A stretch of DNA of 64,000 nt, taken from assembly GCF_022045235.1 (NCBI RefSeq), contig NW_027266269.1, forward strand, positions 7,626,001-7,690,000, given 5' to 3'. The notes under the pieces are model-generated. The model did not search any database, was not told where the DNA came from, and was given only the letters and a program-made list of their open reading frames with translations. Of the stretch, positions 1 to 64,000 are shown piece after piece. Numbering within the stretch: position 1 is the stretch's first letter; the number at the start of each line of letters is the position of its first letter. This stretch comes from Haliotis cracherodii (lineage: Eukaryota). The translations under genes were made by a program, and so were the position numbers.

Positions 1-511
1 GTCTGTCATCCGTCAATGGAGATACGTCAAGGAGATACCATGTGACTGTAATCGTTATCGTGACGCCACCTGTCAATCATAAACATGATTCACCAATTAG
101 GTCATATGAGGTGAGGTGAAATTGGGTTTAACGTCGCGTCCAAGATTATTGCACTTATAAAGCGAAGTGCATGCGCGTGTGTGGCTGCTTGTACTAGTCC
201 GGACTGATTCCGATTTAAAATGCTAGCCCACTGAGATGCCATACTGCAGTTGAACATGAATACACAGACACACTGACTAATTTGGTATGACGCTCTCTGG
301 GCGGACGCTCTGCCACTAGACCTTGGTCTCGCTGATTAGAAAGCCCAAAGTGATGCTGAACTCGTTAATTTGTCCGACAACCTCAAAACCTGTCCGAATT
401 GTATATTTGAAAATTATTTTTTTATCCAATTTTGTTTTAACATAGATAATGTTAAGCGCATTATTAAAAGGATAAAGATGTTTATATGATTGTTTATTTC
501 CACTTTGAACT

Positions 512-700
512 GGTGCTTGTCTAAAAAAGGGAATAACGGGATCGGATGGTCAGGCTCGCTGACATGGTTGATGCATGTCACCGTATCCTGTTGCATGGAT
601 CGATGCTCACGATGCCAATCACTGGATTGTCTGACCCAGACTCATTTAGTTAGACTGTCGTCATATAGCTGGATTATTGCTGAGTGCGGCGTTACACAAA
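512..700 (+). mobile_element. SINE family A, partial
   Basis: Similar to 1271-1535. Confidence 0.75.
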
Positions 701-1270
701 GAAAACAGTCGAGCATCCAGAATGTTTAACCTCACCACCTCAAGCCTATTTGTCTGTGGTGATACTGGCTTAAAATATGCCCCGATGCTTGTCGTTAGAG
801 CTGACGAATCATATAATTAACCTAATGTGTTTTGATATCTGAGGTCGTCTCATTGTAGATTTGATGCCTCTCATTTCAATTTGAAACCTTGCGCTTTGGT
901 GATGATTGTGAGGCCGTAAATCAGTTGTTAGTGCTCTTCGTTAGAGTTGACTAGTCATCAAATTAACTTATGTTTGATAAGCTGTTATTACGATATCGAA
1001 CGTATACAATTATTATAGGTTAATGGCAGTCATTATTATATGAGTAGGCTCTCGATAGATGAATGTTTTCACACACAAAGTGTGGCATGTGGAATTAGAT
1101 ACCTTATTTTCACCAATCAGAATGAAGCATTCTAAAGCGTCAAGGCAGAATATCTGTGGTTACATATCTGTGTGATCATGTGACTTGGCTGACTGTTTCG
1201 GTATCTGTTTCCCCACCCATAACTGTGATGTTTCTATTTGATATCTACTATCCGTACAAGAACTCTTAGA

Positions 1271-1535
1271 CCGGTGAAGATCCGGGGTAGAATAGGTCTT
1301 CAGCAACCCACGCTTGTGTTAAAGGTGACTATGCTTGTCGTAAGAGGCGACGAACGGGATCGGGTGGTCAGATTCGCTGACTTGGTCGATGCATGTCAAC
1401 GTATCCAAATTGCCTGGATCGATGCTCATTTTGTCAATCACTGGATTATCTGGTCCCGACTCGATAATATACAGACCTCCGCCATATAGCTCGAATATTG
1501 CGCAGTGCGGCGTTAAACAACAAACAAACAAACAA
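1271..1535 (+). mobile_element. SINE-like family A (near full length)
   Basis: ccggtgaagatccggggtagaataggtcttcagcaaccc...gctgagtgcggcgttaaac-type 3' end with (AAAC)n tail; about 15 copies in the window. Confidence 0.85.
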
Positions 1536-2379
1536 ACATACAAACACATAAGAACTCTTCAATGTATCAAAAGTTTCAAAATCCCGTCACTCTAATAATA
1601 TTTATTTACAAATTATCTACATGTTTCTAGATAATAATAGGTCATTGAATGCTCTGCCCAGGAGGTTAAAGTACGGTAAAAAATTGTCATCCTGTTTGAT
1701 ACGTAATTCCTATCATAATCAGTGTAACTATCATCAAGCAGAGTTTTAAACTATCTCGCCGCAGAGCATTTTTAATATTTGTTTGTTTTCTACACAACCG
1801 CCATTAGCTAAAGTGATGACGTAAATCCTGCTGGGGTATCGTGCAGGAAGCAGAGGTACTGTAAGTCCCCATGATCCCAAATGCAAATTATCTACATTTT
1901 ACTGGACAATAATAGGTCATTGTATGCATGCGTGAAAATATCGTGTATATTTTTGTGTTATGGGCTGCCTGTTTAAGTGTGTCTCGTCCGACATTGTCGT
2001 TGATCGTTTCTGATGCTATCCAGCATTGGATTCTCCGAAAAAAGCGTTCGCTTGTCACTCATCACATGGAAGACCCGGTTCAATTCCCCAAATGGGTACA
2101 ATTTGTGAAGCCATTGCTGGCGTCCCCCTAGTTGCTGTTGGAATATTGGCAAAGCCAGCGTAAAACTAGACTCACTGTGATCAAGATTTGAGTATTTACG
2201 GTCCATCCATCCAATGACCTACTCTGCCAAACAGAGTCGACAAAACAATACATTTATCGTAAATATCAATCATTTATTCACATGTACAAAACTCACTCAG
2301 TCCTCACATTGGAACACGTTTCCGTTCATCATTCCAACGGTCGTAAACATTTACATTTACGTCAGTGAATTACTGAGTT

Positions 2380-2535
2380 GGTGAGTATGGTTTTACGCCG
2401 ATTTTAGCAACATTCCAGCAATATCACGGCGGGGAACACCAAAAATGGGCTTCACACATTGTTCCCATGTTGGGAATCGAACCCGTGTCTTCGGCGTGAT
2501 GAGCGAACTCTTCAAACACTAGCCGACCGCTCCCA
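2380..2535 (-). mobile_element. Short tRNA-derived SINE family C
   Basis: B box GGTTCGATTCC on the minus strand. Related pieces at 27905-27980 and 29741-29804; the latter has a 14-bp TSD TGTGATGGATAGTG. Confidence 0.75.
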
Positions 2536-2814
2536 ATACAACACGTAAGATGAACATGTTTACTCCTTACGCGAACGTCTGGTGTCATAATCAAATATTG
2601 TACTTTAGACTACAATGTAGGCCACATGCATTCCCAATGCTTATTGTCCTTGATATATACCACTGGGTTGTCAATCCCTGACTTTACTTTATTACAAGCC
2701 ATTGCAAAACATCTGGAATATTGCTTATTGTTTTGAAACTAATGATATACTTATCTTTTTTCGTCTCTGCTTTGTACTTAATTTTGTGATACTCAGTGTG
2801 CATAGTGTATTGTA

Positions 2815-3095
2815 GTGAGTGAGTGAGTGAGTTGTGTTTAACGCTTTTACCAGAGTTCCAGTTATATCACGGCGTGTCAGCTTAATGTGGGAGGAAGGCC
2901 CGAAGTGATGCAGGTCTCAGACGTTTACCAACTCGGTGAAACCCACGAGCACAGGTATGGTGCTGACAAACCTAGAAACATAATCGGGGCGAGCCGGGAT
3001 TCGAACCCACAATCATAGGTTTCTGGCGCGTCCAAGGGACGCAACTCTGCTTAGCAAATGGCGGCGCCTTCGACGACTGGGCCACTCGTGCCCAC
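2815..3095 (-). mobile_element. tRNA-derived SINE family B
   Basis: Minus-strand A box TGGCCCAGTCGTCGAAGG, B box GGTTCGAATCC, (ACTC)n tail. Confidence 0.85.
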
Positions 3096-3318
3096 GAGTG
3101 TACTATAAGGACATACTCGATAACAACAGAACAGGAATGAACATCGCATTGACATTTTGTCACGCTTTATGCACCAGTCTATTGGGATATTTGAGCTGCA
3201 TTCGTTTGCTGAAGATGAAGTCAACGTTATGAGCAATTGCATTTAGCTCCAGATATTCAAAATGTCACCACAAGAAGGCATTTGGGATCGACGTGCAGCA
3301 TAAATCATACTGTGACAT

Positions 3319-3856
3319 NNNNNNNNNNNNNNNNNNNNNNNNNNNNNNNNNNNNNNNNNNNNNNNNNNNNNNNNNNNNNNNNNNNNNNNNNNNNNNNNNN
3401 NNNNNNNNNNNNNNNNNNNNNNNNNNNNNNNNNNNNNNNNNNNNNNNNNNNNNNNNNNNNNNNNNNNNNNNNNNNNNNNNNNNNNNNNNNNNNNNNNNNN
3501 NNNNNNNNNNNNNNNNNNNNNNNNNNNNNNNNNNNNNNNNNNNNNNNNNNNNNNNNNNNNNNNNNNNNNNNNNNNNNNNNNNNNNNNNNNNNNNNNNNNN
3601 NNNNNNNNNNNNNNNNNNNNNNNNNNNNNNNNNNNNNNNNNNNNNNNNNNNNNNNNNNNNNNNNNNNNNNNNNNNNNNNNNNNNNNNNNNNNNNNNNNNN
3701 NNNNNNNNNNNNNNNNNNNNNNNNNNNNNNNNNNNNNNNNNNNNNNNNNNNNNNNNNNNNNNNNNNNNNNNNNNNNNNNNNNNNNNNNNNNNNNNNNNNN
3801 NNNNNNNNNNNNNNNNNNNNNNNNNNNNNNNNNNNNNNNNNNNNNNNNNNNNNNNN
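3319..3856. other. Assembly gap (other gaps at 20528-20655 and 21160-21309)
   Basis: Runs of N. Confidence 1.
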
Positions 3857-5099
3857 ATCCATAAATAACGACATGATAACATTTTTTGGATGAGTTCTTT
3901 ATTACCAGTTTTCGACCTGGTACAATGGTACAGTCAACATTATTACATCCAATATAATAATCTATTAACCAACTGTGACTGACAAATAACACCGGTACAG
4001 AACATACGTAATATCAAACTAACATTAAGAGATACAAAACATTAAGAAAAGGTGAATGGCAACTGACTGCTAAGTTACAGTAGAGGTATTAGCAAAGTCG
4101 TTTTCTTCTGCAACTGTACCATACTTATTATTAATTAAATGACAGAAATCTATAACACTGATAATTACCAACTATGGGCTGAACCACGTGATCTCACGAG
4201 CAGGTATTGACTTGGTAACCACAGTCATCAATCCCACCTACAGTATATTAAATACACCAAAAAATAAATCAATAACTGCATTGGCAAAAATGCCAAACGT
4301 TAACTATCAACAGTTATTCTGTGCACAACGACACACTTGACATGTTCAAAGTTAAGTTGTTACCAGTTTGTGTGAACAATTTAACGACCATTACAAAGTG
4401 TAAAACATTATAACAAATTTCATATATTCAATATTCAAATTTTATGCTTACAGGAAAACGTTTCTATAATAAAACTCAACTAACCAGAAGTATTGTTTTC
4501 ACATTCCCAGCAAGAAAAGGTCTTCCCACCCCTGATGTCAGCTTCCAAGTGATCAAACATCTCGCATGCTCACAGCACGAAACGCATGTGCTTTACTGAA
4601 CCAATCAAATTGGTTCTACTTGGTTTACAGAAACTTGTAGCCAAACAAATGTGATGACACACTTCTTGTTAAGAAATGACACCTGACAATAACTATGGGT
4701 TGTGGGAAATATTCATTTATCTTGGAAATACTAAATTAATCATTTCGAACTTAAAATCCACCATCAAATAACATATTGTTCTCAACGATGTTACATGCGT
4801 GTGCGTGTCTGCTTGTGCTAGTCCAGACTAATACCGGTTTAAAGAGTTAGACCACTGAGAGACCATGCTGTCAAACATCATATTGACCCCATCCCGACCT
4901 GTCCTTGTGTTTATTCTGTTATGCCCAGCGCCCGTCAGCGTAACAACAAGTACCATGTTGTCTTTAGTTGTGGCGCAGCCAGGGGATCGAACCGCCGGCT
5001 TTCGGCTCTCCGGGCAGACGCTCTTTCTAATGGACCAGGCAGTTCAGATCACTTGATAATAGCTGTTACATCAGTAGAGTGATAAAAATCAACAAATAT

Positions 5100-5326
5100 A
5101 TGTTTGCTTGTTGTTTAACGCCACACTCAGCAAAAGCGGTTTGTATATTTGACGGCTGTCTGTAAATAATCGAGTCGGGAACAGACACTGCAATGATTGA
5201 CATCAACCACGTCAGCGACCCTGACCACCAAATCCCGTTAGTCGCTTCTTACGGCAAGGGTAGTCTCCTACTAGGGCAAGGATGGGCTGCTGAAGACCTA
5301 TTCTCTAGCCGGATTTTCACGGGTCC
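5100..5326 (-). mobile_element. SINE family A
   Basis: Reverse-complement similarity to the family. Confidence 0.75.
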
Positions 5327-6725
5327 CTAAATATAAGAATGAGTCAGATTCATTTGTCGAGTGGTTTCTTAGAAGATCTTTACAGCCTTCAGCCAGGAGT
5401 GCATTTTGAGGAAATTTAGACTGTGTTTATTGGCATGGATTTCTTATAATTATGGAAAGGGCTTTTATTTACGTCAATCCTCGCACTGAGATTGGCTTGT
5501 GACACGAACCCATGGTCAAAAATACAAAGGTCAAATCAAGGTAAAATGTAACATATATAAATAAACTGCAGTTACAGACCACTAATTTTAGTTTCTTATA
5601 ACCGTAGTTATTAGCATGTATACATCATATATACAGTAAATAGCCGTGACCAAAAATTAAAAACACGTTATAAGCGTGTTTGTTACAAAAGTAGTTTACT
5701 GTATATGTGTGGCGCCACTAAACAAACCTCACACATATACCAAATGTCATTACATTTTGAACAAACATGACTGAGTCAGTATGACCGAAGTGCAAAAAAA
5801 ATAAATAGCCTGAAAATATATCAGTCAGGTGAGCTAACAATGGTTTGCAAAAGGGACACGGTTCATAACGAGCTTGTGGATAAGAATCTACAATTCATGT
5901 CATTCGAACGTGTTAACATAATTTTGAAATTGAAAGAAAACATCAGTATTATTGGGATCAGTAACTGGTTTGTTGTCAAGTCTGAAACAGACTGTCCAGT
6001 GATTGATATTATGAACAACGATCAATACCATCATACTGCAGTCAACCAAGTCACTGAGCCTGACACCCCGACCCATTAGGTCGTCAATTCTAACCCGAAA
6101 TCACCATGGTAATACCGCTTTTAAGCATCTGAACACACATGAAATATCTCTACAAATTGTCATCAGTAATACCACAGTCTCTTTGCTATCCCTGAAGGGT
6201 TACTGGCTTACAAATGATTCATTAATCAACAGGACGAATGGATAAAGTAGAAATTGTAGTGACCTCTGCTGAAATGGATCAACATAGTTTGATTAATTAT
6301 GTAAGGAGTACCCATACTAGATTTGTGCAAAACGAGTCCATCAGATTCAATTTTGCAATTATGCCAACATTATTCTTCCATGTTTGCAAAGTTCAGATGA
6401 CATGTGGAAAGGACAGGAAGACAAAAGTACAGGGAAAAGGTGCTAAAACGTCAAAGCCCCGGGTAAATATCAAAATATGCTCAAGACGAACTATATGTTA
6501 TTCAGATTTCTGTATTTCAATTTTCATTACAATAAAGGCGAAAAAGGCTGTGGCGGCCCATATTGAAATTCGGATGTGATTGTAAAATGTTGACGTATGT
6601 GAAGTTTCAGCTTTGGCTTAGTTGGTTCAGAGGATAAGAAGTTTATGATGGACAAGCATTCCGCGACATAAGCTGACTTGATTTTCAGAAAAAAAAGGCT
6701 AAATTAATGTTTTCCCCATATGTAT

Positions 6726-9700
6726 CTAAATAGCATTTTTCGATTTTGGATATTTGATCTGCACTCGTTTGATGAGGCTGAAATCAACATCAAGGGTGAT
6801 GGCCTCGTGAAGAGGGATCCTTACTGGAGCATCCAACAGACTCTTGTCATCAACAGACATCTGAAAGAGACACGAACCAGTTCACTTTACAAATCAGGCC
6901 ACACATTCCCATCATGTTTGTTGTAATTTTGATTCACACAAACATTAATAGAACAAATATATACATCAACCAGACACATCGTTCATTGATTTCTCAGCGT
7001 AAAAAATACTCAATATATATATCAGCCCTTTCAGAGATGTTTAATGTCAATATATCAAGATTGACAACTGAGATTGACTGTTGCAGAAGCAGATATATTA
7101 TGGAGTAACATAGTCGTTATGTCTCACAAGATTCAGAGGGTTCGAAGTGTCCTCCGTCATGATATAATTGGATATTCACTCACTAACTCAGAAAAAGATC
7201 AAGTCTGCGAGATCGTATAATAGATTACATTTGTATATGTGTATGCACATAAACCCTCAAATTCCTACCTGGAACTCATTATTTGTGATTTTAATGGAGA
7301 GGTTCGACGTCACGTTGGGTGTGAACAGGAAGTCGGGAGAACTAATCTCTTTTTCCCATTGGCTTAATATCCGAGCAGTATTGTAGATTATTTCAGAGAT
7401 CGACCACCGCACAACCAGAAGGAACACCACTCTACTGCTCTCGTTTGCACTCAGACGTACCACAGACCTGAGGAAGAAAAAATATTAGTAATCAGATATT
7501 ATTGACATCATAAGCCTCACTGTAGCATGACCTTCTGATATTGAAGAAGAACTGTCTATTGCTTGTGTCAGACTTAAATAAAGCATTTGTTGGTAATTGA
7601 ACCAGGTGGCCTTCCCATAATACTGTCTTGTCTGACCTGTGGGTACCTCGGTTGCCAGTCGTTAGAGGTTTTTCCAGTTCCTGTTTTTTAGTGACTCTCT
7701 GTCATCGTGCCACAACGGGTTGGATCATTGTGTATACAGACTGCTATGATATGCTCTGATATCGAGAACATTTAGCAGTGTTCACTCAAGCCATATTCAG
7801 TATTTCCAATCCCATCAAGAAGAAATTGCATAAATATTGTAGCATGCTTTTGCAAATGCTGATTACTGTACACTTCACAGTACCTTGCGGCTCCATCACC
7901 AGCTGCCTCCACGATAATCTCCGTACCACTGGACAAGGGAGCAGGAAGAGGCGTACTGAATACGGGCACCTGTTGTAAAGTAGAGAGTGAGCAGGTGAAT
8001 AGATGATAATAACTCGTCGGGGTGGGATTGGGGAGGTTGAATTGTCGTTCTTAATACACGCACCTGTTATAAAGTAGAGAGTAAGCAGGTGAATAGTTGA
8101 TAATAACTTGTCGGGGTGGGGGTTGGGGAGGTTGAATTTGCGCTCTTAATATACTCACCTGTTATAAAGTAGAGAGTGAGGAGGTGAATTTTGCATCACT
8201 AAAAGTGAGCAGGAAGAGGCGCTCTTAATATACGCACCTGTTATAAAGTAGAGAGTGAGGAGGTGAATTTTGCATTACTAAAAGAGGGCAGGAAGAGGCG
8301 TTCTGAATACGGTCAATAAGGTCGGATTTAACTGGATAGAAAAAAATCAACCTTTTGTCTTACGTATTTTACTATAAATTAACATTAAAAACATGAAGTG
8401 ATGTATGTATGGATGGATGTACACACAACTGTTTGGTTTCCAAACATGTGCCACTGTACCTGGTCAACCCAGAGGGTCTGCATGCACCTTCCTACATTAA
8501 CTGGTACGTTGTCATGGAAACATGTGTCTGATGTGGTCGGTAGGTAGGAGAATCCACTGGGACAGGTGACATCAACGTGGGACTGGTTCCTCACCAGCAT
8601 CGATACTGCGTTCAGGACCCGAAACTCAGTGCAGGGAACTAAACATGACATATAAATCAATTATTTCCGAAGCTTCAATGCAGCTTGCGGTACTTAAACA
8701 GTTAACAGTTCTTATGACAAAATGAGTAGCTTTTGGCGATTCCATAGCGAATAGATAACCAGTAGGTGACACGAAAGATCATGAGGGCGTTACATCATAT
8801 GACGTTAATTCAATTTTGGAATAGGACACATATATTATGCTGAATACTTTCATAACAGAAAGCCTAAGGCCTTTAGTTACCCCGATGTAACAGTGATGTG
8901 CACCTACACAGTTTAGTTAATAATTGCTGGGACATTCAAGGCGTGGGTTACACAGGCCTCTATGGTTTACAGTAAATGATGTTTGAGTGAGATAAAGTAT
9001 TTTATAGTATAAATGACCTTGATCGACGTATTTGAAAATAAAAACATACTCCAACGTTTCATTTGACATTTTCACATGCTTCTCCAATTCGTAATGGTTC
9101 ATTTATCATACCGAATGGGATGAACTGACAATTAATGCCTTTGGTATTGCAAACAGGATATGCGTGTGACTATTATTTCATTCAATGTTTATGAGTTGGT
9201 TCTGATTTCAATGGTTCGTTTCACGCACACAGTTAGCTCATTGGCAATTAAAATGCTTGTTGTTGAGTCAACGTATATAGCCTTGTTTTGATCTGTGATG
9301 TTACTGATATATTCGCATTTTAGAGCCCAACCCAAACCATTAGAGTGATGAATTGAGAAATCTTCAGTCAATAAGTATCGATCTCCAACTGAAAACGTCC
9401 ACACACAAACAGACTCTATGGGGCGCAAAAGCCAAGGCATTTATAGATTGGTGATGACACCAGGTGTTCGCAAAACGTTTAACCATAGCATGGTCAACCC
9501 GTTGTACCCGCGCTCGCACAATTTGCACAACAAAGTAAGGGTTTATTTGTTGGTTAACTCTTATGTTAAATATCATTTATTATCGTGTTAAGAAACTTTT
9601 TTCTCCTGTACCGTCGTGGGTGTTTTTTTTTCAGAAATAAATGATGATGATGTTTGTTGTTCGATGCCGCACCCAGAATAATGCTTGATTAACACACACA

Positions 9701-10711
9701 TACAAGGAAGTAAATAGGCCTTTATGGCTGACCCTGTGTTACTTTCAGTGCTAAACGTACACACAAAATCATAGAAAGTAATTATCAAAGGATGTGAAAT
9801 GCATCTTAAATGTAAAAGTAAAATACTATATTTCAAATTAAATTCATATGTTGACACATGAACAGATTTACTTATCCAGATTGCTCTGACTTATATGCCA
9901 ATAAAGTTTGACTGAATCTTATCAACCAAATTGATGTTCCTGTGTGTGTTGTGAGGCCTGTAAATGGATTACAAAGAAATAAGTTTATGGTGACAAACAT
10001 GTTGTGAGGTCAGGAATGTCCTATTTGATATTCATAGTGCGATCCTTGGATCCTATTGCAAGAGGCTTTTTGAAAGAACTTTTAGCTGTAGCTGACAAAC
10101 AAAAGTCCAGACTCAATACAAAGTTTTGAGCCCCCAGCCCCCACAGACAAACCACCAACCACCCCAATCTCACCCCCCGAACCCACCCTGGAATATCAAA
10201 TGTCAGTTCCGAAATAAAAACTGGGGCAATAAATTCTATAAATTCAATACTGAAAAGAACATAACACGTATTATGATATAATATGCTTTATGATAATTAA
10301 GTTGCATGTAAATGTAAAATGTAATGTAACATTTCAGAAAGACAATAACCATTAGAATGTCAGTAAATGATATAACCGTGTTATAACGAAAGAACATTTA
10401 CCTGCATAATACTGCCAGCCTGCCTCTTGTTCACCCCCAGTGATGGAACATGAATAGTACAACCGACATCCTTGAGAGGTTGGATTGTACAGCACCATGT
10501 TGCACTGCAACTCATGGAAACACATCGACAGGCATGTAGCCTTGTCAGTAACACTGTGTTCAGTGATGAAGGTGTCATTAAACATCTGTCCATCCAAACT
10601 GACATGATGGAGAAATGTCAGATTGCCACATGACTGAAAAGCTGAACTGTAGGTAAAGGTAACGGTAACGGTAACAACAAGCTGAACAAATTCCCACACA
10701 GCCATTCTCAT
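6726..10711 (-). CDS. Secreted PAN/apple + Cys module + galectin-like domain protein (~302 aa, 5 exons)
   Basis: Exons 10711-10402, 8638-8460, 7969-7884, 7467-7269, 6860-6726. All introns GT-AG with matching phases (1,0,2,0); 909 nt open frame. Hydrophobic N-terminus MRMAVWEFVQLVVTVTVTFTYSSA. PAN Cys pattern CLSMCFHELQCNMVLYNPTSQGCRLY. C-terminal VPVFSTPLPAPLSSGTEIIV...VVRWSISEIIYNT...QWEKE...FLFTPN...IKITNNEFQMSVDDK...VRIPL follows the galectin beta-sandwich pattern (recognised by eye). Confidence 0.8.
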
Positions 10712-11569
10712 GCTTCTCGATTCTGGGAATAGTTCCAGGCATCTGGAGAAGGAGGATAATAACAGTGTGGTAATTGGTGGTATGACAAAGTATCAACAAG
10801 AAACTCGGTTACGTATTTAACATGTTAATTGGCTCTGTTCGCTAACCGATCACTGAAATATTTATGGAGTCTTGGAGGTGAAGTGGTCCTGTCATGTGGA
10901 TCCTTGAAATATGTTTTGTGCTTCACCGAGTTTATCATTTGTGAAAGAATTGCTGATAATGAGGCACACTGCTTGGCATCAATGTTACAAGTTTTGATTA
11001 TGAAATCGATTATTTCAGTCTTTTTAACTACTGGAGTATTCCTTGCATTACAGATGCAGTCGGGGCTGCATTAAGAAGAGAAGCCACTGGGACGTCGCAC
11101 GACTCCTGATTTTTGATAACGTCTCAATGGTAACAAACAATATGCGCCTCGGTCTCCATAGTAACAAAACAAGCACCACGGTCTCCATAGTCTCGATAGT
11201 AACAATATCAAACTGGAATTACAGTAAGACATTCAGTGTCGGTGACTGACGTGGTTCTGAAATGAAAATGATCCGTCAATGCTAGAGACGCAACTGGTTT
11301 TGTAAAGAAAATTTCAATGCAGAACAAATACCTCGAGGAGTGCCACAGGGGAAGGCCACATTGTGTGTTGTTTGTATCTGGCTTGACCAGGTTTTTTTGG
11401 AAGAGAAGACAGCATGTCACAATTAAATGGTATACAAGGCTTGGGCGACGAGCGCATCCTTGTCACTAATAATTGTGTTACCGTAAAAAATATTAGAAGC
11501 ACTATTTGGTGCTAAAATACATGTTACTACAGAATGTTACTCCTCAAGAATAGACAGGGTTGGTTGGGT

Positions 11570-11735
11570 GGTTGGTTATTTAACGCAGCAGCTATATGAC
11601 GGCGGTCTGTAAATAATCGAGTCTGGACCAGATAATCCAGTGATTAATATCATAATCACCGATCCACGCAATTGGGATCGATGACATGCATCAACCAAAT
11701 CAGCGAGCCTGAACACCCGATCCCGTTAGTCGCTT
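11570..11735 (-). mobile_element. SINE family A, partial
   Basis: Reverse-complement similarity to the family. Confidence 0.75.
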
Positions 11736-11744
11736 CAATATTTT

Positions 11745-12790
11745 ATTTTTTTATGCCATACCGTGGCGTCCGTCGTCTGTCGTCTGTCGTCCGTACGTAA
11801 ACATATTTTTTCAAACGACTTCTTCTTCTGAACAACTAATTGGAAATTAACGAAATTGGGCTGGAAGCATCCCTAGGTGGTGGGGATTAAAATTGTACAA
11901 ATGGTATCGCTGACCCCGAGGGACTGAGGGCCGGGGTAAAATAGGGGTAATTTGGCTGTATTGCTTTAAACAACTTCTTCTCTTGAACTAAGGACAGATA
12001 TCGACCATATAAGGTTGGAAGCATTCTCCGGTGGTGGGGATTCAAATTGGAGAAATGTAGGGGCTGAAATGCCAACCGCAAACCCCTAGGGATTAAGTTC
12101 TTGGCCAAAAACTTTGAAACAGTTGAGATCCCCACCCTATTACCATATACATGTATACATGTAGTTGCTAAGTATAACAAGACAAACACATATGCTACCA
12201 GGATGACCCTAGGAATACAGCCCCATTCTACTAAAACAGTCCCTAGCTTCAGGTCATAACTTTGAAAGGTCGGGATCCCCTCCCCACAACCATTTCTTCA
12301 CTTTCTAGGCATAAAGAGATGAATACCTGTGCCGTAGCTGCAGTTTAGGCAACTGCCTTACGCATAATGTTCACAATAATACATTTTGTTGTCCGTAAAT
12401 TTTAGAAGTTGTCTTCCCACACAGATGGCGGGATTTCCAACGTATTTGATACTCGTAATTGTGTAAATGGAGCGGGGCCAATGTGAGAAATTGAATACTT
12501 ACTTGGAATCTATATACTTATACTTGACATCACAACACAAACACATTCATGTTACCAAAATCTGCTTTGGAATATGTTGCCACCCCAGGGATCTGGCTCG
12601 AAAATGACTTTGGGTCATAATTACTTAAAAGATCGTCAAAATCCCCATCCTATATACCCATGCTCATCTTCATTTCACAATAAATCCATTCTATCAGGAC
12701 TGGTCTTTCTGTTCAACCTTGACCATAACATGCAAACAGATATTACCCCCCCCCCCCCCCCCCCCCCTTTATAAACAGATACATTGGGGG
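11745..12790 (+). mobile_element. Helentron-associated (HINE-like) non-autonomous element
   Basis: T-rich start, a (CGTC/TGTC)n microsatellite, then internal repeats ttcaaacgacttcttc...gaagcatccctaggtggtggggatt shared in inverted orientation with 32660-33097. Confidence 0.55.
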
Positions 12791-12794
12791 GTGG

Positions 12795-12960
12795 TAGAGT
12801 CCGAAGTGATGCAGGTCTCAGACGTTAACCACCTCGGTGAAACCCACGAGCACGGGTATGGTGCTGCCAAACCTAGAAACATAATCGGGGCAACCGGGAT
12901 TCGAATCCACAATCATAGCGAATCGCGGCGCCTTAGACGACTGGGCCACCCGTGCCCCCC
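12795..12960 (-). mobile_element. SINE family B, partial, short-head variant
   Basis: Same head and body, lacking the segment between the A and B boxes. Confidence 0.75.
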
Positions 12961-13419
12961 GTGTTCCTGTGTGTGTACATATTTCTCGTGTTCCTGTGTG
13001 TGTACACATTTCTCGTGTTCCTGTGAGTCCGGCTTTGGGTTGGGTTATCCCGGTCGCTCTTTCGCTCGTGGTGGATGAAAGTGATTTGATCTGAGACGTC
13101 AACAGTTTTGAAATAATTAATTATTATTGTCATACATGACAAGATAAATGGCAAATAGTTCTGCTACTTAAGGGTTAAGGTTTCAAGATCAATAAGCCTT
13201 TTACGCTGCTTCACTTCATTTGATATTTCCTTATTCATTTCGCACTGTAGGCCGGCCATGGGGCCCATTGTACGTTTCGATCGTCAAGTCCACAATGGAC
13301 ATTAACGAGCTTTTGACATTGATGGCATGGGATATATATAATGAGAGGTTTTTCATGGTTTCAGCATTGCATGATGACAACAATATGTTAAATTTATGTT
13401 ATGTAGGATGGACATAATA

Positions 13420-14100
13420 TTTTCCCGCAATATATTTGTTTCTAAGATTGTTATATGTTTTACAAATTAACAGAAAATGGTATTCGTTTTCGATAAGACC
13501 ATTGTTACAGAGGTTTCAAAGTCTTTGGTCTCTTGGAACATTATGAAATGATCGTGATTCAAATTCAAATACGAATGGTAATGGATCAGAAACTGATTGG
13601 TTTTCCCAAACATAGCCGAAACCAAATTTATATAAGGTATTTTTACCTTTATACAACAGATTATAGTTCTTTCTTGGGTAACGACTATTAGGCATAGATA
13701 TAACCTTACACCAGTAAATAATACAACGCTTATATGCTGAAATGTACAAAGGATATCGACCGTACTCGCCTCTTACGACATGATCGCGTGTCGAAGACTT
13801 AACGCCTAAAATTGTTTGCATGCTAATAAATGGATCTGTTCAATTTCTTTGTATTTATTAAAGCCCGGATTCGATTTATTGAGCCAAGTCATTAATGAAC
13901 ATATTAAACAGAAAGGGGCTTAGTATACAGCCTTGACGCACTCCAACATTACACGGAAAAAATCTGAAAGTTGGTTTTCACATGTAACGCAGGAGATAAC
14001 ATATTTATAAATAGATTGGATATTTTTATACATCTTTAGCGAGACTCCCTGTACGTTTAATACGCGCCACAATTTTGATTGTACAGAACCATCAACAAAA
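13420..14100 (-). mobile_element. Degenerate LINE (CR1/L2-group-like) RT C-terminal fragment
   Basis: Fragments LWRVLNVQGVSLKMYKNIQSIY...LSDFF and ILGVKSST...VVRGEYGRYPLYI...YWCKV...FGFGYVWENQ. Confidence 0.7.
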
Positions 14101-14209
14101 TCAACACTGATATTGAGATTATGTCCCACATCATTGGCTCGTTTAAGAAAACTGTGGAATGCCTTGTTTTCATCATGCGTCTTGACATGCTTCACAAGAG
14201 GATCATCAG

Positions 14210-14570
14210 ACATGAAATTTCAAGCTAGTATCTTGAAATTTTGAGAAAACAAAATAAAAACAAATGGCCCTAAAAGGCTTCTGTAGGCATGTGGAGATAG
14301 CAGGGTTGAATCGATATAAGTTGAAATTTCAAGATACTCTTTTGAACTTTCAAGATACAGAAGATGAAATTTCAAGATACAACGTTGGGATTTGTCTTTA
14401 TATCTTTTTCATGAAATTTCAAGATACTACGTTAAAATTTTAAGATACTACGTAAAAATTTCAAGATACTAAGTTTTTAGAGACAATTTTAAAATACATA
14501 CTCAGTTGAAAATTCAAGGTTATTATCTTGAAATTTCAACTGATGTATCTTGGAATTTTAATCCAGAAGC
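14210..14570. repeat. Foldback-like cluster of GAAATTTCAAGATAC repeats in both orientations
   Basis: About 10 direct and inverted copies are visible. Confidence 0.65.
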
Positions 14571-14958
14571 TTGCGGTACAATAATGGTTGAAAGGGTGCT
14601 GGCAGCTTAAGTCAAATTAAGGGAAGAATAGTATGCTCTTTCGAAGGAAAACAAATGTTTTATGGACAATCGAGAGCAGTGAAAAAACGGCTTCCTTCAA
14701 TACTTCTTAATCTACATATTCCTTAGTCATTAATCATGACAAAATGATTAGCTACTAAAAGCTAATGGCATTTGTGACATTTGTCTTGAAAGTTTGCAGG
14801 TTTCTTTGTGTGAGTAATTACTTTCAATGTATTATTAATTGTTTGAGTGCTCACACTGTTTCTCGGATTTCGGCTGTTATTAAGTATGTTCTAACCTTTC
14901 ACGTTTCTACTGCGCAGTCACCTGTACATACTTCTATACCAGAAACACGGATCCTCCC

Positions 14959-16569
14959 ATGATGTGGGGTATGTTGTATGCGTGGCTCCCGTTGACGTGT
15001 AGCCTGTATGGTATCGAGGGGAGGACCTCTGTTGGTATCAGATTGTGCAGAGAAGGATGCGGAACACGAATGTTAGATCAGTCTATGAAGATGATCACCT
15101 TTGTCTGCCATTTGAACACAGAGGCCAAACGCGAAACTGGAATTTCTGACAAAAACAACGAGGTGGGTGCAAGCAATGGAAAAGTAATCATAAATGTATA
15201 ATAATATGAGAAAGTTTAATATCATGCACATGAAAATGAGAGAGAACAAAATTACATTGAAGTACAACTTGTTCCGCAGTGGTTTGTGTGGAGATCCTTG
15301 CTGCCTTTGTGGTAAACATGTGAAAACTGTATCATTACTTCATGGTAGCTATGGGAATATTCTTTGCAATGATGTATGACAAAACAACGTATTGCTATTG
15401 ATTGGATCTTATGTGGCAATGACAATGTTACTCTTACTCGAAATGTGATATCACCAAACAGTGTAATTCTTCATAGTAAGGACCTGTGAACATCCGGGGT
15501 AGAGTTGATCTTCTAGTACCCATGCTTTTCGTACAGGCGACTAATGGGATTGGGTGGTCAGGCTCGGTGACTTGGTAGATGCATGTCATCTTATCCCAGT
15601 TGCGTAGATCGATGCCCATGATGTCAAACACCGGATTGTCTGGTCCAGACTCAATTATTTAAATACCGCCGACCGCATTGCTAAACAAACAAACACATAT
15701 ATTTTCCTTGTCTTCATTGAAATTCCTGCATTCTGATTAGCTAAATTGGGGTCATGTTGTAGCATTCATTTCCAAATGAATGTAAAAATATGCCACGCCC
15801 ACCGAATCGAACTACTTTTATTGTTAAGGAATGTCGGAGAATCCAAATATTACAGCCGAGGTTATTCCCTTTCTGCTCAAGTGTATTCGTCATGCACAGG
15901 ACACAGAGCGAAAGTCCTGCATATTCATTGTCCAAACAATCCTTGGAGACCGAAGGCCGAGAAGGAATGAGACGGCAAACGTACAGGCTCGCTCACAGGA
16001 TGTTTTCCCGCTCGCCCCGGTTCCACAACTTTATGTCTTCGGTTTCTTTTCCAACTAGCATGTTTCCAACTCTGTCCTCCCGTTCTCACGGAACTAATGT
16101 CTGAATCCGGCGGTAGCTGACCATATCATTTGAAATAGCCACCTTCTCCCGGACACATTTGTTCCGGCTCGTGACAGTCTGATTGATTTTTGCCTCTTGT
16201 CTTGATTGACAGGTCCTATGAACATTGTTTTGATCTTACTCTCCGTAAATTGGCTTCTGACTTTGTTGGCGTGTCAAGTTACGTGCAAGTTAAAAAATAA
16301 CCTGATTCATGTTACGCCAAAATATCTATTCCTACACCTTGAATGTTTATCAATCTCGTCATTTTTGTCTGCTTTGATATATACAACTTTTTTTGTTTAA
16401 ACTAATGTAGATAAAACATGTTTTCGTTGTCGAACTTAATTATAAGCATTGATTGTGTATTTTTTTCGGTTCATTGAGGTATGAATCTGCTACATACAGT
16501 TTGCACATCGGAGTTTCAAACAACAACGAACCGAAAAAACCTTATTTAGCGAAAAAATACACAGTCAAT

Positions 16570-16630
<61 letters not shown>

Positions 16631-19600
16631 CTGCAGGATTGTAAAGGTTATTCTTGCAGTGAATGAACATTTACTGTTGACAGAAACACGGCAACGTTTC
16701 CCAGGTGACGGGAATAACATGCATGAGCTCTACCCATCATGTGGAGCCTTGGTGCGTATTGGGTAAGTAGACTTTGTTGCAAATCACTTAAACACCCAAC
16801 AGGCAGTACTTAATCAAAGACTTCGGCATTTGGAACTCACTGGTTCAAGGCGCGGCAGCCTCATGTTCACAGTTCCGGCCCTTAATTGTACAGGATCCGG
16901 TGATTGTTTGGTAAAATAATCAATTAAAGTTATGTGTTTATGTTTCATCAAAATGACGTCTACTATGTACTTCAAACTGATTTTTCCTGCAATATATACT
17001 CATAGTTAAATGTTATTGCGATAAAGAGAATAGGTTAAAATTTAGTGGCGGTGATGGAATAATTATGATAAATGGAAAGTACACTGTCTGAAGAGAGGGT
17101 AGTCCACATGAAGAGCCGTATGCAATGGAGTTATGTCTCTCGAGGGAAGTTCACCACCATGCAGGCCTGACACATTCACTTCATTGAGGACACTAACCGT
17201 TGAAGGAACTTGGGAGTGGCATTCCGAATCTACGGATGCAAAAGCAGGAGCTCTATTTCATCCAAAACATGCCAGATTTTGAAATCCTGAAGGCCAGGCG
17301 AACACATGAACATATACTGCAGCTTAACTTAAACAGCATGCGGTCTGGCGTTATCTAGCTGCAATGTCCAGGGACGTTCTGCTGTCAAAATGGTAAAGCT
17401 GACGTCTGCACAATTTGATCCCGGTATCTCAGTGCATACAAATTCCTTATCAAGTCCTTCCTCTAGCCCTATCTCAGCCCAGGTTATAACGCCATCACCT
17501 CCAAAGTGATCACATGGCGTGATACAACGTTCGTCTCGACGTCTGTAGACATCTGTCCTGCCATCAGATCGGCGAAAAATGAAAAATGACTGGGCAACGA
17601 AGAGGACCCTTCTCCACTGACATGCTGTTCACCACAAGCGTTGTCTGCGCCACTGAGATGTCGACGTTGATGTTCCGCGGAATGGATTGGGCGTCTGACA
17701 AACGTGGCTGGTGCGGATGCTGTAGAAGTGGTCGGTTTGTCCTCGAAGATAGGCCTCTGTTGCAAAGGATGGTACCGGCTGCCAGAGTTGCTGTCTGGAA
17801 CCTGTGTCAAAGATGCCTGGTTTGAACCCATTTGTCTTGAAAAAAGGGTTTTCACGTGTGGACGGCCACTACAGGCTCGGTCTCCGACGTGTAGATGTGT
17901 TTTTGTCGCTAACGTCACCACAAGTGTCATATAGAACGTTGAATTGACGTTCGACATCACGCTGTGAGGTACCAGATTCAAGCATACCCGTGGCTCACAT
18001 TTTGTCATTTTCACTTTGGCGTGGCATTGTAAAATGTCATTATACGACCAAAAAAGTCTCTACACTTCAAGCTTAGATTGGAAATATCTAGCCTTTGATA
18101 AATGACATTTGAGGTCATTTCCCTCCACAAAATTTGCAATACAAGCAATATTTGTTAGTATGCATAGCTTCGGCTTTTTCGAACACGTATTCCCTGGTTC
18201 AAATTAAAACCTATTAACCTTTGTAGCGAAAGAAACCAACGTCACAATGACTGTCTATGAGTATATTAAGCAAACATGATGTTACATAGATCTAGTACCT
18301 GTTCACGTTGGTGTGAAATGCAACCTTTCAATGTCAAGCTGACGCCTCATGATAACAGTACAATTGTATCCACAAGTTATTAACTCCAAGTTGAAGGGCA
18401 AAACCGGAAGTATAATACAGAACCTCAATTTTTGTACTAGTCAAAGTTTGCTAAGGATCACCGCTTTAAAAGGGAATACGTCAAATTGTGTGCATCTGTT
18501 GGAATAGCCAAAGGCAATATCCCATCCCAATCTTGATTGAACCCCTCCCATAGCGGTCATGTTCAGCTATGTTGGAATTCTTAAATCTTTGTCTTCGCCA
18601 CACTTTCGGGAACAACAATCTGTCTCTGACGTGTGTTTTTGTCAGTTGCTTCATCACAAGTGTTATATAGACAAGACAGCATCTAGATTCATCAGTGCAA
18701 AGTACTGGCGCCTTTTCCAGGTCTGTCCAATCTTCAACCCAAACCAAACGTGCCTGCCTGTGAAGTCGGGTCAGTGGGGTGCGAATGCATGCCAACAGTG
18801 ACTGGCGTCAGCCTCACAGGTCATTTCTTAGTGTGGTGGCAGTCACGACGTGATGATGCAATCAGGAGAAATTTTGCAGTGTGGTGGAACGATCACAAGC
18901 ATGGGATGATGATCCAAACGTCTGGTATCAATTCCATGCTTTACTGATCACACTGTAACACACAACACATTTGCAACATGACGTTGTGTTGACCCAGTTG
19001 TCAAACAACGTCTTTGACGTTGAGGGGCATAAGTGCATCAGTTGTTGCAATCCTTAGTAGCATATGTTGTTGTGCTCTCTGATAATGATGTGAAACGATT
19101 CTTTCACGACACATCCAAACAAAGGTTTTCAAGCACCTCGTGCATATCGTACTCATCACTGCATGTCTCTGTCAAAACTTGAACTTCAGCAAACTTTGAG
19201 TAGTATATAATAACAGAAGGGACTGTATATTTCTATGCTAGCAGCGTAATAATATATTTGCAGGTGAACATAGGAACTGTTTAACATCTGTACAAGGTGA
19301 ACATATGGTCAGAGTAACGTCTTTACAGAGTAAACATTTGGCAATGTAACAACTTTATATAGTGAACATATGGGCAATGTAACATCTTTACAGGGTGAAC
19401 ATATGGGCAATGTAACATCTTTACAGGGTGAACATGTGAACAATGTAACATCTTTACAGGGTGAACATATGGACAATGTAACATCTTTACAGGTTGAACA
19501 TATGGACAATGTAACAACTTTACAGGGTGAACATATGGACAATCAACATCTTCACAGGGTGAACATATGGACAATGTAACATCTTTACAGAGTGAACATA

Positions 19601-22135
19601 TGGACAATGTAACATGTTCACGGGGTGAACATATGGGCAATGTAAAATCTTCACAGGGTGAACATTGGGTCAATGTAACATCGTCACAGGGTGAACTTAT
19701 GGACAATGTAACATCTTTACATGGTGAACATATGGACAATATAACATCTTTACAGGGTGAACATATGGACAATGTAACATCTTTACAGGGTGAACATATG
19801 GACAATGTAACATCTTTACAGGGTGAACATATGGACAATGTAACATCTTTACAGGGTGAACTTATGGACAATGTAACATCTTTACAGGGTGAACATATGG
19901 ACAATGTAACATCTTTACAGGGTGATCATATGGGCAATGTAACATTTTTACTGGGTGAACATTTTACGGAGTGGACATAGAGGTGATGTAGTATTGTGAA
20001 CATATTCTCAATGTTTACAGAGTGAATGTAATATGTAAATATAGTGACAATGTAACATTTTTTCAATTTGAACGTTTCAGAAATCGAACATCTTTACAGG
20101 ATGAATATAGTGACAATGTCACATCTTTCGAAAGTGAACGTTTGTGATATCGAACATCTTTACAGAGTGAATATAGTGATAATGTGTCCTGTTTGCAGTA
20201 CAGTGCAGGGTAGTCCACAAGAAGGGGAGTCGGCGTCTTGAAGGCAGGTCTCCGGGGCAGTACAATACCCCGGTTGTATCCAACACAGAGTACAGCTGTA
20301 CAAGACGAAGGCTTCCCAACGTGTCCCGCTGCATCACGGGGAAGGGAGGAGGCATGGAAGAGGGGGATGAAAACACCGACAGCAGCGCAAAGAAAACTCC
20401 AGAGAAAGAAGCAACGGCCAAACCAACAGGTGTACATCAACAGAACAGCTTTTATTAATATGCATGTGCATGACTGGTGTGTAGTGATCCGAAATCGTAA
20501 CTATCGTGAAAGATCTAATACTATGATNNNNNNNNNNNNNNNNNNNNNNNNNNNNNNNNNNNNNNNNNNNNNNNNNNNNNNNNNNNNNNNNNNNNNNNNN
20601 NNNNNNNNNNNNNNNNNNNNNNNNNNNNNNNNNNNNNNNNNNNNNNNNNNNNNNNAGAGCCAGGATATTTTTCCAGTCACCAGATTCGGAATATCAAAGA
20701 TGCTTTACTTACCTCACTCGTGAAAGGTGACCTATTAAAATTCTAAATCAAAGAGGAAAAAAACACTGGGTTGTTTTGTACTGTAGTCATTTTGGCATGT
20801 AGTGATTTTCGAAGGATACCAATAAACTTGTTACATATTGTCAACAGTTTCACAGTATCATGATTTTGGAAATTTAATTCGTAATACACATCAATATGTG
20901 AAAACCAATTCTGCCCCTGGTATCAATATCAATACTTTTGATTTTTCTAGGTTACATGGAGCTACAAGCTGGGAAGGACAAGATCCATGTAAAGCAGTAC
21001 AACATATGTAAGACTTGGGACCAAGCATCGCAGCAGTGTAGGACGGACGGGGGGCATCTCATAAAGACAGATACAAATGACAAGCTAAAGGCCATCTACT
21101 CTTTGCGTAAGTTACCAAGACTACAACAAATGAGCCTATGCTTTTCCGACCGACCACTTNNNNNNNNNNNNNNNNNNNNNNNNNNNNNNNNNNNNNNNNN
21201 NNNNNNNNNNNNNNNNNNNNNNNNNNNNNNNNNNNNNNNNNNNNNNNNNNNNNNNNNNNNNNNNNNNNNNNNNNNNNNNNNNNNNNNNNNNNNNNNNNNN
21301 NNNNNNNNNGAAAAGGAGTTTTTACCCGCACAGATGTCACCCTTACCATGTGAGCTTGCCTTCCCTTCCACTGATTTACCCACCCGCCAGAAACCAAGGA
21401 GAGCAGTGAAGCTGCCTCATCTGTCTCATATTTACATCTATGTGTAAAGATTCAGAGTGACATAAAAGTCAACAAGGGACGGCGTTATTTTTCCCTGTGT
21501 GTTTGATCAGGGTTACTGCATTCAAAGGTTTTTGTAAAGTGTTCGAAACGTTTGAGGGTGGACATGTTAGGTACCTTTAATAATTTCTGTCAGCAACCAA
21601 AATGATGTCCGATGCATTTCCCTGTTTTAACTTGTACGACATGTCCCCATTATGGATATGGGGAAATGTGTGGATCATGTGATATATATCAGTTCTATAT
21701 CAGATATACGTGACCCACACTGGAATAGGGAGACAGCAGCAGATGTGATATATACCCTCGATATATCAGATATACAATACCCACATTGGATAGGGGGAAA
21801 AGAGTAGATAATGTAATATATACCCTCTCTATATTCGTTATGCATGACCCACAATGTATAGGGAGACGGGAGCAGATGTGATTTATACCCTCTCTGTATC
21901 AGAAATACATGGCCAACACTGGATAGGATTAAAGGATCGTCATGATGATGACAATTACATCTGGATTGACGGACTACCTCTGAACTTCGAAAAATGGGCT
22001 GTGGGTCAACCAAGCCACAAGAGTAAGGACGGACTGCAGGAGAACTGTGTTGAAGTTGGTCACAAAGGCTTTTTTGGGTTGTTCTGGAATGACAGATCAT
22101 GTGATGGATTACTACCATTCTTATGTCAGAAATAA
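14959..22135 (+). CDS. Secreted C-type lectin (perlucin-like CTLD) with putative N-terminal degenerate PAN and Cys modules (~307 aa)
   Basis: CTLD exons 20951-21106 and 21903-22135 are firm: TWDQASQQCRTDGGHL, HWIGL, WIDG, WAVGQPS, ENCV, WNDRSC, FLCQK; phase-1 join. Putative upstream exons 14959-15183 (SP + GIRLCREGC...VCHLNTE), 16684-16762 and 20199-20429 join in frame with phases 0,1,1. These are less certain: the donor at 20430 is weak and an N-gap lies at 20528-20655. Confidence 0.7.
15483..15695 (+). mobile_element. SINE family A
   Basis: Similarity to the family. Confidence 0.75.
15720..16250 (-). mobile_element. Possible Crypton (DUF3504-type) remnant
   Basis: Minus-strand fragments WNRGERENIL and DNEYAGLSL...LEQKG resemble the Crypton/KCTD1-like motif; heavily decayed. 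Confidence 0.35.
16573..16627. repeat. (TA)n microsatellite
   Basis: Visible. Confidence 0.95.
17080..18060 (-). mobile_element. Degenerate Tc1/mariner element
   Basis: VGDRACSGRPHVKT resembles the Tc1 GRPR/HTH motif; downstream sequence resembles decayed transposase. Boundaries approximate. Confidence 0.55.
18435..19205 (-). mobile_element. Internally deleted Tc1/mariner transposon with terminal inverted repeats
   Basis: TIRs TACTAGTCAAAGTTTGCT (18435) and AGCAAACTTTGAGTAGTA (ends 19205). Transposase remnant PLTRLHRQARLVW...VLCTDESRC...VWRR...EHDRYGRGSI. Confidence 0.8.
19255..20190 (+). repeat. 33-bp minisatellite (GGTGAACATATGGACAATGTAACATCTTTACAG), ~20 good copies plus degenerate flanks
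   Basis: Directly visible tandem array. Confidence 0.95.
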
Positions 22136-22382
22136 GCGTTCAGTTATCGACAAACAGCTTCCGTTGTCTTTGGGTTCTGTATTCACAGACATACGAATAT
22201 GAACAATCCCACAGATTTGACATGGTTTCGTACACGTTTATAGCTGACCTCATGAAAAGCTGTATTTACATGGTAGTAGAAACCTGAATTACTAGGTTAA
22301 ATGTATGTGGTGCTTTTTGTAGTTTGTTTGTTTGTTTGTTGTTCACCGATTTGTGAATTACATGTATATACATATGTTCTGT

Positions 22383-22610
22383 TTTGTTCGTTTGTTGTTT
22401 AAGGCCGCACTCAGCAATATTCCAGCTATATGACGGCGGTCTGTAAATAATCGAGTCTGGACCAGACAATCCACTGAATGACATCATGAGCATCGATCCA
22501 CACAAGTGGGATATGAGGACATGCATCAACCAAGTCAGCGAGTCTGATCACCCGATCTCGTTAGTTTCCTCCTACGACAAGCAAAGTCGCCTTTAAGGGC
22601 AAGCATGGTT
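22383..22610 (-). mobile_element. SINE family A
   Basis: Reverse-complement similarity to the family. Confidence 0.8.
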
Positions 22611-23212
22611 TTGTAAGATAAACTGTCAAACTGGGTGTACAATATAACATAATGGACTTCTTAATGATTCATTTATTGTGCAATAAATCACAACACTCTT
22701 CATCATTGTGTTTGAAGGCTGGTATTTTTGTTCTTTCTTCCACAGCTTCAAAACACGCATTCTTTTATTATTATTATTTTCAGGACATGGTGTGCAGCGA
22801 ACAATTTCATTGTCTCATTATTAGATAATTTATCTCGTTGGAGAATTTGAAAAGACGTGACATATACCAGGTGAAAAGAAAATTTGTAATCTGTAATTTT
22901 GTTTGCAAACAATCCAGGAAATCTATGATTTGAGCATAATATCAGTTGCCATGACAACCTGTTTAGTTTGAAGACCTTGGAATATATAAAACATGAACAT
23001 CACTGAGATTTTTGATAACTCATATTCCACTAAAATATTCTCCGATTGTGGTCTGTCAGTCAGAAGTATTAAATCACAATAACCACATCTGACCGATACA
23101 ATTAATTTTACGTGCGGTGTGGAACAAAACCTTGCTTGGCTGGCTTTCTCCTTATGAGAGGTTCATGCTTGATGACTAAGGAGATCGGTTAATCTTTGAA
23201 AAATCAAATGAT

Positions 23213-25760
23213 TTGACACAATGGAACTTTTTTTTTTCTAAGACTGCAAAACGTCAAGCAGCAATCCTAAAAGATCCTAAAATCATAAACCTGTCTTGTC
23301 ATCCCCTCAGTGTAAATGAAGTCAGTTTACTGAAAAAAGGTTTAATGTTTACACCTACACCTACGCCCAATCAGGAGGCTATCAAAACAGACTTAAAGAA
23401 CTTTTACTCGAAAAGTGAGACTGGCTAAATATTTTCAATCTGAAGAGGACAACGACGTTAAATGGGATGATGACGCAGGCAATAGGAAATATGGTGAAAG
23501 TCTGGTGAAAAATGAATCCAGTTTTATACCTTCACGCAGGAGAGAAAAATATGTGGAAGACTTTTGTGATAGACTTGAAAGTGCTCCTCTTCATGTAAAA
23601 CAAACAAAACAAAACCTATCTGAATGTGAATTAAAGGCCTTACTATTCTTAAAAATAACACAGACATCGTTATTAAAGAAGCCGATAAAGGGGGTGCTAT
23701 TGTTATTATGAATAAATCATTTTATCAAAGAAAGATAATGTCCATTTTAATTGATGATCAATATTATAGCAATCCTAGTAAAAGAGAAGAAAAATCTGTC
23801 CAGAATAAGGTTAAGAAATTGTTAGATAAGTATGATGACGAAATTCTAGACAAAGAAAAGGACTATCTAACCAATTTTGAACCTAAAACCGCTAATTTTT
23901 ATGGCCTACCCAAAGTACATAAAAGTAAACGTATTCAAAAGGAAATTAATGATAAAAATTGTGAAGTTATTTCTATTGAAAATCCGATGATTAACCATTT
24001 AGACCAATTGTGGGAGGACCCGAGAGCTGTACTCAGCGTCTTAGCAATTTCATAGATATTAATCTTAGGCCTTTATGTAAACATGTAAACAGTTTTCTCA
24101 GAGATGACATTGATTTTTTATGTAATTTACCTACTGAGGTACCGGAAGGATCTATGTTAGTTAGTTTTGATGTTGTTAGTTTGTATGGTAATATTGAAAC
24201 TGAGCTCGGACTGGACGCTATCAGATACTGGCTGAAAGAATACCGCCATGAAATATCAGATAGATTTTCGGATGAGTTTATCATTGATGCATTGAAGTTG
24301 GTTATTACCAATAACATGTTTTATTTTTAATGGATCTTATTATTCACAAAAGAAAGGAGTAGCCATGGGTACTAAGGTAGCCCCTACTTATGCAACCCTT
24401 GTTTTGGAATTTTTAGAGAATATGTTTTATGATAAGGTGAGAGATACTCTTGGTGAATCTATGAAAGAACAAATTGAATATTCATGGAAAAGGTTTTTAG
24501 ACGACTGTTTTATCATATTAAAAACCAGTGAAAGTCAACTTACAGCTGTTCATGAAATTTTAAATTCACTTAATGCGTCACTCAATTTCACTATGGGAAA
24601 AAGCGAATCCAGTTTAACCTTTCTCGATGTAAGAATCAATTTAATATCTGGGAGATTTGTACAAACTGATATCTTTTATAAAGATACTGATACGCACCAA
24701 TATTTGGATTTCGGATGATGTCACCCGTATCATACAAAACGAAATATCCCTTACTGTCTCGCAAGACGTATTTGTACCATTGTTTCCGGGAATGATGTTA
24801 AAACTACCCGCCTTGCTGAACTTAAGAGTTTCCTACTGCATCAAAATTATCCCGCAAAGCTAATTGAAGATAGCATACAGAAGGTGCTAAGTATTAAGCA
24901 ACTAAAACTGAGAGAAAAGTCTGAAGAAAACAATATGGGGAATAATTAAACTCTAGTATCTACCTTCAACCCTAATCATGAAAAAACATTATCCATGGTT
25001 CAAAGATACCTGCCTATTTTGAATCAAAGTATTAAAATGGAGAAGATATTGAGCAAATACAAAATTATCAACAGCCAAAGACAACCAAAAAATCTTAGAA
25101 ATTTTTTGACAAGTTCTAAATTTGATTCTGTTGTCATCACTCCACAGGTTTCTAAGTGCGGTGACAAACGTTGCCTTACTTGCAGCAATATAATTGAAGG
25201 CTGTTCAGTCCAAATTACAAAGGACACTAAATTTACTGTAAAACAAAATATGACTTGTGATACTAGAAATGTTATTTACTTGATTGTTTGCAGTGGATGC
25301 AATGAAAAGTATATCGGAAAGACAGGACTTAAATTAAAAAGAAGAATGAATCTTCACCGTTCACAAATAAAGAAGCCACACAACCGCACGATTCCACTCA
25401 GCGAACATTTAGAAGCATGTGGAAACGGCAACTTTTTAGTTTTCCCGCTATATAAGCTAAATTTTTATCATGAACCTACATTGTTTCAAAAAGAGCAACA
25501 TTTCATTCATAAATACGCGCCTAAGTTAAATGTAAAGGCGTAAGTTATTTGTCCAATGTCACCTTGGTATTGTGACGTCATAGTTTCCTAAATGTTATGA
25601 CGTCACGTAACTATATGTTACTACTTCATGTCCGTTATTCAGTTATGGCCTGATGAGACTCGTACGTGGTACGAGTTGAAAGCGCTAGCCTATTAAAACT
25701 GTGTTCAATCTTACTTATTTAATTATAACTACATTGTGCCTGAGAGTTAGAACTTTGCTG
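23213..25760 (+). mobile_element. Penelope-like retroelement (RT + GIY-YIG endonuclease), frameshifted/decayed
   Basis: Consecutive ORF fragments with IINLS, LLKKGLMFTPTP, FYGLPKVHK, SFDVVSLY, MGTKVAPTYA, WKRFLDDCF, TDIFYKDTDTHQYL and the GIY-YIG motif NVIYLIVCSGCNEKYIGKT. Several stops and frameshifts. The 3' region carries a hammerhead. Confidence 0.93.
25643..25697 (+). ncRNA. Type I hammerhead ribozyme in the Penelope 3' terminal region
   Basis: GGC-CTGATGA-G ACTCGTAC gtg GTACGAGT T-GAAA-GCGC-TA-GCC: intact core, perfect 8-bp stem II, short palindromic stem III, stem I GGC/GCC. Confidence 0.8.
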
Positions 25761-25762
25761 TG

Positions 25763-25764
<2 letters not shown>

Positions 25765-25816
<52 letters not shown>
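25765..25816. repeat. (TA)n microsatellite at the Penelope 3' end
   Basis: Visible. Confidence 0.95.
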
Positions 25817-25819
<3 letters not shown>

Positions 25820-26165
25820 TTTCTCATATTCGCAAAAGACATGTCTTCAGGTTTTAGAGTCAAGTCACTGATTTATGGGTTTAACCGATTTCTTCCTCAG
25901 TTAACATACCGGCCTAATATGTGGCATTTGATCATGTGGATGACATCAGACTGGGACTGAAATAACAATTTGTCAAATTCTGCCAAATTTGTTACATTGT
26001 CTTTTTTGTTCAGCTGCTTTATTGCAAATAAATATCATGGGACGTCCCACACTCTTCTGCCTTGCACATTTTGTCACGACAATTTCCTCCAGAAACACAG
26101 CAATGTCATCATCGGCCTGACGTCATATAACACATTCGCTTGAGGTTATGTCCAACGGAAAAAGA

Positions 26166-29100
26166 TCAGCTAGTTCTGTCTAAAAGACTGTGATCTTTGG
26201 TTCCGTCTAAACGTCAGTGATGTTCTGTTACGTCTAAACGTCAGTGATGTTTTGTTCTGTCTATATATTTATCTTCAGATACCAGCTGGATATTTGATAA
26301 TCTTGTAATTGATTTGGTCGGTGCATTAGCTTACTCCATGTGAAAGTAGTTTATTATTCGGATATGGTTGAGGAAGCTGTTTATTGATCTATTTATACAG
26401 GGAAAGATGCATTATTTATTGTGTATCCAAATGTGAGGTCACGTATTATCATTTCATAAACACAAACATAACAAAAAGTCCCCAGTGAGTATCCGGGTTA
26501 TTGGTCCTCAGCAACCCATGCTTGTCCTGAGAGGCGTCTAACGGGATTTGATGCATGTCATCGTTTCCCAATTGCATAGATCAATGATCATGATGTCAGT
26601 CACTGGATTGTTTTGTTCAGACGATTTTATTTACACATCACCGTCATATAGTTGGAATATTGGTGAATGCCGGGTTAAACAATAATAACAACAACAACAA
26701 AAATGATTTAAAATCCACCTTTTTAAGGGTATATTATTACACTAGTAAAGTGAATAATATGATAGTTCCTTCCTTTGAATCAGTTCATTTGCCAGGTGCT
26801 GTGAAAAAAGCCTTTTTTTTAGAATGCATCATTAACAAATATTACAGCATATATACTTAGCAAAGTATGACATAAAGGGAATCTGTGTTTGGGCTCTCCC
26901 AACCCTAATATTGTAACTTGAACAATTTTGCCATGTTTTGGTATTTGGTGCCTAAATGTCAGTTGGTTGTTATATCAATCAGGAATTACAACTGGCGTTG
27001 ACAAAATCAGGCATCGACAAAATATGTTGTGTTGATTACCGATTTGTGAATTGTATACATATGTTTTGTTTTGTTTGTTTGTTGTTTGACGCTGCACTCA
27101 GCAATATTCCAGCTATATGACGGCGGTCTGTAAATAATCGAGTCTGGACCAGACAATCCAGTGATTGATATCATGAGCATCGATCCACGCAATTGGGATA
27201 CGATGACATGTACCAAACAAACAAGTGAGCCTGGCCACCGGGTCCCAAGCAAAGTCGCTTTTTACGGCAGGCATGGGTTGTTGAAGATCCCTTCTACCCC
27301 GGATCTTCACGGGTAGGGGTCATGATATATTTTTATATACCGCACACATCTAAAGAAACTGAGTGTTCAATAATATCCCAAAAATATTCATGATACAAAC
27401 ATTTTTGTGTTCAGTATAAAAGCACACGTGATTACACAGTTATGTATATGATGGAAGTAACTGCAAAGAATTAGACGATCTGTTCACACTTATCAAGTAT
27501 TTTATGACATACCTATTGCCAAAGCGGAGTAGTCACATTTGCAGGATTCACAGCCCTTAGAATCTCTGAGATACCCCAGTGGACAGTGAAGTTGACATTC
27601 AAATGCTGGACACCCTGTAACAGTGAGCGAATACTGGCCACCCCACAAACAGTAAACATATAATGGACATCCTGTAAAAAGTGACCGAATACTGGACACT
27701 CTGTGAATAGTGAACGAATACCGGACGCTCTGTTAACATTAAGCCATGATAGATAACTGACGAATCATTCAGAAGATAATTTGAAGTCGCTTCTAGAAAA
27801 CAAAACTATATGTATCTTATTTCACGTTCATATAGATTTCTTTTCTTGAGGAAAAAGTGGGGCGTTACACCAACGAGCACTTGGAGATTGCCATTCTTCA
27901 TTCATTGGGCACAGGAGGCGAACCCGGGTCTTCGGCTTGACGAGCGAACGCTTTAACCACTAGGCTACCCGACCGCCCAGATATCAAAAGACCATGTCTG
28001 AAGAAATTAAGGGGATAAAATCAGGACTTGTTGGCGTGGTGTCAGTATTCTGTGCGGTATACATGTTAAACTGTGGCGTGGTATCTCAGTGGACAATTAA
28101 TAGTCAGTGGACTATTAAACCAGCATAAGGCCTGACTTGTACAAGAAGCCCCCTAACACACACATTCAATAATCTTGAAATCGACGTTAAATTCCATGTT
28201 ACCTCAACTCATCTCACATGCAAGAATCAATGATTTGAAATGTATCTAAGTCATGTCAGGCTGAGAGTATCTGTAACAAGGTAGTTCAACATTTAAGTGT
28301 CACGTGGTTAAGGTGAGGTGAGGGGAAGTGGGGTTTAATGTCGCGTCAAAGAGTATTGCACTTATATTGCGACGTGCAAGCACGTGTGTGAATGCGTGTG
28401 GTTGCTTGTACTAGTTCGGACTGATGCTGAGTTTATTGTTCTCGCCCACTGAGATACCATGCCAATATTTAACATGAAAACACTGCTCAGACACAGTATT
28501 CTGACACGATTTTTTAACGACTTTTGTTATGATGCGGCCGGGGATTGAACTTCCGCTCTCCGGGGGAAGCTCTACCACTGGACCATGGAGGCTGTGGCAT
28601 GGTTAAGAGGAACTACAGACTTATATATTGGAGAATTAAGAATAAAGCAAAAAAACCCTTTCCACAATCATAAGAAATCTAAAGTCCAACTGTATCAATC
28701 TGTATAAGCAATGGCTACCTGCTGGCTGGGTGTACGTGGTCCTCATGCACTCAGCACCACAACCATTGGACTTGCAGGCATAACCAGAGGGACAGGATCT
28801 GTTCACATAATCCCCACACAGGAGAAGACAACTCCCTCTTCGGGAATGGGGAATGCTGCAGACCACTAAATTCGAAAACATGGTGATAGCAGTATGAAGG
28901 CGTGAATCACATAAAATACTTATTCCTAAAAAATGTAAACATGTCTTTACTACCCTTTTCGCGAACACCTGATGTCATCACTGATTTTCAGTGGCCCTTT
29001 CACATAGTTTTCACAGCTATTTTGCCCTTCACGCCAAATGGAATCAGTTTCAATGAATAGTCAAAAATGATTTTTCTTACGCAATGACGTTGATATTAAT

Positions 29101-30866
29101 AAACATTTTGTTAAAGCTTTAATATTTGTATTGACATAATACTTATCTATTTAAATATCACAGTTACAACTGCTTGATGTACATATGAGAAATTCATATG
29201 TGATTTTCTTATACGCATTAACCGATCATATATAGCACCCAGTACCTATGGTCACTATTTCATGCATACATACCGATTATGATTGTAATCGTTGTAAAAT
29301 ATCCCAATTAGACACATTTAATGAAAATGTTGCCTAAAACATATATAATGTGACTGTTCAGGCAGATAATGTTGCCGGGTAAAAGAAAGTGTTTGCTTTT
29401 TGCTAAAAATGTTTGATTTGTTTGTTGTTTAATGCCGCACTCAGAAATATCCTAGCTATATGACGGCGTTCTGTAAATAATCGAGTCTTGACCAGACAAA
29501 CCAGTGATTAGTTTCATGAGCATCGATCCGCGCAGTTGGGATCGATGACATGCATCAACTAAGTCAGAGAGCCTGATCACCCCATCACATTACGACAAGC
29601 CTCTTATAACAACTTCTTTAAGTGACATTTAAAAGTTGGTGTGATGAAGTTAGACAAGCTCTATGGATGAACAACTTCTTTATTACAATTAGTGCGACGT
29701 TTCGGTGTAGATCCTAACATCAAGCATGTGATGGATAGTGAGTGAGTGAGTATGGTTTTACGCCGCTTTTAGCAATATTCCAGCAATATCACGGCGGGGG
29801 ACACTGTGATGGATAGTGCTAAACAACATAGGTATATATACTTATTAACATCAATGTTTATACAGTGTTTTTCTTATAACAAGTGTAGTCGCCCTTTACG
29901 AAACAAACAAGATATGGTTATTCGATGGTGCTAAATTAGTACGTGTATCATAGGCGATGTTACATGCATCATACCAATAAGTATCTCACAACAGGTGACG
30001 TGCACATGACGTCTCAAGGAACACAGGGGTCGCAACTTTACACAGTAATGAGCAGAGTAAAGTGTGAACATACAAGTGTATTTTTTCTTTGGCCCGACAG
30101 CTGATATAATACGACTGTACATTGCAACAGCTTGTGAGTGAGTGAGTTAAAGCTTTACGTCACATCGGCAATATTTCAGCCATATCGTGACGAGAACATT
30201 TATAATACTGACATTAAAATAAAAAACCTTTCATCGACGGACAGTATAACAACTAGTATATCACAGTTTATACGTAAAACTTGTTTAGAACAATTAAAAG
30301 AATAACCTATTTTTCAACAATACATTATAAAAACGGTTTAGAGATCGCCACCGACCAAAGTTAGGCCACCTTACTGGGGACCGTGGGGACTTACAATACT
30401 TCTACCTGCACGGCTCCCCAGCAGGATTTACACCATCCCTTCAGCTGCTGGCGATGGTACGCAATTAAGCCATAATTAAAACAAAACAAATATACTCCGT
30501 TTAAAAACAGTGGTATGAATAAACGTACGTTCAGGATGTGGTCTTACATATCCTCTCAGGGGGACAATAATTTTACACTACTTCAACCCCCTTTGAGGAT
30601 ACAGCCATTAACCATCTAAGTTACTCATTAAACACTACCAATATTATAAAAATCAACTATCTACACAATCAAAATTTATCAATAAGTTTTATTTCTTTTA
30701 AAAATCCAACAATTCAATTACAACTGATACTATTAAAAAGATCCTTAAGAGATGATGATTTGAAATAGTTATCCCTTGTGATGGCACAATTGCAACAGCT
30801 TGTGTTCTGTAACAACTTACGTGTTCCCAGCAACACAAAGACCACGACCACATGGGAAACCGCCAT
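26166..30866 (-). CDS. Small secreted WAP-like + antistasin-domain protein (putative protease inhibitor or matrix protein, ~100 aa)
   Basis: Exons 30866-30821 (MAVSHVVVVFVLLGT), 28865-28719 (CLLLCGDYVNRSCPSGYACKSNGCGAEC), 27614-27513 (CPAFECQLHCPLGYLRDSKGCESCKC, antistasin pattern); all phase 1. Terminal exon probably 26179-26166 (DRTS*), followed by a minus-strand AATAAA near 26020; alternatively the frame reads through to a stop at 27502. Confidence 0.8.
26482..26700 (+). mobile_element. SINE family A
   Basis: Similarity to the family. Confidence 0.75.
27066..27314 (-). mobile_element. SINE family A
   Basis: Reverse-complement similarity to the family. Confidence 0.8.
28310..28600 (-). 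mobile_element. SINE family D
   Basis: Related copies at 108-325, 4790-5040 and 28020-28210; tRNA-like head and (ACCTC)n tail on the minus strand. Confidence 0.65.
29413..29600 (-). mobile_element. SINE family A, partial
   Basis: Reverse-complement similarity to the family. Confidence 0.75.
30137..30788 (-). mobile_element. 5'-truncated copy of the same LINE with 16-bp target-site duplication
   Basis: Similar to 57338-57972. ATTGCAACAGCTTGTG flanks it at 30121-30136 and 30789-30804. Confidence 0.88.
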
Positions 30867-31004
30867 CTTGAGCTGTATCAAATGTGACCTAGAGACACAG
30901 CTTATCTTTGTGTGGCGCTCCTACAGTGTATTTCCAGGGAATATATCATAATTCCTTTCCATGTGGTAAACACACTAAACCTTATGCACCAAATTCTCTT
31001 TGAA

Positions 31005-32040
31005 ATACATCAAGTCTACAAAAGGTTACATTTGTCAGCTTAGAGCCAGAATTTTGTCATTTTTAGACAGTTATGTCAAGTTGAGAGGCCGGTTACTGTG
31101 CTTGTCTTAGAATATCTGCCCAGTATGGATTCTTTTCAAAGTTTCTACAAGCTACAAAACTCCACTAAACAGTCAAATTGTATTGCACCAAATACGCTTT
31201 AATATATAGCAATTCTAGAAAAGGCGATATTTGTCAGTCGCGAGCCAAATATGAGTCATTTTGAGACAGAATATGTCAAGTTGAGAGGCTGGTTACTGTG
31301 CTTGTCATAGAATATCTGCCCAGTATGAATTGTTTTCAAAGTTTCTACAAGTTACAAAACTGAACTAAACTGTCAAAAGTGAATTGCACAAATAACGCTT
31401 TAAAATACTGCAAGTCTAGAAAAGGCGACATTTGTCAGCAGAGAGCCACAAATCAGTTATTTTGAGACAGAATGTGTCAAGTTGAGAGGCTGGTTACTGT
31501 GCTTGTCACAGAACACCTGACCAGTATGGATTGTTTTCAAATTTTCTACAAGCTACAAAACTCCACTAAACAGTCAAAAGTTTATTGCATCAAATACTAT
31601 GTAAATACAGCAAGTCTAGAAAACGTGACATTTGTCAGCCGAGAGCCAAAAATGTGTCTTTTTGAGACAGAATGTGTCAAGTTGAGAGGCTGCTTACTGT
31701 GCTTGTCATATAACACCTGACCGGTATGGATTGTTTTCAAATTTTCTACAAGCTTCAAAACTCAACTAAACAGTCAAAAGTTTGTTGCATCAAATACTAT
31801 GTAAATACAGCAAGTCTAGAAGAGGCAACATTTGTCAGCCGAGAGCCAAAAATGTGCCTCTTTGAGACAGAATGTGTGAAGTTGTGAGGCCGGTTACTGT
31901 GCTTGTCAAGGAATATCTAACCAGTATGGATTGTTTTCAAAGTTTCTGCAAGTGACAAAAGTGAACTAAAAGTTTATTGCACCAAATATGCTTTAAAGTA
32001 CAGCAAGTCTAGAAAGGCGACATTTGTCAGCCGAGAGCCA
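31005..32040. repeat. ~200-bp satellite-like tandem repeat, about 5 units
   Basis: Unit starts CAAGTCTAGAAAAGGCGACATTTGTCAG near 31011, 31210, 31411, 31611, 31811 and 32004. Confidence 0.93.
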
Positions 32041-32659
32041 AATATTTCTTTCTTTCAAATTTTCTTAAAACTGATACAGGTGTTATAGTTGTCATTAAGG
32101 CTTGCCAATCGAGTTCAAGTTCCAACAACCATGTATGATTCTTGCCTAGAGACAAACTCAACTTTCCATTACTACATATCAGTTGATGCAGCTGGATGCA
32201 GTCCTTACTGCCTCACCCCATATGCCACTGCATCCTCAAGAAACGCAACTTCCCCTCAGGGTCCCGTGTTGTGGTCCAGATTACCTCATCCCACAGTTGA
32301 CCCACCCACCACTGATACCTTCATCCAGTCGAGATGACACACCCACCAACATCAGCATACAGTGAAGGTTGCTACCCCAACCACTGATATGTGCATCCAG
32401 TCGAGATGGCTACCACACCTACCAAAATCATCATACAGTGAAGGTGGCTAACACACACACACTATTATAAATCCCCTCTTGCCCCACTCCCCATCCCCAC
32501 ATACACACAGAGGCACAGAGTAGCCCCAGCACCCCCCACCCCTCCCACACCCACACACCCACACCCACAGAGGCACAGTACAGCCACCACCCTCACATAC
32601 ACACAAACTACAGGCCCGTCCTCCCGACCACCCCCACACTACAGCCGCTCCATTTGTAC

Positions 32660-33097
32660 AATTGTGAATTGTCATCACCTGAGAATACTTCCAAATACAA
32701 ATTTGGTTGATGTCTATCTCTTAGTTCCAGAGAAAAAGTCGTTTAAAGCAATTTTGCAAAACAACCCGTTTTAGGCCCGCCCCTCAGCCCCTTGACAATT
32801 TTGAATCCTCACCACCGGAGAATGCTTCATACCAAATATGGTTGCTATCTACCTCTTAGTTCCAGAGAAGAAGTCGCTTAAAGCATTATAGCCAATTTAC
32901 CCATATTTGGCCCCGCCCCTCAGCCCCATGAGGGGTCAGCCCCACCATTTGTAAATTTTGAATCCCCACTATCTAGGGATGCTTCCAGTCACATTTCATT
33001 AATTTCCAATTAGTGGTTCAGAAGAACAAGTTCTTTGAAAAAAATGTTGATGGTATGGCACAAGCTCACCTTGGTCCTTCGGACCCAGTGAGCTAAA
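32660..33097 (-). mobile_element. HINE-like non-autonomous element, same family
   Basis: Minus-strand start TTTTTTAGCTCACTGGGTCCGAAGGACCAAGGTGAGCT (hairpin), with internal repeats similar to 11810-12060. Confidence 0.6.
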
Positions 33098-35510
33098 AAA
33101 TCCAGAATAAGAGTATATTAAGAGTAAACATTGATAGAAATAAGGTTAATTCCCGTATCAATGTTATCCAAATTACATGTACATCTATTCCAATAAAGTA
33201 ATCAAATTGTTTTGGGGCCAGACCAAACATATGAGTTGCCAAGATTAGGTTACATGTAATGTTATTGATCTGAAAGATCAGGAACATACCTGCTTATCAA
33301 GGAAAAAGGCAAAAGTAAAGTTGAAAAAAGGCTTACTTTCAGTTACACAAATTTAGGGCAAAATATTAAATATAGATGTTTCTTTGACCTCATTTAGTTC
33401 TCAATAGTTAGTTAATAATACATGAGATTTTTATGCTTTTTCAGGGATCTTTGCCTCTATGTTTCACATACAACAAAACTGTGCTAAAATGGTGAAGTCC
33501 TAATTAATGAAAACTAGGATGTCTAAGGTTAAGGAAGAATGGTTCTTGGATTTACATGTAAATACATGGTAAAAAATACAGATAGGTGTTTGATGTTTAC
33601 TGTAGAAGTAGATTTTTGAAAAGTTGTATTGTAAATTGTTATTGTTTTTTTTGCAAACTAATCAGCGACGTCTTGGCCCTGCTGTAATCAGTTTCTTCTA
33701 GAATCCTAATTATTTAATAGGGAAATGTCCCTTGTTCTTTTTGCAGTGTGATTATGTCTTCCTCGCAAACTTTCCTTTTTCTGTTTATTCCTGCTTATAC
33801 ATGTTGAGACCACTGTTAATTTTGACGCTGAATGTGGTGTCCCCTCCTGGGATATTGAGACATCCAATGCCTGTTCCTGAAACAATGATGAAAGAATCAT
33901 ATACTGCATATCAGTAGTCTGGACAAGTTGATATGTATCACTGAATATATATATATAGTAAAAAGTTGGAGGGAAAACCATATGTGATGAAAGGGCAGTT
34001 CATACTTCTGCAAATATATACAAAAAATCTTGTTTGAAACTATTGACATCAGATTATAATGTCTTACCGTTGTCCCAAAAGGCTCTTTCTGTTGGTGTCA
34101 CTGCCTCCAGGAGTGAAGTTGCAGCTGAGCTGAATCCCCATCTACATCACGATAAGCAATACAGCATTACCGCATGTGCAACACATGTGCTATCGAGTGC
34201 AGACAGATTGTCCTGCTAGGTACATAAGCCTATCTCCAATAGTTATAACCTGTTTGACTACACTGACACTACTGTACATATTAGCCTTGAATAAACCCGT
34301 CGCCAATAGACTACGGTAGACGCCACCCAGTGAAATATTGTGTTGTTGTCAAATGATTTATGTAAACTTGAGTTAGATGGATCAGAACATATGCCTACAT
34401 TTTCAATAAACTGTGCCATCCCTTTAACTACAATGTCTTCATCATCAGTTTAATATTGTATTATTGTATTATCTGTTTGTATAAAGGGTCACGCAAGACT
34501 AAATGATCTTGGTATATATCATAATTGCATTGTACAAATGTAAGGACATAATATCAAGATGTCATTGTAACATGACGAGGATGTAAATACATAATATATA
34601 GCGTAACACTTTCAAAAGACATATATTGAGCATGTTCAGCTAACTGTAAGCAACTTATCTACCTTCAGGGTCAATTACACAACGTGACCTTTGGGGGGTT
34701 GGCCTGACGGACGAAATAGGGTTGATTTGGGGCTTTCCCAATCATCGGTCAGTCGAGCAATAGCTCCTGCAATCGGTAATATTCTCCTACAATCGTGAAC
34801 ACGGAATAGTAATGAGAGTTACCCCCCTTCAAAATTACAAAACTGAGAATTGGTTGTTGTGAAAAGTTTAAATGTGAAAAGATATTCGGTTGTTCATATG
34901 TATATAAAGTAAACTTTAAAAAAACTACCCATATGATAATATGAATTATATTTTATGACAGAACATCCAGAAATACATAGAAAGAAAATCAATCATTACA
35001 ATTATGTTTACAAAACCCAAATATTGTTCTATAATTGATCACCCCCAAAAATTAAAAAAAGATGGGGACATTTATTTAGGCAAATTGTGAAAACATTTAT
35101 GAAATTATCCAAATTATAATAGTCAGCCAGTTGAAATATAAAATAGAATAAACAAACAGTGCTATGCGATATATAAACTTACATCACTGCTTCAAGAAGC
35201 ATTTTGCTTCCTGGCCTCACCTGCACATCTTCACACAACTGGTTTTTCTGGAATGCAGTTGAGTCATTTCAGGAAACAATTTTCAGATATCAAAATGTGC
35301 CATGCACAAATGTATTAAATATTTTGCACCTATAGTCCTATTTGGTAAAATTCTTACTGATACTTACCTTTGCTAAAATAGTGTACTGCTGCTGCTACTG
35401 TAACATTACATAATTTGCTTTCAACAACATCAACAAAGGCAGGTCACAAATGTAGAAAATTGGTTAGTTTAGGGCAGTTTTAATTTACTTTAAAGAGGGC
35501 TTTGTATACA

Positions 35511-35984
35511 TGTAGCCGCGACGGGGTCCGACAGTCTCGGCTGGGATGCATGTGGACATGTTATGGTTCTCCTCGTCAAAGGCTCAGTGTACCCTGCATG
35601 GTAATTCAATTTCCACCTTATACTTAAATACTACAATCAGTTTTACATCTGAATAATAATGCCCATGAACTTACGCCTGTAAGATCTCGGTAATCTCCCA
35701 AAACGCCCGCCTGTCAAACTAATTAGTATGCATTCTTCAACCCATCACCTTGCACCGTCCGCACAACGGCGAAAGGGGCAGTCAACTCCACTTGAAGCAT
35801 TCTCACTCACAACACCACTCACGTGGTCAAAGGGCAGACAACCTGGGGCATTCAAACTAGCTTCCTTGGCCATTCACTCTTTTGCCTTACTTTGCAGTCA
35901 ACTGAATCAACACAGCAATAAACGATTGGACCCCGTGTGTGTGTTTAAGTAAACCAACCAAGAAACAGCCAAGAAAACACTACA
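35511..35984 (+). mobile_element. Candidate solo LTR
   Basis: TGTAG...CTACA inverted termini, internal AATAAA at ~35916, higher GC than flanks; no clear TSD. Confidence 0.4.
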
Positions 35985-36921
35985 CTAATTACTATGTCCC
36001 GTCATATAGTTATCCTTACCCCGAAAACTGTTGCCTTCCATAATATTATCAATTCAACGGTCAAAACTAACATTTTCTCATACCTCACTGGGTGTCACAG
36101 TTTGGAAATGTGTTTACTGTTAAGGTTATACACTTAAAGATGTCTTCATTTTATGATGCTTCAGTTGGGTATCAAGGGAGACTATTTTCATTTTTCTTAA
36201 GCCCAATAGGGTGTGCTGTACACTAGTCTATTTATAGATGCATGTAATCAAGGCATGTAGGGCATGCACAGAGCCACATGACAGCTGGCTAGGTAGCCAC
36301 ATGATGTAACTTTGATGATAAAAGTGGTCAGCAACTAGGTAAATACAACAGTAATTTTACTAATATCTTTAGTTTTTGATGTATAATTGTGATATTATGT
36401 ATTTGAATTAATTACATTGCTTCTGGTAAATAACATTTTGTAATTACCATAAATTTCCTAATGTGTCCTAAAATCAATATCCTTTTGCAAAGAAATGTTT
36501 TTGAGTGTAGTATATTTGTATTTACAATCTAGAGTATATGTATTTTTGCTTTAATTGCAGTCAATCATGAAATGAAAAGACATAAAATGAAATGACCTCA
36601 CATGAATTGACATGAATTGACATGAATTGACACGAAAAGACAATTGGAACATGAAATACTCATGAAACAGAATAAAATAGACAGAAATCCAAAGATGGAA
36701 TTGTTTTCATTTGAAAAGTATCAAAGTGTGATATTTGAAGTGAACATTTACCTTATTCACAGCTTTTTAGTCTCAAAATATTGTGAACACAATGTTGTAA
36801 CCAATTATATGACAGAACATAAATGAATTCATGTTTCAGTGTTTAAATACTTGAAATAAGATAAAGACAAAATGATAGCAAAACAAAGCCATACGATGTA
36901 TTTGAAAGTAAATCTAATCAA

Positions 36922-36922
<1 letters not shown>

Positions 36923-36973
<51 letters not shown>
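36923..36973. repeat. (CA)n microsatellite
   Basis: Visible. Confidence 0.95.
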
Positions 36974-36975
<2 letters not shown>

Positions 36976-38503
36976 GTGTACAACTAAAGTCACACCATTA
37001 ACTATGAAATATGAATAATTAATGTAACTCAAAATATAAGGTATGCACTTTCAGAAGAAATTGCCCTAATTTCATGCATGATTTTTAAAAAACAATTCCC
37101 CCTTCTGAGTAAAATTACTGAATGTATAATGAGTGAGTGAGTGAGTGAGTTGGGTTTAACGCCGCTTTTAACATGAACAGTTATATCAATATGATACAAA
37201 CAAACAATATGATTATACACGGGCGTACAGACACACAGACATTCGGATATGTGCAAGGATTGGAAGAAAGGTATTTTATCTGCCACGATTTGATATTCAG
37301 GCAGCTGCAATATAAATAAATATTCCTGGAAGTGGCAAAAAAAACCCATTTATATACTTGACCGCTCACACAAGTGTCAGCCAGTTTGTGTGATCATTCT
37401 GAAGCTACACCGGGCACACTGAACTTCAACATTAATCTACAAACTGATGCGTTATATCTTGGTGATCTACATAGCCTGTGTGACATCCTGAAAGTAGCCG
37501 AACACAATGTATAGAACCAGAAGCTATGTATTTCCTTGATGACAAAAGGGGATAAATTGTGCAAAAAGACCTTAATATACTGTAATCATGCACCCTCAAA
37601 TCAAATAAAATAATTTGCACAAAAAAATGAAGAAATACCATACACCCTCGAAAAGTTAATGGTGACATTAATTGAACATTATTTTATCTGAAATCAGTAT
37701 GGGACTAGGCCTATAAAACAATCGACTCTGCCGACCTGTGTCAATACATACTCATTACGAAAACCATCCGTCTTCCATAACATTCTCCTTCAATTATCCA
37801 TCCTCTTGAGAACCTCACTTGTCTTCATTTTGTCAGTACATAATTCTGTTGCATTTAAGGTCATGAAGACAATGACCACCCGTTTCGTCACTTACTCCAA
37901 GACACGTGCTCACATATGCATATGACTGACGTTAACCTCCGTTGGGGGAAGGGGACATAAGTCTCAGTGTCTTATGTAATAGTTCCCATTACACAGCGTA
38001 GATTTTCAATCATGTTGTTTATGAGTTCGACCCCCCTCAAACACAACTTATTTTCCAGGTATATGTTTACTGTATAAAAATCGCAGGATACCAAGCTTGT
38101 GTCATGAAATTGGGTACTGCGTTATTACCACACCACTGTCTTCAATTTAGAAATTTCAACAGTTATTGAAAACCTGTATTATTTCTAATTTTAAAACCTA
38201 ATGCTGATGGATATTTTTCTATTAACAAATGTCACGTGAGAAATCCCCAATGGAGCCTCCATTCACTTGGGGAAATGTCTTGTCTTACATATTGAACCTC
38301 TTGATGTTTATAAATAATTACAAAAGGATAATGTAGCAATGAGTTATATGAAGAAAGCCTGACCAGCCAACATTTAGGTTTTCAAGACAGATATGACATT
38401 GGTCTTTTTTGAAAAGGCATGACACTTTAGCCCAAGCCACACTAATTAACAACAAACCTTTAAATCGAATCGTCAGTTATTATTAATTTGATTTAACATT
38501 AAT

Positions 38504-40920
38504 TCAAGAGGAAATAAGAGCAGCTCCGAATCCGGAATAAAGGCTTCCATAAATGTTCTGTGATCCTTTCCACTTTTCAAACCAAACTTCATCCCCTGTG
38601 TTGAGATACATGACTGTCGTTATGGAAACAACACCATATACCGTCTCTTTCGATGTTTCAGCATACCCTTTACCTTTGGTATGGCCATTCTGGACTAGGA
38701 ATATTTCCAGATATGATTCCACTTGATCCAGCATAATCTGAGCCCAGAATATGTAGGATCCAGACACTGGCGCTGTAAATATACCGGAGGAAGCTTCAAA
38801 TCCACCTCCATTGTTGTACATTAACGTATCAAAAATCAGCTTTCCGCCCATTTGTACAGAATGGACTTCCTTCTGCAGCCGGACTTCAAAGGCAATGTTT
38901 CTTGCACCTGATCCTGGACGATAAACAAACATAGCAGTATGAGCGAGTGATGGAGTGAAGCTTTAACTTTGCCTTGAACAGGTCTCAAGTAACGTCACAG
39001 TTTTACAGTTTAAGGATGAACAAGGAAGAACCCACTAGGTATGATGTTGGCAGTAACATGGGGACTAATCTAGGATTCGAACCAACGACCTATCCCAGTA
39101 GGATAAACGAACATTGCACTGTGTGTGCGTATTGGACCTAAGTTCTAACTCAGGAGCGAAGTTCATAATATTAATAACTGGTCTGTCTGGTCAATGCTCG
39201 AATGTTTACCCGCTGCTGTGATATAGTTGCAATGTTGCCTTCTGAGGTATTAAATATAAACAAAGCTAATTGGAAAACAATTTGATAAATATAAGTATAA
39301 ATATTGTCTTATGTGACATAAAAATTGTCATTTGTTCTGTGATGCAAAAACGATCAGTCACTGTAAGGCCACTGTCTTTGTCAAATGTAATTGTCAATTT
39401 GAATGTGGGTTACAGCGTTTACTCATCACGGCCGTTCGACTCGTGGTGGTCGTCGCTTGTGATATGTGTGAAAGTTTGCTGCAAGTGAAATACATACTGA
39501 CTCCATATGTTCAACATAGTCGTAAAAAGAGTTTGGTTGGTTGAGTGGTTGGCTGGTTGTCTTATGCCCCACTCAGCAATATTCCAGCTATATAACGACG
39601 GTCTCTAAATAATCGAGTCTATAGCAGACAATCCAGTTATTGATATCATGAGCATCGATCCATGCAATTGGGATCGATGACATGCTTGAACCAAGTCAGC
39701 GAGCCCGACCACGCGATTTTGTTAGTCGCCCCTTACGACAATCACCATCGCCTTTTAAGGCAAGCATGGGTTGCTGGAGGCCTGTTCTAACCCGGATCTT
39801 CACGGGTCAGTAAAAAGATAATAACGCCGAGTGGTTGTATTACGTATAACCTGTAAGGGTTTCAGCGACATACATACGTACTTGTCAAGTTTGATACGCT
39901 GTGCATGAAGGACGTCAGTGTTTGGTTAAGGTCATTGATAGCATATCGTGATGACGAAAACCCAATCTCCATGGCCTCAACTGCCTCTTCCATGTTTCCC
40001 AAAGCACCTGAAGTGGAGTTGAACTTCAGGTTGAAGTCCTTAAGCATTGTTTTGCAGTTTCTTTCTCCCAGCAGAAGAGAAGTCTTGATCCCTGTTACTT
40101 CTGAAGATATATTTGCTTTAAAATCTGTCACATTTGATGCCAATTTTAAAAGATCTGAATTTGTTAACAACACGTCATTAGAAGCCTTGTGGAGTTTCGA
40201 TTCAAAGATATTAAGTTCATCCTTGGTTGACTTCACATCGGCAGATATTGCATCCAGTAGGGTGGTGTTGACGTGGGACAACAGGGGATCAACATTGAAA
40301 CTCTTTACATTAGCCATGTCAGTTTGAAGGTTATGCAAGTCTGTCTTCATATTGTCGATATGTGTGGTTTGTTGTGAACTCAAATATTTGGTTACGGCTA
40401 GATCGCCTTCTACATTCTTGAGATCAGTATGGAGAAGGTTGAACTCAGTCTCCAGCCTCACCTGACTGTCGTGGCTAGCCCCAAGTTGAGACTTCAGAGC
40501 CTCACAGTCGTTGGTTGTTTTATTAAGTTCCACTTGCAGGTCCTTCACGTGTGTTTGTACAGTATTTAGATAGCCTTCGGTTGTATTCAGCTTTACCTTC
40601 ACAGCAGTAAGTTCATCCAGGGTACATCTCTGTTCTGCCAAAGATGCATTCTGTTCTGCCAGCATGTCTTGGATCTGAATTGTCATGTTATGAATTGTGT
40701 CCTCCGCTATCCTGAGTTCTGATTTAACTGCTCTTAACTCATCTGAGGTGGACTTCTGGTCAGCTTGGGTTAACTGCAGCTGAGACTGGACAGTTGACAA
40801 CATGTCTTGCAGCACTGTCACGTGACTCATCACGTCACTGATGTCAGCACTAGTAGTTGCAAAGGGAATAATTTGGACATCGCAGAAAAGACAAAAGAAG
40901 CAAACTTTGAAAACGTCCAT
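38504..40920 (-). CDS. Secreted coiled-coil C1q-domain-containing protein (C1qDC, ~482 aa, 2 exons)
   Basis: Exon 1 40920-39882 (SP + long heptad-rich region); exon 2 38913-38504 with gC1q motifs IAF, LIFDTLMYNNGGGFEASSGIFTAPVSGSYIF, YLNTGDEVW, YSGFGAALI. Phase-1 GT-AG intron. Confidence 0.9.
39545..39807 (-). mobile_element. SINE family A (in C1qDC intron)
   Basis: Reverse-complement similarity to the family. Confidence 0.8.
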
Positions 40921-41584
40921 GATTGCTTTGGTCCTTGCCTTAACTTATGATCCAAGGGTCTCCAGATAGGACTGACGCAAGTATAAACTAGAAATTTGAA
41001 ATAGAAGTCAGATAACGTTATCTTTGACCTATTCTATACGTTGCTGTAAACAACTGGTGGCTAACCAAAAAAATGTAAAAACGTGTTGCAATTAACAACC
41101 TCAACATCAACGTGTAAGAGTAATTCATATAAGTAACACAAGCTGTTAGTGCCATGTTGATCGTATGATTTTATTAATGAATATTTTAATGTGATCATCA
41201 TCAGAAATTTTCCTTCTCCTTTACAAAACTTGTATTTTATCTTGAAAGCAGCTGTGGAAGATGCAGGTGTCGTGTAAGGGAGGCTACTCTTACATTAAAA
41301 CATGCACCTCAAGATGGTAATCAGTGCGACTGTCAATATCCTGGTTCAGTGTGTGTATGTATATGAGTAAGTCGTGTCTCTTTGTCTCTTTAAAATACCT
41401 ACGTCGCCCATGACCGCCACGACCACGACCACTTCAATTTTGGGTTCTCACATAAATAACACATTTCCAATCTGCACGATAACATTTCACAAGGGAGATA
41501 GATTGAAACTGAGGAGACGTTTAATTTGCCTCCTTTGGATAGTTACAGTGTCCAATATAATAGATTTTGAAGTACCCTTATAGC

Positions 41585-41940
41585 ACCCGTCGTCAATTAA
41601 CTGTTAAGTGTCGGCTTCCATTTGTCCATCGCTATCACATTTTTGTCCATTGGCCATTACCTATTACCAATCAGTTGATAATTCAAGTCCTGGCTTCCAT
41701 TTGTCCATCGCTATCACCTATCAGCGCTAATTAACTGTTTAGTGTTGGCTTCCAATTGTCCATCGCTATCACCTTTTTGTCCATTGGCCATTACCTATTA
41801 CCAATCAGTTGATAATTCAAGTCCTGGCTTCCATTTGTCCAAGTCCTGGCTATCACCTATCAGCGCTAATTAACTGTTAAGCGTTTGCTTCCATTTGTCC
41901 ATTGCTAATCACCTATCACCGCCAATTAACTGTTGGCTAC
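41585..41940. repeat. Tandem array of GGCTTCCATTTGTCCATCGCTATCACC-containing units
   Basis: Directly visible; precedes the hammerhead motif at 42021. Confidence 0.8.
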
Positions 41941-42020
41941 CCTTGTTAAGTTTCCACCCGTGTTATCTTATTACCTTCGTTACAGGTACATATATATGTT
42001 CTCTGCTCGATAGCAATTAT

Positions 42021-42062
42021 TCACCTGATGAAGGAATGAGCATATACTCCGAAACGTTGTGT
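42021..42062 (+). ncRNA. Minimal hammerhead ribozyme-like motif (Penelope terminal-repeat type)
   Basis: CAC-CTGATGA-A GGA...TCC-GAAAC-GTT-GTG; lies at the end of a tandemly repeated tract (41585-41940). Confidence 0.6.
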
Positions 42063-43540
42063 TCCTCGTGACAAAGATGTTGACATCCATAAATTCTCTT
42101 CCTTATCAGCAATGGTCTCAAAATTTGCTCATGGAATTCAGATCCAACTTTAATCATGGCCACGACGGCGACCATATCGAAGACATTATTCCCCCTATTA
42201 CTCTACCATGTTCAAGTATTTGAGGAAATCAACTCCATTAGCTTTGCAACATATCAATATAAATAATATCGCGTATTATTTACGTTTATTATGGTATGTG
42301 TCATGAATTTGGTTTGGGAAGTCTTGCAGCACGTGGCCTGAATGTTGTACCACAGTCCTATATAACTGATCTGCCGCCCATATGGTGTGAGATGGGATTG
42401 TTCCAATAAGATAACGACTGTGTTTCTGTGATAGTTTCAACAACTGACAAGAACATTCTGACAGAAACAAACAAATCGAAAGTATCATATGCTAGTTTAG
42501 TAACGGAACATAACTTTGTATAACACTATAATTACTCTCAAACAGTACCGAGACTGGACCCCAAAAAGGGGACAAGCATTCCCTGCTTCACCAACAACTC
42601 CCACACTCCCGCAATCCACATAAAAATGATGGTGTCAGTGTGTTAAGTGACGCCTCATCTTTCAAGAAGCCTGTAACATGACTTCGGCCTGTAAATGGGA
42701 GACAGAAAAAAGCTCATTATATGCATAATGAAACTGATGCATAATGTTCCATGTTTGATGTAGAAGAACTGGATATCATGGTTTCTGTTCGCATCGGGTT
42801 ACTAGAGAGGCCTGCTCATCACTGTTAATGCCCAAAGTGTGTCTCTGAAATGACACGTTAACAGGTCTAATTTTAAGCAATGTGATAACGTACAAGTTAC
42901 TGCCGCACCCATTCAGTCCAGTGCACGCTCTTTTACACCCTCAAAACGTATGGTTTACCCCCACTCTGCCCACTTTTGAATTTGGATCTTATAACAACAA
43001 AGGATTAAGGGATTAGGCCGTATCACCATCAGGGTTGCAGTGCCAACTATGCCACAGTGCATGTATAGACCTATGAATATACTAGTATATTGAAATAAGC
43101 ATACACAAGAATGTAAGTAATGATTTATTATTGGAAAAAACCAAACATATTGCACAACAATCCAAGCACAATTATGTGTACAAAATCATTCTACATGTAC
43201 AATTATGTGTACAAAATCATGATACATATACATGTCATTTCCTTAATTTCATGATATGCACAGGATGAACAAACTGTTGAATGGTCTTGGTTCCATTCTG
43301 CAGGTGGTGGGTGCTTCTCTATCTGCAGTCTGTCATCAAGTGGAGCAAATTTCATATAATTATAAAGTAGTGAACAAATTTCACAAGTGTAAACACTTGT
43401 GAGAACATTTCACTTATCACCGCAGTGCCCACTGTACAAGTGAGAACATTTTAGCTGATACGGTCCCCCACTTAATCCCTAATCTCCCCCATTGTCTTCC
43501 CCATGTTGTTTTAGGACCAAAAACCAAAAGTGGGCACAGT

Positions 43541-43579
<39 letters not shown>

Positions 43580-43978
43580 GACACCAAACGTATCACTACA
43601 GCCATGATTGAGGTACGCCGATCTATTAGATAAACAAAAGCAACAAAAACATAAGAAATCTCTTATGAAAGAAGAATCCTTTGTACGATTCCGATTAAAC
43701 CATGAGTATGTGTTTGTAAGTAGTGATGTGTTTAAGTAGTGTTGATACCAGGCGTCCGCGAACAGGTGCGCGTATCTTGTCCGCACGGGGGGAATCCATT
43801 ACACGAAAGGACGAGTCAAGTCAAAACATTATTGGACAAAAGTCCCTGAGCCAAAGTCCGTGGAAACCTGTTCCTAACTGATTGGTTGTTTTCTCTGAAC
43901 ACACCAGCAGTTATCTTGCCTTCTCAGCTGCAATACGCTGCCAACAATCGTCAGATCTGATTCCAATTCGGGACAATC

Positions 43979-46316
43979 ATGAAGTCACTCGTTCTTGCTG
44001 CTGTTGTGTTGGGGCTGTTTATCGCAGGTAGTTGGATCAATTAGTAGACTTAGTCACTTTCCTTTCCATGTCATGTCGGGTTGTAATGTTCGTGATTGTG
44101 AAACTTGAATTCTTCAGGTGTGTAAATTTTGGCATGTGGTAACGCTATGTCTGGTGGCATGTGGTCCTTTATACAGCACACATGTAACAAATCAGGTGAA
44201 AATATGCTAGACTGACGAGTTTTTAGGGCCTTGGTCCTGCCACGTTTCTCTGTAGGCAATTGACCTGATTCGAAATATACGTCGGTTCACCCAGAGATGA
44301 AATATTTGTGAGTGAGTTTATGCTTTACGTCACATCGGCAAAATTTCAGCCATATCGTGAAGAGAAATTATACATTATTTCTATCTATATTTAAATTAAA
44401 TATTTTTATTTAAATTAAATTTAAAAAACTGTCATCGATGGACAGTAAAATACCTAGAATTTCACAGATTAATATTTAAAACTAGCGTATAGCCATGAAA
44501 AGGCATCACTCCATGAAACAGTACAATGTGGGCTATAGATCGCCAGCATCTGAAGGTAGATCACCACTGATTGGACAAGATGGTACTGTGTCTGGTATCC
44601 TTAAGCACCTCACAGGCAGCTTATACTGCCCAGTGAGCTGAGACACTGTTGCACACTTATCATTGATTTGGGCAATAATGTGGCGTCATGAGCTTTATTT
44701 ATGATTATTATGAGTATTTATTGTATGATCTTTTTTTAGTTCATTTAGATTGGATTCGACATGGTACATATAGACTTCTTCATATTTGCAGTAGTACATT
44801 CCCATACATTGAAACGACTAACATAATATTTAAAACCCGTGAAGATCCGGGGTAGAATAGGTCTTCAGCAACCCATGCTTACCGTAAAAGGCAACTATGC
44901 TTGTCGTAAGAGGCGACTAACGGGATCGGGTGGTCAGGCTCGCTGACTTGGTTGATGCATGTCATCGTCTCCCAATGCTCATGGTGTCGATCACTGGATT
45001 GTCTGGTCCAGACTCGAATATTTACAGACTGCCGTCATATAGCTGAGTGCGGCGTTAAACAACAAACAAAAGAACTTGTTTTTTTATGGCACAGCGGCAA
45101 GACATAAGAAGAAGTAAAGACCACTAATTCCCCATACCCATCTCTCTGAGACAAGGGAGTGATCTGACTAAAAGTCTAGTTTCAACCCATGTCGAACTAG
45201 GTTGGAATTATGGAGTTATATTTTGCCTGGACTAACGAGTCTATGCATAGTTCAATTAAAATTGCTTAAAGAAATCGACATCCGGTGCGTTAACTGCCGT
45301 GCAGATTTCGGTTACAGGATTCGCAAATCAAGTGTACCGACAACTTAGCGTCAACAGATATTTTTTAAAATCTTTACATGTTCTAATCAAGGTGCTCACG
45401 CGATTTGATGCACTTCGCGATGTACGACCTGTTTTATTACGATATAGATTTTGATTATCGAACAGATAATCTTGACTGAGGGCCGCCATTTTATTTGAAG
45501 TGTAAGTCATATGAGAGGTGGAATCTGATTGGTCAATAGGAGGGACTTAGGAGGGACATAACTCGAACTAGCCTCAGGTGCGAGCCCAGGCATTCCAGCC
45601 AGTTCGGCATGGGTGCAAATAGGACTTTTATGGTCAGTTAACTCCATTGCCTTGGGAAGAAATCAAAATGTGTTCCAACACAACTATATGCTTTCATTTC
45701 CGTTAATTTGTCACAAATTAAATTCATCCCATTCATCATTTTATTTGTCTGCTGGTAAAATTGCTATGACGCCACACTTTGCAATATTCCAGCTGTATGA
45801 CGGTAGTCTATATGTGAACAAGTCTGGACCAGAGAATCCAGTGATCACGAGCATCGACCTACGCAACTGGGATACGATGACACGCATCAGCCAAGACAGC
45901 AGTGCCTAACAACCAGATCCCTTTAGTCGCTTCTCATGACATGCATGGGTCGCTGAAGACCTCTTACCTTCTTACGACATGCATGGGCTGCTGAAGACCA
46001 ATTCTAGCCCACATCCTAAAATGTTATGTATATCAAGTCAAGAGGAAAATTTGCGCCAGACCTTAGAACACTGTTCCCTTTTAATGCCTCAGTTGTACAA
46101 TTTCCATCAAGGTGTTTTTGTGTCTTCAGTTGAGGGCAGGAATGTCAACGTGTGTCCAGATGGCAGCTCTATAGTCTACTGTTTCGTGGATCCATGCCAA
46201 GTTAGCACATGCAGCAACCCAGAAGCCAAGTGCATGTAAGATGGCTCTCCAAATACATTATTTTCCGAAATATTTCATAACATATGACATTATTAATTTG
46301 TTAGGATTTACAATTT

Positions 46317-46362
<46 letters not shown>

Positions 46363-47178
46363 CACACATACTTGTCCGGAATGACGAAAAATAAACATGC
46401 ATCCCTTGTAATTGTTGTCTCCTACATTAAGGGAACACAACACGATGTAACTAAAATACTGTTAAAGTGTTGTTATTAAAAAGCGATGGAAACCATTTTC
46501 TATAATCATAAGGAATCTCTACGATTCCGACTATATCCTCAGAATGTGTTACCCTCATCGCTATTTTGCCTTTTGCGCCCATTTCTCGGCGGATAATCGA
46601 GGCTGGTTACAATAGGTGGCCGTGAAAAGTTAAATGTATCTTGTCACAAACAAACACATGCAAAGCAAGTCCATTGTTCCCCTGTGAAAATACAGGACCA
46701 CATGGAACAAATCCATCGCATTGGACATCGGATTATCGTTGTTTCTGATGTGCTAAATTTGGAAATGCCATCCACATGTCTACCATAAAACCTGTTGAAA
46801 GATCTAATGATGCCATTAATATTGTAACCATGTTCAAATAACTTTAAGACAAGAGTCCTTTGAAATCCGTAGAAAGTGCATGATCCATTGTATCTCTAAA
46901 AACGAAAAACATCAACACCAAATTTTGCTTGACATTAAGGGATAGTTGAAATGTAAACCATCTTGTCATACAGTTTCGTGGGGATTGTTTTCTTACGCTA
47001 AAAAAATTGTGTTAAAAAGGCTCATTTCAGTGAATATGATGAGCTATTTCTAATGTTAATGTAAACCCAACTCATTATTGATGTTTCAGTGTGTGTTATT
47101 CTTTATAGGTCAAACTACTGTGGTGGGTGCAATGCAGAGTGGACGCTACCGAATGGCTCTATCGACAAAAGTTGTTGA
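43979..47178 (+). CDS. Small secreted 8-cysteine peptide (74 aa) with CPxG..C..DPC....C....A.C..NYCGGC module
   Basis: Exons 43979-44027, 46130-46235, 47109-47178 (phases 1,2) give MKSLVLAAVVLGLFIAVEGRNVNVCPDGSSIVYCFVDPCQVSTCSNPEAKCMSNYCGGCNAEWTLPNGSIDKSC*. Confidence 0.85.
44308..44570 (-). mobile_element. LINE 3' UTR fragment
   Basis: gtgagtgag...ttacgtcacatcggcaaaatttcagccatatcgtga...gatcgcca...gaaggtagatcacc matches the 3' end of the 57338 LINE. Confidence 0.75.
44836..45070 (+). mobile_element. SINE family A (well conserved copy)
   Basis: cccgtgaagatccggggtagaataggtcttcagcaacccatgc...gcggcgttaaacaacaaac. Confidence 0.85.
45185..45614. mobile_element. MITE-like element
   Basis: Imperfect ~23-bp TIRs: ACCCATGTCGAACTAGGTTGGAAT and ATTCCAGCCAGTTCGGCATGGGT. 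Confidence 0.65.
45768..46010 (-). mobile_element. SINE family A
   Basis: Reverse-complement similarity with an internal duplication. Confidence 0.7.
46319..46361. repeat. (GT)n microsatellite
   Basis: Visible. Confidence 0.95.
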
Positions 47179-47849
47179 ACGAGGAAGTAAAACTTATTTA
47201 TTGGATGCAACTTTGTCTTTGTTCAGAGTCAGCTTTTTAAATCAGCCATTTTCCAGTTTGTTATTTAGAGTTATCTGCCCCTGATGACACGTGACCGTGG
47301 GCATGACAACAGCAAACAGATTGCCGAACTGAGATTGCTTGTCGACAGACGATCCTGCTTTTTTACGTTCGGTGCTTGTGATTTCAAGAATGTATGTTCT
47401 CACCTAAAACTGCACCGCAGTTGAAGATGTATTCAAAGGATCGTGGTGTGACTTAAACGTCAGATAGTCGTCGATATGGTTGTCAAGCACGTCAAAAGTT
47501 TGACAGGGGATTGTTTGACGGTTTGCCCACGGTCATGTGATTTCGCAATTGGACGTTTCTCTCAACAGACTTATTTCGTGCAATGCGGATCTAATTCGGA
47601 TCACGGTCTGTGGCTTCACTCTACGTCACCGTGACTACCTCAGGCAATACAATCTGAATAATGACAACATATCATAATAAAAAAAATAATAATTCATTAT
47701 AATTAAATCACACACTTTATTATTTATCACTTTTATCTACATCTACATTTTCCTAGGGATTGTCTTGAAACAAATTTTACTTATATTAAACTCACTAGGT
47801 CATGCACATGAAAAGATATAATGCTTGTGATCAACTTAACACCTGTTTT

Positions 47850-48100
47850 ACCCATGATGATCCGTTACTAGAATAGGTCTTCAGCAACCCATGCTTGTCT
47901 CAAAGGCAGCTATGCTTGACATCAAAAGTGCATGTCCAGATAGGCTAACTTGGTTGATGCGTGTCATCGTGTCCCATTTGGGTGCATAGATAATAATGAT
48001 TCAATCACAGGATTGTCACAGACAGACATGATTATTTACAGACCGCCAGAACATGGCTGAAATTTTGCTGAATGTTGCTTTAAGGAACAAAGAAACTAAA
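47850..48100 (+). mobile_element. SINE family A, diverged
   Basis: Similarity to the family. Confidence 0.7.
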
Positions 48101-48104
48101 CAAA

Positions 48105-49196
48105 GAAAAGGATGAAATTGGGAAGGGAACATTGAACTGGTTGACCTTTTAGCCACAATTATAGAAAGTCAAGAATCCTGGAATTGTCACTCCTGGGGTA
48201 GTTTTGTCTCCTTGCTATTGCACCAAAGTCGTTTTTGAAGGATACATTTTCAAGAGCTAGCCCCCACGTTCATAACATATGATATTAAATCAATGTAACT
48301 CAACCGGAAGTGCCTATAACGATTCTATTAAAGTAACTAGAGGCAAGTGACATTCAGTTTTAAAGTTGTCTAGCATTTGCAGGTGTTTCCCAAACAGGCA
48401 ATAGTTGCATTTAAATCTGGCTTGTGCTTCCGGAAATCGGAAATGAATATAACTTAAGCAAAAGATAGATATAAGCTAGATAGAAATTGTCGATGACAGA
48501 TAGCTGATTTGGTTAAGTCAAAATGGTTCATTATACATGGTTTTGATCTGAATCTTCTTGGGTATTCAGGAAATGGTGGGGATGAGGCTGTGTCGTTTGT
48601 GCACGTAATGCAAACACCTTTTGGTGTTGGCAATATTCCTACGACAGTCAATGAACTTAAGCCATTTCCTCGCAGCAAGATCCAGATACAAAACAAATGC
48701 TTTCCTGCAGAGGATGTGACTGCCCACCTCTCTTTGCGCAACAATAACAATGTCACTGACATAACCTTAGAAAGGACATTGAAGGAACAAATCAATATCC
48801 ATTTACATTCATGACATTTCAAAGAGAGTGCAGTTTGAGTGTTTCTATAATATGCGCATGCAGTGGAACGGCAATTACGTCAAAAGAGGGCATCCGACAT
48901 ATTGTTTAGGGTTTCTCAAAGTTCATGTTACGTATTACTGTCGGTTTATATCGACAGTGAGTGATATACAATTTAACATCGCATCGTCATAATTTCATCT
49001 ATATAGCTACGAGAAAAAGTTTAATCGCTATAGGCACTTTATATTATAAATACATAAAGTTACATGTATAAGCAAACTTTCACACGTATTTTAGAAGATC
49101 ACTTTTTACAACAGTAAGAATTAAGATCAAGAGGTGGACACATACATCAGTTAAAGGTGATGACCACAGCCAACTCAAGTGGACATCTTAATATAT
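48105..49196 (+). repeat. ~1.1-kb segment duplicated at 62890-64000
   Basis: Collinear, highly similar direct copies including a shared LINE-tail remnant. Confidence 0.92.
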
Positions 49197-49317
49197 TTAT
49201 ATCTTTAATATCTGAAGAGATAGTTTTACCACTTTGAATCCTCGACAACTTCGAAACGAATAATTGAAAGGGAGCCCCGTATGTGAACCAAGGATGAGGA
49301 ATATGATGACATGTAGT

Positions 49318-49505
49318 GACTGAGTTGGGTTTAACGCCACAAAGGGATGCCCAAAGGGATGCAGGTCTCAGACGCGTATGGTGCTGACAAAACTAGAAAC
49401 ATAATCGGGGTGAAGCGGGATTCGAACCTACAATCATAGATTTCTGGCGTGCCCAAGGAACACAACTTGGCACAGCTTTAGACGACTGAGCCATCCGTGC
49501 CCCCA
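49318..49505 (-). mobile_element. SINE family B
   Basis: Similarity to the family; degenerate TSD atgatgaYatgta. Confidence 0.75.
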
Positions 49506-49693
49506 TGATGATATGTAACAGTTTTAATAAAAGACAGCTACATGTAATCAGTCAGATAAGTGAACACGTATTGTCTCTTCCACAGACGAGATAGTCATAC
49601 AGACATTGGTACGCCCTGTGTGATATATTTCCAAAAGAATGTAGAGTAAATAAGTACAGTTGTTTCATGCAATAAAATCATAAGTCAAGCACG

Positions 49694-52600
49694 TTAAGGT
49701 ATCAGAACTATCACCTGTCTAGTTGGACTAGCAAGATTAGCTTCTCCTATACGGTACAATTTTGACTCATGCCATAGGTAAATGCATTTGTGTCCCAGAG
49801 AACTTATAAACAAGTCACCTTTGTTCCTTACAATGTTCTTGACCTGAAAATGTAATCTTGTTAGTTTTCTTCTCCTTCTGTTTTTGAACAACCATGATTC
49901 CATGAGATTGGCTTTGTCTTTGTAATAAATGGCTTCTCCATTATCACTCAGAGCTAGACCATGTACTTCATTTGATGATGTTATCTTCAGCAAACCCTGC
50001 CCATCATATCCACACGAGTAGATGTTTCTGCTGGCAGCGACATACACTAGTTCTCGCCTTGTATCAAGGCAAACAGCCCAAAGTTTCGTGCAACATCTGA
50101 TCGTCTTGAAAAATCTCCCATCAGGTGCCATCCTATATAAGCAGGAATGTGGCCACCTCGAACTCAGGAATACCAGCTGCTGAGCATTGTCCACTGCTAT
50201 TGACAGGGCACGGATGTGCGACCTTACAGTAACACTGCCATTAGAATGCAATGAGAATGACCTGATCTTCATTGGCCTTGAAGTAGCCATCAAAAGCTTT
50301 TGGAGTGTTGGCACATATGCCAAGGCAGTGACATATCGTTGATTTATATTATAATATGTTGTGATGGAGCCGTTCGGAAGTTGGAGCGCACGTAATGGCG
50401 TCTTCGATCCCTTCATATAGGGTGCAACCAAGAGATGTGTCTTCTCCTCTGTTCTCCCTGTAAGAATATAATTGTGTTTTATAAATGAATTGACCGTTAA
50501 TATAAATTTCGGTTGGTCCGGTTTTGAATCTTAGAAACAAGTGTGCAATCTTTAAGCACCTGCACATCAGATTCTAATTGGTATTGGTCAACATGACTAT
50601 AAGGAATCAAACCATTCATCATAAGCAAGTAGTTTTTAGTTCCAGCAAAATCAGTACACCACCACCAAGTCATCGGATTTTCTGGTCCATCACTTCATTG
50701 TCGGAAGGCAACAAACGAACATTTTCATGCTAATTGTGTGACTGGCTCACCAGGTGTTTTTTTGTTCAGTTTTCTAACGCCGCATTCAGCAATATTCCAG
50801 CTACATGACAGCAGTCTCTAAATATTCAAGTCTGTACAAGTGAATCCACTGGCTGATTTCATGTGAAGCGACGCGCGTAATAGGGATACGGTGTCAAGCA
50901 TCAACCAAGGTCTGACAACCTGCTCCCGGTAAAAAAATGAAAATGACACATGCTGGGGAAAAAAGAGTTGATAACAGGGAAAGTCTGGCAATGCTTCGTT
51001 TGTTTAATCCCCTAGGACACATTAGTCAGTGTCGATGATATTTTAGAAGAGGATGACCCTTTCTTATTAAATGTGGTTCAGGGTTTCTTTTAAGTTCTTT
51101 TCGGAATAGCAAGAGTTATGTGCGTTTAGTTTGAACTTAAGATCTAAAAAACAATGTATTTCTTATGAAGAAAACGTGACTACAACTCTACATACACACA
51201 ATACACTGGTAACATGTTGCTAACATTCCTGGTAATAAATAATGTGGCACTTTATATGCATTTTGAGTTCTATCATTTCCACATAAACATATATATTACA
51301 TCATTTCCGAGTTCATCGAGAGGGTATGATTTAATGAGTGAGAGAAGAGCTTCGTAATATAGCCAACATAAAGGCAATGTAATTGAGCAAGGTTTTTCAG
51401 AATGCCTCGAGTGTTCCCATTAATACCCGTGTTAATATGTCTATCCAAATGTCCGTCTATTATTAACCATATCATGTCATTATGTTTGAAAACTATCCAA
51501 GTTTATATTGCAAAGGGAAGTCAACAGCTGATTATTATTTCAAATTATTCATCATGTTGCAGTTAGATTTGCTTCAAATAAGTAAAAGAACAAATATTGA
51601 ACACTTACGTTTTATGCATCGAAAGCCTTTTGATCTGGTAAGGACAATCCTAGAATGTCTCTCTGTGCAAAGCTCCTTTCTTTGTGAATAGGATCCGAGT
51701 GTTTTCTAAGACAGACACATCGATTTTACAAATGTATTTATACAAATTACTTAGAATTTTGTAACGGAATCACAAACAAATCATAACCATAATTGTTCGC
51801 CAAATGGTATTTTAATTGTCTTACTGACAAGAGAAAGTGTGTCCTCCAAAGTAGGGGGCATGGGTGGCCCAGACGTGTAAGGCGCCGCGATTCGCTGTGC
51901 AGAGTTGCGTCCCTTGGACGCCAGAAACCTCTGGTTGTGGGTTCGAATCCAAGTTCGCCCCAATTATGTTTCTAGGTTTGTCAGCACCATACCCGTACTC
52001 GTGGGTTTCACCGAAGCGGTAAACGTCTGAGACCTGCATCACTTCGGGCTTTCCTCCCACATTAAGGTGACACGCCATTATATAACTGGAATACTGTTAA
52101 AAGCGGCGTTAAACACAACTCTTTCACTCCTCCAAAGTAACCTCAATTCAGCTTTCATAATCATTATTACACTTCAAGGCGGTGGTGATCAATCGCTGGT
52201 GCTGATATCAGTACTGTCCGAAGGATGCTGAGAATCTTCACGCTGAACCCCTTTTCTGTTTAGATTGAATAGATAAAAGTGGGATGCAAATCTTCCAATG
52301 TGTAATGCCAAAACTCAAGTGATAACTCCAAGTAACAGAGGAGAAACTAATTTGATTCATGTTGAGGATTAGTCAAAGTCATATGTTTTTTCCGACGATT
52401 TAAACATTATTATTTTCAAGCAGACGAAAAAGAAAATAAACTGAAAAAAAAGCAACTGTGAGTAATAGCTGCCATTGCAAGGATATAAATACAAACTCTC
52501 AACTTGTTAAACCTAAGTTTATTTTCGCATGATTAACATACGACAAAGAGGGCTAAATCTGTCCTTAGAACCTCAGTAAAACCTGGTACCTTGCTGATAT

Positions 52601-52838
52601 TCAGATAAACTGCCTCCTCTCCGTTTGTCTGTAGTGGATATTTGGACCATGTAGCTATGCAGGCCAACCGTTTTATCAGAAATACGCAAAAAGTGCAATC
52701 ATCGCAGTGGCCACAATGATCTTTGCACATTTCCAGTCCGACTGGCTGCCTCTCTTGGTCAAATGTTGCCGTGACCACCATTATAAAAGCAGCGCAAACT
52801 ATTCGAAGTCTACAGTCACATCGTCTGTAAGGAAGCAT
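49694..52838 (-). CDS. Secreted PAN-like + YWTD/LDLR-class-B-like beta-propeller protein (~369 aa, 3 coding exons)
   Basis: Exons 52838-52590 (hydrophobic leader, then LEMCKDHCGHCDDCTFCVFLIKRLAC), 51705-51609 and 50457-49694; phases 0,1; 1110 nt open. ~40-aa propeller-like repeats: ALAYVPTLQKLLM, SIAVDNAQQLVFLS...LYRMAPDG, AVCLDTRRELVYVA...IYSCGYDG, GLALSDNGEAIYYKD. Confidence 0.75.
51854..52127 (+). mobile_element. SINE family B with 12-bp TSD
   Basis: TCCTCCAAAGTA at 51842-51853 and 52128-52139. Confidence 0.88.
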
Positions 52839-53952
52839 CTTTCTGAACCTGAATGTTCCTGCAAGCACAACATATAACTTTTCTATATAGTGTATACTGT
52901 CAAAAATCAATAGACATGAAATATTGCCTAAAATCAACAGCTGTGACTGTATTAATACTCCACTGTAAATGTTTACAGTCCTTTGACGTGACGCTACGAA
53001 CTTAGAATGCATTAGTGTTATAGTTTCAAGAATGTTCCAGTTTGAGGCGGCAATGAGTGAGCGTGTTATTATATATAGTCACATCGGCAGTATATCGTGA
53101 CTAATCCTGCGAATAAGGACAGTAAAAGAACAAGATTTATCACAGATACATATTTAAAACTAGCTTTAAGAAAAAATTAATTGTTCACTATTATGTGGGT
53201 GGCTCTTGTCATCCCGTCTCAGATTTATACACTAAAAGATGCGGAAAACCCTCCTTGTGTATGGAATTATCACGATAATAAAATGTTCGACCAGTGGGGT
53301 ACATGCCACGTTTTTATTGATTTCCCAAAAAACCTATAGAAATAAAGTAAACAGTTTAAAATCCTGTTATTATAATATCTAAACGGTTGACACACTTGAT
53401 AATATTTCACAAATCGAGAGAAGTGATTTGGTTGTTGGAAAGACATCAATGTTCTGTCAATCAAGCGACCAGGAAAAGTAGCGAATCAAATTCTTCTGCA
53501 TATGTGTGCATATATTTAATATACATATGATCCATTATGTTCAAGTAATATATTCAGTTTTAGTTATAAGATAAAAGGAAACCGGTACTCATTAACCTGT
53601 ATATATGAAAAAATAATATCTATATTGCATTTTCAATCAAACTATCAGGCATTATCAGGGTGAGTGAGTTAATTTCAGCATTATTTCAGCCATATAGAGA
53701 CGAGACTAAGTTGATACATGCACAGTTTGTTCATTTATACAGAGTTATATTTTAAAACACAATTCATGGAACATTTTGGAGCATACTAAATTTAAAAACT
53801 ATTTATGAACCATATTTGAGCATAACAATATGATGTATACAGTTTTAAAACACGGGCGAAAGGTCACCAGTAACCAAATCTATGCAACCTCGCTCGGAAT
53901 CATGGGGACTTACAGTACCTCTGCTTCTTGCATGATACCTAGCAGGATTGTA

Positions 53953-54115
53953 CTTCGGTGAAACCCACAAACACGAGAATGGTGCTGACAAACCTAGAAA
54001 CATAAGTGGGGTGAACCGGGATTGGAACCAACAATCATAGGTTTCGTGGACAACGGACGCAACTCTGCACAGCGAATCGCGGCGCCTTAGACGACTGGGC
54101 CACCGGTGCCCCGCC
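53953..54115 (-). mobile_element. SINE family B 5' half adjoining a LINE 3' UTR (53660-53952)
   Basis: Direct junction of the SINE body to LINE tail sequence. Confidence 0.7.
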
Positions 54116-54889
54116 AAGCCAATGTTAAAAAATACTCGAAATTGATGCTAAAAAAGACTGGTTGATGATATTTACATCGATTATATTGAGAATACTACAC
54201 TCATTCTCGTTGGATACCATTTGTACGAAACAAGTGGACTTTCTATGATATCTGACTGAGCGAATTTATTACCCACGTTAAATATATATGTAAGTGTAAA
54301 TACAACTTTTGTTCGTTGACAGACCAAATTGAAACCGGTTGCAAAATCTGGCTGCGCATGAATATTGATATATGCCCAAATATGGACATTGTTGACATTT
54401 CTATGCATACGCATTGACAACATGCGCCTGCAGTTGTGTTTGCAAACATAACAGCACCGACGTTCAAGATCCTTTTGGAAGAATTTCTTCAACTTATGAG
54501 AATTCATATTGTTAGTACGCAGGACACTTATAAGACAATTTGAAAAATCTCATTAGCGCCGCGCTTTGAATATGGGACCAACAATCGGTCACTCGCATTG
54601 CCGGGGTCCCGCCTGTGCATTCAAAATGGTTCGGATTCCTTGATCTAGCGGTTGAATAATTTTACGATTCTTAACCCCCTTGGACAGAGCCTTCAGTATT
54701 GTCAGTTGATAATAGAATCACACAAAATTTAAAAAAAACAAGCATTTAATTATTCACGTACAAATTTAAAATCTATTACACAGACCAATTTCTTTTAAAG
54801 AGCTGATAATAAGATGCCCGCTGACACGGGAAAAGAGATCTTTCACATTTACGCTTTCATAATGTGAATCCCTTGCGAAAAACTGTAAG

Positions 54890-55187
54890 GGGGGGGGGGG
54901 GGGGGGGGGGCACCGGTGGTCCAGTCGTCTAAGGTGCCGCGATTTGCTGTGCAGAGTTGCGTCAATTGGGCACACCAGAACCTATGATTGTTGGTTCGAA
55001 TCCCGGTTCAACCCGCTTATGTTTCTAGGTTTGTCAGCACCGTACCCGTGCTCGTGGGTTTCACCGAAGTGGTAAACGTTGGAGACCTGCTTCATTTCGG
55101 GCTTTCCTCCCACATTAAGCTGACACGCCGTGATATAACTGGAATACTGTTAAAAGCGCCGTTAAAACACAACTCATTCACTCACTT
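54890..55187 (+). mobile_element. SINE family B with 11-bp TSD, next to a LINE ORF2 end fragment (54720-54880)
   Basis: AAAACTGTAAG at 54879-54889 and 55188-55198. The neighbouring minus-strand KDLFSRVSGHLIISSLKEIGL resembles the LINE C-terminus. Confidence 0.85.
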
Positions 55188-56772
55188 AAAACTGTAAGCA
55201 GCAGGATGGAGTCATACATTTATTCAACCAATGTCAAAGAAAATACAAGAAAACTCTCAATAGCTAAAGAAATCCTCTGTGGAAAACATTTGATCGACAC
55301 AGATAACAGGTATTACATCCCGCCTGCCCATGGAGATGTAATAAAGCATTATGTTCCTTTAAAAAGATTCCAAAGAAGCATGTAAGAACAACTTAACATC
55401 GTACTCCTATCCTTAATTATATCTGGCTTAATGCAACTATCTTTGTGATATTTGTTATCATTCGCTTCTTTTTGTTATTGTTAATCTGCTGCGTATCACA
55501 ACTTACTATGTTTATACACTTATCATCCCTTGTTTGTATTCATTGCAGCTTGAAAACAGTGTAAGATTCTACATCAACACGTCTGGCCAACAAATAATTT
55601 TAATTTCGAAATACCTGAATAAGAATGTGCCTTAAATCAAAAACACTTGTATCCCCAGTATCTCATTAATAGGGCGATGATGGAATTACCCAGGCATCCG
55701 ACCAAGGAAGAAAGAATATTCCTGCAGTCCAATATATTGTATAGATGAATAGCAGATTATTAATGCCCGAGAGAAGGAAATACGTCATTGGACTCAATTT
55801 TCTGAACTTTCCTACTTTCCATTTTACACCAATTCAAAAGAAAATACCTACTGTTTTCGACGTAGTGTTTTTTCTTAGTTTGTTCCCACGAATGAATATT
55901 AATAATTTTACTGAAAAAAAAGTGTTCCACATCCAAGTAGGTGCCACGTTAAACTAAAAGGTTTCTATCAAAAAAGCTTCTAAATGTTCATTTTTAGGAC
56001 ATGAATGCTGAACTACTTAAATTTTTTCTTCAAATAATTGACAAGGTTGATATATATCTACAGATAGACTGATACAATAGACAGGAATACTCTCGTAGCA
56101 AAAGGATCAAGTGAATATCTGCGGAAGTCTAATGTTTTGCTTCAAAAATGTATGTCTTTAAGTATTCTTGGCTTTAGTTATTTATTTCCATGACCTTCTG
56201 GGGCATCGTTCTCTTACTTCTGTGTAACTTAAAACTGCATGCGCCCTGATGCGAGGGAACAAACGATGTATACATACCTTTAACATTTCAGTTGTTGCTC
56301 ACTGTTTGAAAATCAAAATTTAACTAAGATTTTGAGCAGGCCTATTTCAGCGTGTTATCAGCGGTATCTTCTGTCTGTGATGTCCATATGTTTGACTGTT
56401 CTCCCTTCACAGGTTTTATTATCAGTTTAGCTGTCATTGTTGTTGTATGCCTGGAATGCTGCTGACGTGAGGTAAAGTTAACTAATTTACTATTTCGTAG
56501 AATATCCTATGTTGCTTCATTTCAGTATTTCTTTTTACTGTTAGTTGATTTCAGCGTATGCTTAATATAATGTAAATGAGAGCGACATAACCATTTTCAT
56601 CATCATGAGAAATCTATGCTAAAAGTATAGTCCATTCTACGATCACGACTCTGTCATAAGCTCAGCGTGGGGTTAAACAACAATTCGCGAAAAGATGAAC
56701 GTTCATAATTAAAATAGTTATTTAGCACCTTTTTCTATGGGTCTTTCTGTACAGGTCAAACAATTGTGACTG

Positions 56773-56773
<1 letters not shown>

Positions 56774-56811
<38 letters not shown>
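56774..56811. repeat. (TAGA)n microsatellite
   Basis: Visible. Confidence 0.95.
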
Positions 56812-56812
<1 letters not shown>

Positions 56813-57337
56813 CGTCATAGTGCAATCTAACTTTGTGAGTCACAATAAGGCGCATGACATTGTGTGGGTCAGGCGTACGACACATACAGAAATAAGTATT
56901 CTACCATGACTTGATGAATGCTTGATTCTGAATGGTTAAAAAGAGGATTCCTTTTTACTACGGAAACCCCTTTCAAATACATTAAGCCTTTTCACACAAA
57001 AAACGTGCGTATAAATTGCTGCCGATCGATCACCCGCATAATTGATCACCCGCATACGTGTTTTTTTTATTTTGAAGTTTACACGATATACGGCTTTTCA
57101 ATTGGATGGGAGGTCGGTCACCTGATCGTGAAAATGACGTTTTTTCAGTTTATGAACGACACAATTCATACTTTGCCTTAGTGTCTATTTGACACATCCT
57201 TAAACACATTTCAATGATCGGCCAATTGATCAATGATGACGGAAACATGTAACCGCCATGGGTTCATTAGCAACTTCCGAAATCTGTCCCGTCACGTTTG
57301 TCGTGTCGGCCATTTGGACGTCTTGTACTTAATGTAG

Positions 57338-60300
57338 TGAGTGAGTGAGTTTAAATTTAAGTGACATTGGCAATATTGCAGCCATATCGTGACTATCAAG
57401 TGTTAAACATGCTACATATTTTGAAACTTATATAAAAACCTGCCAACAGAGGACAGTAAAATAACTAGACTTATCACAGAAAAAGATATAAAACTAGTAT
57501 GTGATTTAAAAAAAGAAGTATAACACTATACATAACATGATAAAAACGGGCAAGAGATCGCCATCCTCTGAAGGTAGATCACCATACTGGGGGCCATAGG
57601 GGCTTACAGTACCTTTGCTACCTGCACGGACCCTAACAGGATTTACACCATCCCTTCAGTGGCTGGCGATTGTACGCAATTTAGCCATCAGTTAAAAGAA
57701 ACGAATATACTAAGTTTAAAAAAGTGGTTCGAATATACGTACTTTCAGGTTGTGGTCTTACGTATCCTCTCAGGGGGAGAATAATTTTACACTACTTCAA
57801 CTCCCTTGAGGATCTCTAACCATCAAAGTTACAGAATAAACACTACCAATATGATAAACAATAACTATCTACACAATTCAAAATTTATCAATACGTTTAA
57901 TTAAATGACAACTAATACTATTAAAAAGATCCTTAAGAGATGATGATTTGAAATATTTATCCCTTGTGATGGCAAAATCAATACAGTCAAGCAGGACATG
58001 CTTGACCGTTATTGTCTCATCACAAGGGATACAAAATGGAGGATCCTCACCTTTCAGTAAATATTCGTGTATATATCTGCTATGGCCAATGCGAGCGATG
58101 TCGCATAATGACCTCTTCAAATCTGGACTGACAGCAAAGTAGGTGTAACCTACCTGGGTGTCCCTTTTCTTTTGCATCAGACCTCGAATGTAACATCTGA
58201 TGAGAGGTTTGATATCGGTGTATGGGATACGAAGTGGTGTCACAGATTTGCTGAGTGCTGCTTTAGCAGCAGCATCGGCCATTGTATTCCCAGTGATTCC
58301 AACATGGCTGGGTAACCAACAGAAGACGATGTCGCTTGGCCAGTAGCAAGATCATTCAACAATTCAACAATTTCTATTATAAGTGAATGCGTGGATAACA
58401 TGTTTTTAATAGCCTGGAGGCAAGAAAGAGCATCTGAAAAAATTATGAACTGTTTATGTTTAGATTGTCTATTGATGTATTTAAGTGCTGTTAAAATAAC
58501 ATTTGCTTCTGCTGTAAAAATTGAACCGTTATCTGTTATCAGGATGAGATAATCCTGGATCCAATGACGGTGGCGCTGGCAAAAGCCTCAGGCCTTGATG
58601 GTAAATAGGATCTATAATGTTTAAATTGCTTTTACAAGCTCCACCATAAATGATGGAGCCATAATCGAGTTTCGAGAGGAGAGGTGATCTGTATAGTTGA
58701 AGAGGGTTTTCTGATCTTTTCCCCAATTAGAGTTTGAGACAACCAAATGGTGATAAAAAATTATACCCAGGAACTTACCTTCTTTTACAACCTTAATAGG
58801 CGTGTTATCTAAAATTAGTATCGGATCTTTGTGCGGTTTATATTTTCTACAAAAATGAATACAATTTATTTTAGATTTTGAGATTTTAAATCCTTTTTCC
58901 GAAGGCCATTTTTGGATTTTAATTAAACATAGTTGCGGTTGCTTTTCAATTGTATTCATGTTTTTGCCACGACAGGAAATATTGAAATCATCCACAAAAA
59001 GTGATCCATCAATTGAATCATTTAAAACTTTCGATAAGCTATTGATTTTAATGCTAAATAAAGTGACAGACAAAATACTGCCTTGTGGGACACCCTGATC
59101 CTGATTATAATGATCAGACAGGGTTGAACCCACACGGACTTGAAATTGCCTGTCGGTTAAAAACTCGGCTATGAATTGAAGCAAACGGCCTCGCAATCCA
59201 AAGTCATGTAAATCTTTTAAAATACCATGTTTCCATGTAGTGTCATATGCTTTTTCGAGATCGAAAAATATAGACACTGCATGTTGTTTATTTTTCATTG
59301 CATTTTTAACAAATGATTCTAAGCGAACCAAATGATCGATCGTACTTCTGTTTTTCCTGAAACCACATTGTATATTAGTAATGAGATTATTGGTTTCTAA
59401 GTACCAAACTAGTCGATTATTTATCATGCGTTCCATGGTTTTGCAAACGCATCTTGTCAATGATATTGGTCGGTAATTTGATGGATTAGTATGATCTCGA
59501 TCGGGTTTGGGTATCGGGACAAATATAGCCTCACGCCAGGAAGGAGGAAACTTCCTTGAGGTCCAAATTACATAAAAAATATTCAATAGTGTTTCTAAAA
59601 AGGATTCCGGTAAGTGCTTCAAGCGTTGATAATGTATGTTATCAGCTCCTGTAGCAGTATCGTGAGCTTGTCCAAGGGCAGTGTGGAGTTCATATATAGA
59701 GAATAGTTCATTGTAATCCTCTCCGTTTTCTCAATGAAAATCAAAAGGTTTCTTTTCTTGCTGTTTTTGATACTGAGGCGAAATGGTCCCCCTTGCAATT
59801 GGCACATTTTATGGCAGCTGTGCACTCAGTGCTCTCATGTGATCCACTGCAGCGGGCACAGATTATACTGAGAGTGCAGGTCTTTGCACCATGACCAAAT
59901 TGTTGACATTTGTAACATCGGAGTGGGTTAGGTACATAAACCTCAACTCCGATGTTAAAATATCCAGCTTTGATAGATGTTGCTATTTTAGATAGGGAAA
60001 AAGTAAACAGATAAGTGTGAGTCTTGATAATTTGGTCATCTTGTTTTCGTGTGAATCGCTTGACAGCTGTAACACCTCGTTTTGTCAGTTCAGTCACAAT
60101 CTCATCCTCGTTCATGTCAGACAGACATCGGGCTCTGTCTCTTACAGTGCCCCGACACGAGTTCAGCGTTCTGAGTGCCGAGACAGGAACCTCTACATTT
60201 GCAAATTGGCTGATTGATAGCAGGTTCAGAGATTGTTGTCTTCTTGCACACTCTACAAGTATGGAGCCATTACGCAGTCGGGAGACATTTTCTACTTTGC

Positions 60301-60475
60301 CACAACAACCATTGATGGCTTTGGAAATAGCAAACGGATTAAATTTTAAGGGTTGGTGATCTGAAGCTTCGATTACAATAAATCGAATCCAGGAATATAA
60401 TTGTAGATCCGTTTCTTCCTCAGAAGAGCTGGCATCTAAGTGTTTTCTTTTTGAACCAGGGTATTTTGTTGACAT
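57338..60475 (-). mobile_element. I-group (Nimb/Ingi-like) LINE: zinc-knuckle ORF1, RT, RNase H; endonuclease region deleted; decayed
   Basis: ORF1 with CYKCQQFGHGAKTC, CARCSGSHESTEC, CANCKGDH. RT with NYRPISLT, FFDLEKAYD, GVPQGSILS, LFVDD. RNase H with IFSDALSCLQAI, FCWLPSHVGITGNTMADAAAK. C-terminal CIPCDETITVKHVLLDC. 3' UTR ends in (ACTC)n. Confidence 0.92.
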
Positions 60476-60554
60476 AAAGAGTAGACTTGGGCAACATTCT
60501 TGGGCAACCCGTCAACAGTCAAGGATTATAAAGCAGATTTTTGTTGAAAAGTCG

Positions 60555-60845
60555 TAGTGTCACTGTCCTATAGATTATAAAGCATGTTATGAGATGAGAC
60601 TCGGAAGGTTCACTGTTCCATGGGTAATACAGCATGCTATGTGATGAGACATCAAAATACATCCTTGTATTATATACACCATGTTATGTGACGAAAAATC
60701 GAAGGTTCACAGTTCAATAAATAACATTTTTTGTTATGTGATGAGATATCGAAAGTTTCACTGTCCCGTTGATTATAAACCAGGTTATGTGATGAGACAT
60801 CGAAAGGTCAATATTCCATGGATTATAAACCCTGTTATGTGAGGC
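60555..60845. repeat. ~46-bp degenerate tandem repeat, 6-7 copies
   Basis: TCACTGTCC...GATTATAAA...TGTTATGTGATGAGACATCGAAAGG units. Confidence 0.8.
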
Positions 60846-62304
60846 AATGTTTATTCAGTAGAGTAGATACTGTTATACTGGAGTAGAAACTGAATAATTC
60901 TCAGAAGGAAAACTCTTTCCCTTTTACTTTACTTGTTAACACTATCTCCTCAATAAATCTGAACAATTACTCTATATGATGCATGCACACACATTCCAGC
61001 ATGAAACTTTAATGAATATTTGTTTGATATAATACACATAGAAGCTCATATATTCAAGTTTCTTTAGTGAATGATTTGTTCAACTCAGGGCGTCGGTTTT
61101 CCATAAAAATCACTAAAAGCCTATTCAACTAATGGAATATTCCTCTTACAGTTATGATATTCTGAATAAATATACGAAGCAATATGCATATGGATATTCA
61201 GCAGTATGTGCATATTTAACATGCAAAATTAAATGTTTCAGGTTCAAACTTCTGAGAAGGAAAACTCTTTCCCTTTAGTTTACTCTATTCAGTAGAGTAG
61301 ATACTGTTATACTGGAGCAGAGACGCCTGTTATGTACACACAAAGGTAGCGATGACACTCGGTGAAGTCAGCTACATAAGCAAAGGATGCAGCCAGTGAT
61401 ATAACAATGGAATTATGGCTGATTGGGGTCTTTAAATCAATAAAAATAACGAACTATATCGAGCTTTGTAAATTAGAATATCGTGCTTTTGTTTCTTCAT
61501 CACAGTGCCCAGTGACGCTTGTCCCGCCTGCAGGCGGATTTCAAGGTGATATCGCCTATGTGCATAGAATCCAACAACTCCACAGCTTGTTCCCAACAAG
61601 AGGGCACAAATGGAAATACACTATTTCATGCGGTGTATCACAACAATAGTTTTGTTCAGAATCAGTATAAACTGTTGATGTGACCTTCACGAATTGTTAC
61701 CGTCGTACATTGTTGTGACGAGATGACAACGTATATCATTCACATATTGAGAGAAGTTGTATTTCTTTTTACGTTCCGTGACGAGATGTCGAAGGATTAG
61801 TTCCATGGGTGATAATGCAAGTTCTGTAACGAGATGTCGAGGGTTTTGTTCATTACTAAATAGACAACAAAGATACAAAGGATTACCAGGTGCATGGAAG
61901 ATAATGTAATGTGTAAAAGTAACACTGAAAAGATACACCTCAATATATGTTTTTTTTAAGAGTTCTCGGAACATTTTGCGATGCATATTGTTGATGAAGC
62001 ATGTTATAACTTATTAACAAAGTCACACAGAAATGTTAATGTCCTTGATATTTATGTTTCTCAAAAATGTTCATGTAAACAATACTTACTGAAATTAAGT
62101 GAAACCCGTAAATGCGAACATTTGATCTATTTGCTAAAAATAATAAACACTAGCACATCAATGTAACGACGATGTATCCATACGTGGCTTAATTATGGTT
62201 GAAAGTTAAATGCTATCAAATATACTTCTATTAAAATTGTCAACAGAGTTTGCCATGACACTTTACAAGTGCGCCCAACACAACATAATGCATACAAACT
62301 CTTC

Positions 62305-62543
62305 AGGTCCTCAGCAACCTATGCTTGCCATAAAAGGCGACTATGCTTGTCGTAAGAGGCGACAAACGGGATCGGGTGGTCAGGCTTGCTGACTTGTTTG
62401 AAGCATGTTATCATCACAATTGCGCGGATCGATGCTCATGATATCAATAACTGGATTGTCTGGTCCAGAATAGATTATTTACAGACCGCCGTCATATAGC
62501 TTCAATCTTGCTCTGTGTGCCCTTCAACAACAAACCAACTAAC
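62305..62543 (+). mobile_element. SINE family A
   Basis: Similarity to the family. Confidence 0.8.
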
Positions 62544-62889
62544 CAGCAGTATAAGAATACCTACACTAGACAGAATTAACTGACCAGCAGACTTCCTTAA
62601 TCCAATTTCCATATCACGATGCAATTTTACGACAAGACAGCAACAGTTGTGTGTTTTTTATTGTAGTTAATCATGTCTAACAATACATAGGTAAAATTAA
62701 TCACGAAACGTTTTTGAAATTGCGCATGCCTTGAGTACAATATTTTCATTTAGACAAATATTGGTACCAATACACAAAATAACAAGCAATTGGTCATATT
62801 ACGTTACATTTTATGCTCGATCAATTGAATAATAGTTGATAGACATGAATATGACATTTGGTCTGATGTGTTTAAGTAGTTATTACGAC

Positions 62890-64000
62890 AAAAGGATGAA
62901 ATTGGGAACATTGAACTGGTTAACCTTTGAGCCACAGTTATAGAAAGTCAAGAATCCTCGAATTGTCACTCGTTGTTACTGCACCAAGGCCCGTTTTTGT
63001 AGGATATATTTACAAGAGCCAGCCCCTATGTTCACAACTAGAGTTAATGAAGCATATAATATTAAACTGAGGGTCACTGTAACTCAACCGGAAGTGCCTA
63101 TAACGATTCTATTAAAGTAACTAGAGGCACGTGACATTCTCTTTTAAAGTTTTCTAGCATTTGCAGGTGTTTCCCAAACAGACAATAGTTGCATTTAAAT
63201 CTATACTGCTTTGGGCTTGTGCTTCCAGAGAGCGGAAATGCTTATAACTTAAGCATAAGATAAATATTAACTGCATAGAAATTGTCGATGTCAGATAGCT
63301 GTCATCTGATTTGGTTAAGTCAAAATGGTTCATAATACATGATTTTGATGTGAATCTTTTGGGGGTATTCAGGAAATGGTGGGGATGAGGCTGTGTCTTT
63401 TTGTACACGTAATAAAAACACCTCTTTGTGTTGGCAATATTCCCACCACAGTCAAAAAACTTTAGCCATTTCCTTGAAGCAAGCTCCAGATACAGATGCT
63501 TTCCTGCAGAGGATGTGACAACAACCTCTCTTTGCACAACAATTACATTGTCACTTACATAGTTTTAGAAAGGAAATTGAAGGAACATATATCCATTTAT
63601 ATTCATGATATTTACAAAAATAGCGCGATTTTAGTGTTTCTAAAATATATGCATGCAGTGGAACGGCAATTACGTCAAAAGATGACATCCGGCATATATT
63701 GTTTAGGGTTTCTAGTTTAGGGTTCATGTTACGTATAACTGTCGGTTAAGATCGACAGTGAGTGAGATACAATTTAACATTGCATCAGAATTATTTCACC
63801 CATATAGCTACGAGAACAAGTTTCAATAGCTATAGGGACTTTATATCATCAATACATAAAAGTTACATGTATAAGCAAACTTTCCAAACGTATTTTAGAA
63901 GATCACTATTTACAACAGTAAGAATTAAGATCAAGAGGTGGACACATACATCAGTTAAAGGTGATGACCACAGCCAACTTCATTGGACGTCTTAATATAC
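62890..64000 (+). repeat. Second copy of 48105-49196, running off the window end
   Basis: Collinear similarity up to the last bases. Confidence 0.92.

What the first reader, a model, noticed from the sequence alone, without database searches (positions are those of the whole stretch)
6726..10711. Signal-peptide-bearing galectin-fold protein lacking the canonical galactose-binding residues
Seen: exons 3-5 follow the galectin strand pattern. The H-x-N-x-R motif reads LLVVR, while R, N, W and E (VRW..IIYNT..QWEKE) are only partly retained. Established: classical galectins lack signal peptides and bind beta-galactosides through H-N-R-N-W-E-R. Inference: a classically secreted PAN-galectin chimera with altered or no sugar specificity. 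The ORF track misses it because it is split over short exons.
Basis: partly seen in the sequence, partly recalled or inferred. Interest (0 to 1): 0.7.

Follow-up and report, generated by a model that had tools for sequence, protein, structure and literature searches.

The report
Abalone secreted variable-groove galectin-like family
This five-exon abalone gene encodes a likely secreted protein whose galectin-type end keeps only four of the seven galactose-binding residues, and it belongs to a multi-copy abalone family in which that groove changes fastest, so the family likely acts as a set of recognition proteins with different targets.

Summary
Five GT-AG exons on the minus strand give a 302-aa protein, identical from Met3 to RefSeq XP_071098072.1. 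Its exon-4 borders match canonical galectins of this genome. Signature: H, N and the last R are lost; R, N, W, E are kept. It is one of many Haliotis paralogs. Among 13 close members R, N and W are invariant, while the His, Asn and last-Arg positions take 6-7 residues each. Exon 4 diverges fastest, and its tree conflicts with the PAN-sushi tree. Best reading: a secreted recognition protein with a constant scaffold and a variable glycan groove (0.55). Binding, tissue and splicing of this copy are unshown. Secreted galectin mosaics are known in gastropods (GREP, abalone shell proteins), and this scan noted a CBM-sushi-galectin relative elsewhere in this genome. I found no paper on the PAN-sushi-galectin family.

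The parts
10640..10711 (-). Predicted signal peptide, aa 1-24, with an S-x-A cleavage site inferred; the RefSeq model starts at the second Met (10705)
   Evidence: Max 10-residue hydropathy in the N-terminal stretch 2.27; 1.59-3.83 in 21 of 21 family proteins against 0.15-0.83 in 4 of 4 canonical galectins; helix 2-22 in the model; no SignalP run
10402..10711 (-). Coding exon 1: signal peptide plus PAN/apple domain; phase-1 donor
   Evidence: (PAN_1 E 1.7e-6)
8460..8638 (-). Exon 2: 4-Cys sushi/CCP-like domain; its last strand joins the galectin sandwich; 96% nucleotide identity to each of two close paralogs
   Evidence: 4 Cys kept in 30 of 30; Sushi hit in 3 of 33 members; Atlas TM 0.52 to a sushi domain, under the naming bar
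7884..7969 (-). Exon 3: first strands of the galectin-fold domain
7269..7467 (-). Exon 4: galectin groove exon (S3-S6 to F4). Codons: L206 7421-7419, V208 7415-7413, R210 7409-7407, N219 7382-7380, W227 7358-7356, E230 7349-7347, S232 7343-7341. Fastest-changing exon
6726..6860 (-). Exon 5: last galectin strands and stop codon
7950..8309 (-). Intron-2 tandem repeats (94-95 and 79 bp units) that copy the exon-3 acceptor and the start of exon 3; the copies are closed by stops
6203..6725 (-). Likely 3' untranslated region
   Evidence: Contigs of run X5 (RNA is a guess) lie at 6203-6373 and 6599-6776 with 0 differences

Best explanation
The gene encodes a likely secreted PAN-sushi-galectin protein that would work as a recognition molecule: a fairly constant PAN-sushi scaffold carries a galectin-derived groove predicted to stack a sugar ring on its kept Arg-Asn-Trp core, while the variable surrounding residues likely shift it away from plain beta-galactosides to a different target in each paralog. 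Shown: exon structure, domain order, fold, descent from a true galectin domain, which signature residues are lost, the multi-copy family, and the fast, discordant evolution of exon 4. Inferred: export through the ER; glycan binding with changed specificity; gene conversion keeping exons 1-2 alike within lineages while old groove types persist; a role in defence or surface recognition in haemolymph or mucus; possible disulfide-linked pairing through an odd ninth conserved cysteine.
For: Fold and ancestry. The exon-4 acceptor (phase 2) and donor (phase 0, 150-153 nt after the His-position codon) match canonical C45 galectin exons. A matching donor was found in 4 of 6 such exons and a matching acceptor in 4 of 6. 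Groove: R210, N219 and W227 are kept in 13 of 13 close members and E230 in 9 of 13; positions 206, 208 and 232 take 7, 6 and 6 residues, and S3 positions 192, 194 and 196 take 7, 8 and 6. Against the two nearest paralogs, exon 2 is 98% identical in protein and exon 4 is 43%, with dS 0.16 vs 0.57-0.70 (Fisher p 2e-4 to 4e-4). Trees of 9 proteins: exons 1-2 split by species group (100/100) and reject the groove-type clade (p-AU 4e-51); exons 4-5 group by type across species (95/95) and reject a H. rubra paralog clade (p-AU 3e-5). A second subfamily, 4 intact-looking genes, has 27 nonsynonymous to 9 synonymous variants in exon 4 against 29 to 27 elsewhere (p 0.03). In a relative's DNA run the exon-4 contig differs at 17 of 200 bases against 66 of 2005 in six intron or flank contigs. 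The 10 listed differences change 7 residues, including positions 206 and 232. Secretion: 9 conserved Cys, 6 sequons. Precedent: snail plasma GREP has an altered pocket and binds schistosome larval proteins (PMC5433772 passages). The window also holds C1q and C-type-lectin exons.
Against: No binding, tissue or secretion data. Chicken LGALSL2 also lost S4 residues, kept the Trp, and bound no glycan significantly on a broad array (PMC13696195 abstract and passages). Exon-4 pN/pS is 0.85-0.98 in the second subfamily and dN is below dS in the close one, so relaxed constraint is not excluded. Ten of ten nonsynonymous listed changes has a chance of about 0.06, and only 40 of 397 differences were shown. 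In distant members the core decays (R in 25 of 29, W in 19 of 29). The species split in exons 4-5 is only weakly rejected (p-AU 0.045; 0.076 for exon 4 alone), and the groups were chosen after seeing the identity table. The one spliced contig belongs to a paralog.
Confidence: 0.55

Rival explanations
1. The galectin domain has stopped being a lectin and binds proteins through a hydrophobic groove, as the galectin-like domain of Toxoplasma MIC1 does; any sugar binding would be done by the PAN domain.
For: His and Asn are replaced by Leu and Val in this copy. In TgMIC1 the sugar residues are replaced by hydrophobic ones that bind MIC6 (PMC8247436 passage). LGALSL2 keeps the Trp yet shows no significant glycan binding. 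PAN domains mediate protein or carbohydrate contacts (PMC13712769 passage).
Against: Most paralogs carry small or polar residues at positions 206 and 208, not a conserved hydrophobic patch, while Arg, Asn and Trp stay invariant in 13 of 13 close members. In LGALSL and LGALSL2 the S-face hardly shows conservation.
Confidence: 0.25
2. It is a secreted matrix or gamete-surface protein (shell, periostracum, egg coat or sperm) rather than a defence molecule; fast groove change would reflect matrix or reproductive partners.
For: H. laevigata shell proteomes list signal-peptide proteins with sushi plus galectin domains (PMC6003135 table passages). Concerted evolution is typical of abalone egg-coat repeats (recalled, not from a call).
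Against: Those shell proteins carry chitin-binding domains that are absent here, and 'PAN' and 'apple' occur 0 times in that paper's main text. The neighbours in the window are C1q and C-type-lectin genes, which is weak context only.
Confidence: 0.12
3. The groove is simply decaying under relaxed selection in a birth-and-death family, and its variability has no adaptive meaning.
For: pN/pS near 1 in exon 4; a pseudogene paralog with a stop in exon 4 and duplicated or frameshifted first exons; a decayed exon-5 copy in the window.
Against: Groove types are shared across H. rubra, H. asinina and the cracherodii/rufescens group. The frame, the fold and the R-N-W core are intact across about 40% exon-4 identity.
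Confidence: 0.08

Closest known systems
Canonical galectins (PF00337; galectin-4/8/9 N-terminal CRDs; the H-N-R-N-W-E galectin exons on contig C45 of this genome)
   Same: Fold (Z 22.0, rmsd 1.7), exon-4 intron positions and phases, R-N-W-E kept
   Different: Signal-peptide-like leader, disulfide-rich PAN and sushi-like domains, one CRD, and His, Asn and the last Arg lost. Vertebrate galectins lack signal peptides (PMC8497297 passage).
GREP of Biomphalaria glabrata (VIgL family: IgSF1-IgSF2-galectin)
   Same: Gastropod plasma protein with a C-terminal galectin domain and an altered pocket; binds parasite larval proteins (PMC5433772 passages)
   Different: Ig domains instead of PAN and sushi; reported as restricted to Heterobranchia (PMC8878817 passage); described with a few variants, whereas this family has many diverged paralogs
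Haliotis laevigata shell-matrix mosaics CLC_3878 and idb_982
   Same: Abalone proteins with signal peptide, sushi and galectin domains (PMC6003135 table passages)
   Different: Large, with chitin-binding and FA58C/fucolectin domains, and no PAN listed
Galectin-like proteins LGALSL/GRP, LGALSL2, GRIFIN, and the TgMIC1 galectin-like domain
   Same: Galectin fold with lost signature residues
   Different: The vertebrate ones are single domains conserved on the F-face; here the S-face core is invariant and its rim varies among paralogs

Membership tests
Galectin (bona fide) | Galectin beta-sandwich CRD with sequence similarity | tested here: met
   PF00337 at 45.8 bits; Z 22.0; Foldseek E 1.3e-10
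Galectin (bona fide) | Signature H-N-R-N-W-E-R (Gal-1 His44, Asn46, Arg48, Asn61, Trp68, Glu71, Arg73; PMC11934519 passage) | tested here: not met
   L-V-R-N-W-E-S, 4 of 7
Galectin (bona fide) | No signal peptide; cytosolic synthesis | tested here: not met
   Hydrophobic leader, PAN domain, 10 Cys and 6 sequons; by hydropathy only, no SignalP
Galectin (bona fide) | Binds beta-galactosides | not testable with these tools
   Needs a binding assay
Galectin superfamily by descent (galectin-like proteins) | Shared intron positions around the groove exon | tested here: met
   Phase-2 acceptor and phase-0 donor in F4, as in the C45 canonical exons
GREP / VIgL | N-terminal IgSF domains before the galectin domain | tested here: not met
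   The N-terminal region is PAN; no Ig family among the 8 families hit by 33 members
PAN/apple domain | PAN profile match with the 4-Cys core | tested here: met
   PAN_1 above cut-off; C58, C62, C68 and C80 kept in 29-30 of 30; 27 of 33 members match
Sushi/CCP domain | About 60 aa, 4 Cys, profile or fold match | tested here: inconclusive
   4 Cys in 30 of 30; no Pfam hit in this protein, 3 of 33 members hit; Atlas TM 0.47-0.52 to sushi domains, under the naming bar

The most novel reading that the evidence does not exclude
Abalones have built a diversified recognition repertoire on the galectin fold: many secreted genes share a PAN-sushi constant part homogenised by gene conversion, carry old and fast-changing groove exons as specificity cassettes, and pair through a spare conserved cysteine. 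This would be a vetigastropod counterpart of the FREP/GREP system of pulmonate snails.
Probability: 0.3. Interest if true: 0.75.

Novelty: new variant of a known kind. Interest (0 to 1): 0.5.

Why it matters
Galectins are textbook leaderless lectins with a fixed galactose site. This family shows the domain moved into the secretory pathway, multiplied, and re-tuned around an invariant Arg-Asn-Trp core. It offers a natural panel for testing which residues switch galectin specificity, and whether losing galactoside binding goes with gaining a signal peptide. If the paralogs bind different microbial glycans, they are candidate immune-recognition genes in farmed and threatened abalones, a group in which GREPs are reported absent (PMC8878817 passage). 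If they bind nothing, this is one more mosaic gene family of modest interest.

Tried and rejected
(1) A first fold on a 13-sequence alignment gave pLDDT 46.8 with the N-terminal half unresolved, though Foldseek still returned galectins; it was replaced by the 33-sequence model. PAN and sushi were not folded alone, so the fold searches barely tested them. (2) RNA search: no RNA holder listed. Runs X1, X2 and X4 cover introns, so they are DNA of a relative. Run X5 shows the joint 8638/10402 in one contig, but 4 of its 5 listed exon-1 differences match the paralog at C6:6131967, so I rejected it as proof for this copy. X6 and X7 lay only on intron repeats. (3) Homodimer prediction: no answer, score 0.00, alignment not used; no evidence either way. 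(4) The Atlas feature search on the middle domain gave no usable hit. (5) The 'others' total had a misregistered exon 1 and was redone. Genes g47 and g50 were dropped there as suspected pseudogenes; with them exon-4 pN/pS is 0.98. (6) The exon-2 tree with outgroups was unresolved. (7) Searches of earlier findings by sequence and by words found nothing. (8) Paper searches listed no paper whose title or abstract start describes a PAN-sushi-galectin family. One search returned 0 papers, PMC4509915 is not held, and subscription journals such as Dev Comp Immunol and Fish Shellfish Immunol are largely not searched. The supplements of PMC6003135 were not opened and could list such proteins.

Full report
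1. Observation. The gene lies on the minus strand. Exons 10711-10402 (310 nt), 8638-8460 (179), 7969-7884 (86), 7467-7269 (199) and 6860-6726 (135) have canonical GT/AG ends and join to an open frame of 302 aa. A search with exon 4 returned one longer protein, P0001, which equals this product from the second Met and is RefSeq XP_071098072.1, 'uncharacterized protein', Haliotis cracherodii. An independent annotation therefore uses the same splice sites. Numbering below follows P0001 (add 2 for the 302-aa form).

2. Anatomy. The N-terminus has a hydrophobic stretch ending in S-S-A. Its peak 10-residue hydropathy is 2.27, against 1.59-3.83 in 21 of 21 family proteins and 0.15-0.83 in 4 of 4 canonical galectins, with no later membrane-spanning stretch. 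SignalP was not available. Exon 1 holds a PAN domain. Exon 2 is a 60-aa module with four cysteines kept in 30 of 30 members. It is sushi-like but below naming thresholds in this protein; 14% of the nearest Atlas cluster carry Sushi. Exons 3-5 match Gal-bind_lectin at E 5.2e-12. With 33 sequences AlphaFold2 gave pLDDT 87.9. Residues 155-295 align to galectin-8N at Z 22.0, rmsd 1.7, above non-galectin beta-sandwiches at Z 13.6 or less; Foldseek agrees. Exon 4 begins in phase 2 and ends in phase 0 in strand F4, 153 nt after the His-position codon. Of six canonical galectin exons on contig C45, four showed a donor at 150-153 nt, one at 165 nt and one none, and four showed a same-phase acceptor. 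The domain therefore descends from a true galectin. Nine cysteines are conserved in 29-30 of 30 members. An odd number suggests, by inference only, one interchain bond; this copy has a tenth, unconserved Cys.

3. The groove. Galectin-1 binds through His44, Asn46, Arg48, Asn61, Trp68, Glu71 and Arg73 among others (PMC11934519, passage). Here these read L206, V208, R210, N219, W227, E230, S232. Among 13 close relatives R210, N219 and W227 are invariant and E230 is kept in 9; positions 206, 208 and 232 take 7, 6 and 6 different residues. Across 29 members including distant ones, R is kept in 25, N in 21 and W in 19 (plus 8 F/Y).

4. Family. The near-length search gave 13 proteins, all Haliotis, and the profile search 16, all Haliotis. 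Of 27 representative hits, 19 were looked up. The PAN-galectin ones are Haliotis, one Gigantopelta protein has EGF-sushi-galectin, three are fish multi-galectin proteins and four are unnamed. The Atlas has an 83-member mollusc cluster, 93% galectin and 77% PAN. In this genome the galectin profile matches 52 places, and PAN has 1077 candidates, 150 of 150 scored matching. Of 50 galectin-exon positions tested against 46 chosen PAN positions, 14 had a same-strand PAN exon within 40 kb upstream; three of these are over 35 kb away and uncertain. Close paralogs on C6 lie at 7.58-7.59, 6.11-6.13, 6.08 (stop in exon 4) and 28.86-28.88 Mb. Six further five-exon genes lie at 7.77-7.83 and 8.50-8.53 Mb, and more on C26 and C27 (20 stretches read).

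5. Evolution. Against its two nearest paralogs the gene is 98% identical in exon 2 and 43% in exon 4, and synonymous divergence is also higher in exon 4 (dS 0.57-0.70 vs 0.16 in exon 2 and 0.04-0.12 in exon 5; p 2e-4 to 4e-4). In trees of the nine full-length close proteins (P0010-P0013 left out as truncated or mis-modelled), exons 1-2 split cracherodii/rufescens from rubra/asinina (100/100) and reject the groove-type clade (p-AU 4e-51). Exons 4-5 group by type across species (95/95) and reject monophyly of the H. rubra paralogs (p-AU 3e-5), but reject the species split only weakly (0.045). The groups were named. The simplest reading is gene conversion of the 5' exons with older groove types retained. 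In the second subfamily exon 4 has 27 nonsynonymous to 9 synonymous variants, the other exons 29 to 27 (p 0.03, 4 genes); the site ratio of 0.85 does not prove positive selection. In DNA run X2 of a relative, the exon-4 contig differs at 17 of 200 bases against 66 of 2005 in six intron or flank contigs (a seventh, 7 of 197, was left out). The ten listed exon-4 differences change seven residues, including 206 and 232. Only 40 of 397 differences were displayed, and a close paralog as source is not excluded.

6. Expression. Not shown for this copy. In run X5 (RNA by guess) two contigs match exon 5 and the downstream region exactly and one matches exon 2 with one difference. The only spliced contig joins exon 1 to exon 2 at the same sites but comes from a paralog.

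7. How it likely works. The protein enters the ER, forms disulfides and is secreted (inferred). The PAN-sushi part serves as a constant stalk or partner-binding arm (inferred). The groove stacks a pyranose on Trp227 with Arg210, Asn219 and Glu230, but without the His and Asn that read galactose in canonical galectins (recalled) it would prefer other glycans, differing by paralog (inferred; 0.55). The rivals are a protein-binding groove as in TgMIC1 (PMC8247436, passage) or LGALSL2, which kept Trp yet bound no array glycan significantly (PMC13696195, abstract and passages) (0.25); a shell or gamete role (0.12); and relaxed decay (0.08).

8. Known relatives and novelty. It fails two galectin membership features (signature, no leader) but is galectin-like by descent. 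Secreted galectin mosaics exist: Biomphalaria GREP, with Ig domains and an altered pocket (PMC5433772, passages), and abalone shell proteins with signal peptide, sushi and galectin (PMC6003135, table passages). Ten paper searches showed no description of the PAN-sushi-galectin family. I saw listings for most papers and passages only for the eight fetched (also PMC8878817, PMC8497297, PMC13712769); no supplements were opened. Verdict: a real gene, a new variant of a known kind; interest 0.5, resting on the variable-groove pattern more than on the signal peptide.

Noticed in passing
window 3163-3300 (-): Decayed, frameshifted copy of exon 5 about 3.5 kb downstream on the same strand (tblastn E 0.05; local alignment score 89 against a maximum of 77.5 in 300 shuffles). 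No copies of exons 1-4 were found in the readable window.
   Followed up: partly
window 7950-8309: Tandem repeats that duplicate the exon-3 acceptor and exon start; possible decoy or alternative acceptors.
   Followed up: partly
L036:1878-2139 and 5205-5502; L041:3000-3297; L042:3670-3967: Two close paralogs each have two upstream signal-peptide/PAN exons for one sushi-galectin set (one copy frameshifted, one lacking Cys58). RefSeq P0003 reads as a mosaic of its two first exons. The second subfamily has extra PAN exons too. Alternative first exons are possible.
   Followed up: partly
window 38507-40944 (-): C1q-domain exon (E 1.4e-18) downstream of a long coiled-coil exon, likely one C1qDC gene.
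   Followed up: no
window 20902-21159 (+): Exon with a hydrophobic leader and a C-type lectin match (E 7.8e-4, under cut-off).
   Followed up: no
window 28639-28974 (-) and 49697-50530 (-): A small Cys-rich exon that looks WAP-like (label recalled; no Pfam hit) and a beta-propeller-like ORF with only a weak hit.
   Followed up: no
window 23630-25540 (+) and 57881-60511 (-): Retroelement remains: RT-like frames with a GIY-YIG domain (Penelope-like, label recalled) and a LINE-type RVT_1.
   Followed up: no
L012-L014, L017 (C12) and L019, L022, L028, L031, L034 (C18): Other clusters of degenerate galectin exons: H/L-S-R...N-Y-E-R with Tyr for Trp on C12, and H-S-R...N-W on C18.
   Followed up: no
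G000 whole genome: PAN domains are very numerous (1077 candidates). The Atlas also lists a mollusc PAN plus Methyltransf_FA cluster of 74 members, suggesting a PAN leader shuffled onto different end domains.
   Followed up: no
P0022, P0024 (fish records): Giant teleost proteins of 2500-3400 aa with 7-9 galectin-matching stretches, unnamed in RefSeq/GenBank.
   Followed up: no

What the first reader, a model, noticed from the sequence alone, without database searches (positions are those of the whole stretch)
7940..27740. Recurrent tandem repeats built from splice-acceptor junctions (up to five introns in three genes)
Seen: arrays at 7940-8312 (80-95-bp units), 19255-20200 (33 bp), 21673-21926 (~65 bp), 26173-26263 (27 bp) and 27608-27740 (~29 bp) all lie on the intron side of a predicted 3' splice site. 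Their terminal unit contains or resembles the real acceptor AG and, in most cases, the first exon bases. Units are unrelated between loci, so each array arose locally. No comparable arrays were noticed at donor sites. Inference: a biased local-duplication process at acceptors that creates rows of decoy or alternative 3' splice sites and may drive intron growth or exon-edge variation. I do not know whether this has been described.
Basis: partly seen in the sequence, partly recalled or inferred. Interest (0 to 1): 0.7.

Follow-up and report, generated by a model that had tools for sequence, protein, structure and literature searches.

The report
Abalone "mirage" repeats at exon borders
Three of the five repeats are short head-to-tail copies of a gene's own intron-exon border, a likely harmless repeat type already described in lancelets, and a count over about 770 other introns of this genome shows them at least as often at intron starts as at intron ends.

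Summary
All five arrays exist. Three (7950-8312, 21653-21927, 27602-27738) are copies of an acceptor plus the first exon bases, in PAN-galectin, C-type lectin and WAP-antistasin genes. For the last, spliced contigs of three runs use the terminal AG despite a higher-scoring in-frame decoy, and two runs carry one more unit. The 27-bp array is a dispersed repeat beyond the gene's last exon, and the 33-bp array's exon is unproven. Such arrays are the published lancelet "mirages" and resemble the human F7 VNTR; this scan noted them before, in this genome and in at least 14 genomes in all. The claimed acceptor bias failed its own test. In 671 dynein introns, 15 acceptors against 26 donors had a local junction copy; pooled with lectin and Sushi exons, 18/770 against 31/740. 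Two post hoc asymmetries remain: arrays ending 1-35 nt short of the AG are 2.4-fold in excess (38 against 16 expected), and every acceptor-spanning unit holds at least 24 intron bases, as if it must keep a branch point. Ordinary, with a small testable rule.

The parts
7950..8312 (-). Array 1: acceptor mirage, units 79-95 bp, fills about 340 of the 490-bp intron 8459-7970; decoy AGs end at 8064, 8159 and 8238 and score 7.7, 7.5, 7.5 against 7.3 for the real one; use of any would shift the frame or add a stop
7884..7969 (-). Gene 1 exon 3 (start of galectin-like domain); acceptor AG at 7971-7970 lies in the terminal unit of array 1
   Evidence: open frame across five exons; Gal-bind_lectin E 0.001 on the next exon, none on this one; no RNA test
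8460..8638 (-). Gene 1 exon 2
   Evidence: frame continuity; no meaningful Pfam match
10402..10711 (-). Gene 1 exon 1: hydrophobic N-terminus and PAN domain
   Evidence: PAN_1 E 1.7e-6
7269..7467 (-). Gene 1 exon 4, galectin-like; exon 5 begins at 6860
19263..20198 (+). Array 2: 33-bp minisatellite, about 28 units, each ending in an AG; last unit ends in a plausible acceptor at 20197-20198; no exon bases in the unit; status unresolved
   Evidence: 18 internal AGs at or above the 5th percentile of real acceptors
20199..20429 (+). Putative exon after array 2; in frame with the lectin exons; unproven
   Evidence: frame joins; run X16 shows a 3-base deletion and a more consensus-like donor; no Pfam match or paralogue
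20951..21106 (+). C-type lectin exon, first half of the domain
   Evidence: Lectin_C E 8.7e-4
21653..21927 (+). Array 3: acceptor mirage, 65-68-bp units with about 25 exon bases; copy at -65 has lost the AG, copies at -133 and -199 keep it but score below the 5th percentile
21903..22136 (+). C-type lectin last exon; acceptor AG at 21901-21902 (an AG 27 bases upstream in the same frame cannot be excluded)
   Evidence: Lectin_C E 6.1e-11; phase-1 intron at the same place in paralogues; not tested by RNA
26173..26263 (.). Array 4: 27-bp dispersed minisatellite, not at a used acceptor
   Evidence: related arrays at C6:11.45 and 11.87 Mb; RNA-like joint ends the gene at 26798; AG score 1st percentile
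26784..26798 (-). Coding start and stop of the last exon of gene 3
   Evidence: joint 26798-27513 with CT..AC ends in runs X1, X2, X3
27513..27614 (-). Gene 3 antistasin exon
   Evidence: Antistasin E 5.5e-9; both joints in three runs
27602..27738 (-). Array 5: acceptor mirage, 29-bp units (18 intron + 11 exon bases); nearest copy lacks the AG; in-frame decoy at -57 scores 10.1 against 9.4 and is not seen used; one more unit in runs X1 and X16
28719..28881 (-). Gene 3 upstream exon, WAP-like
   Evidence: WAP E 0.6, weak; joint to 27614 in three runs

Best explanation
Arrays 1, 3 and 5 are tandem copies of the genes' own intron-exon borders ("mirage" minisatellites), likely made by ordinary local duplication that strikes anywhere in this genome's introns and likely tolerated because the copy next to the exon remains the one spliced. 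Shown: the units contain the acceptor and first exon bases; the terminal AG is the one joined in spliced contigs for array 5; unit number differs between genomes; minisatellites occupy about a third of sampled introns; junction-containing arrays occur at donors at least as often as at acceptors and near the rate expected from uniform origin. Inferred: slippage or unequal exchange as the engine; exon definition as the reason the last AG wins; purifying selection as a filter that lets an acceptor duplication persist only if each unit is long enough on the intron side (about 24 bases or more) to keep a branch point and pyrimidine tract in front of the real AG, or if the nearest copy has lost its AG.
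For: Junction copies. Terminal AG used in X1, X2, X3; extra unit in X1 and X16. 275 arrays in 218 of 671 dynein introns; spanning acceptor 11, donor 18, expected 17.6 each. TRF-free 15 against 26, control 0 and 0.6. Same direction after removing dispersed units (8 against 18) and with TRF on the other strand (9 against 19). Lectin set 1 of 72 against 1 of 38; Sushi set 2 of 27 against 4 of 31; pooled 18/770 against 31/740, Fisher p 0.058. Arrays of 11-12 copies with intact AGs sit in conserved dynein genes. Acceptor-spanning units hold 24-272 intron bases (11 of 11 at 24 or more, P 4e-4 under uniform breakpoints), donor-spanning units as few as 8; branch-like motifs peak 20-24 nt before the AG. 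Precedent: PMC3087553, PMC3902484, PMC1557585.
Against: 3 of 11 window acceptors against a 2.3% background has P 0.0017 before allowing for selection of the window. Array ends are not uniform at acceptors: 38 end 1-35 nt before the AG (16.1 expected, P 2.5e-6) and only 8 end 36-75 nt before it (17.9 expected); donors fit the expectation (21, 17). Microhomology in array-free introns is flat and does not explain this. Some of these near-acceptor arrays carry an AG in the unit, so acceptor-spanning counts may be slightly low; near plus spanning is 49 against 39, not a significant difference. Array 5 breaks the 24-base rule (18 bases). The direct acceptor-donor contrast in intron-part length is not significant (Fisher 0.06-0.2). 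RNA evidence is contig-level, from coded runs guessed to be RNA, for one array only. The sample is three gene families, with junctions predicted by protein alignment.
Confidence: 0.85

Rival explanations
1. A mutational process tied to the 3' splice site (for example breaks or polymerase pausing at the branch point-pyrimidine tract zone) places duplication breakpoints just upstream of the AG, so arrays are truly acceptor-biased in origin, and selection then removes many of those that include the AG.
For: 38 array ends in the 35 nt before the AG against 16.1 expected and 21 at donors (binomial p 0.036); 36 against 21 after removing dispersed units (p 0.063) and 39 against 23 on the other strand (p 0.056); lectin introns show 9 near-acceptor arrays among 72 acceptors (four share one 51-bp unit, probably one event) against 1 among 38 donors; not explained by microhomology.
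Against: The excess is partly offset by deficits at 36-75 nt and across the AG (57 observed against about 52 expected from the junction to 75 nt), which looks like a shift of edges more than extra births; Sushi exons show 1 near-acceptor against 3 near-donor arrays; bins were fixed after a first look at the table; no mechanism was tested.
Confidence: 0.25
2. One reading: a process specific to acceptors builds AG-containing arrays and spares donors.
For: 3 of 11 acceptors and 0 of 11 donors in this window.
Against: 15 against 26 in 671 dynein introns; 18/770 against 31/740 pooled; lancelet mirages occur at both borders (PMC3087553).
Confidence: 0.04
3. The decoy acceptors are functional alternative 3' splice sites that vary the edges of secreted defence or shell proteins, for example a 19-residue in-frame insertion from the -57 copy of array 5.
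For: The -57 decoy is in frame, open and scores above the real site; contigs drop rare forms, so minor use is not excluded.
Against: Three runs join only to the terminal AG among the joints listed (709 lesser rows not shown); all three array 1 decoys would shift the frame or add a stop; unit number differs between genomes, which changes the offsets.
Confidence: 0.07

Closest known systems
Lancelet 'mirage' minisatellites (Adh3, globins BflGb6 and BflGb9, troponin C, PGBD5); PMC3087553 and PMC3902484, passages read; the original Adh3 paper was not held
   Same: Tandem units made of an intron end plus an exon start (BflGb6) or an exon end plus an intron start (BflGb9); splice signals kept in many but not all copies; normal splicing; unit number varies between haplotypes; unit sizes 10-160 bp.
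   Different: Mollusc, not cephalochordate; here a rate was estimated (about 2% of acceptors, 4% of donors) and a constraint on unit anatomy is proposed; somatic instability was not tested.
Human F7 intron 7 37-bp VNTR (PMC1557585, abstract and outline read)
   Same: First unit spans the real junction; the following pseudo-sites are functional in sequence but silent.
   Different: Donor side, explained there by 5'-to-3' scanning; at acceptors the last copy must win, which simple scanning does not predict.
Intron gain by tandem duplication of AG/GT proto-splice sites (Rogers model as discussed in PMC3087553; human paralogue cases in PMC2812944, outline and section 9 read)
   Same: Local duplication that multiplies splice signals; array 2 has an AG-GT at its left edge and an AG at its right edge.
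   Different: No new intron is shown here; arrays 1, 3 and 5 sit in pre-existing introns (the array 3 intron position is shared with paralogues).

Membership tests
Mirage minisatellite | Tandem units that span a real exon-intron boundary | tested here: met
   Arrays 1, 3, 5. Not met for array 4; inconclusive for array 2.
Mirage minisatellite | Many but not all copies keep the AG or GT | tested here: met
   Array 1: 3 of 3; array 3: 2 of 3; array 5: 3 of 4 upstream copies.
Mirage minisatellite | Normal splicing to the authentic terminal site | tested here: inconclusive
   Met for array 5 in contigs of three runs; not tested for array 1; no transcript evidence obtained for array 3.
Mirage minisatellite | Length variation between haplotypes or individuals | tested here: inconclusive
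   One more 29-bp unit of array 5 in X1 and X16; these runs differ from the window at a few per cent of intron letters and may be other species, so variation within the species is not shown.
Mirage minisatellite | Locus-specific unit (not a dispersed repeat) | tested here: met
   Arrays 1, 2, 3, 5 match nothing else in about 1.9 Mb of fetched loci plus the window (not the whole genome). Not met for array 4.
Mirage minisatellite | Somatic instability (reported for Adh3) | not testable with these tools
   Needs single-molecule typing of tissues.
   15/671 against 26/671; 18/770 against 31/740.

The most novel reading that the evidence does not exclude
Intronic minisatellites record a general, unreported asymmetry between the two ends of introns: duplication edges pile up in the branch point-pyrimidine tract zone just short of the AG, and acceptor-spanning units persist only when each carries its own branch point. 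A genome with arrays in a third of its introns then becomes a ready-made mutagenesis screen for how the spliceosome picks the last of many identical acceptors, and possibly evidence for duplication coupled to the 3' splice site.
Probability: 0.3. Interest if true: 0.55.

Novelty: new member of a known kind. Interest (0 to 1): 0.2.

Why it matters
As single loci these are further examples of a published repeat type. The useful product is the count: it removes the acceptor-bias claim and gives a first rate for this genome (about 1 in 45 acceptors, 1 in 25 donors). If the edge pile-up and the 24-base rule hold genome-wide, they would show in natural variation what an acceptor needs to beat identical upstream copies. 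They also warn gene annotators and primer designers, since exon heads and tails are often duplicated into introns here.

Tried and rejected
RNA for gene 2: runs X1, X21 and X22 have no contig on the lectin exons or on 20199-20429; no evidence either way. No listed holder was on record as RNA, so X1-X3 are taken as RNA because their contigs skip GT-AG introns that DNA-like X16 does not. The lack of cover at 25935-26144 is not used as evidence; the joint to 26798 is. Homologue search with the lectin exon found nothing at E 1e-8. The exon after array 2 has no second match in the genome and none in 62 lectin loci. Array 2 as a coding 11-residue repeat was rejected: two 32-bp units shift the frame and stops follow. 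Microhomology as cause of the near-acceptor excess was rejected (flat across bins in 266 array-free introns). Strand bias of TRF and dispersed repeats were rejected as causes. One search used a too-narrow null (5 expected) that ignored spanning units and was replaced. One search had a self-overlap bug and was replaced. The original Adh3 mirage paper is not held. No structure or complex prediction was needed.
Full report
Setting. The window is G000:C6:7626001-7690000 in a 1.18-Gb, 80-contig genome. Earlier notes on the same genome call it an abalone; I did not test the name.

Genes. Gene 1 (minus) has exons 10711-10402, 8638-8460, 7969-7884, 7467-7269 and 6860 onward, which join into one open frame, with a PAN domain (E 1.7e-6) and a weak galectin match (E 0.001). 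Gene 2 (plus) is a C-type lectin with exons 20951-21106 and 21903-22136 (Lectin_C E 8.7e-4 and 6.1e-11); paralogues have a phase-1 intron at the same place. Gene 3 (minus) has a WAP-like exon, an antistasin exon (E 5.5e-9) and a short last exon. Contigs of three runs guessed to be RNA skip 27615-28718 and 26799-27512, both with GT-AG ends.

The five arrays. Array 1 fills most of a 490-bp intron; three upstream copies keep the AG and score as well as the real acceptor on a matrix built from 671 dynein acceptors (7.5-7.7 against 7.3), and use of any would shift the frame or add a stop. Array 3 has three upstream copies; the nearest has lost the AG and none reaches the 5th percentile. Array 5 has four; the nearest has lost the AG, and the copy at -57 is in frame and scores 10.1 against 9.4. 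Among the joints listed only the terminal AG is used (709 lesser rows not shown, contigs drop rare forms). X1 and X16 carry one more 29-bp unit. Array 4 lies 535 bases beyond the start of the last exon, its AG is at the 1st percentile, and its unit forms longer arrays at C6:11.45 and 11.87 Mb with shared flanks: a dispersed repeat. Array 2 ends in a good AG in register with its unit, and the next 231 bases join in frame to the lectin exons; X16 has an in-frame 3-base deletion and a more consensus-like donor there, but nothing else supports the exon. So 3 of 5 are confirmed, 1 rejected, 1 open.

Test of the acceptor bias. One search located about 18 dynein heavy-chain loci; I fetched 13, most in part. 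Exons were mapped with my own spliced aligner against the two best reference proteins; 671 of 826 predicted introns passed the flank-score filter. TRF (period 12 or more, score 50 or more) gives 275 arrays in 218 of 671 introns, 15% of intron bases. Arrays spanning the AG number 11, spanning the GT 18; if the founding unit arose uniformly along the collapsed intron, 17.6 are expected at each. A TRF-free test (local copy of a 37-base junction window within 400 bases, score 26 or more) gives 15 acceptors and 26 donors, against 0 and 0.6 with introns shuffled (p 0.12). Removing 81 dispersed arrays of 398 gives 8 against 18; TRF on the reverse strand 9 against 19. To test gene class I added lectin genes (62 of 150 listed matches examined, 4 dropped; 1 of 72 acceptors, 1 of 38 donors, window excluded; paralogues not independent) and Sushi exons (62 domain hits, 27 acceptors and 31 donors callable; 2 and 4). 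Pooled: 18/770 against 31/740, Fisher p 0.058, leaning to donors. In the window, 3 of 11 acceptors and 0 of 11 donors score; P 0.0017 at the background rate, but the window was picked for this pattern.

What is asymmetric. Array ends fall 1-35 nt before the AG 38 times (16.1 expected, P 2.5e-6) and 36-75 nt before it 8 times (17.9 expected, P 0.008); donors give 21 and 17. Acceptor against donor in the near bin is p 0.036, and 0.056-0.063 in the two controls. Stacked units show several arrays copying the pyrimidine tract up to the base before the AG, and a few that hold an AG after all. Microhomology is flat. Second, all 11 acceptor-spanning units hold at least 24 intron bases, 7 of them 24-35 (P 4e-4 under uniform breakpoints, threshold set at the observed minimum), whereas 5 of 18 donor-spanning units hold under 20; branch-like motifs peak 20-24 nt before the AG. 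The direct contrast is not significant (Fisher 0.06-0.2), three of the 11 units show no branch-like motif by my pattern, and array 5 is an exception with 18 bases, though its nearest copy lacks the AG. Both results are post hoc.

Mechanism. Shown: anatomy, rates, terminal AG use for one array, unit-number difference. Inferred from general knowledge of minisatellites and splicing (recalled, not tested): a short duplication by slippage or unequal exchange that crosses a junction leaves the exon-side copy intact and then expands; at donors the first site is used (as shown for F7), at acceptors the site nearest the exon is favoured by exon definition provided it still has a branch point and tract in front of it. 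That one condition would thin out acceptor-spanning arrays and leave those that stop short of the AG.

Literature. PMC3087553 (passages) describes minisatellite-like duplications of intron-exon boundaries in lancelet globins and Adh3, names them mirages, states that both borders are duplicated, that splicing is unaffected and that unit number varies. PMC3902484 (passages) adds troponin C and PGBD5. PMC1557585 (abstract and outline) covers the F7 donor VNTR. PMC2812944 (outline, section 9), PMC10078293, PMC4039745 and PMC6905558 (passages) were seen; the last reports a polymorphic 27-bp intronic minisatellite in an abalone gene without tying it to a junction. No supplements were read; those of PMC3087553 and PMC6905558 hold the alignments. 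Six searches returned no paper on mirages in molluscs or on acceptor-donor rates; the library lacks most subscription journals. This scan's notes list 42 findings with these words in at least 14 genomes, and several acceptor and donor cases in this genome; they were read after my reading was fixed and only added the PGBD5 lead.

Verdict. Real for three arrays, known in kind, not acceptor-specific. Interest 0.2; the edge asymmetry is the only part worth a genome-wide follow-up.

Noticed in passing
window 19263-20198: Array 2 begins at an AG-GT and ends at an AG, so the whole array could be an intron made by tandem duplication of a proto-splice site; no upstream exon was identified.
   Followed up: partly
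L220, L229, L243, L150 (C6 lectin subfamily): A shared 51-bp array of 8-14 copies ends 17-29 nt before the acceptor of the last lectin exon in four paralogues; other members of the subfamily show none in TRF.
   Followed up: partly
L225:5471 and 7997 (oriented to the gene): Both lectin-domain introns of one gene end in unrelated arrays (64 bp x 9, 30 bp x 53), each stopping 11 nt before the AG.
   Followed up: no
G000:C3 dynein (L101-L109), C56 dynein (L113-L124), C8 dynein (L064-L070): Acceptor mirages of 11-12 copies with intact AGs in conserved dynein genes, one with 50 exon bases per 82-bp unit; good minigene candidates.
   Followed up: partly
G000:C23:72312142-72313785: The same dynein AAA1 segment (profile positions 83-120) matches three times within 1.7 kb: a duplicated exon or a long mirage.
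   Followed up: no
G000:C34:14968120-14974056: A single 2112-residue open frame holds more than 30 Sushi domains without introns.
   Followed up: no
G000:C5:13931684-13970689: Nine equally scoring Sushi matches at about 4.86-kb spacing, a young large tandem array or an assembly repeat.
   Followed up: no
L253:2865-3979, L254:3176-3424, window 26173-26263: The 27-bp unit of array 4 is a dispersed family; L253 and L254 share flanking sequence, suggesting carriage in a mobile element.
   Followed up: partly
window 23200-25540: Degraded reading frames resembling a reverse transcriptase with a terminal nuclease (Penelope-like); label recalled, not tested.
   Followed up: no
window 16630-19200: Two degraded stretches resembling Tc1/mariner transposase on the minus strand; label recalled, not tested.
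   Followed up: no
window 38500-40920 (minus), 43980-47180 (plus): A coiled-coil plus C1q-like gene and a small cysteine-rich secreted-type gene; labels by eye, not scanned.
   Followed up: no
window 48100-49200 and 62830-64000; 30985-32042: A roughly 1.1-kb diverged direct duplication seen by eye, and a 200-bp x 5 array.
   Followed up: no

What the first reader, a model, noticed from the sequence alone, without database searches (positions are those of the whole stretch)
6726..52838. Modular secreted family: one SP-PAN cassette joined to three different C-terminal recognition domains
Seen: three genes begin with a signal peptide and a PAN/apple-like Cys exon, followed by one or two short Cys-containing exons. 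They end in different domains: galectin-like (6726-10711), C-type lectin (14959-22135) and beta-propeller (49694-52838). In the latter two, the PAN exon ends in phase 0 and is followed by a short two-Cys exon (phase 0 to 1). Established: PAN, galectin, CTLD and YWTD propellers are extracellular glycan- or protein-binding modules. Inference: an exon-shuffled family with a common adaptor and a variable head, clustered with C1qDC and Cys-rich inhibitor genes, possibly an immune, mucus or shell-matrix recognition locus.
Basis: partly seen in the sequence, partly recalled or inferred. Interest (0 to 1): 0.8.

Follow-up and report, generated by a model that had tools for sequence, protein, structure and literature searches.

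The report
Two abalone PAN-fronted secreted gene families
Two of the three genes are real abalone genes for probably secreted proteins with a PAN/apple front, one ending in a galectin-like domain and one in a YWTD propeller, but they belong to two separate gene families, and the third (C-type lectin) gene shows no PAN front.

Summary
The genome is black abalone (Haliotis cracherodii, xgHalCrac1).

Gene 1 (6726-10711, minus strand) is an intact five-exon gene of 302 aa. It reads hydrophobic leader, PAN, a 4-Cys Sushi-like exon, then a galectin fold.

Gene 3 (49694-52838, minus strand) is an intact three-exon gene of 369 aa. It reads leader, a 4-Cys "mini-PAN", a 2-Cys exon, then a six-bladed YWTD propeller (AlphaFold2 pLDDT 90; Foldseek TM 0.80-0.87 to LRP6, LDLR and nidogen).

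These are two separate families. Each is multi-copy with a fixed tail: at least 32 and at least 57 first-exon matches in the genome. The PAN exons end in different phases (1 against 0), the linker exons differ, and the two profiles are not significantly alike.

Gene 2 has a real two-exon C-type lectin domain, and both assembly gaps lie outside its coding sequence. Its proposed "PAN" first exon is a genomic singleton with no PAN signal, and nothing shows that it is spliced to the lectin exons.

The wider idea partly holds. PAN exons are very common in this genome, and another abalone gene joins a gene-1-like PAN directly to this propeller at a phase-1 intron.

Among seven close gene-3 paralogs the PAN part is conserved (dN/dS about 0.26), while the propeller evolves at about 1.0.

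The scan has already noted PAN-propeller arrays and PAN-Sushi-galectin genes elsewhere in this genome.

The parts
10402..10711 (-). Gene 1 exon 1: start codon, hydrophobic leader and PAN/apple domain. It ends in phase 1 just after the motif GWQYYA.
   Evidence: Pfam PAN_1 at E 2.4e-6, above the cut-off. Donor GCAG|GTAAAT. 32 matches in the genome.
8460..8638 (-). Gene 1 exon 2: 60 codons with 4 Cys, phase 1 to 0, with a Sushi/CCP-like Cys pattern.
   Evidence: Borders read. Cys columns are conserved in paralogs (alignment A4). The only PDB profile hits are CCP modules, but at E 0.7-3.2, which is not significant. No Pfam match.
7884..7969 (-). Gene 1 exon 3: first strands of the galectin-like domain, phase 0 to 2. 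Its acceptor is the last copy of a tandem repeat.
   Evidence: Sequence and borders. Tandem repeat 7950-8309. The homologous exon is present in paralog L044.
7269..7467 (-). Gene 1 exon 4: core of the galectin fold, phase 2 to 0.
   Evidence: Pfam Gal-bind_lectin at 24.4 bits against a 22.1 cut-off. Paralog L044 at 8e-7 and L041 at 0.0016.
6726..6860 (-). Gene 1 exon 5: last strands of the galectin-like domain and the stop codon.
   Evidence: Acceptor ...tttcag|ATG, stop TAG. Homologous exons in L044 and L041.
52590..52838 (-). Gene 3 exon 1: start codon, hydrophobic leader and a 4-Cys mini-PAN (C-x3-C-x5-C-x11-C). It ends in phase 0.
   Evidence: 57 matches in the genome. Alignment A1. 4 of 17 members match PAN_1 or PAN_4. 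Best PDB profile hit is MIC4 apple, E 0.0026. The donor sits at the same place in 18 of the 19 copies checked, GTA in 16 of them.
51609..51705 (-). Gene 3 exon 2: 32 codons plus 1 base, two Cys, phase 0 to 1.
   Evidence: Conserved in more than 20 paralogous loci. Borders ...cttag|AAAAC and AAAAC|gtaagt.
49694..50457 (-). Gene 3 exon 3: six-bladed YWTD-type beta-propeller and the stop codon, with a phase-1 acceptor.
   Evidence: AlphaFold2 pLDDT 90.4, 24 strands. Foldseek matches LRP6, LDLR, LRP4 and nidogen at TM 0.80-0.87, E about 1e-13. 146 matches in the genome. 1047 relatives in the protein library.
14959..15162 (+). It is not shown to be PAN and not shown to be an exon.
   Evidence: No Pfam match. 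Only itself in the genome. A 16-residue resemblance to the gene 3 family. Absent from a six-frame profile scan of the window. No contig of four public runs lies on 15050-15449.
16705..16762 (+). Unsupported.
   Evidence: 1 of 11 candidates from a mechanical scan. Not similar to gene 3 exon 2. No match in the two closest lectin paralogs. No contigs on it.
20951..21106 (+). Gene 2 C-type lectin exon A, phase 1 to 1.
   Evidence: Pfam Lectin_C positions 3-36, E 7.8e-4. Borders read. The same exon is present in paralogs L045 and L046.
21903..22135 (+). Gene 2 C-type lectin exon B with stop codon (phase-1 acceptor), carrying QPS and WND motifs.
   Evidence: Pfam Lectin_C positions 38-107, E 5.5e-11. 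Sequence. 58 matches in the genome, the closest at 51% identity.
20528..20655 (.). Assembly gap 296 bases upstream of lectin exon A. Not read.
   Evidence: Contigs of related abalones cross it with 96 letters between the flanks.
21160..21309 (.). Assembly gap inside the intron between lectin exons A and B. Not read.
   Evidence: Exons A and B join in phase and cover the Pfam model without a hole.

Best explanation
The window, from black abalone scaffold C6 at 7.63-7.69 Mb, holds members of two different, separately expanded families of probably secreted mosaic proteins.

FAMILY A (gene 1): leader plus a full PAN with a GWQYY tail, a Sushi-like 4-Cys exon, then an altered galectin fold.

FAMILY B (gene 3): leader plus a 4-Cys mini-PAN, a 2-Cys exon, then a single six-bladed YWTD propeller. 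Gene 3 sits at the edge of a tandem array that runs from 7.68 to 8.6 Mb.

Both are most likely soluble binding proteins. The conserved PAN part would serve as a constant anchoring or oligomerising module. The C-terminal head would bind the ligand: glycan-like for the galectin fold, and protein or peptide for the propeller, as in LDLR, LRP6 and nidogen. The function is inferred, not shown.

Both families arose by old shuffling of PAN modules at phase-1 introns, followed by tandem duplication of whole genes. They do not come from one shared cassette at this locus.

Gene 2 is a two-exon C-type lectin domain gene whose 5' end is unknown. The ORF at 14959-15162 is probably not its PAN exon.
For: SPECIES
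- RefSeq H. cracherodii proteins lie on a contig of 40,864,218 bases, which is the length of C6.
- The published assembly is 1,182,252,637 bp in 81 scaffolds, against 1,182,234,246 bases in 80 contigs here (PMC9709981).

DOMAINS.

GENE MODELS
- GT-AG borders and matching phases close frames of 302 and 369 aa.

FIXED ARCHITECTURE WITHIN EACH FAMILY
- 48 of the 57 gene-3-type first-exon matches have a propeller-exon match 0.8-4.1 kb downstream on the same strand. I counted this by hand.
- The 2-Cys exon lies between them.
- RefSeq models of H. rubra (P0007, P0023, P0030) show the same layout in one protein. P0007 matches the exon-1 profile at E 6.9e-12.
- Gene-1-type PAN exons are followed by the Cys exon and galectin-like exons in paralogs at 78% and 40% identity.

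DIFFERENCES BETWEEN THE FAMILIES
- Different exon phases and linker exons.
- hhalign E 0.25 between the two profiles.
- Each profile finds only its own exon in the window.

SELECTION
- Among 7 close paralogs the mature mini-PAN has dN 0.039 and dS 0.149.
- The propeller has dN 0.120 and dS 0.125, and all seven frames are open.

GENE 2.
Against: - No RNA evidence was obtained for any junction. The public runs that were laid are contigs of related abalones about 94% alike. They run unspliced across the exon A acceptor.
- Gene 3 and its close paralogs were not found among called proteins. With a propeller dN/dS near 1, some copies could be decaying.
- Secretion rests on reading the N-terminal hydrophobic stretch. 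No predictor was run.
- The mini-PAN fold could not be modelled from exon 1 alone (pLDDT 55.9).
- A PAN that scores weakly against both family profiles exists (P0027/P0152: 17 and 13 bits; hhalign E 2.2e-4 and 0.003). The two PAN types may therefore be nearer kin than the direct comparison shows.
Confidence: 0.7

Rival explanations
1. One reading: one exon-shuffled family in which the same leader-PAN cassette is joined to galectin, C-type lectin and propeller heads, with gene 2 as a true member.
For: - The core Cys spacing is identical in genes 1 and 3 (C-x3-C-x5-C-x11-C).
- Gene 2's ORF shares a 16-residue stretch with the gene 3 family (BLASTP E 0.001; hhalign E 0.0097).
- It ends in phase 0, like gene 3 exon 1.
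- A phase 0-to-1 two-Cys candidate exon at 16705-16762 keeps the frame.
- PAN followed by a C-lectin is reported for gene models in Biomphalaria (PMC13712769).
- A PAN_1 match lies 3.5 kb upstream of a lectin match at C7:33.85 Mb in this genome.
Against: - Gene 2's ORF has no Pfam match, lacks the third core Cys, is a genomic singleton, and is not found by either family profile in an unbiased scan.
- Nothing like gene 3 exon 2 lies in gene 2.
- The closest lectin paralogs have no PAN match within about 2 kb upstream of exon A.
- No contig of four runs lies on the two proposed 5' exons, although contigs do lie on the nearby intron and exon A.
- Genes 1 and 3 differ in exon phase and linker exon, and hhalign gives E 0.25.
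Confidence: 0.12
2. Gene 2's ORF at 14959-15162 is a decayed leftover of a family B first exon, left by a partial duplication at the edge of the tandem array. It is not part of the lectin gene.
For: - It lies about 38 kb from gene 3, the first array member, and shares the stretch around the first two Cys with the family.
- Leftover PAN first exons beside abalone lectin genes were reported by another follow-up of this scan (s1-823199). I did not check that claim.
Against: - No DNA-level similarity to 27 family B loci, beyond one 26-base chance match.
- No remains of exon 2 or the propeller lie downstream.
- A 16-residue match is weak.
Confidence: 0.1
3. Gene 3 and its close neighbours are young duplicates drifting neutrally. 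They are functionless or nearly so, rather than a diversifying recognition repertoire.
For: - Propeller dN/dS is about 1.0.
- Gene 3 and its close paralogs were not found among called proteins, although other proteins of this species are in the collection.
- At least four array copies show stops or split frames.
Against: - All seven compared copies keep 253-261 open codons at dS about 0.12.
- The attached mini-PAN is under purifying selection in the same genes (dN/dS about 0.26).
- Splice borders and phases are kept in copies down to about 25% identity.
Confidence: 0.15

Closest known systems
VIgL family of the snail Biomphalaria glabrata (FREPs, CREPs, GREPs; PMC5433772)
   Same: These are gastropod plasma proteins built from a shared N-terminal module and alternative C-terminal heads (fibrinogen, C-type lectin, galectin). 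They form multi-gene families linked to recognition of parasites.
   Different: The front module there is one or two immunoglobulin-fold domains, not PAN. No YWTD propeller head is reported. Binding to parasites and expression are shown there; nothing is shown here.
PAN/Apple plus C-lectin gene models in the Biomphalaria LG11L resistance-associated region (PMC13712769)
   Same: A PAN/apple module sits in front of a lectin head, in a region of tandem duplications in a gastropod.
   Different: The head there is a C-type lectin. In this window the lectin gene is the one member whose PAN front could not be shown.
YWTD (LDL-receptor class B) propellers of LDLR, LRP4/5/6, megalin and nidogen
   Same: Same six-bladed fold (TM 0.80-0.87, rmsd 2.3-3.9 A). 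The repeated strand motif ending in D is still visible, and the domain is extracellular.
   Different: About 12-20% identity. No match to Pfam Ldl_recept_b. It is a single propeller in a small 369-aa protein with a PAN front. The window gene has no LDL-A repeats, flanking EGF or membrane anchor.
PAN/apple modules of apicomplexan microneme proteins (MIC4) and factor XI / prekallikrein
   Same: These are the best profile hits for both abalone PAN families. They share the Cys core.
   Different: E-values are weak (0.0026-0.14). The gene 3 type lacks the outer N-to-C disulfide of apple domains.
RefSeq 'uncharacterized protein' models of Haliotis rubra, H. rufescens and H. cracherodii (XP_046561077, XP_046581742, XP_046562149, XP_046350454, XP_071097903)
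   Same: Same family and layout as gene 3. The last two accessions join a PAN with a GWxxYY tail directly to the propeller.
   Different: They are distant paralogs, not the window's gene. None has a name or a tested function.

Membership tests
PAN/apple (Pfam PF00024 and clan) | Profile match above the curated cut-off | tested here: met
   Gene 1 exon 1 scores 27.7 bits against a 21.4 cut-off. Gene 3 exon 1 has no match of its own, but 4 of 17 aligned paralogs match PAN_1 (best 7.9e-6) or PAN_4. Gene 2's ORF has no match at E up to 1, so the feature is not met for gene 2.
PAN/apple (Pfam PF00024 and clan) | Four-Cys core (two nested disulfides) | tested here: met
   C-x3-C-x5-C-x11-C is present in genes 1 and 3 and is invariant or nearly so in their families. 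Gene 2's ORF has C-x3-C-x15-C, with the third Cys absent.
PAN/apple (Pfam PF00024 and clan) | Fold: a helix packed on a curved antiparallel sheet | tested here: inconclusive
   The AlphaFold2 model of gene 3 exon 1 shows one helix and a hairpin at the right places, but pLDDT is 55.9, so no fold search was made.
Galectin (Pfam PF00337) | Profile match above the curated cut-off | tested here: met
   Gene 1 exon 4 scores 24.4 bits against 22.1, on profile positions 31-97. Paralog L044 scores 29 bits.
Galectin (Pfam PF00337) | Canonical sugar-binding residues (H, N, R ... N ... W, E, R) | tested here: inconclusive
   By eye only, on the exon 4 translation. W and E of the W-x-x-E motif, one N and one R seem kept; the others seem replaced. 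No residue-level alignment was printed. Another note of the scan (s1-826360) says the same.
C-type lectin domain (Pfam PF00059) | Profile match and the four canonical Cys | tested here: met
   Exon B scores 43.6 bits. Exon A scores 20.6 bits, below the cut-off on its own. Together they cover profile positions 3-107. The Cys of QQC, NCVEV, RSC and FLC can be read. WND is present, and QPS replaces EPN/QPD.
YWTD / LDL-receptor class B propeller (Pfam PF00058) | Six four-stranded blades with closest structural neighbours among YWTD propellers | tested here: met
   24 strands, pLDDT 90.4. The 40 rows shown among the top 50 PDB matches are all LRP6, LDLR, LRP4, ApoER2, megalin or nidogen.
YWTD / LDL-receptor class B propeller (Pfam PF00058) | Sequence-profile match to the class B repeat | tested here: not met
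   No Ldl_recept_b match; only a weak THOC3-propeller match. A profile search of PDB sequences gave ROS1 and nidogen at E 0.3-0.6.
VIgL (FREP/CREP/GREP) | N-terminal immunoglobulin-superfamily domain(s) | tested here: not met
   The N-terminal exons match PAN, and no Ig family appears. The proteins may work like a VIgL protein, but they are not members.
Secreted protein | Cleavable signal peptide | not testable with these tools
   Met followed by a 14-20 residue hydrophobic stretch can be read in genes 1 and 3. No signal-peptide predictor is on hand.

The most novel reading that the evidence does not exclude
The PAN-propeller array that starts at gene 3 (dozens of tandem copies on C6 at 7.68-8.6 Mb, with more at 10.6, 33.8 and 37.5 Mb) is an abalone recognition repertoire. 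A conserved PAN anchor carries a YWTD propeller whose binding face is driven to diversify. That would make it a propeller-based counterpart of the snail FREP/VIgL system, possibly relevant to disease resistance in this critically endangered species. Together with PAN-Sushi-galectin and PAN-lectin genes, PAN would then be the general front module of abalone soluble receptors.
Probability: 0.3. Interest if true: 0.7.

Novelty: new variant of a known kind. Interest (0 to 1): 0.45.

Why it matters
Mosaic soluble receptors built from a shared front module and swappable binding heads are a known invertebrate strategy, for example the snail VIgL family.

A small, probably secreted protein made of PAN plus a single YWTD propeller, amplified to dozens of tandem copies, was not found in any paper I could search. 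In these copies the front is conserved and the head evolves fast. RefSeq calls its relatives "uncharacterized".

Black abalone collapsed from withering syndrome, a bacterial disease (PMC9709981). A large, fast-evolving family of probably secreted binding proteins is therefore a reasonable candidate for immune studies.

For annotation, the window shows that gene 3 and its close paralogs could not be found among the called proteins searched. It also shows that the 5' end of the lectin gene is unresolved.

Tried and rejected
SEARCHES THAT GAVE NOTHING USABLE
- Word-index protein searches with the propeller exon and with lectin exon B found nothing. The length window and the need for shared words limit these searches, so the blanks say little.
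- AlphaFold2 on gene 3 exon 1 alone gave pLDDT 55.9, so no fold search was made.
- The look-up of sequencing runs: no run holds more than 0.30 of the sampled words of 21903-22500. No holder is on record as RNA. Part of that stretch is a common short repeat.
- Read laying on 15050-21049 with X1, X2, X6 and X19: the contigs are about 94% alike, so they come from relatives. They run straight across the exon A acceptor. None lies on 15050-15449 or 16650-17249, and there are no splice-like joints with GT..AG ends. This gives no support for gene 2 and no proof against it.
- Search for a gene-3-like exon 2 in gene 2: none found.
- DNA comparison of 14500-15450 with 27 family B loci: none found.
- Mechanical scans for phase 0-to-1 two-Cys exons gave only chance-level candidates.

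IDEA REJECTED
- I had considered that the propeller was an NHL/TRIM type, because of 500-aa open frames on C3. The structural neighbours shown are all YWTD propellers, so I rejected this. The C3 genes were not examined.

I dropped the mapping of variable columns onto strands and loops.
- Spliced (joined) proteins were never built, searched or folded.
- Gap letters were not read or filled.

Full report
SOURCE OF THE WINDOW
The window is G000:C6:7,626,001-7,690,000 of a 1,182,234,246-base genome in 80 contigs. RefSeq proteins of Haliotis cracherodii sit on a contig of 40,864,218 bases, which is exactly the length of C6. The published black abalone assembly xgHalCrac1 has 1,182,252,637 bp in 81 scaffolds (PMC9709981). 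I take the genome to be black abalone.

GENE 1 (6726-10711, minus strand)
- The first exon translates to a Met, a hydrophobic stretch and a domain that matches Pfam PAN_1 (E 2.4e-6, 27.7 bits, cut-off 21.4). It also matches PAN_3.
- Reading the DNA gives five exons with GT-AG borders and matching phases:
  - 10711-10402 (phase 0 to 1)
  - 8638-8460 (1 to 0; 60 codons, 4 Cys)
  - 7969-7884 (0 to 2)
  - 7467-7269 (2 to 0)
  - 6860-6726 (stop)
- Together they give 302 codons.
- Exon 4 matches Gal-bind_lectin above the cut-off (24.4 against 22.1 bits).
- The 4-Cys exon has a Sushi-like Cys pattern that is kept in paralogs. Its only PDB profile hits are complement-control modules, at non-significant E-values of 0.7-3.2. 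It has no Pfam match.

FAMILY A IN THE GENOME
- The PAN exon has 32 matches.
- The galectin exon has only 5 matches at single-sequence sensitivity. Four of them have a gene-1-type PAN exon upstream on the same strand.
- A 78% paralog (L043/L044) shows all five exons in order.
- A 40% paralog (L041) shows PAN, the Cys exon and a galectin-like exon (Pfam 0.0016).
- Gene 1 is therefore a member of a family with a fixed layout.

GENE 3 (49694-52838, minus strand)
- Exons are 52838-52590 (83 codons, phase 0), 51705-51609 (two Cys, phase 0 to 1) and 50457-49694 (phase 1, stop). Together they give 369 aa.
- The last exon, aligned with ten paralogs (A3), folds with pLDDT 90.4 into 24 strands.
- The 40 rows shown among the top 50 Foldseek matches are all YWTD propellers of LRP6, LDLR, LRP4, ApoER2, megalin and nidogen (TM 0.80-0.87, E about 1e-13). 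Pfam's class B repeat does not match.
- The first exon has no Pfam match of its own. It does align with 16 paralogs around an invariant Cys core (A1).
- Four of those members match PAN_1 (best 7.9e-6) or PAN_4. The profile's best PDB hit is the apple-domain protein MIC4 (E 0.0026), followed by factor XI apple.
- I accept it as a reduced, 4-Cys PAN.

FAMILY B IN THE GENOME
- The first exon has 57 matches and the propeller exon has 146.
- By hand count, 48 of the 57 first-exon matches have a propeller match 0.8-4.1 kb downstream on the same strand.
- The 2-Cys exon lies between them in more than 20 loci.
- The donor after exon 1 sits at the same place and phase in 18 of the 19 copies checked, and reads GTA in 16 of them.
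- Most copies form a tandem array on C6 between 7.68 and 8.6 Mb. Gene 3 is the first member of that array.

RELATIVES ELSEWHERE
- A profile search of 1.84 billion representative proteins found 1047 relatives of the propeller.
- RefSeq models of H. rubra (P0007, P0023, P0030) have the same layout in one protein: leader, mini-PAN, 2-Cys piece, propeller. P0007 matches the exon-1 profile at E 6.9e-12.
- These are independent gene predictions of the same layout.
- Other relatives carry a coiled coil in front of the propeller (H. asinina). A scallop protein matches the propeller profile in seven stretches.
- All are named "uncharacterized".

ARE THE TWO PAN FRONTS ONE CASSETTE?
- They share the core spacing C-x3-C-x5-C-x11-C.
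- The gene 1 exon ends in phase 1 after a GWQYY tail and is followed by a 60-aa 4-Cys exon (phase 1 to 0).
- The gene 3 exon lacks that tail, ends in phase 0, and is followed by a 32-aa 2-Cys exon (phase 0 to 1).
- Profile-profile comparison of the two families gives E 0.25.
- In a six-frame scan of the whole window, each family profile finds only its own exon.
- I conclude that they are two PAN subtypes in two families, not one cassette.

SHUFFLING OF PAN FRONTS IS REAL IN THIS GENOME
- A Pfam PAN_1 search gave 1077 first-look candidates. All 150 that were scored passed the cut-off.
- The RefSeq gene for P0152 at C6:23.63 Mb has a separate leader exon and a PAN exon with a GWLRYY tail that ends in phase 1. 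That exon joins directly to the phase-1 acceptor of a propeller exon.
- Its PAN matches Pfam PAN_1 (measured on its H. rufescens cluster-mate P0027). It scores weakly against both family profiles.
- The propeller exon, the Sushi-like exon and lectin exon A all have phase-1 acceptors. From general knowledge, this is the phase class that favours shuffling of extracellular modules.

GENE 2 (14959-22135, plus strand)
The C-type lectin domain is real.
- Exon A is 20951-21106 (phase 1 to 1; Pfam positions 3-36).
- Exon B is 21903-22135 (phase 1, stop; Pfam positions 38-107, E 5.5e-11).
- The two closest paralogs fetched, at about 50% identity, have the same two exons.

The assembly gaps do not break the coding sequence.
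- Gap 21160-21309 is in the intron between exons A and B. The exons join in phase and leave no hole in the domain.
- Gap 20528-20655 is 296 bases upstream of exon A. Contigs of related abalones cross it in line with the flanks, with 96 letters between.
In principle that gap could hide a short exon.

The proposed first exon (14959-15162) is not supported.
- It has no Pfam match at E up to 1.
- It has no second copy in the genome.
- It has only a 16-residue resemblance to the gene 3 family.
- It does not appear in the profile scan of the window.
- It lacks the third core Cys.
- Joined directly to exon A it is out of frame.
- A candidate linking exon at 16705-16762 (two Cys, phase 0 to 1, donor GTAAGT) would keep the frame. 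It is 1 of 11 candidates from a mechanical scan. It has no counterpart in gene 3 or in the lectin paralogs.

No PAN match lies in the roughly 2 kb upstream of exon A in the two paralogs. One paralog has a 557-aa repeat-rich open frame there. The window has a 33-base repeat of 21 copies, open in both strands, at 19263-19962. The true 5' part of gene 2 may therefore be something else.

RNA EVIDENCE
- No run holds more than 0.30 of the words of 21903-22500, and none is on record as RNA.
- Four runs were laid on 15050-21049. The contigs are about 94% alike, so they come from related species.
- They run straight across the exon A acceptor (X1 record 7, X6 record 29, X19 record 14).
- This is weak evidence against conserved exons there. 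The tool itself warns that holes prove nothing.
- No junction of any of the three genes is shown by RNA.

SELECTION
- I compared seven close array members: gene 3 and L047-L052, with their first exons.
- The mature mini-PAN has dN 0.039 and dS 0.149.
- The propeller has dN 0.120 and dS 0.125. Some 20-codon windows are above 2, and all frames are open.
- A conserved front with a fast-evolving head fits a recognition repertoire. Relaxed constraint is not excluded.
- Several other array copies carry stops or split frames.
I dropped that step.

SURROUNDINGS

LITERATURE AND EARLIER NOTES
- I found no paper on PAN-propeller or PAN-galectin proteins in abalone.
- The nearest described system in function is the Biomphalaria VIgL family, where an Ig-fold front carries fibrinogen, C-type lectin or galectin heads (PMC5433772).
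- PAN/Apple followed by a C-lectin is reported for gene models in a Biomphalaria resistance-associated region (PMC13712769).
- Other notes of this scan on the same genome list PAN-propeller arrays, PAN-Sushi-galectin genes and PAN-lectin arrays. I used them as leads only.

LIMITS
- Spliced proteins were not joined, searched or folded. Everything was done exon by exon.

VERDICT
The window holds two separate families plus a lectin gene of unknown 5' end, not one cassette with three heads.

Noticed in passing
window 7950-8309 and 21653-21927: Tandem repeats are built from a splice acceptor plus the first bases of the downstream exon. Units of 79-95 bases lie before gene 1 exon 3. A 65-base unit in 3.8 copies lies before lectin exon B. 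In both places the last copy is the acceptor in use.
   Followed up: partly
window 19263-19962: A 33-base minisatellite of 21.3 copies is open in both strands and lies about 1 kb upstream of lectin exon A. The lectin paralog L046 has a 557-aa repeat-rich open frame at the matching place (L046:103-1773). Gene 2 might carry a repeat stalk instead of a PAN front.
   Followed up: partly
G000:C6:23629677-23633287 (L053/L054): The RefSeq gene for P0152 (XP_071097903) has a separate leader exon, a PAN exon with a GWLRYY tail (phase 2 to 1), and a propeller exon joined directly, with no 2-Cys exon. It looks like a hybrid of the gene 1 PAN type and the gene 3 head.
   Followed up: yes
G000:C6 7.68-8.60 Mb, 10.60-10.94 Mb, 33.80-33.94 Mb, 37.48-37.55 Mb; C23 56.82-56.86 Mb: These are tandem arrays of PAN-propeller genes spaced roughly 7-25 kb apart. 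At least four copies carry stops or split frames (near 8060180, 8121141, 8336840 and 33898295). Gene 3 and its close paralogs were not found among called proteins.
   Followed up: partly
G000:C3 39.17-40.46 Mb and 17.33-17.79 Mb: There are dozens of open frames of about 500 aa whose C-terminal half matches the same propeller at 24-30% identity. They are probably single-exon relatives with another front, and coiled-coil fronts are seen in H. asinina proteins P0006, P0010 and P0011.
   Followed up: no
window 417-641, 1344-1592, 15437-15658, 22269-22547, 27010-27261: A short interspersed repeat recurs here. In four public abalone runs its word depth is 40,000-660,000, against about 5-35 for single-copy parts. 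This inflates any word-based search that includes it.
   Followed up: partly
window 23180-25540 (+), 57881-60511 (-), 17332-18810 (-): Retroelement open frames that I judged reverse-transcriptase-like by eye lie at the first two places. A broken open frame that looks like a Tc1/mariner transposase lies inside the proposed gene 2 intron. None of these was checked with a family search.
   Followed up: no
G000:C7:33852404-33856222 (-): A Pfam PAN_1 match lies 3.5 kb upstream of a C-type lectin exon match on the same strand. It is a probable true PAN-lectin gene elsewhere in this genome.
   Followed up: no
window 28639-28974 (-) and 45940-46236 (+): Cys-rich open frames with no Pfam match lie beside the antistasin-like exon. 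They may be further small Cys-rich inhibitor-like genes.
   Followed up: no
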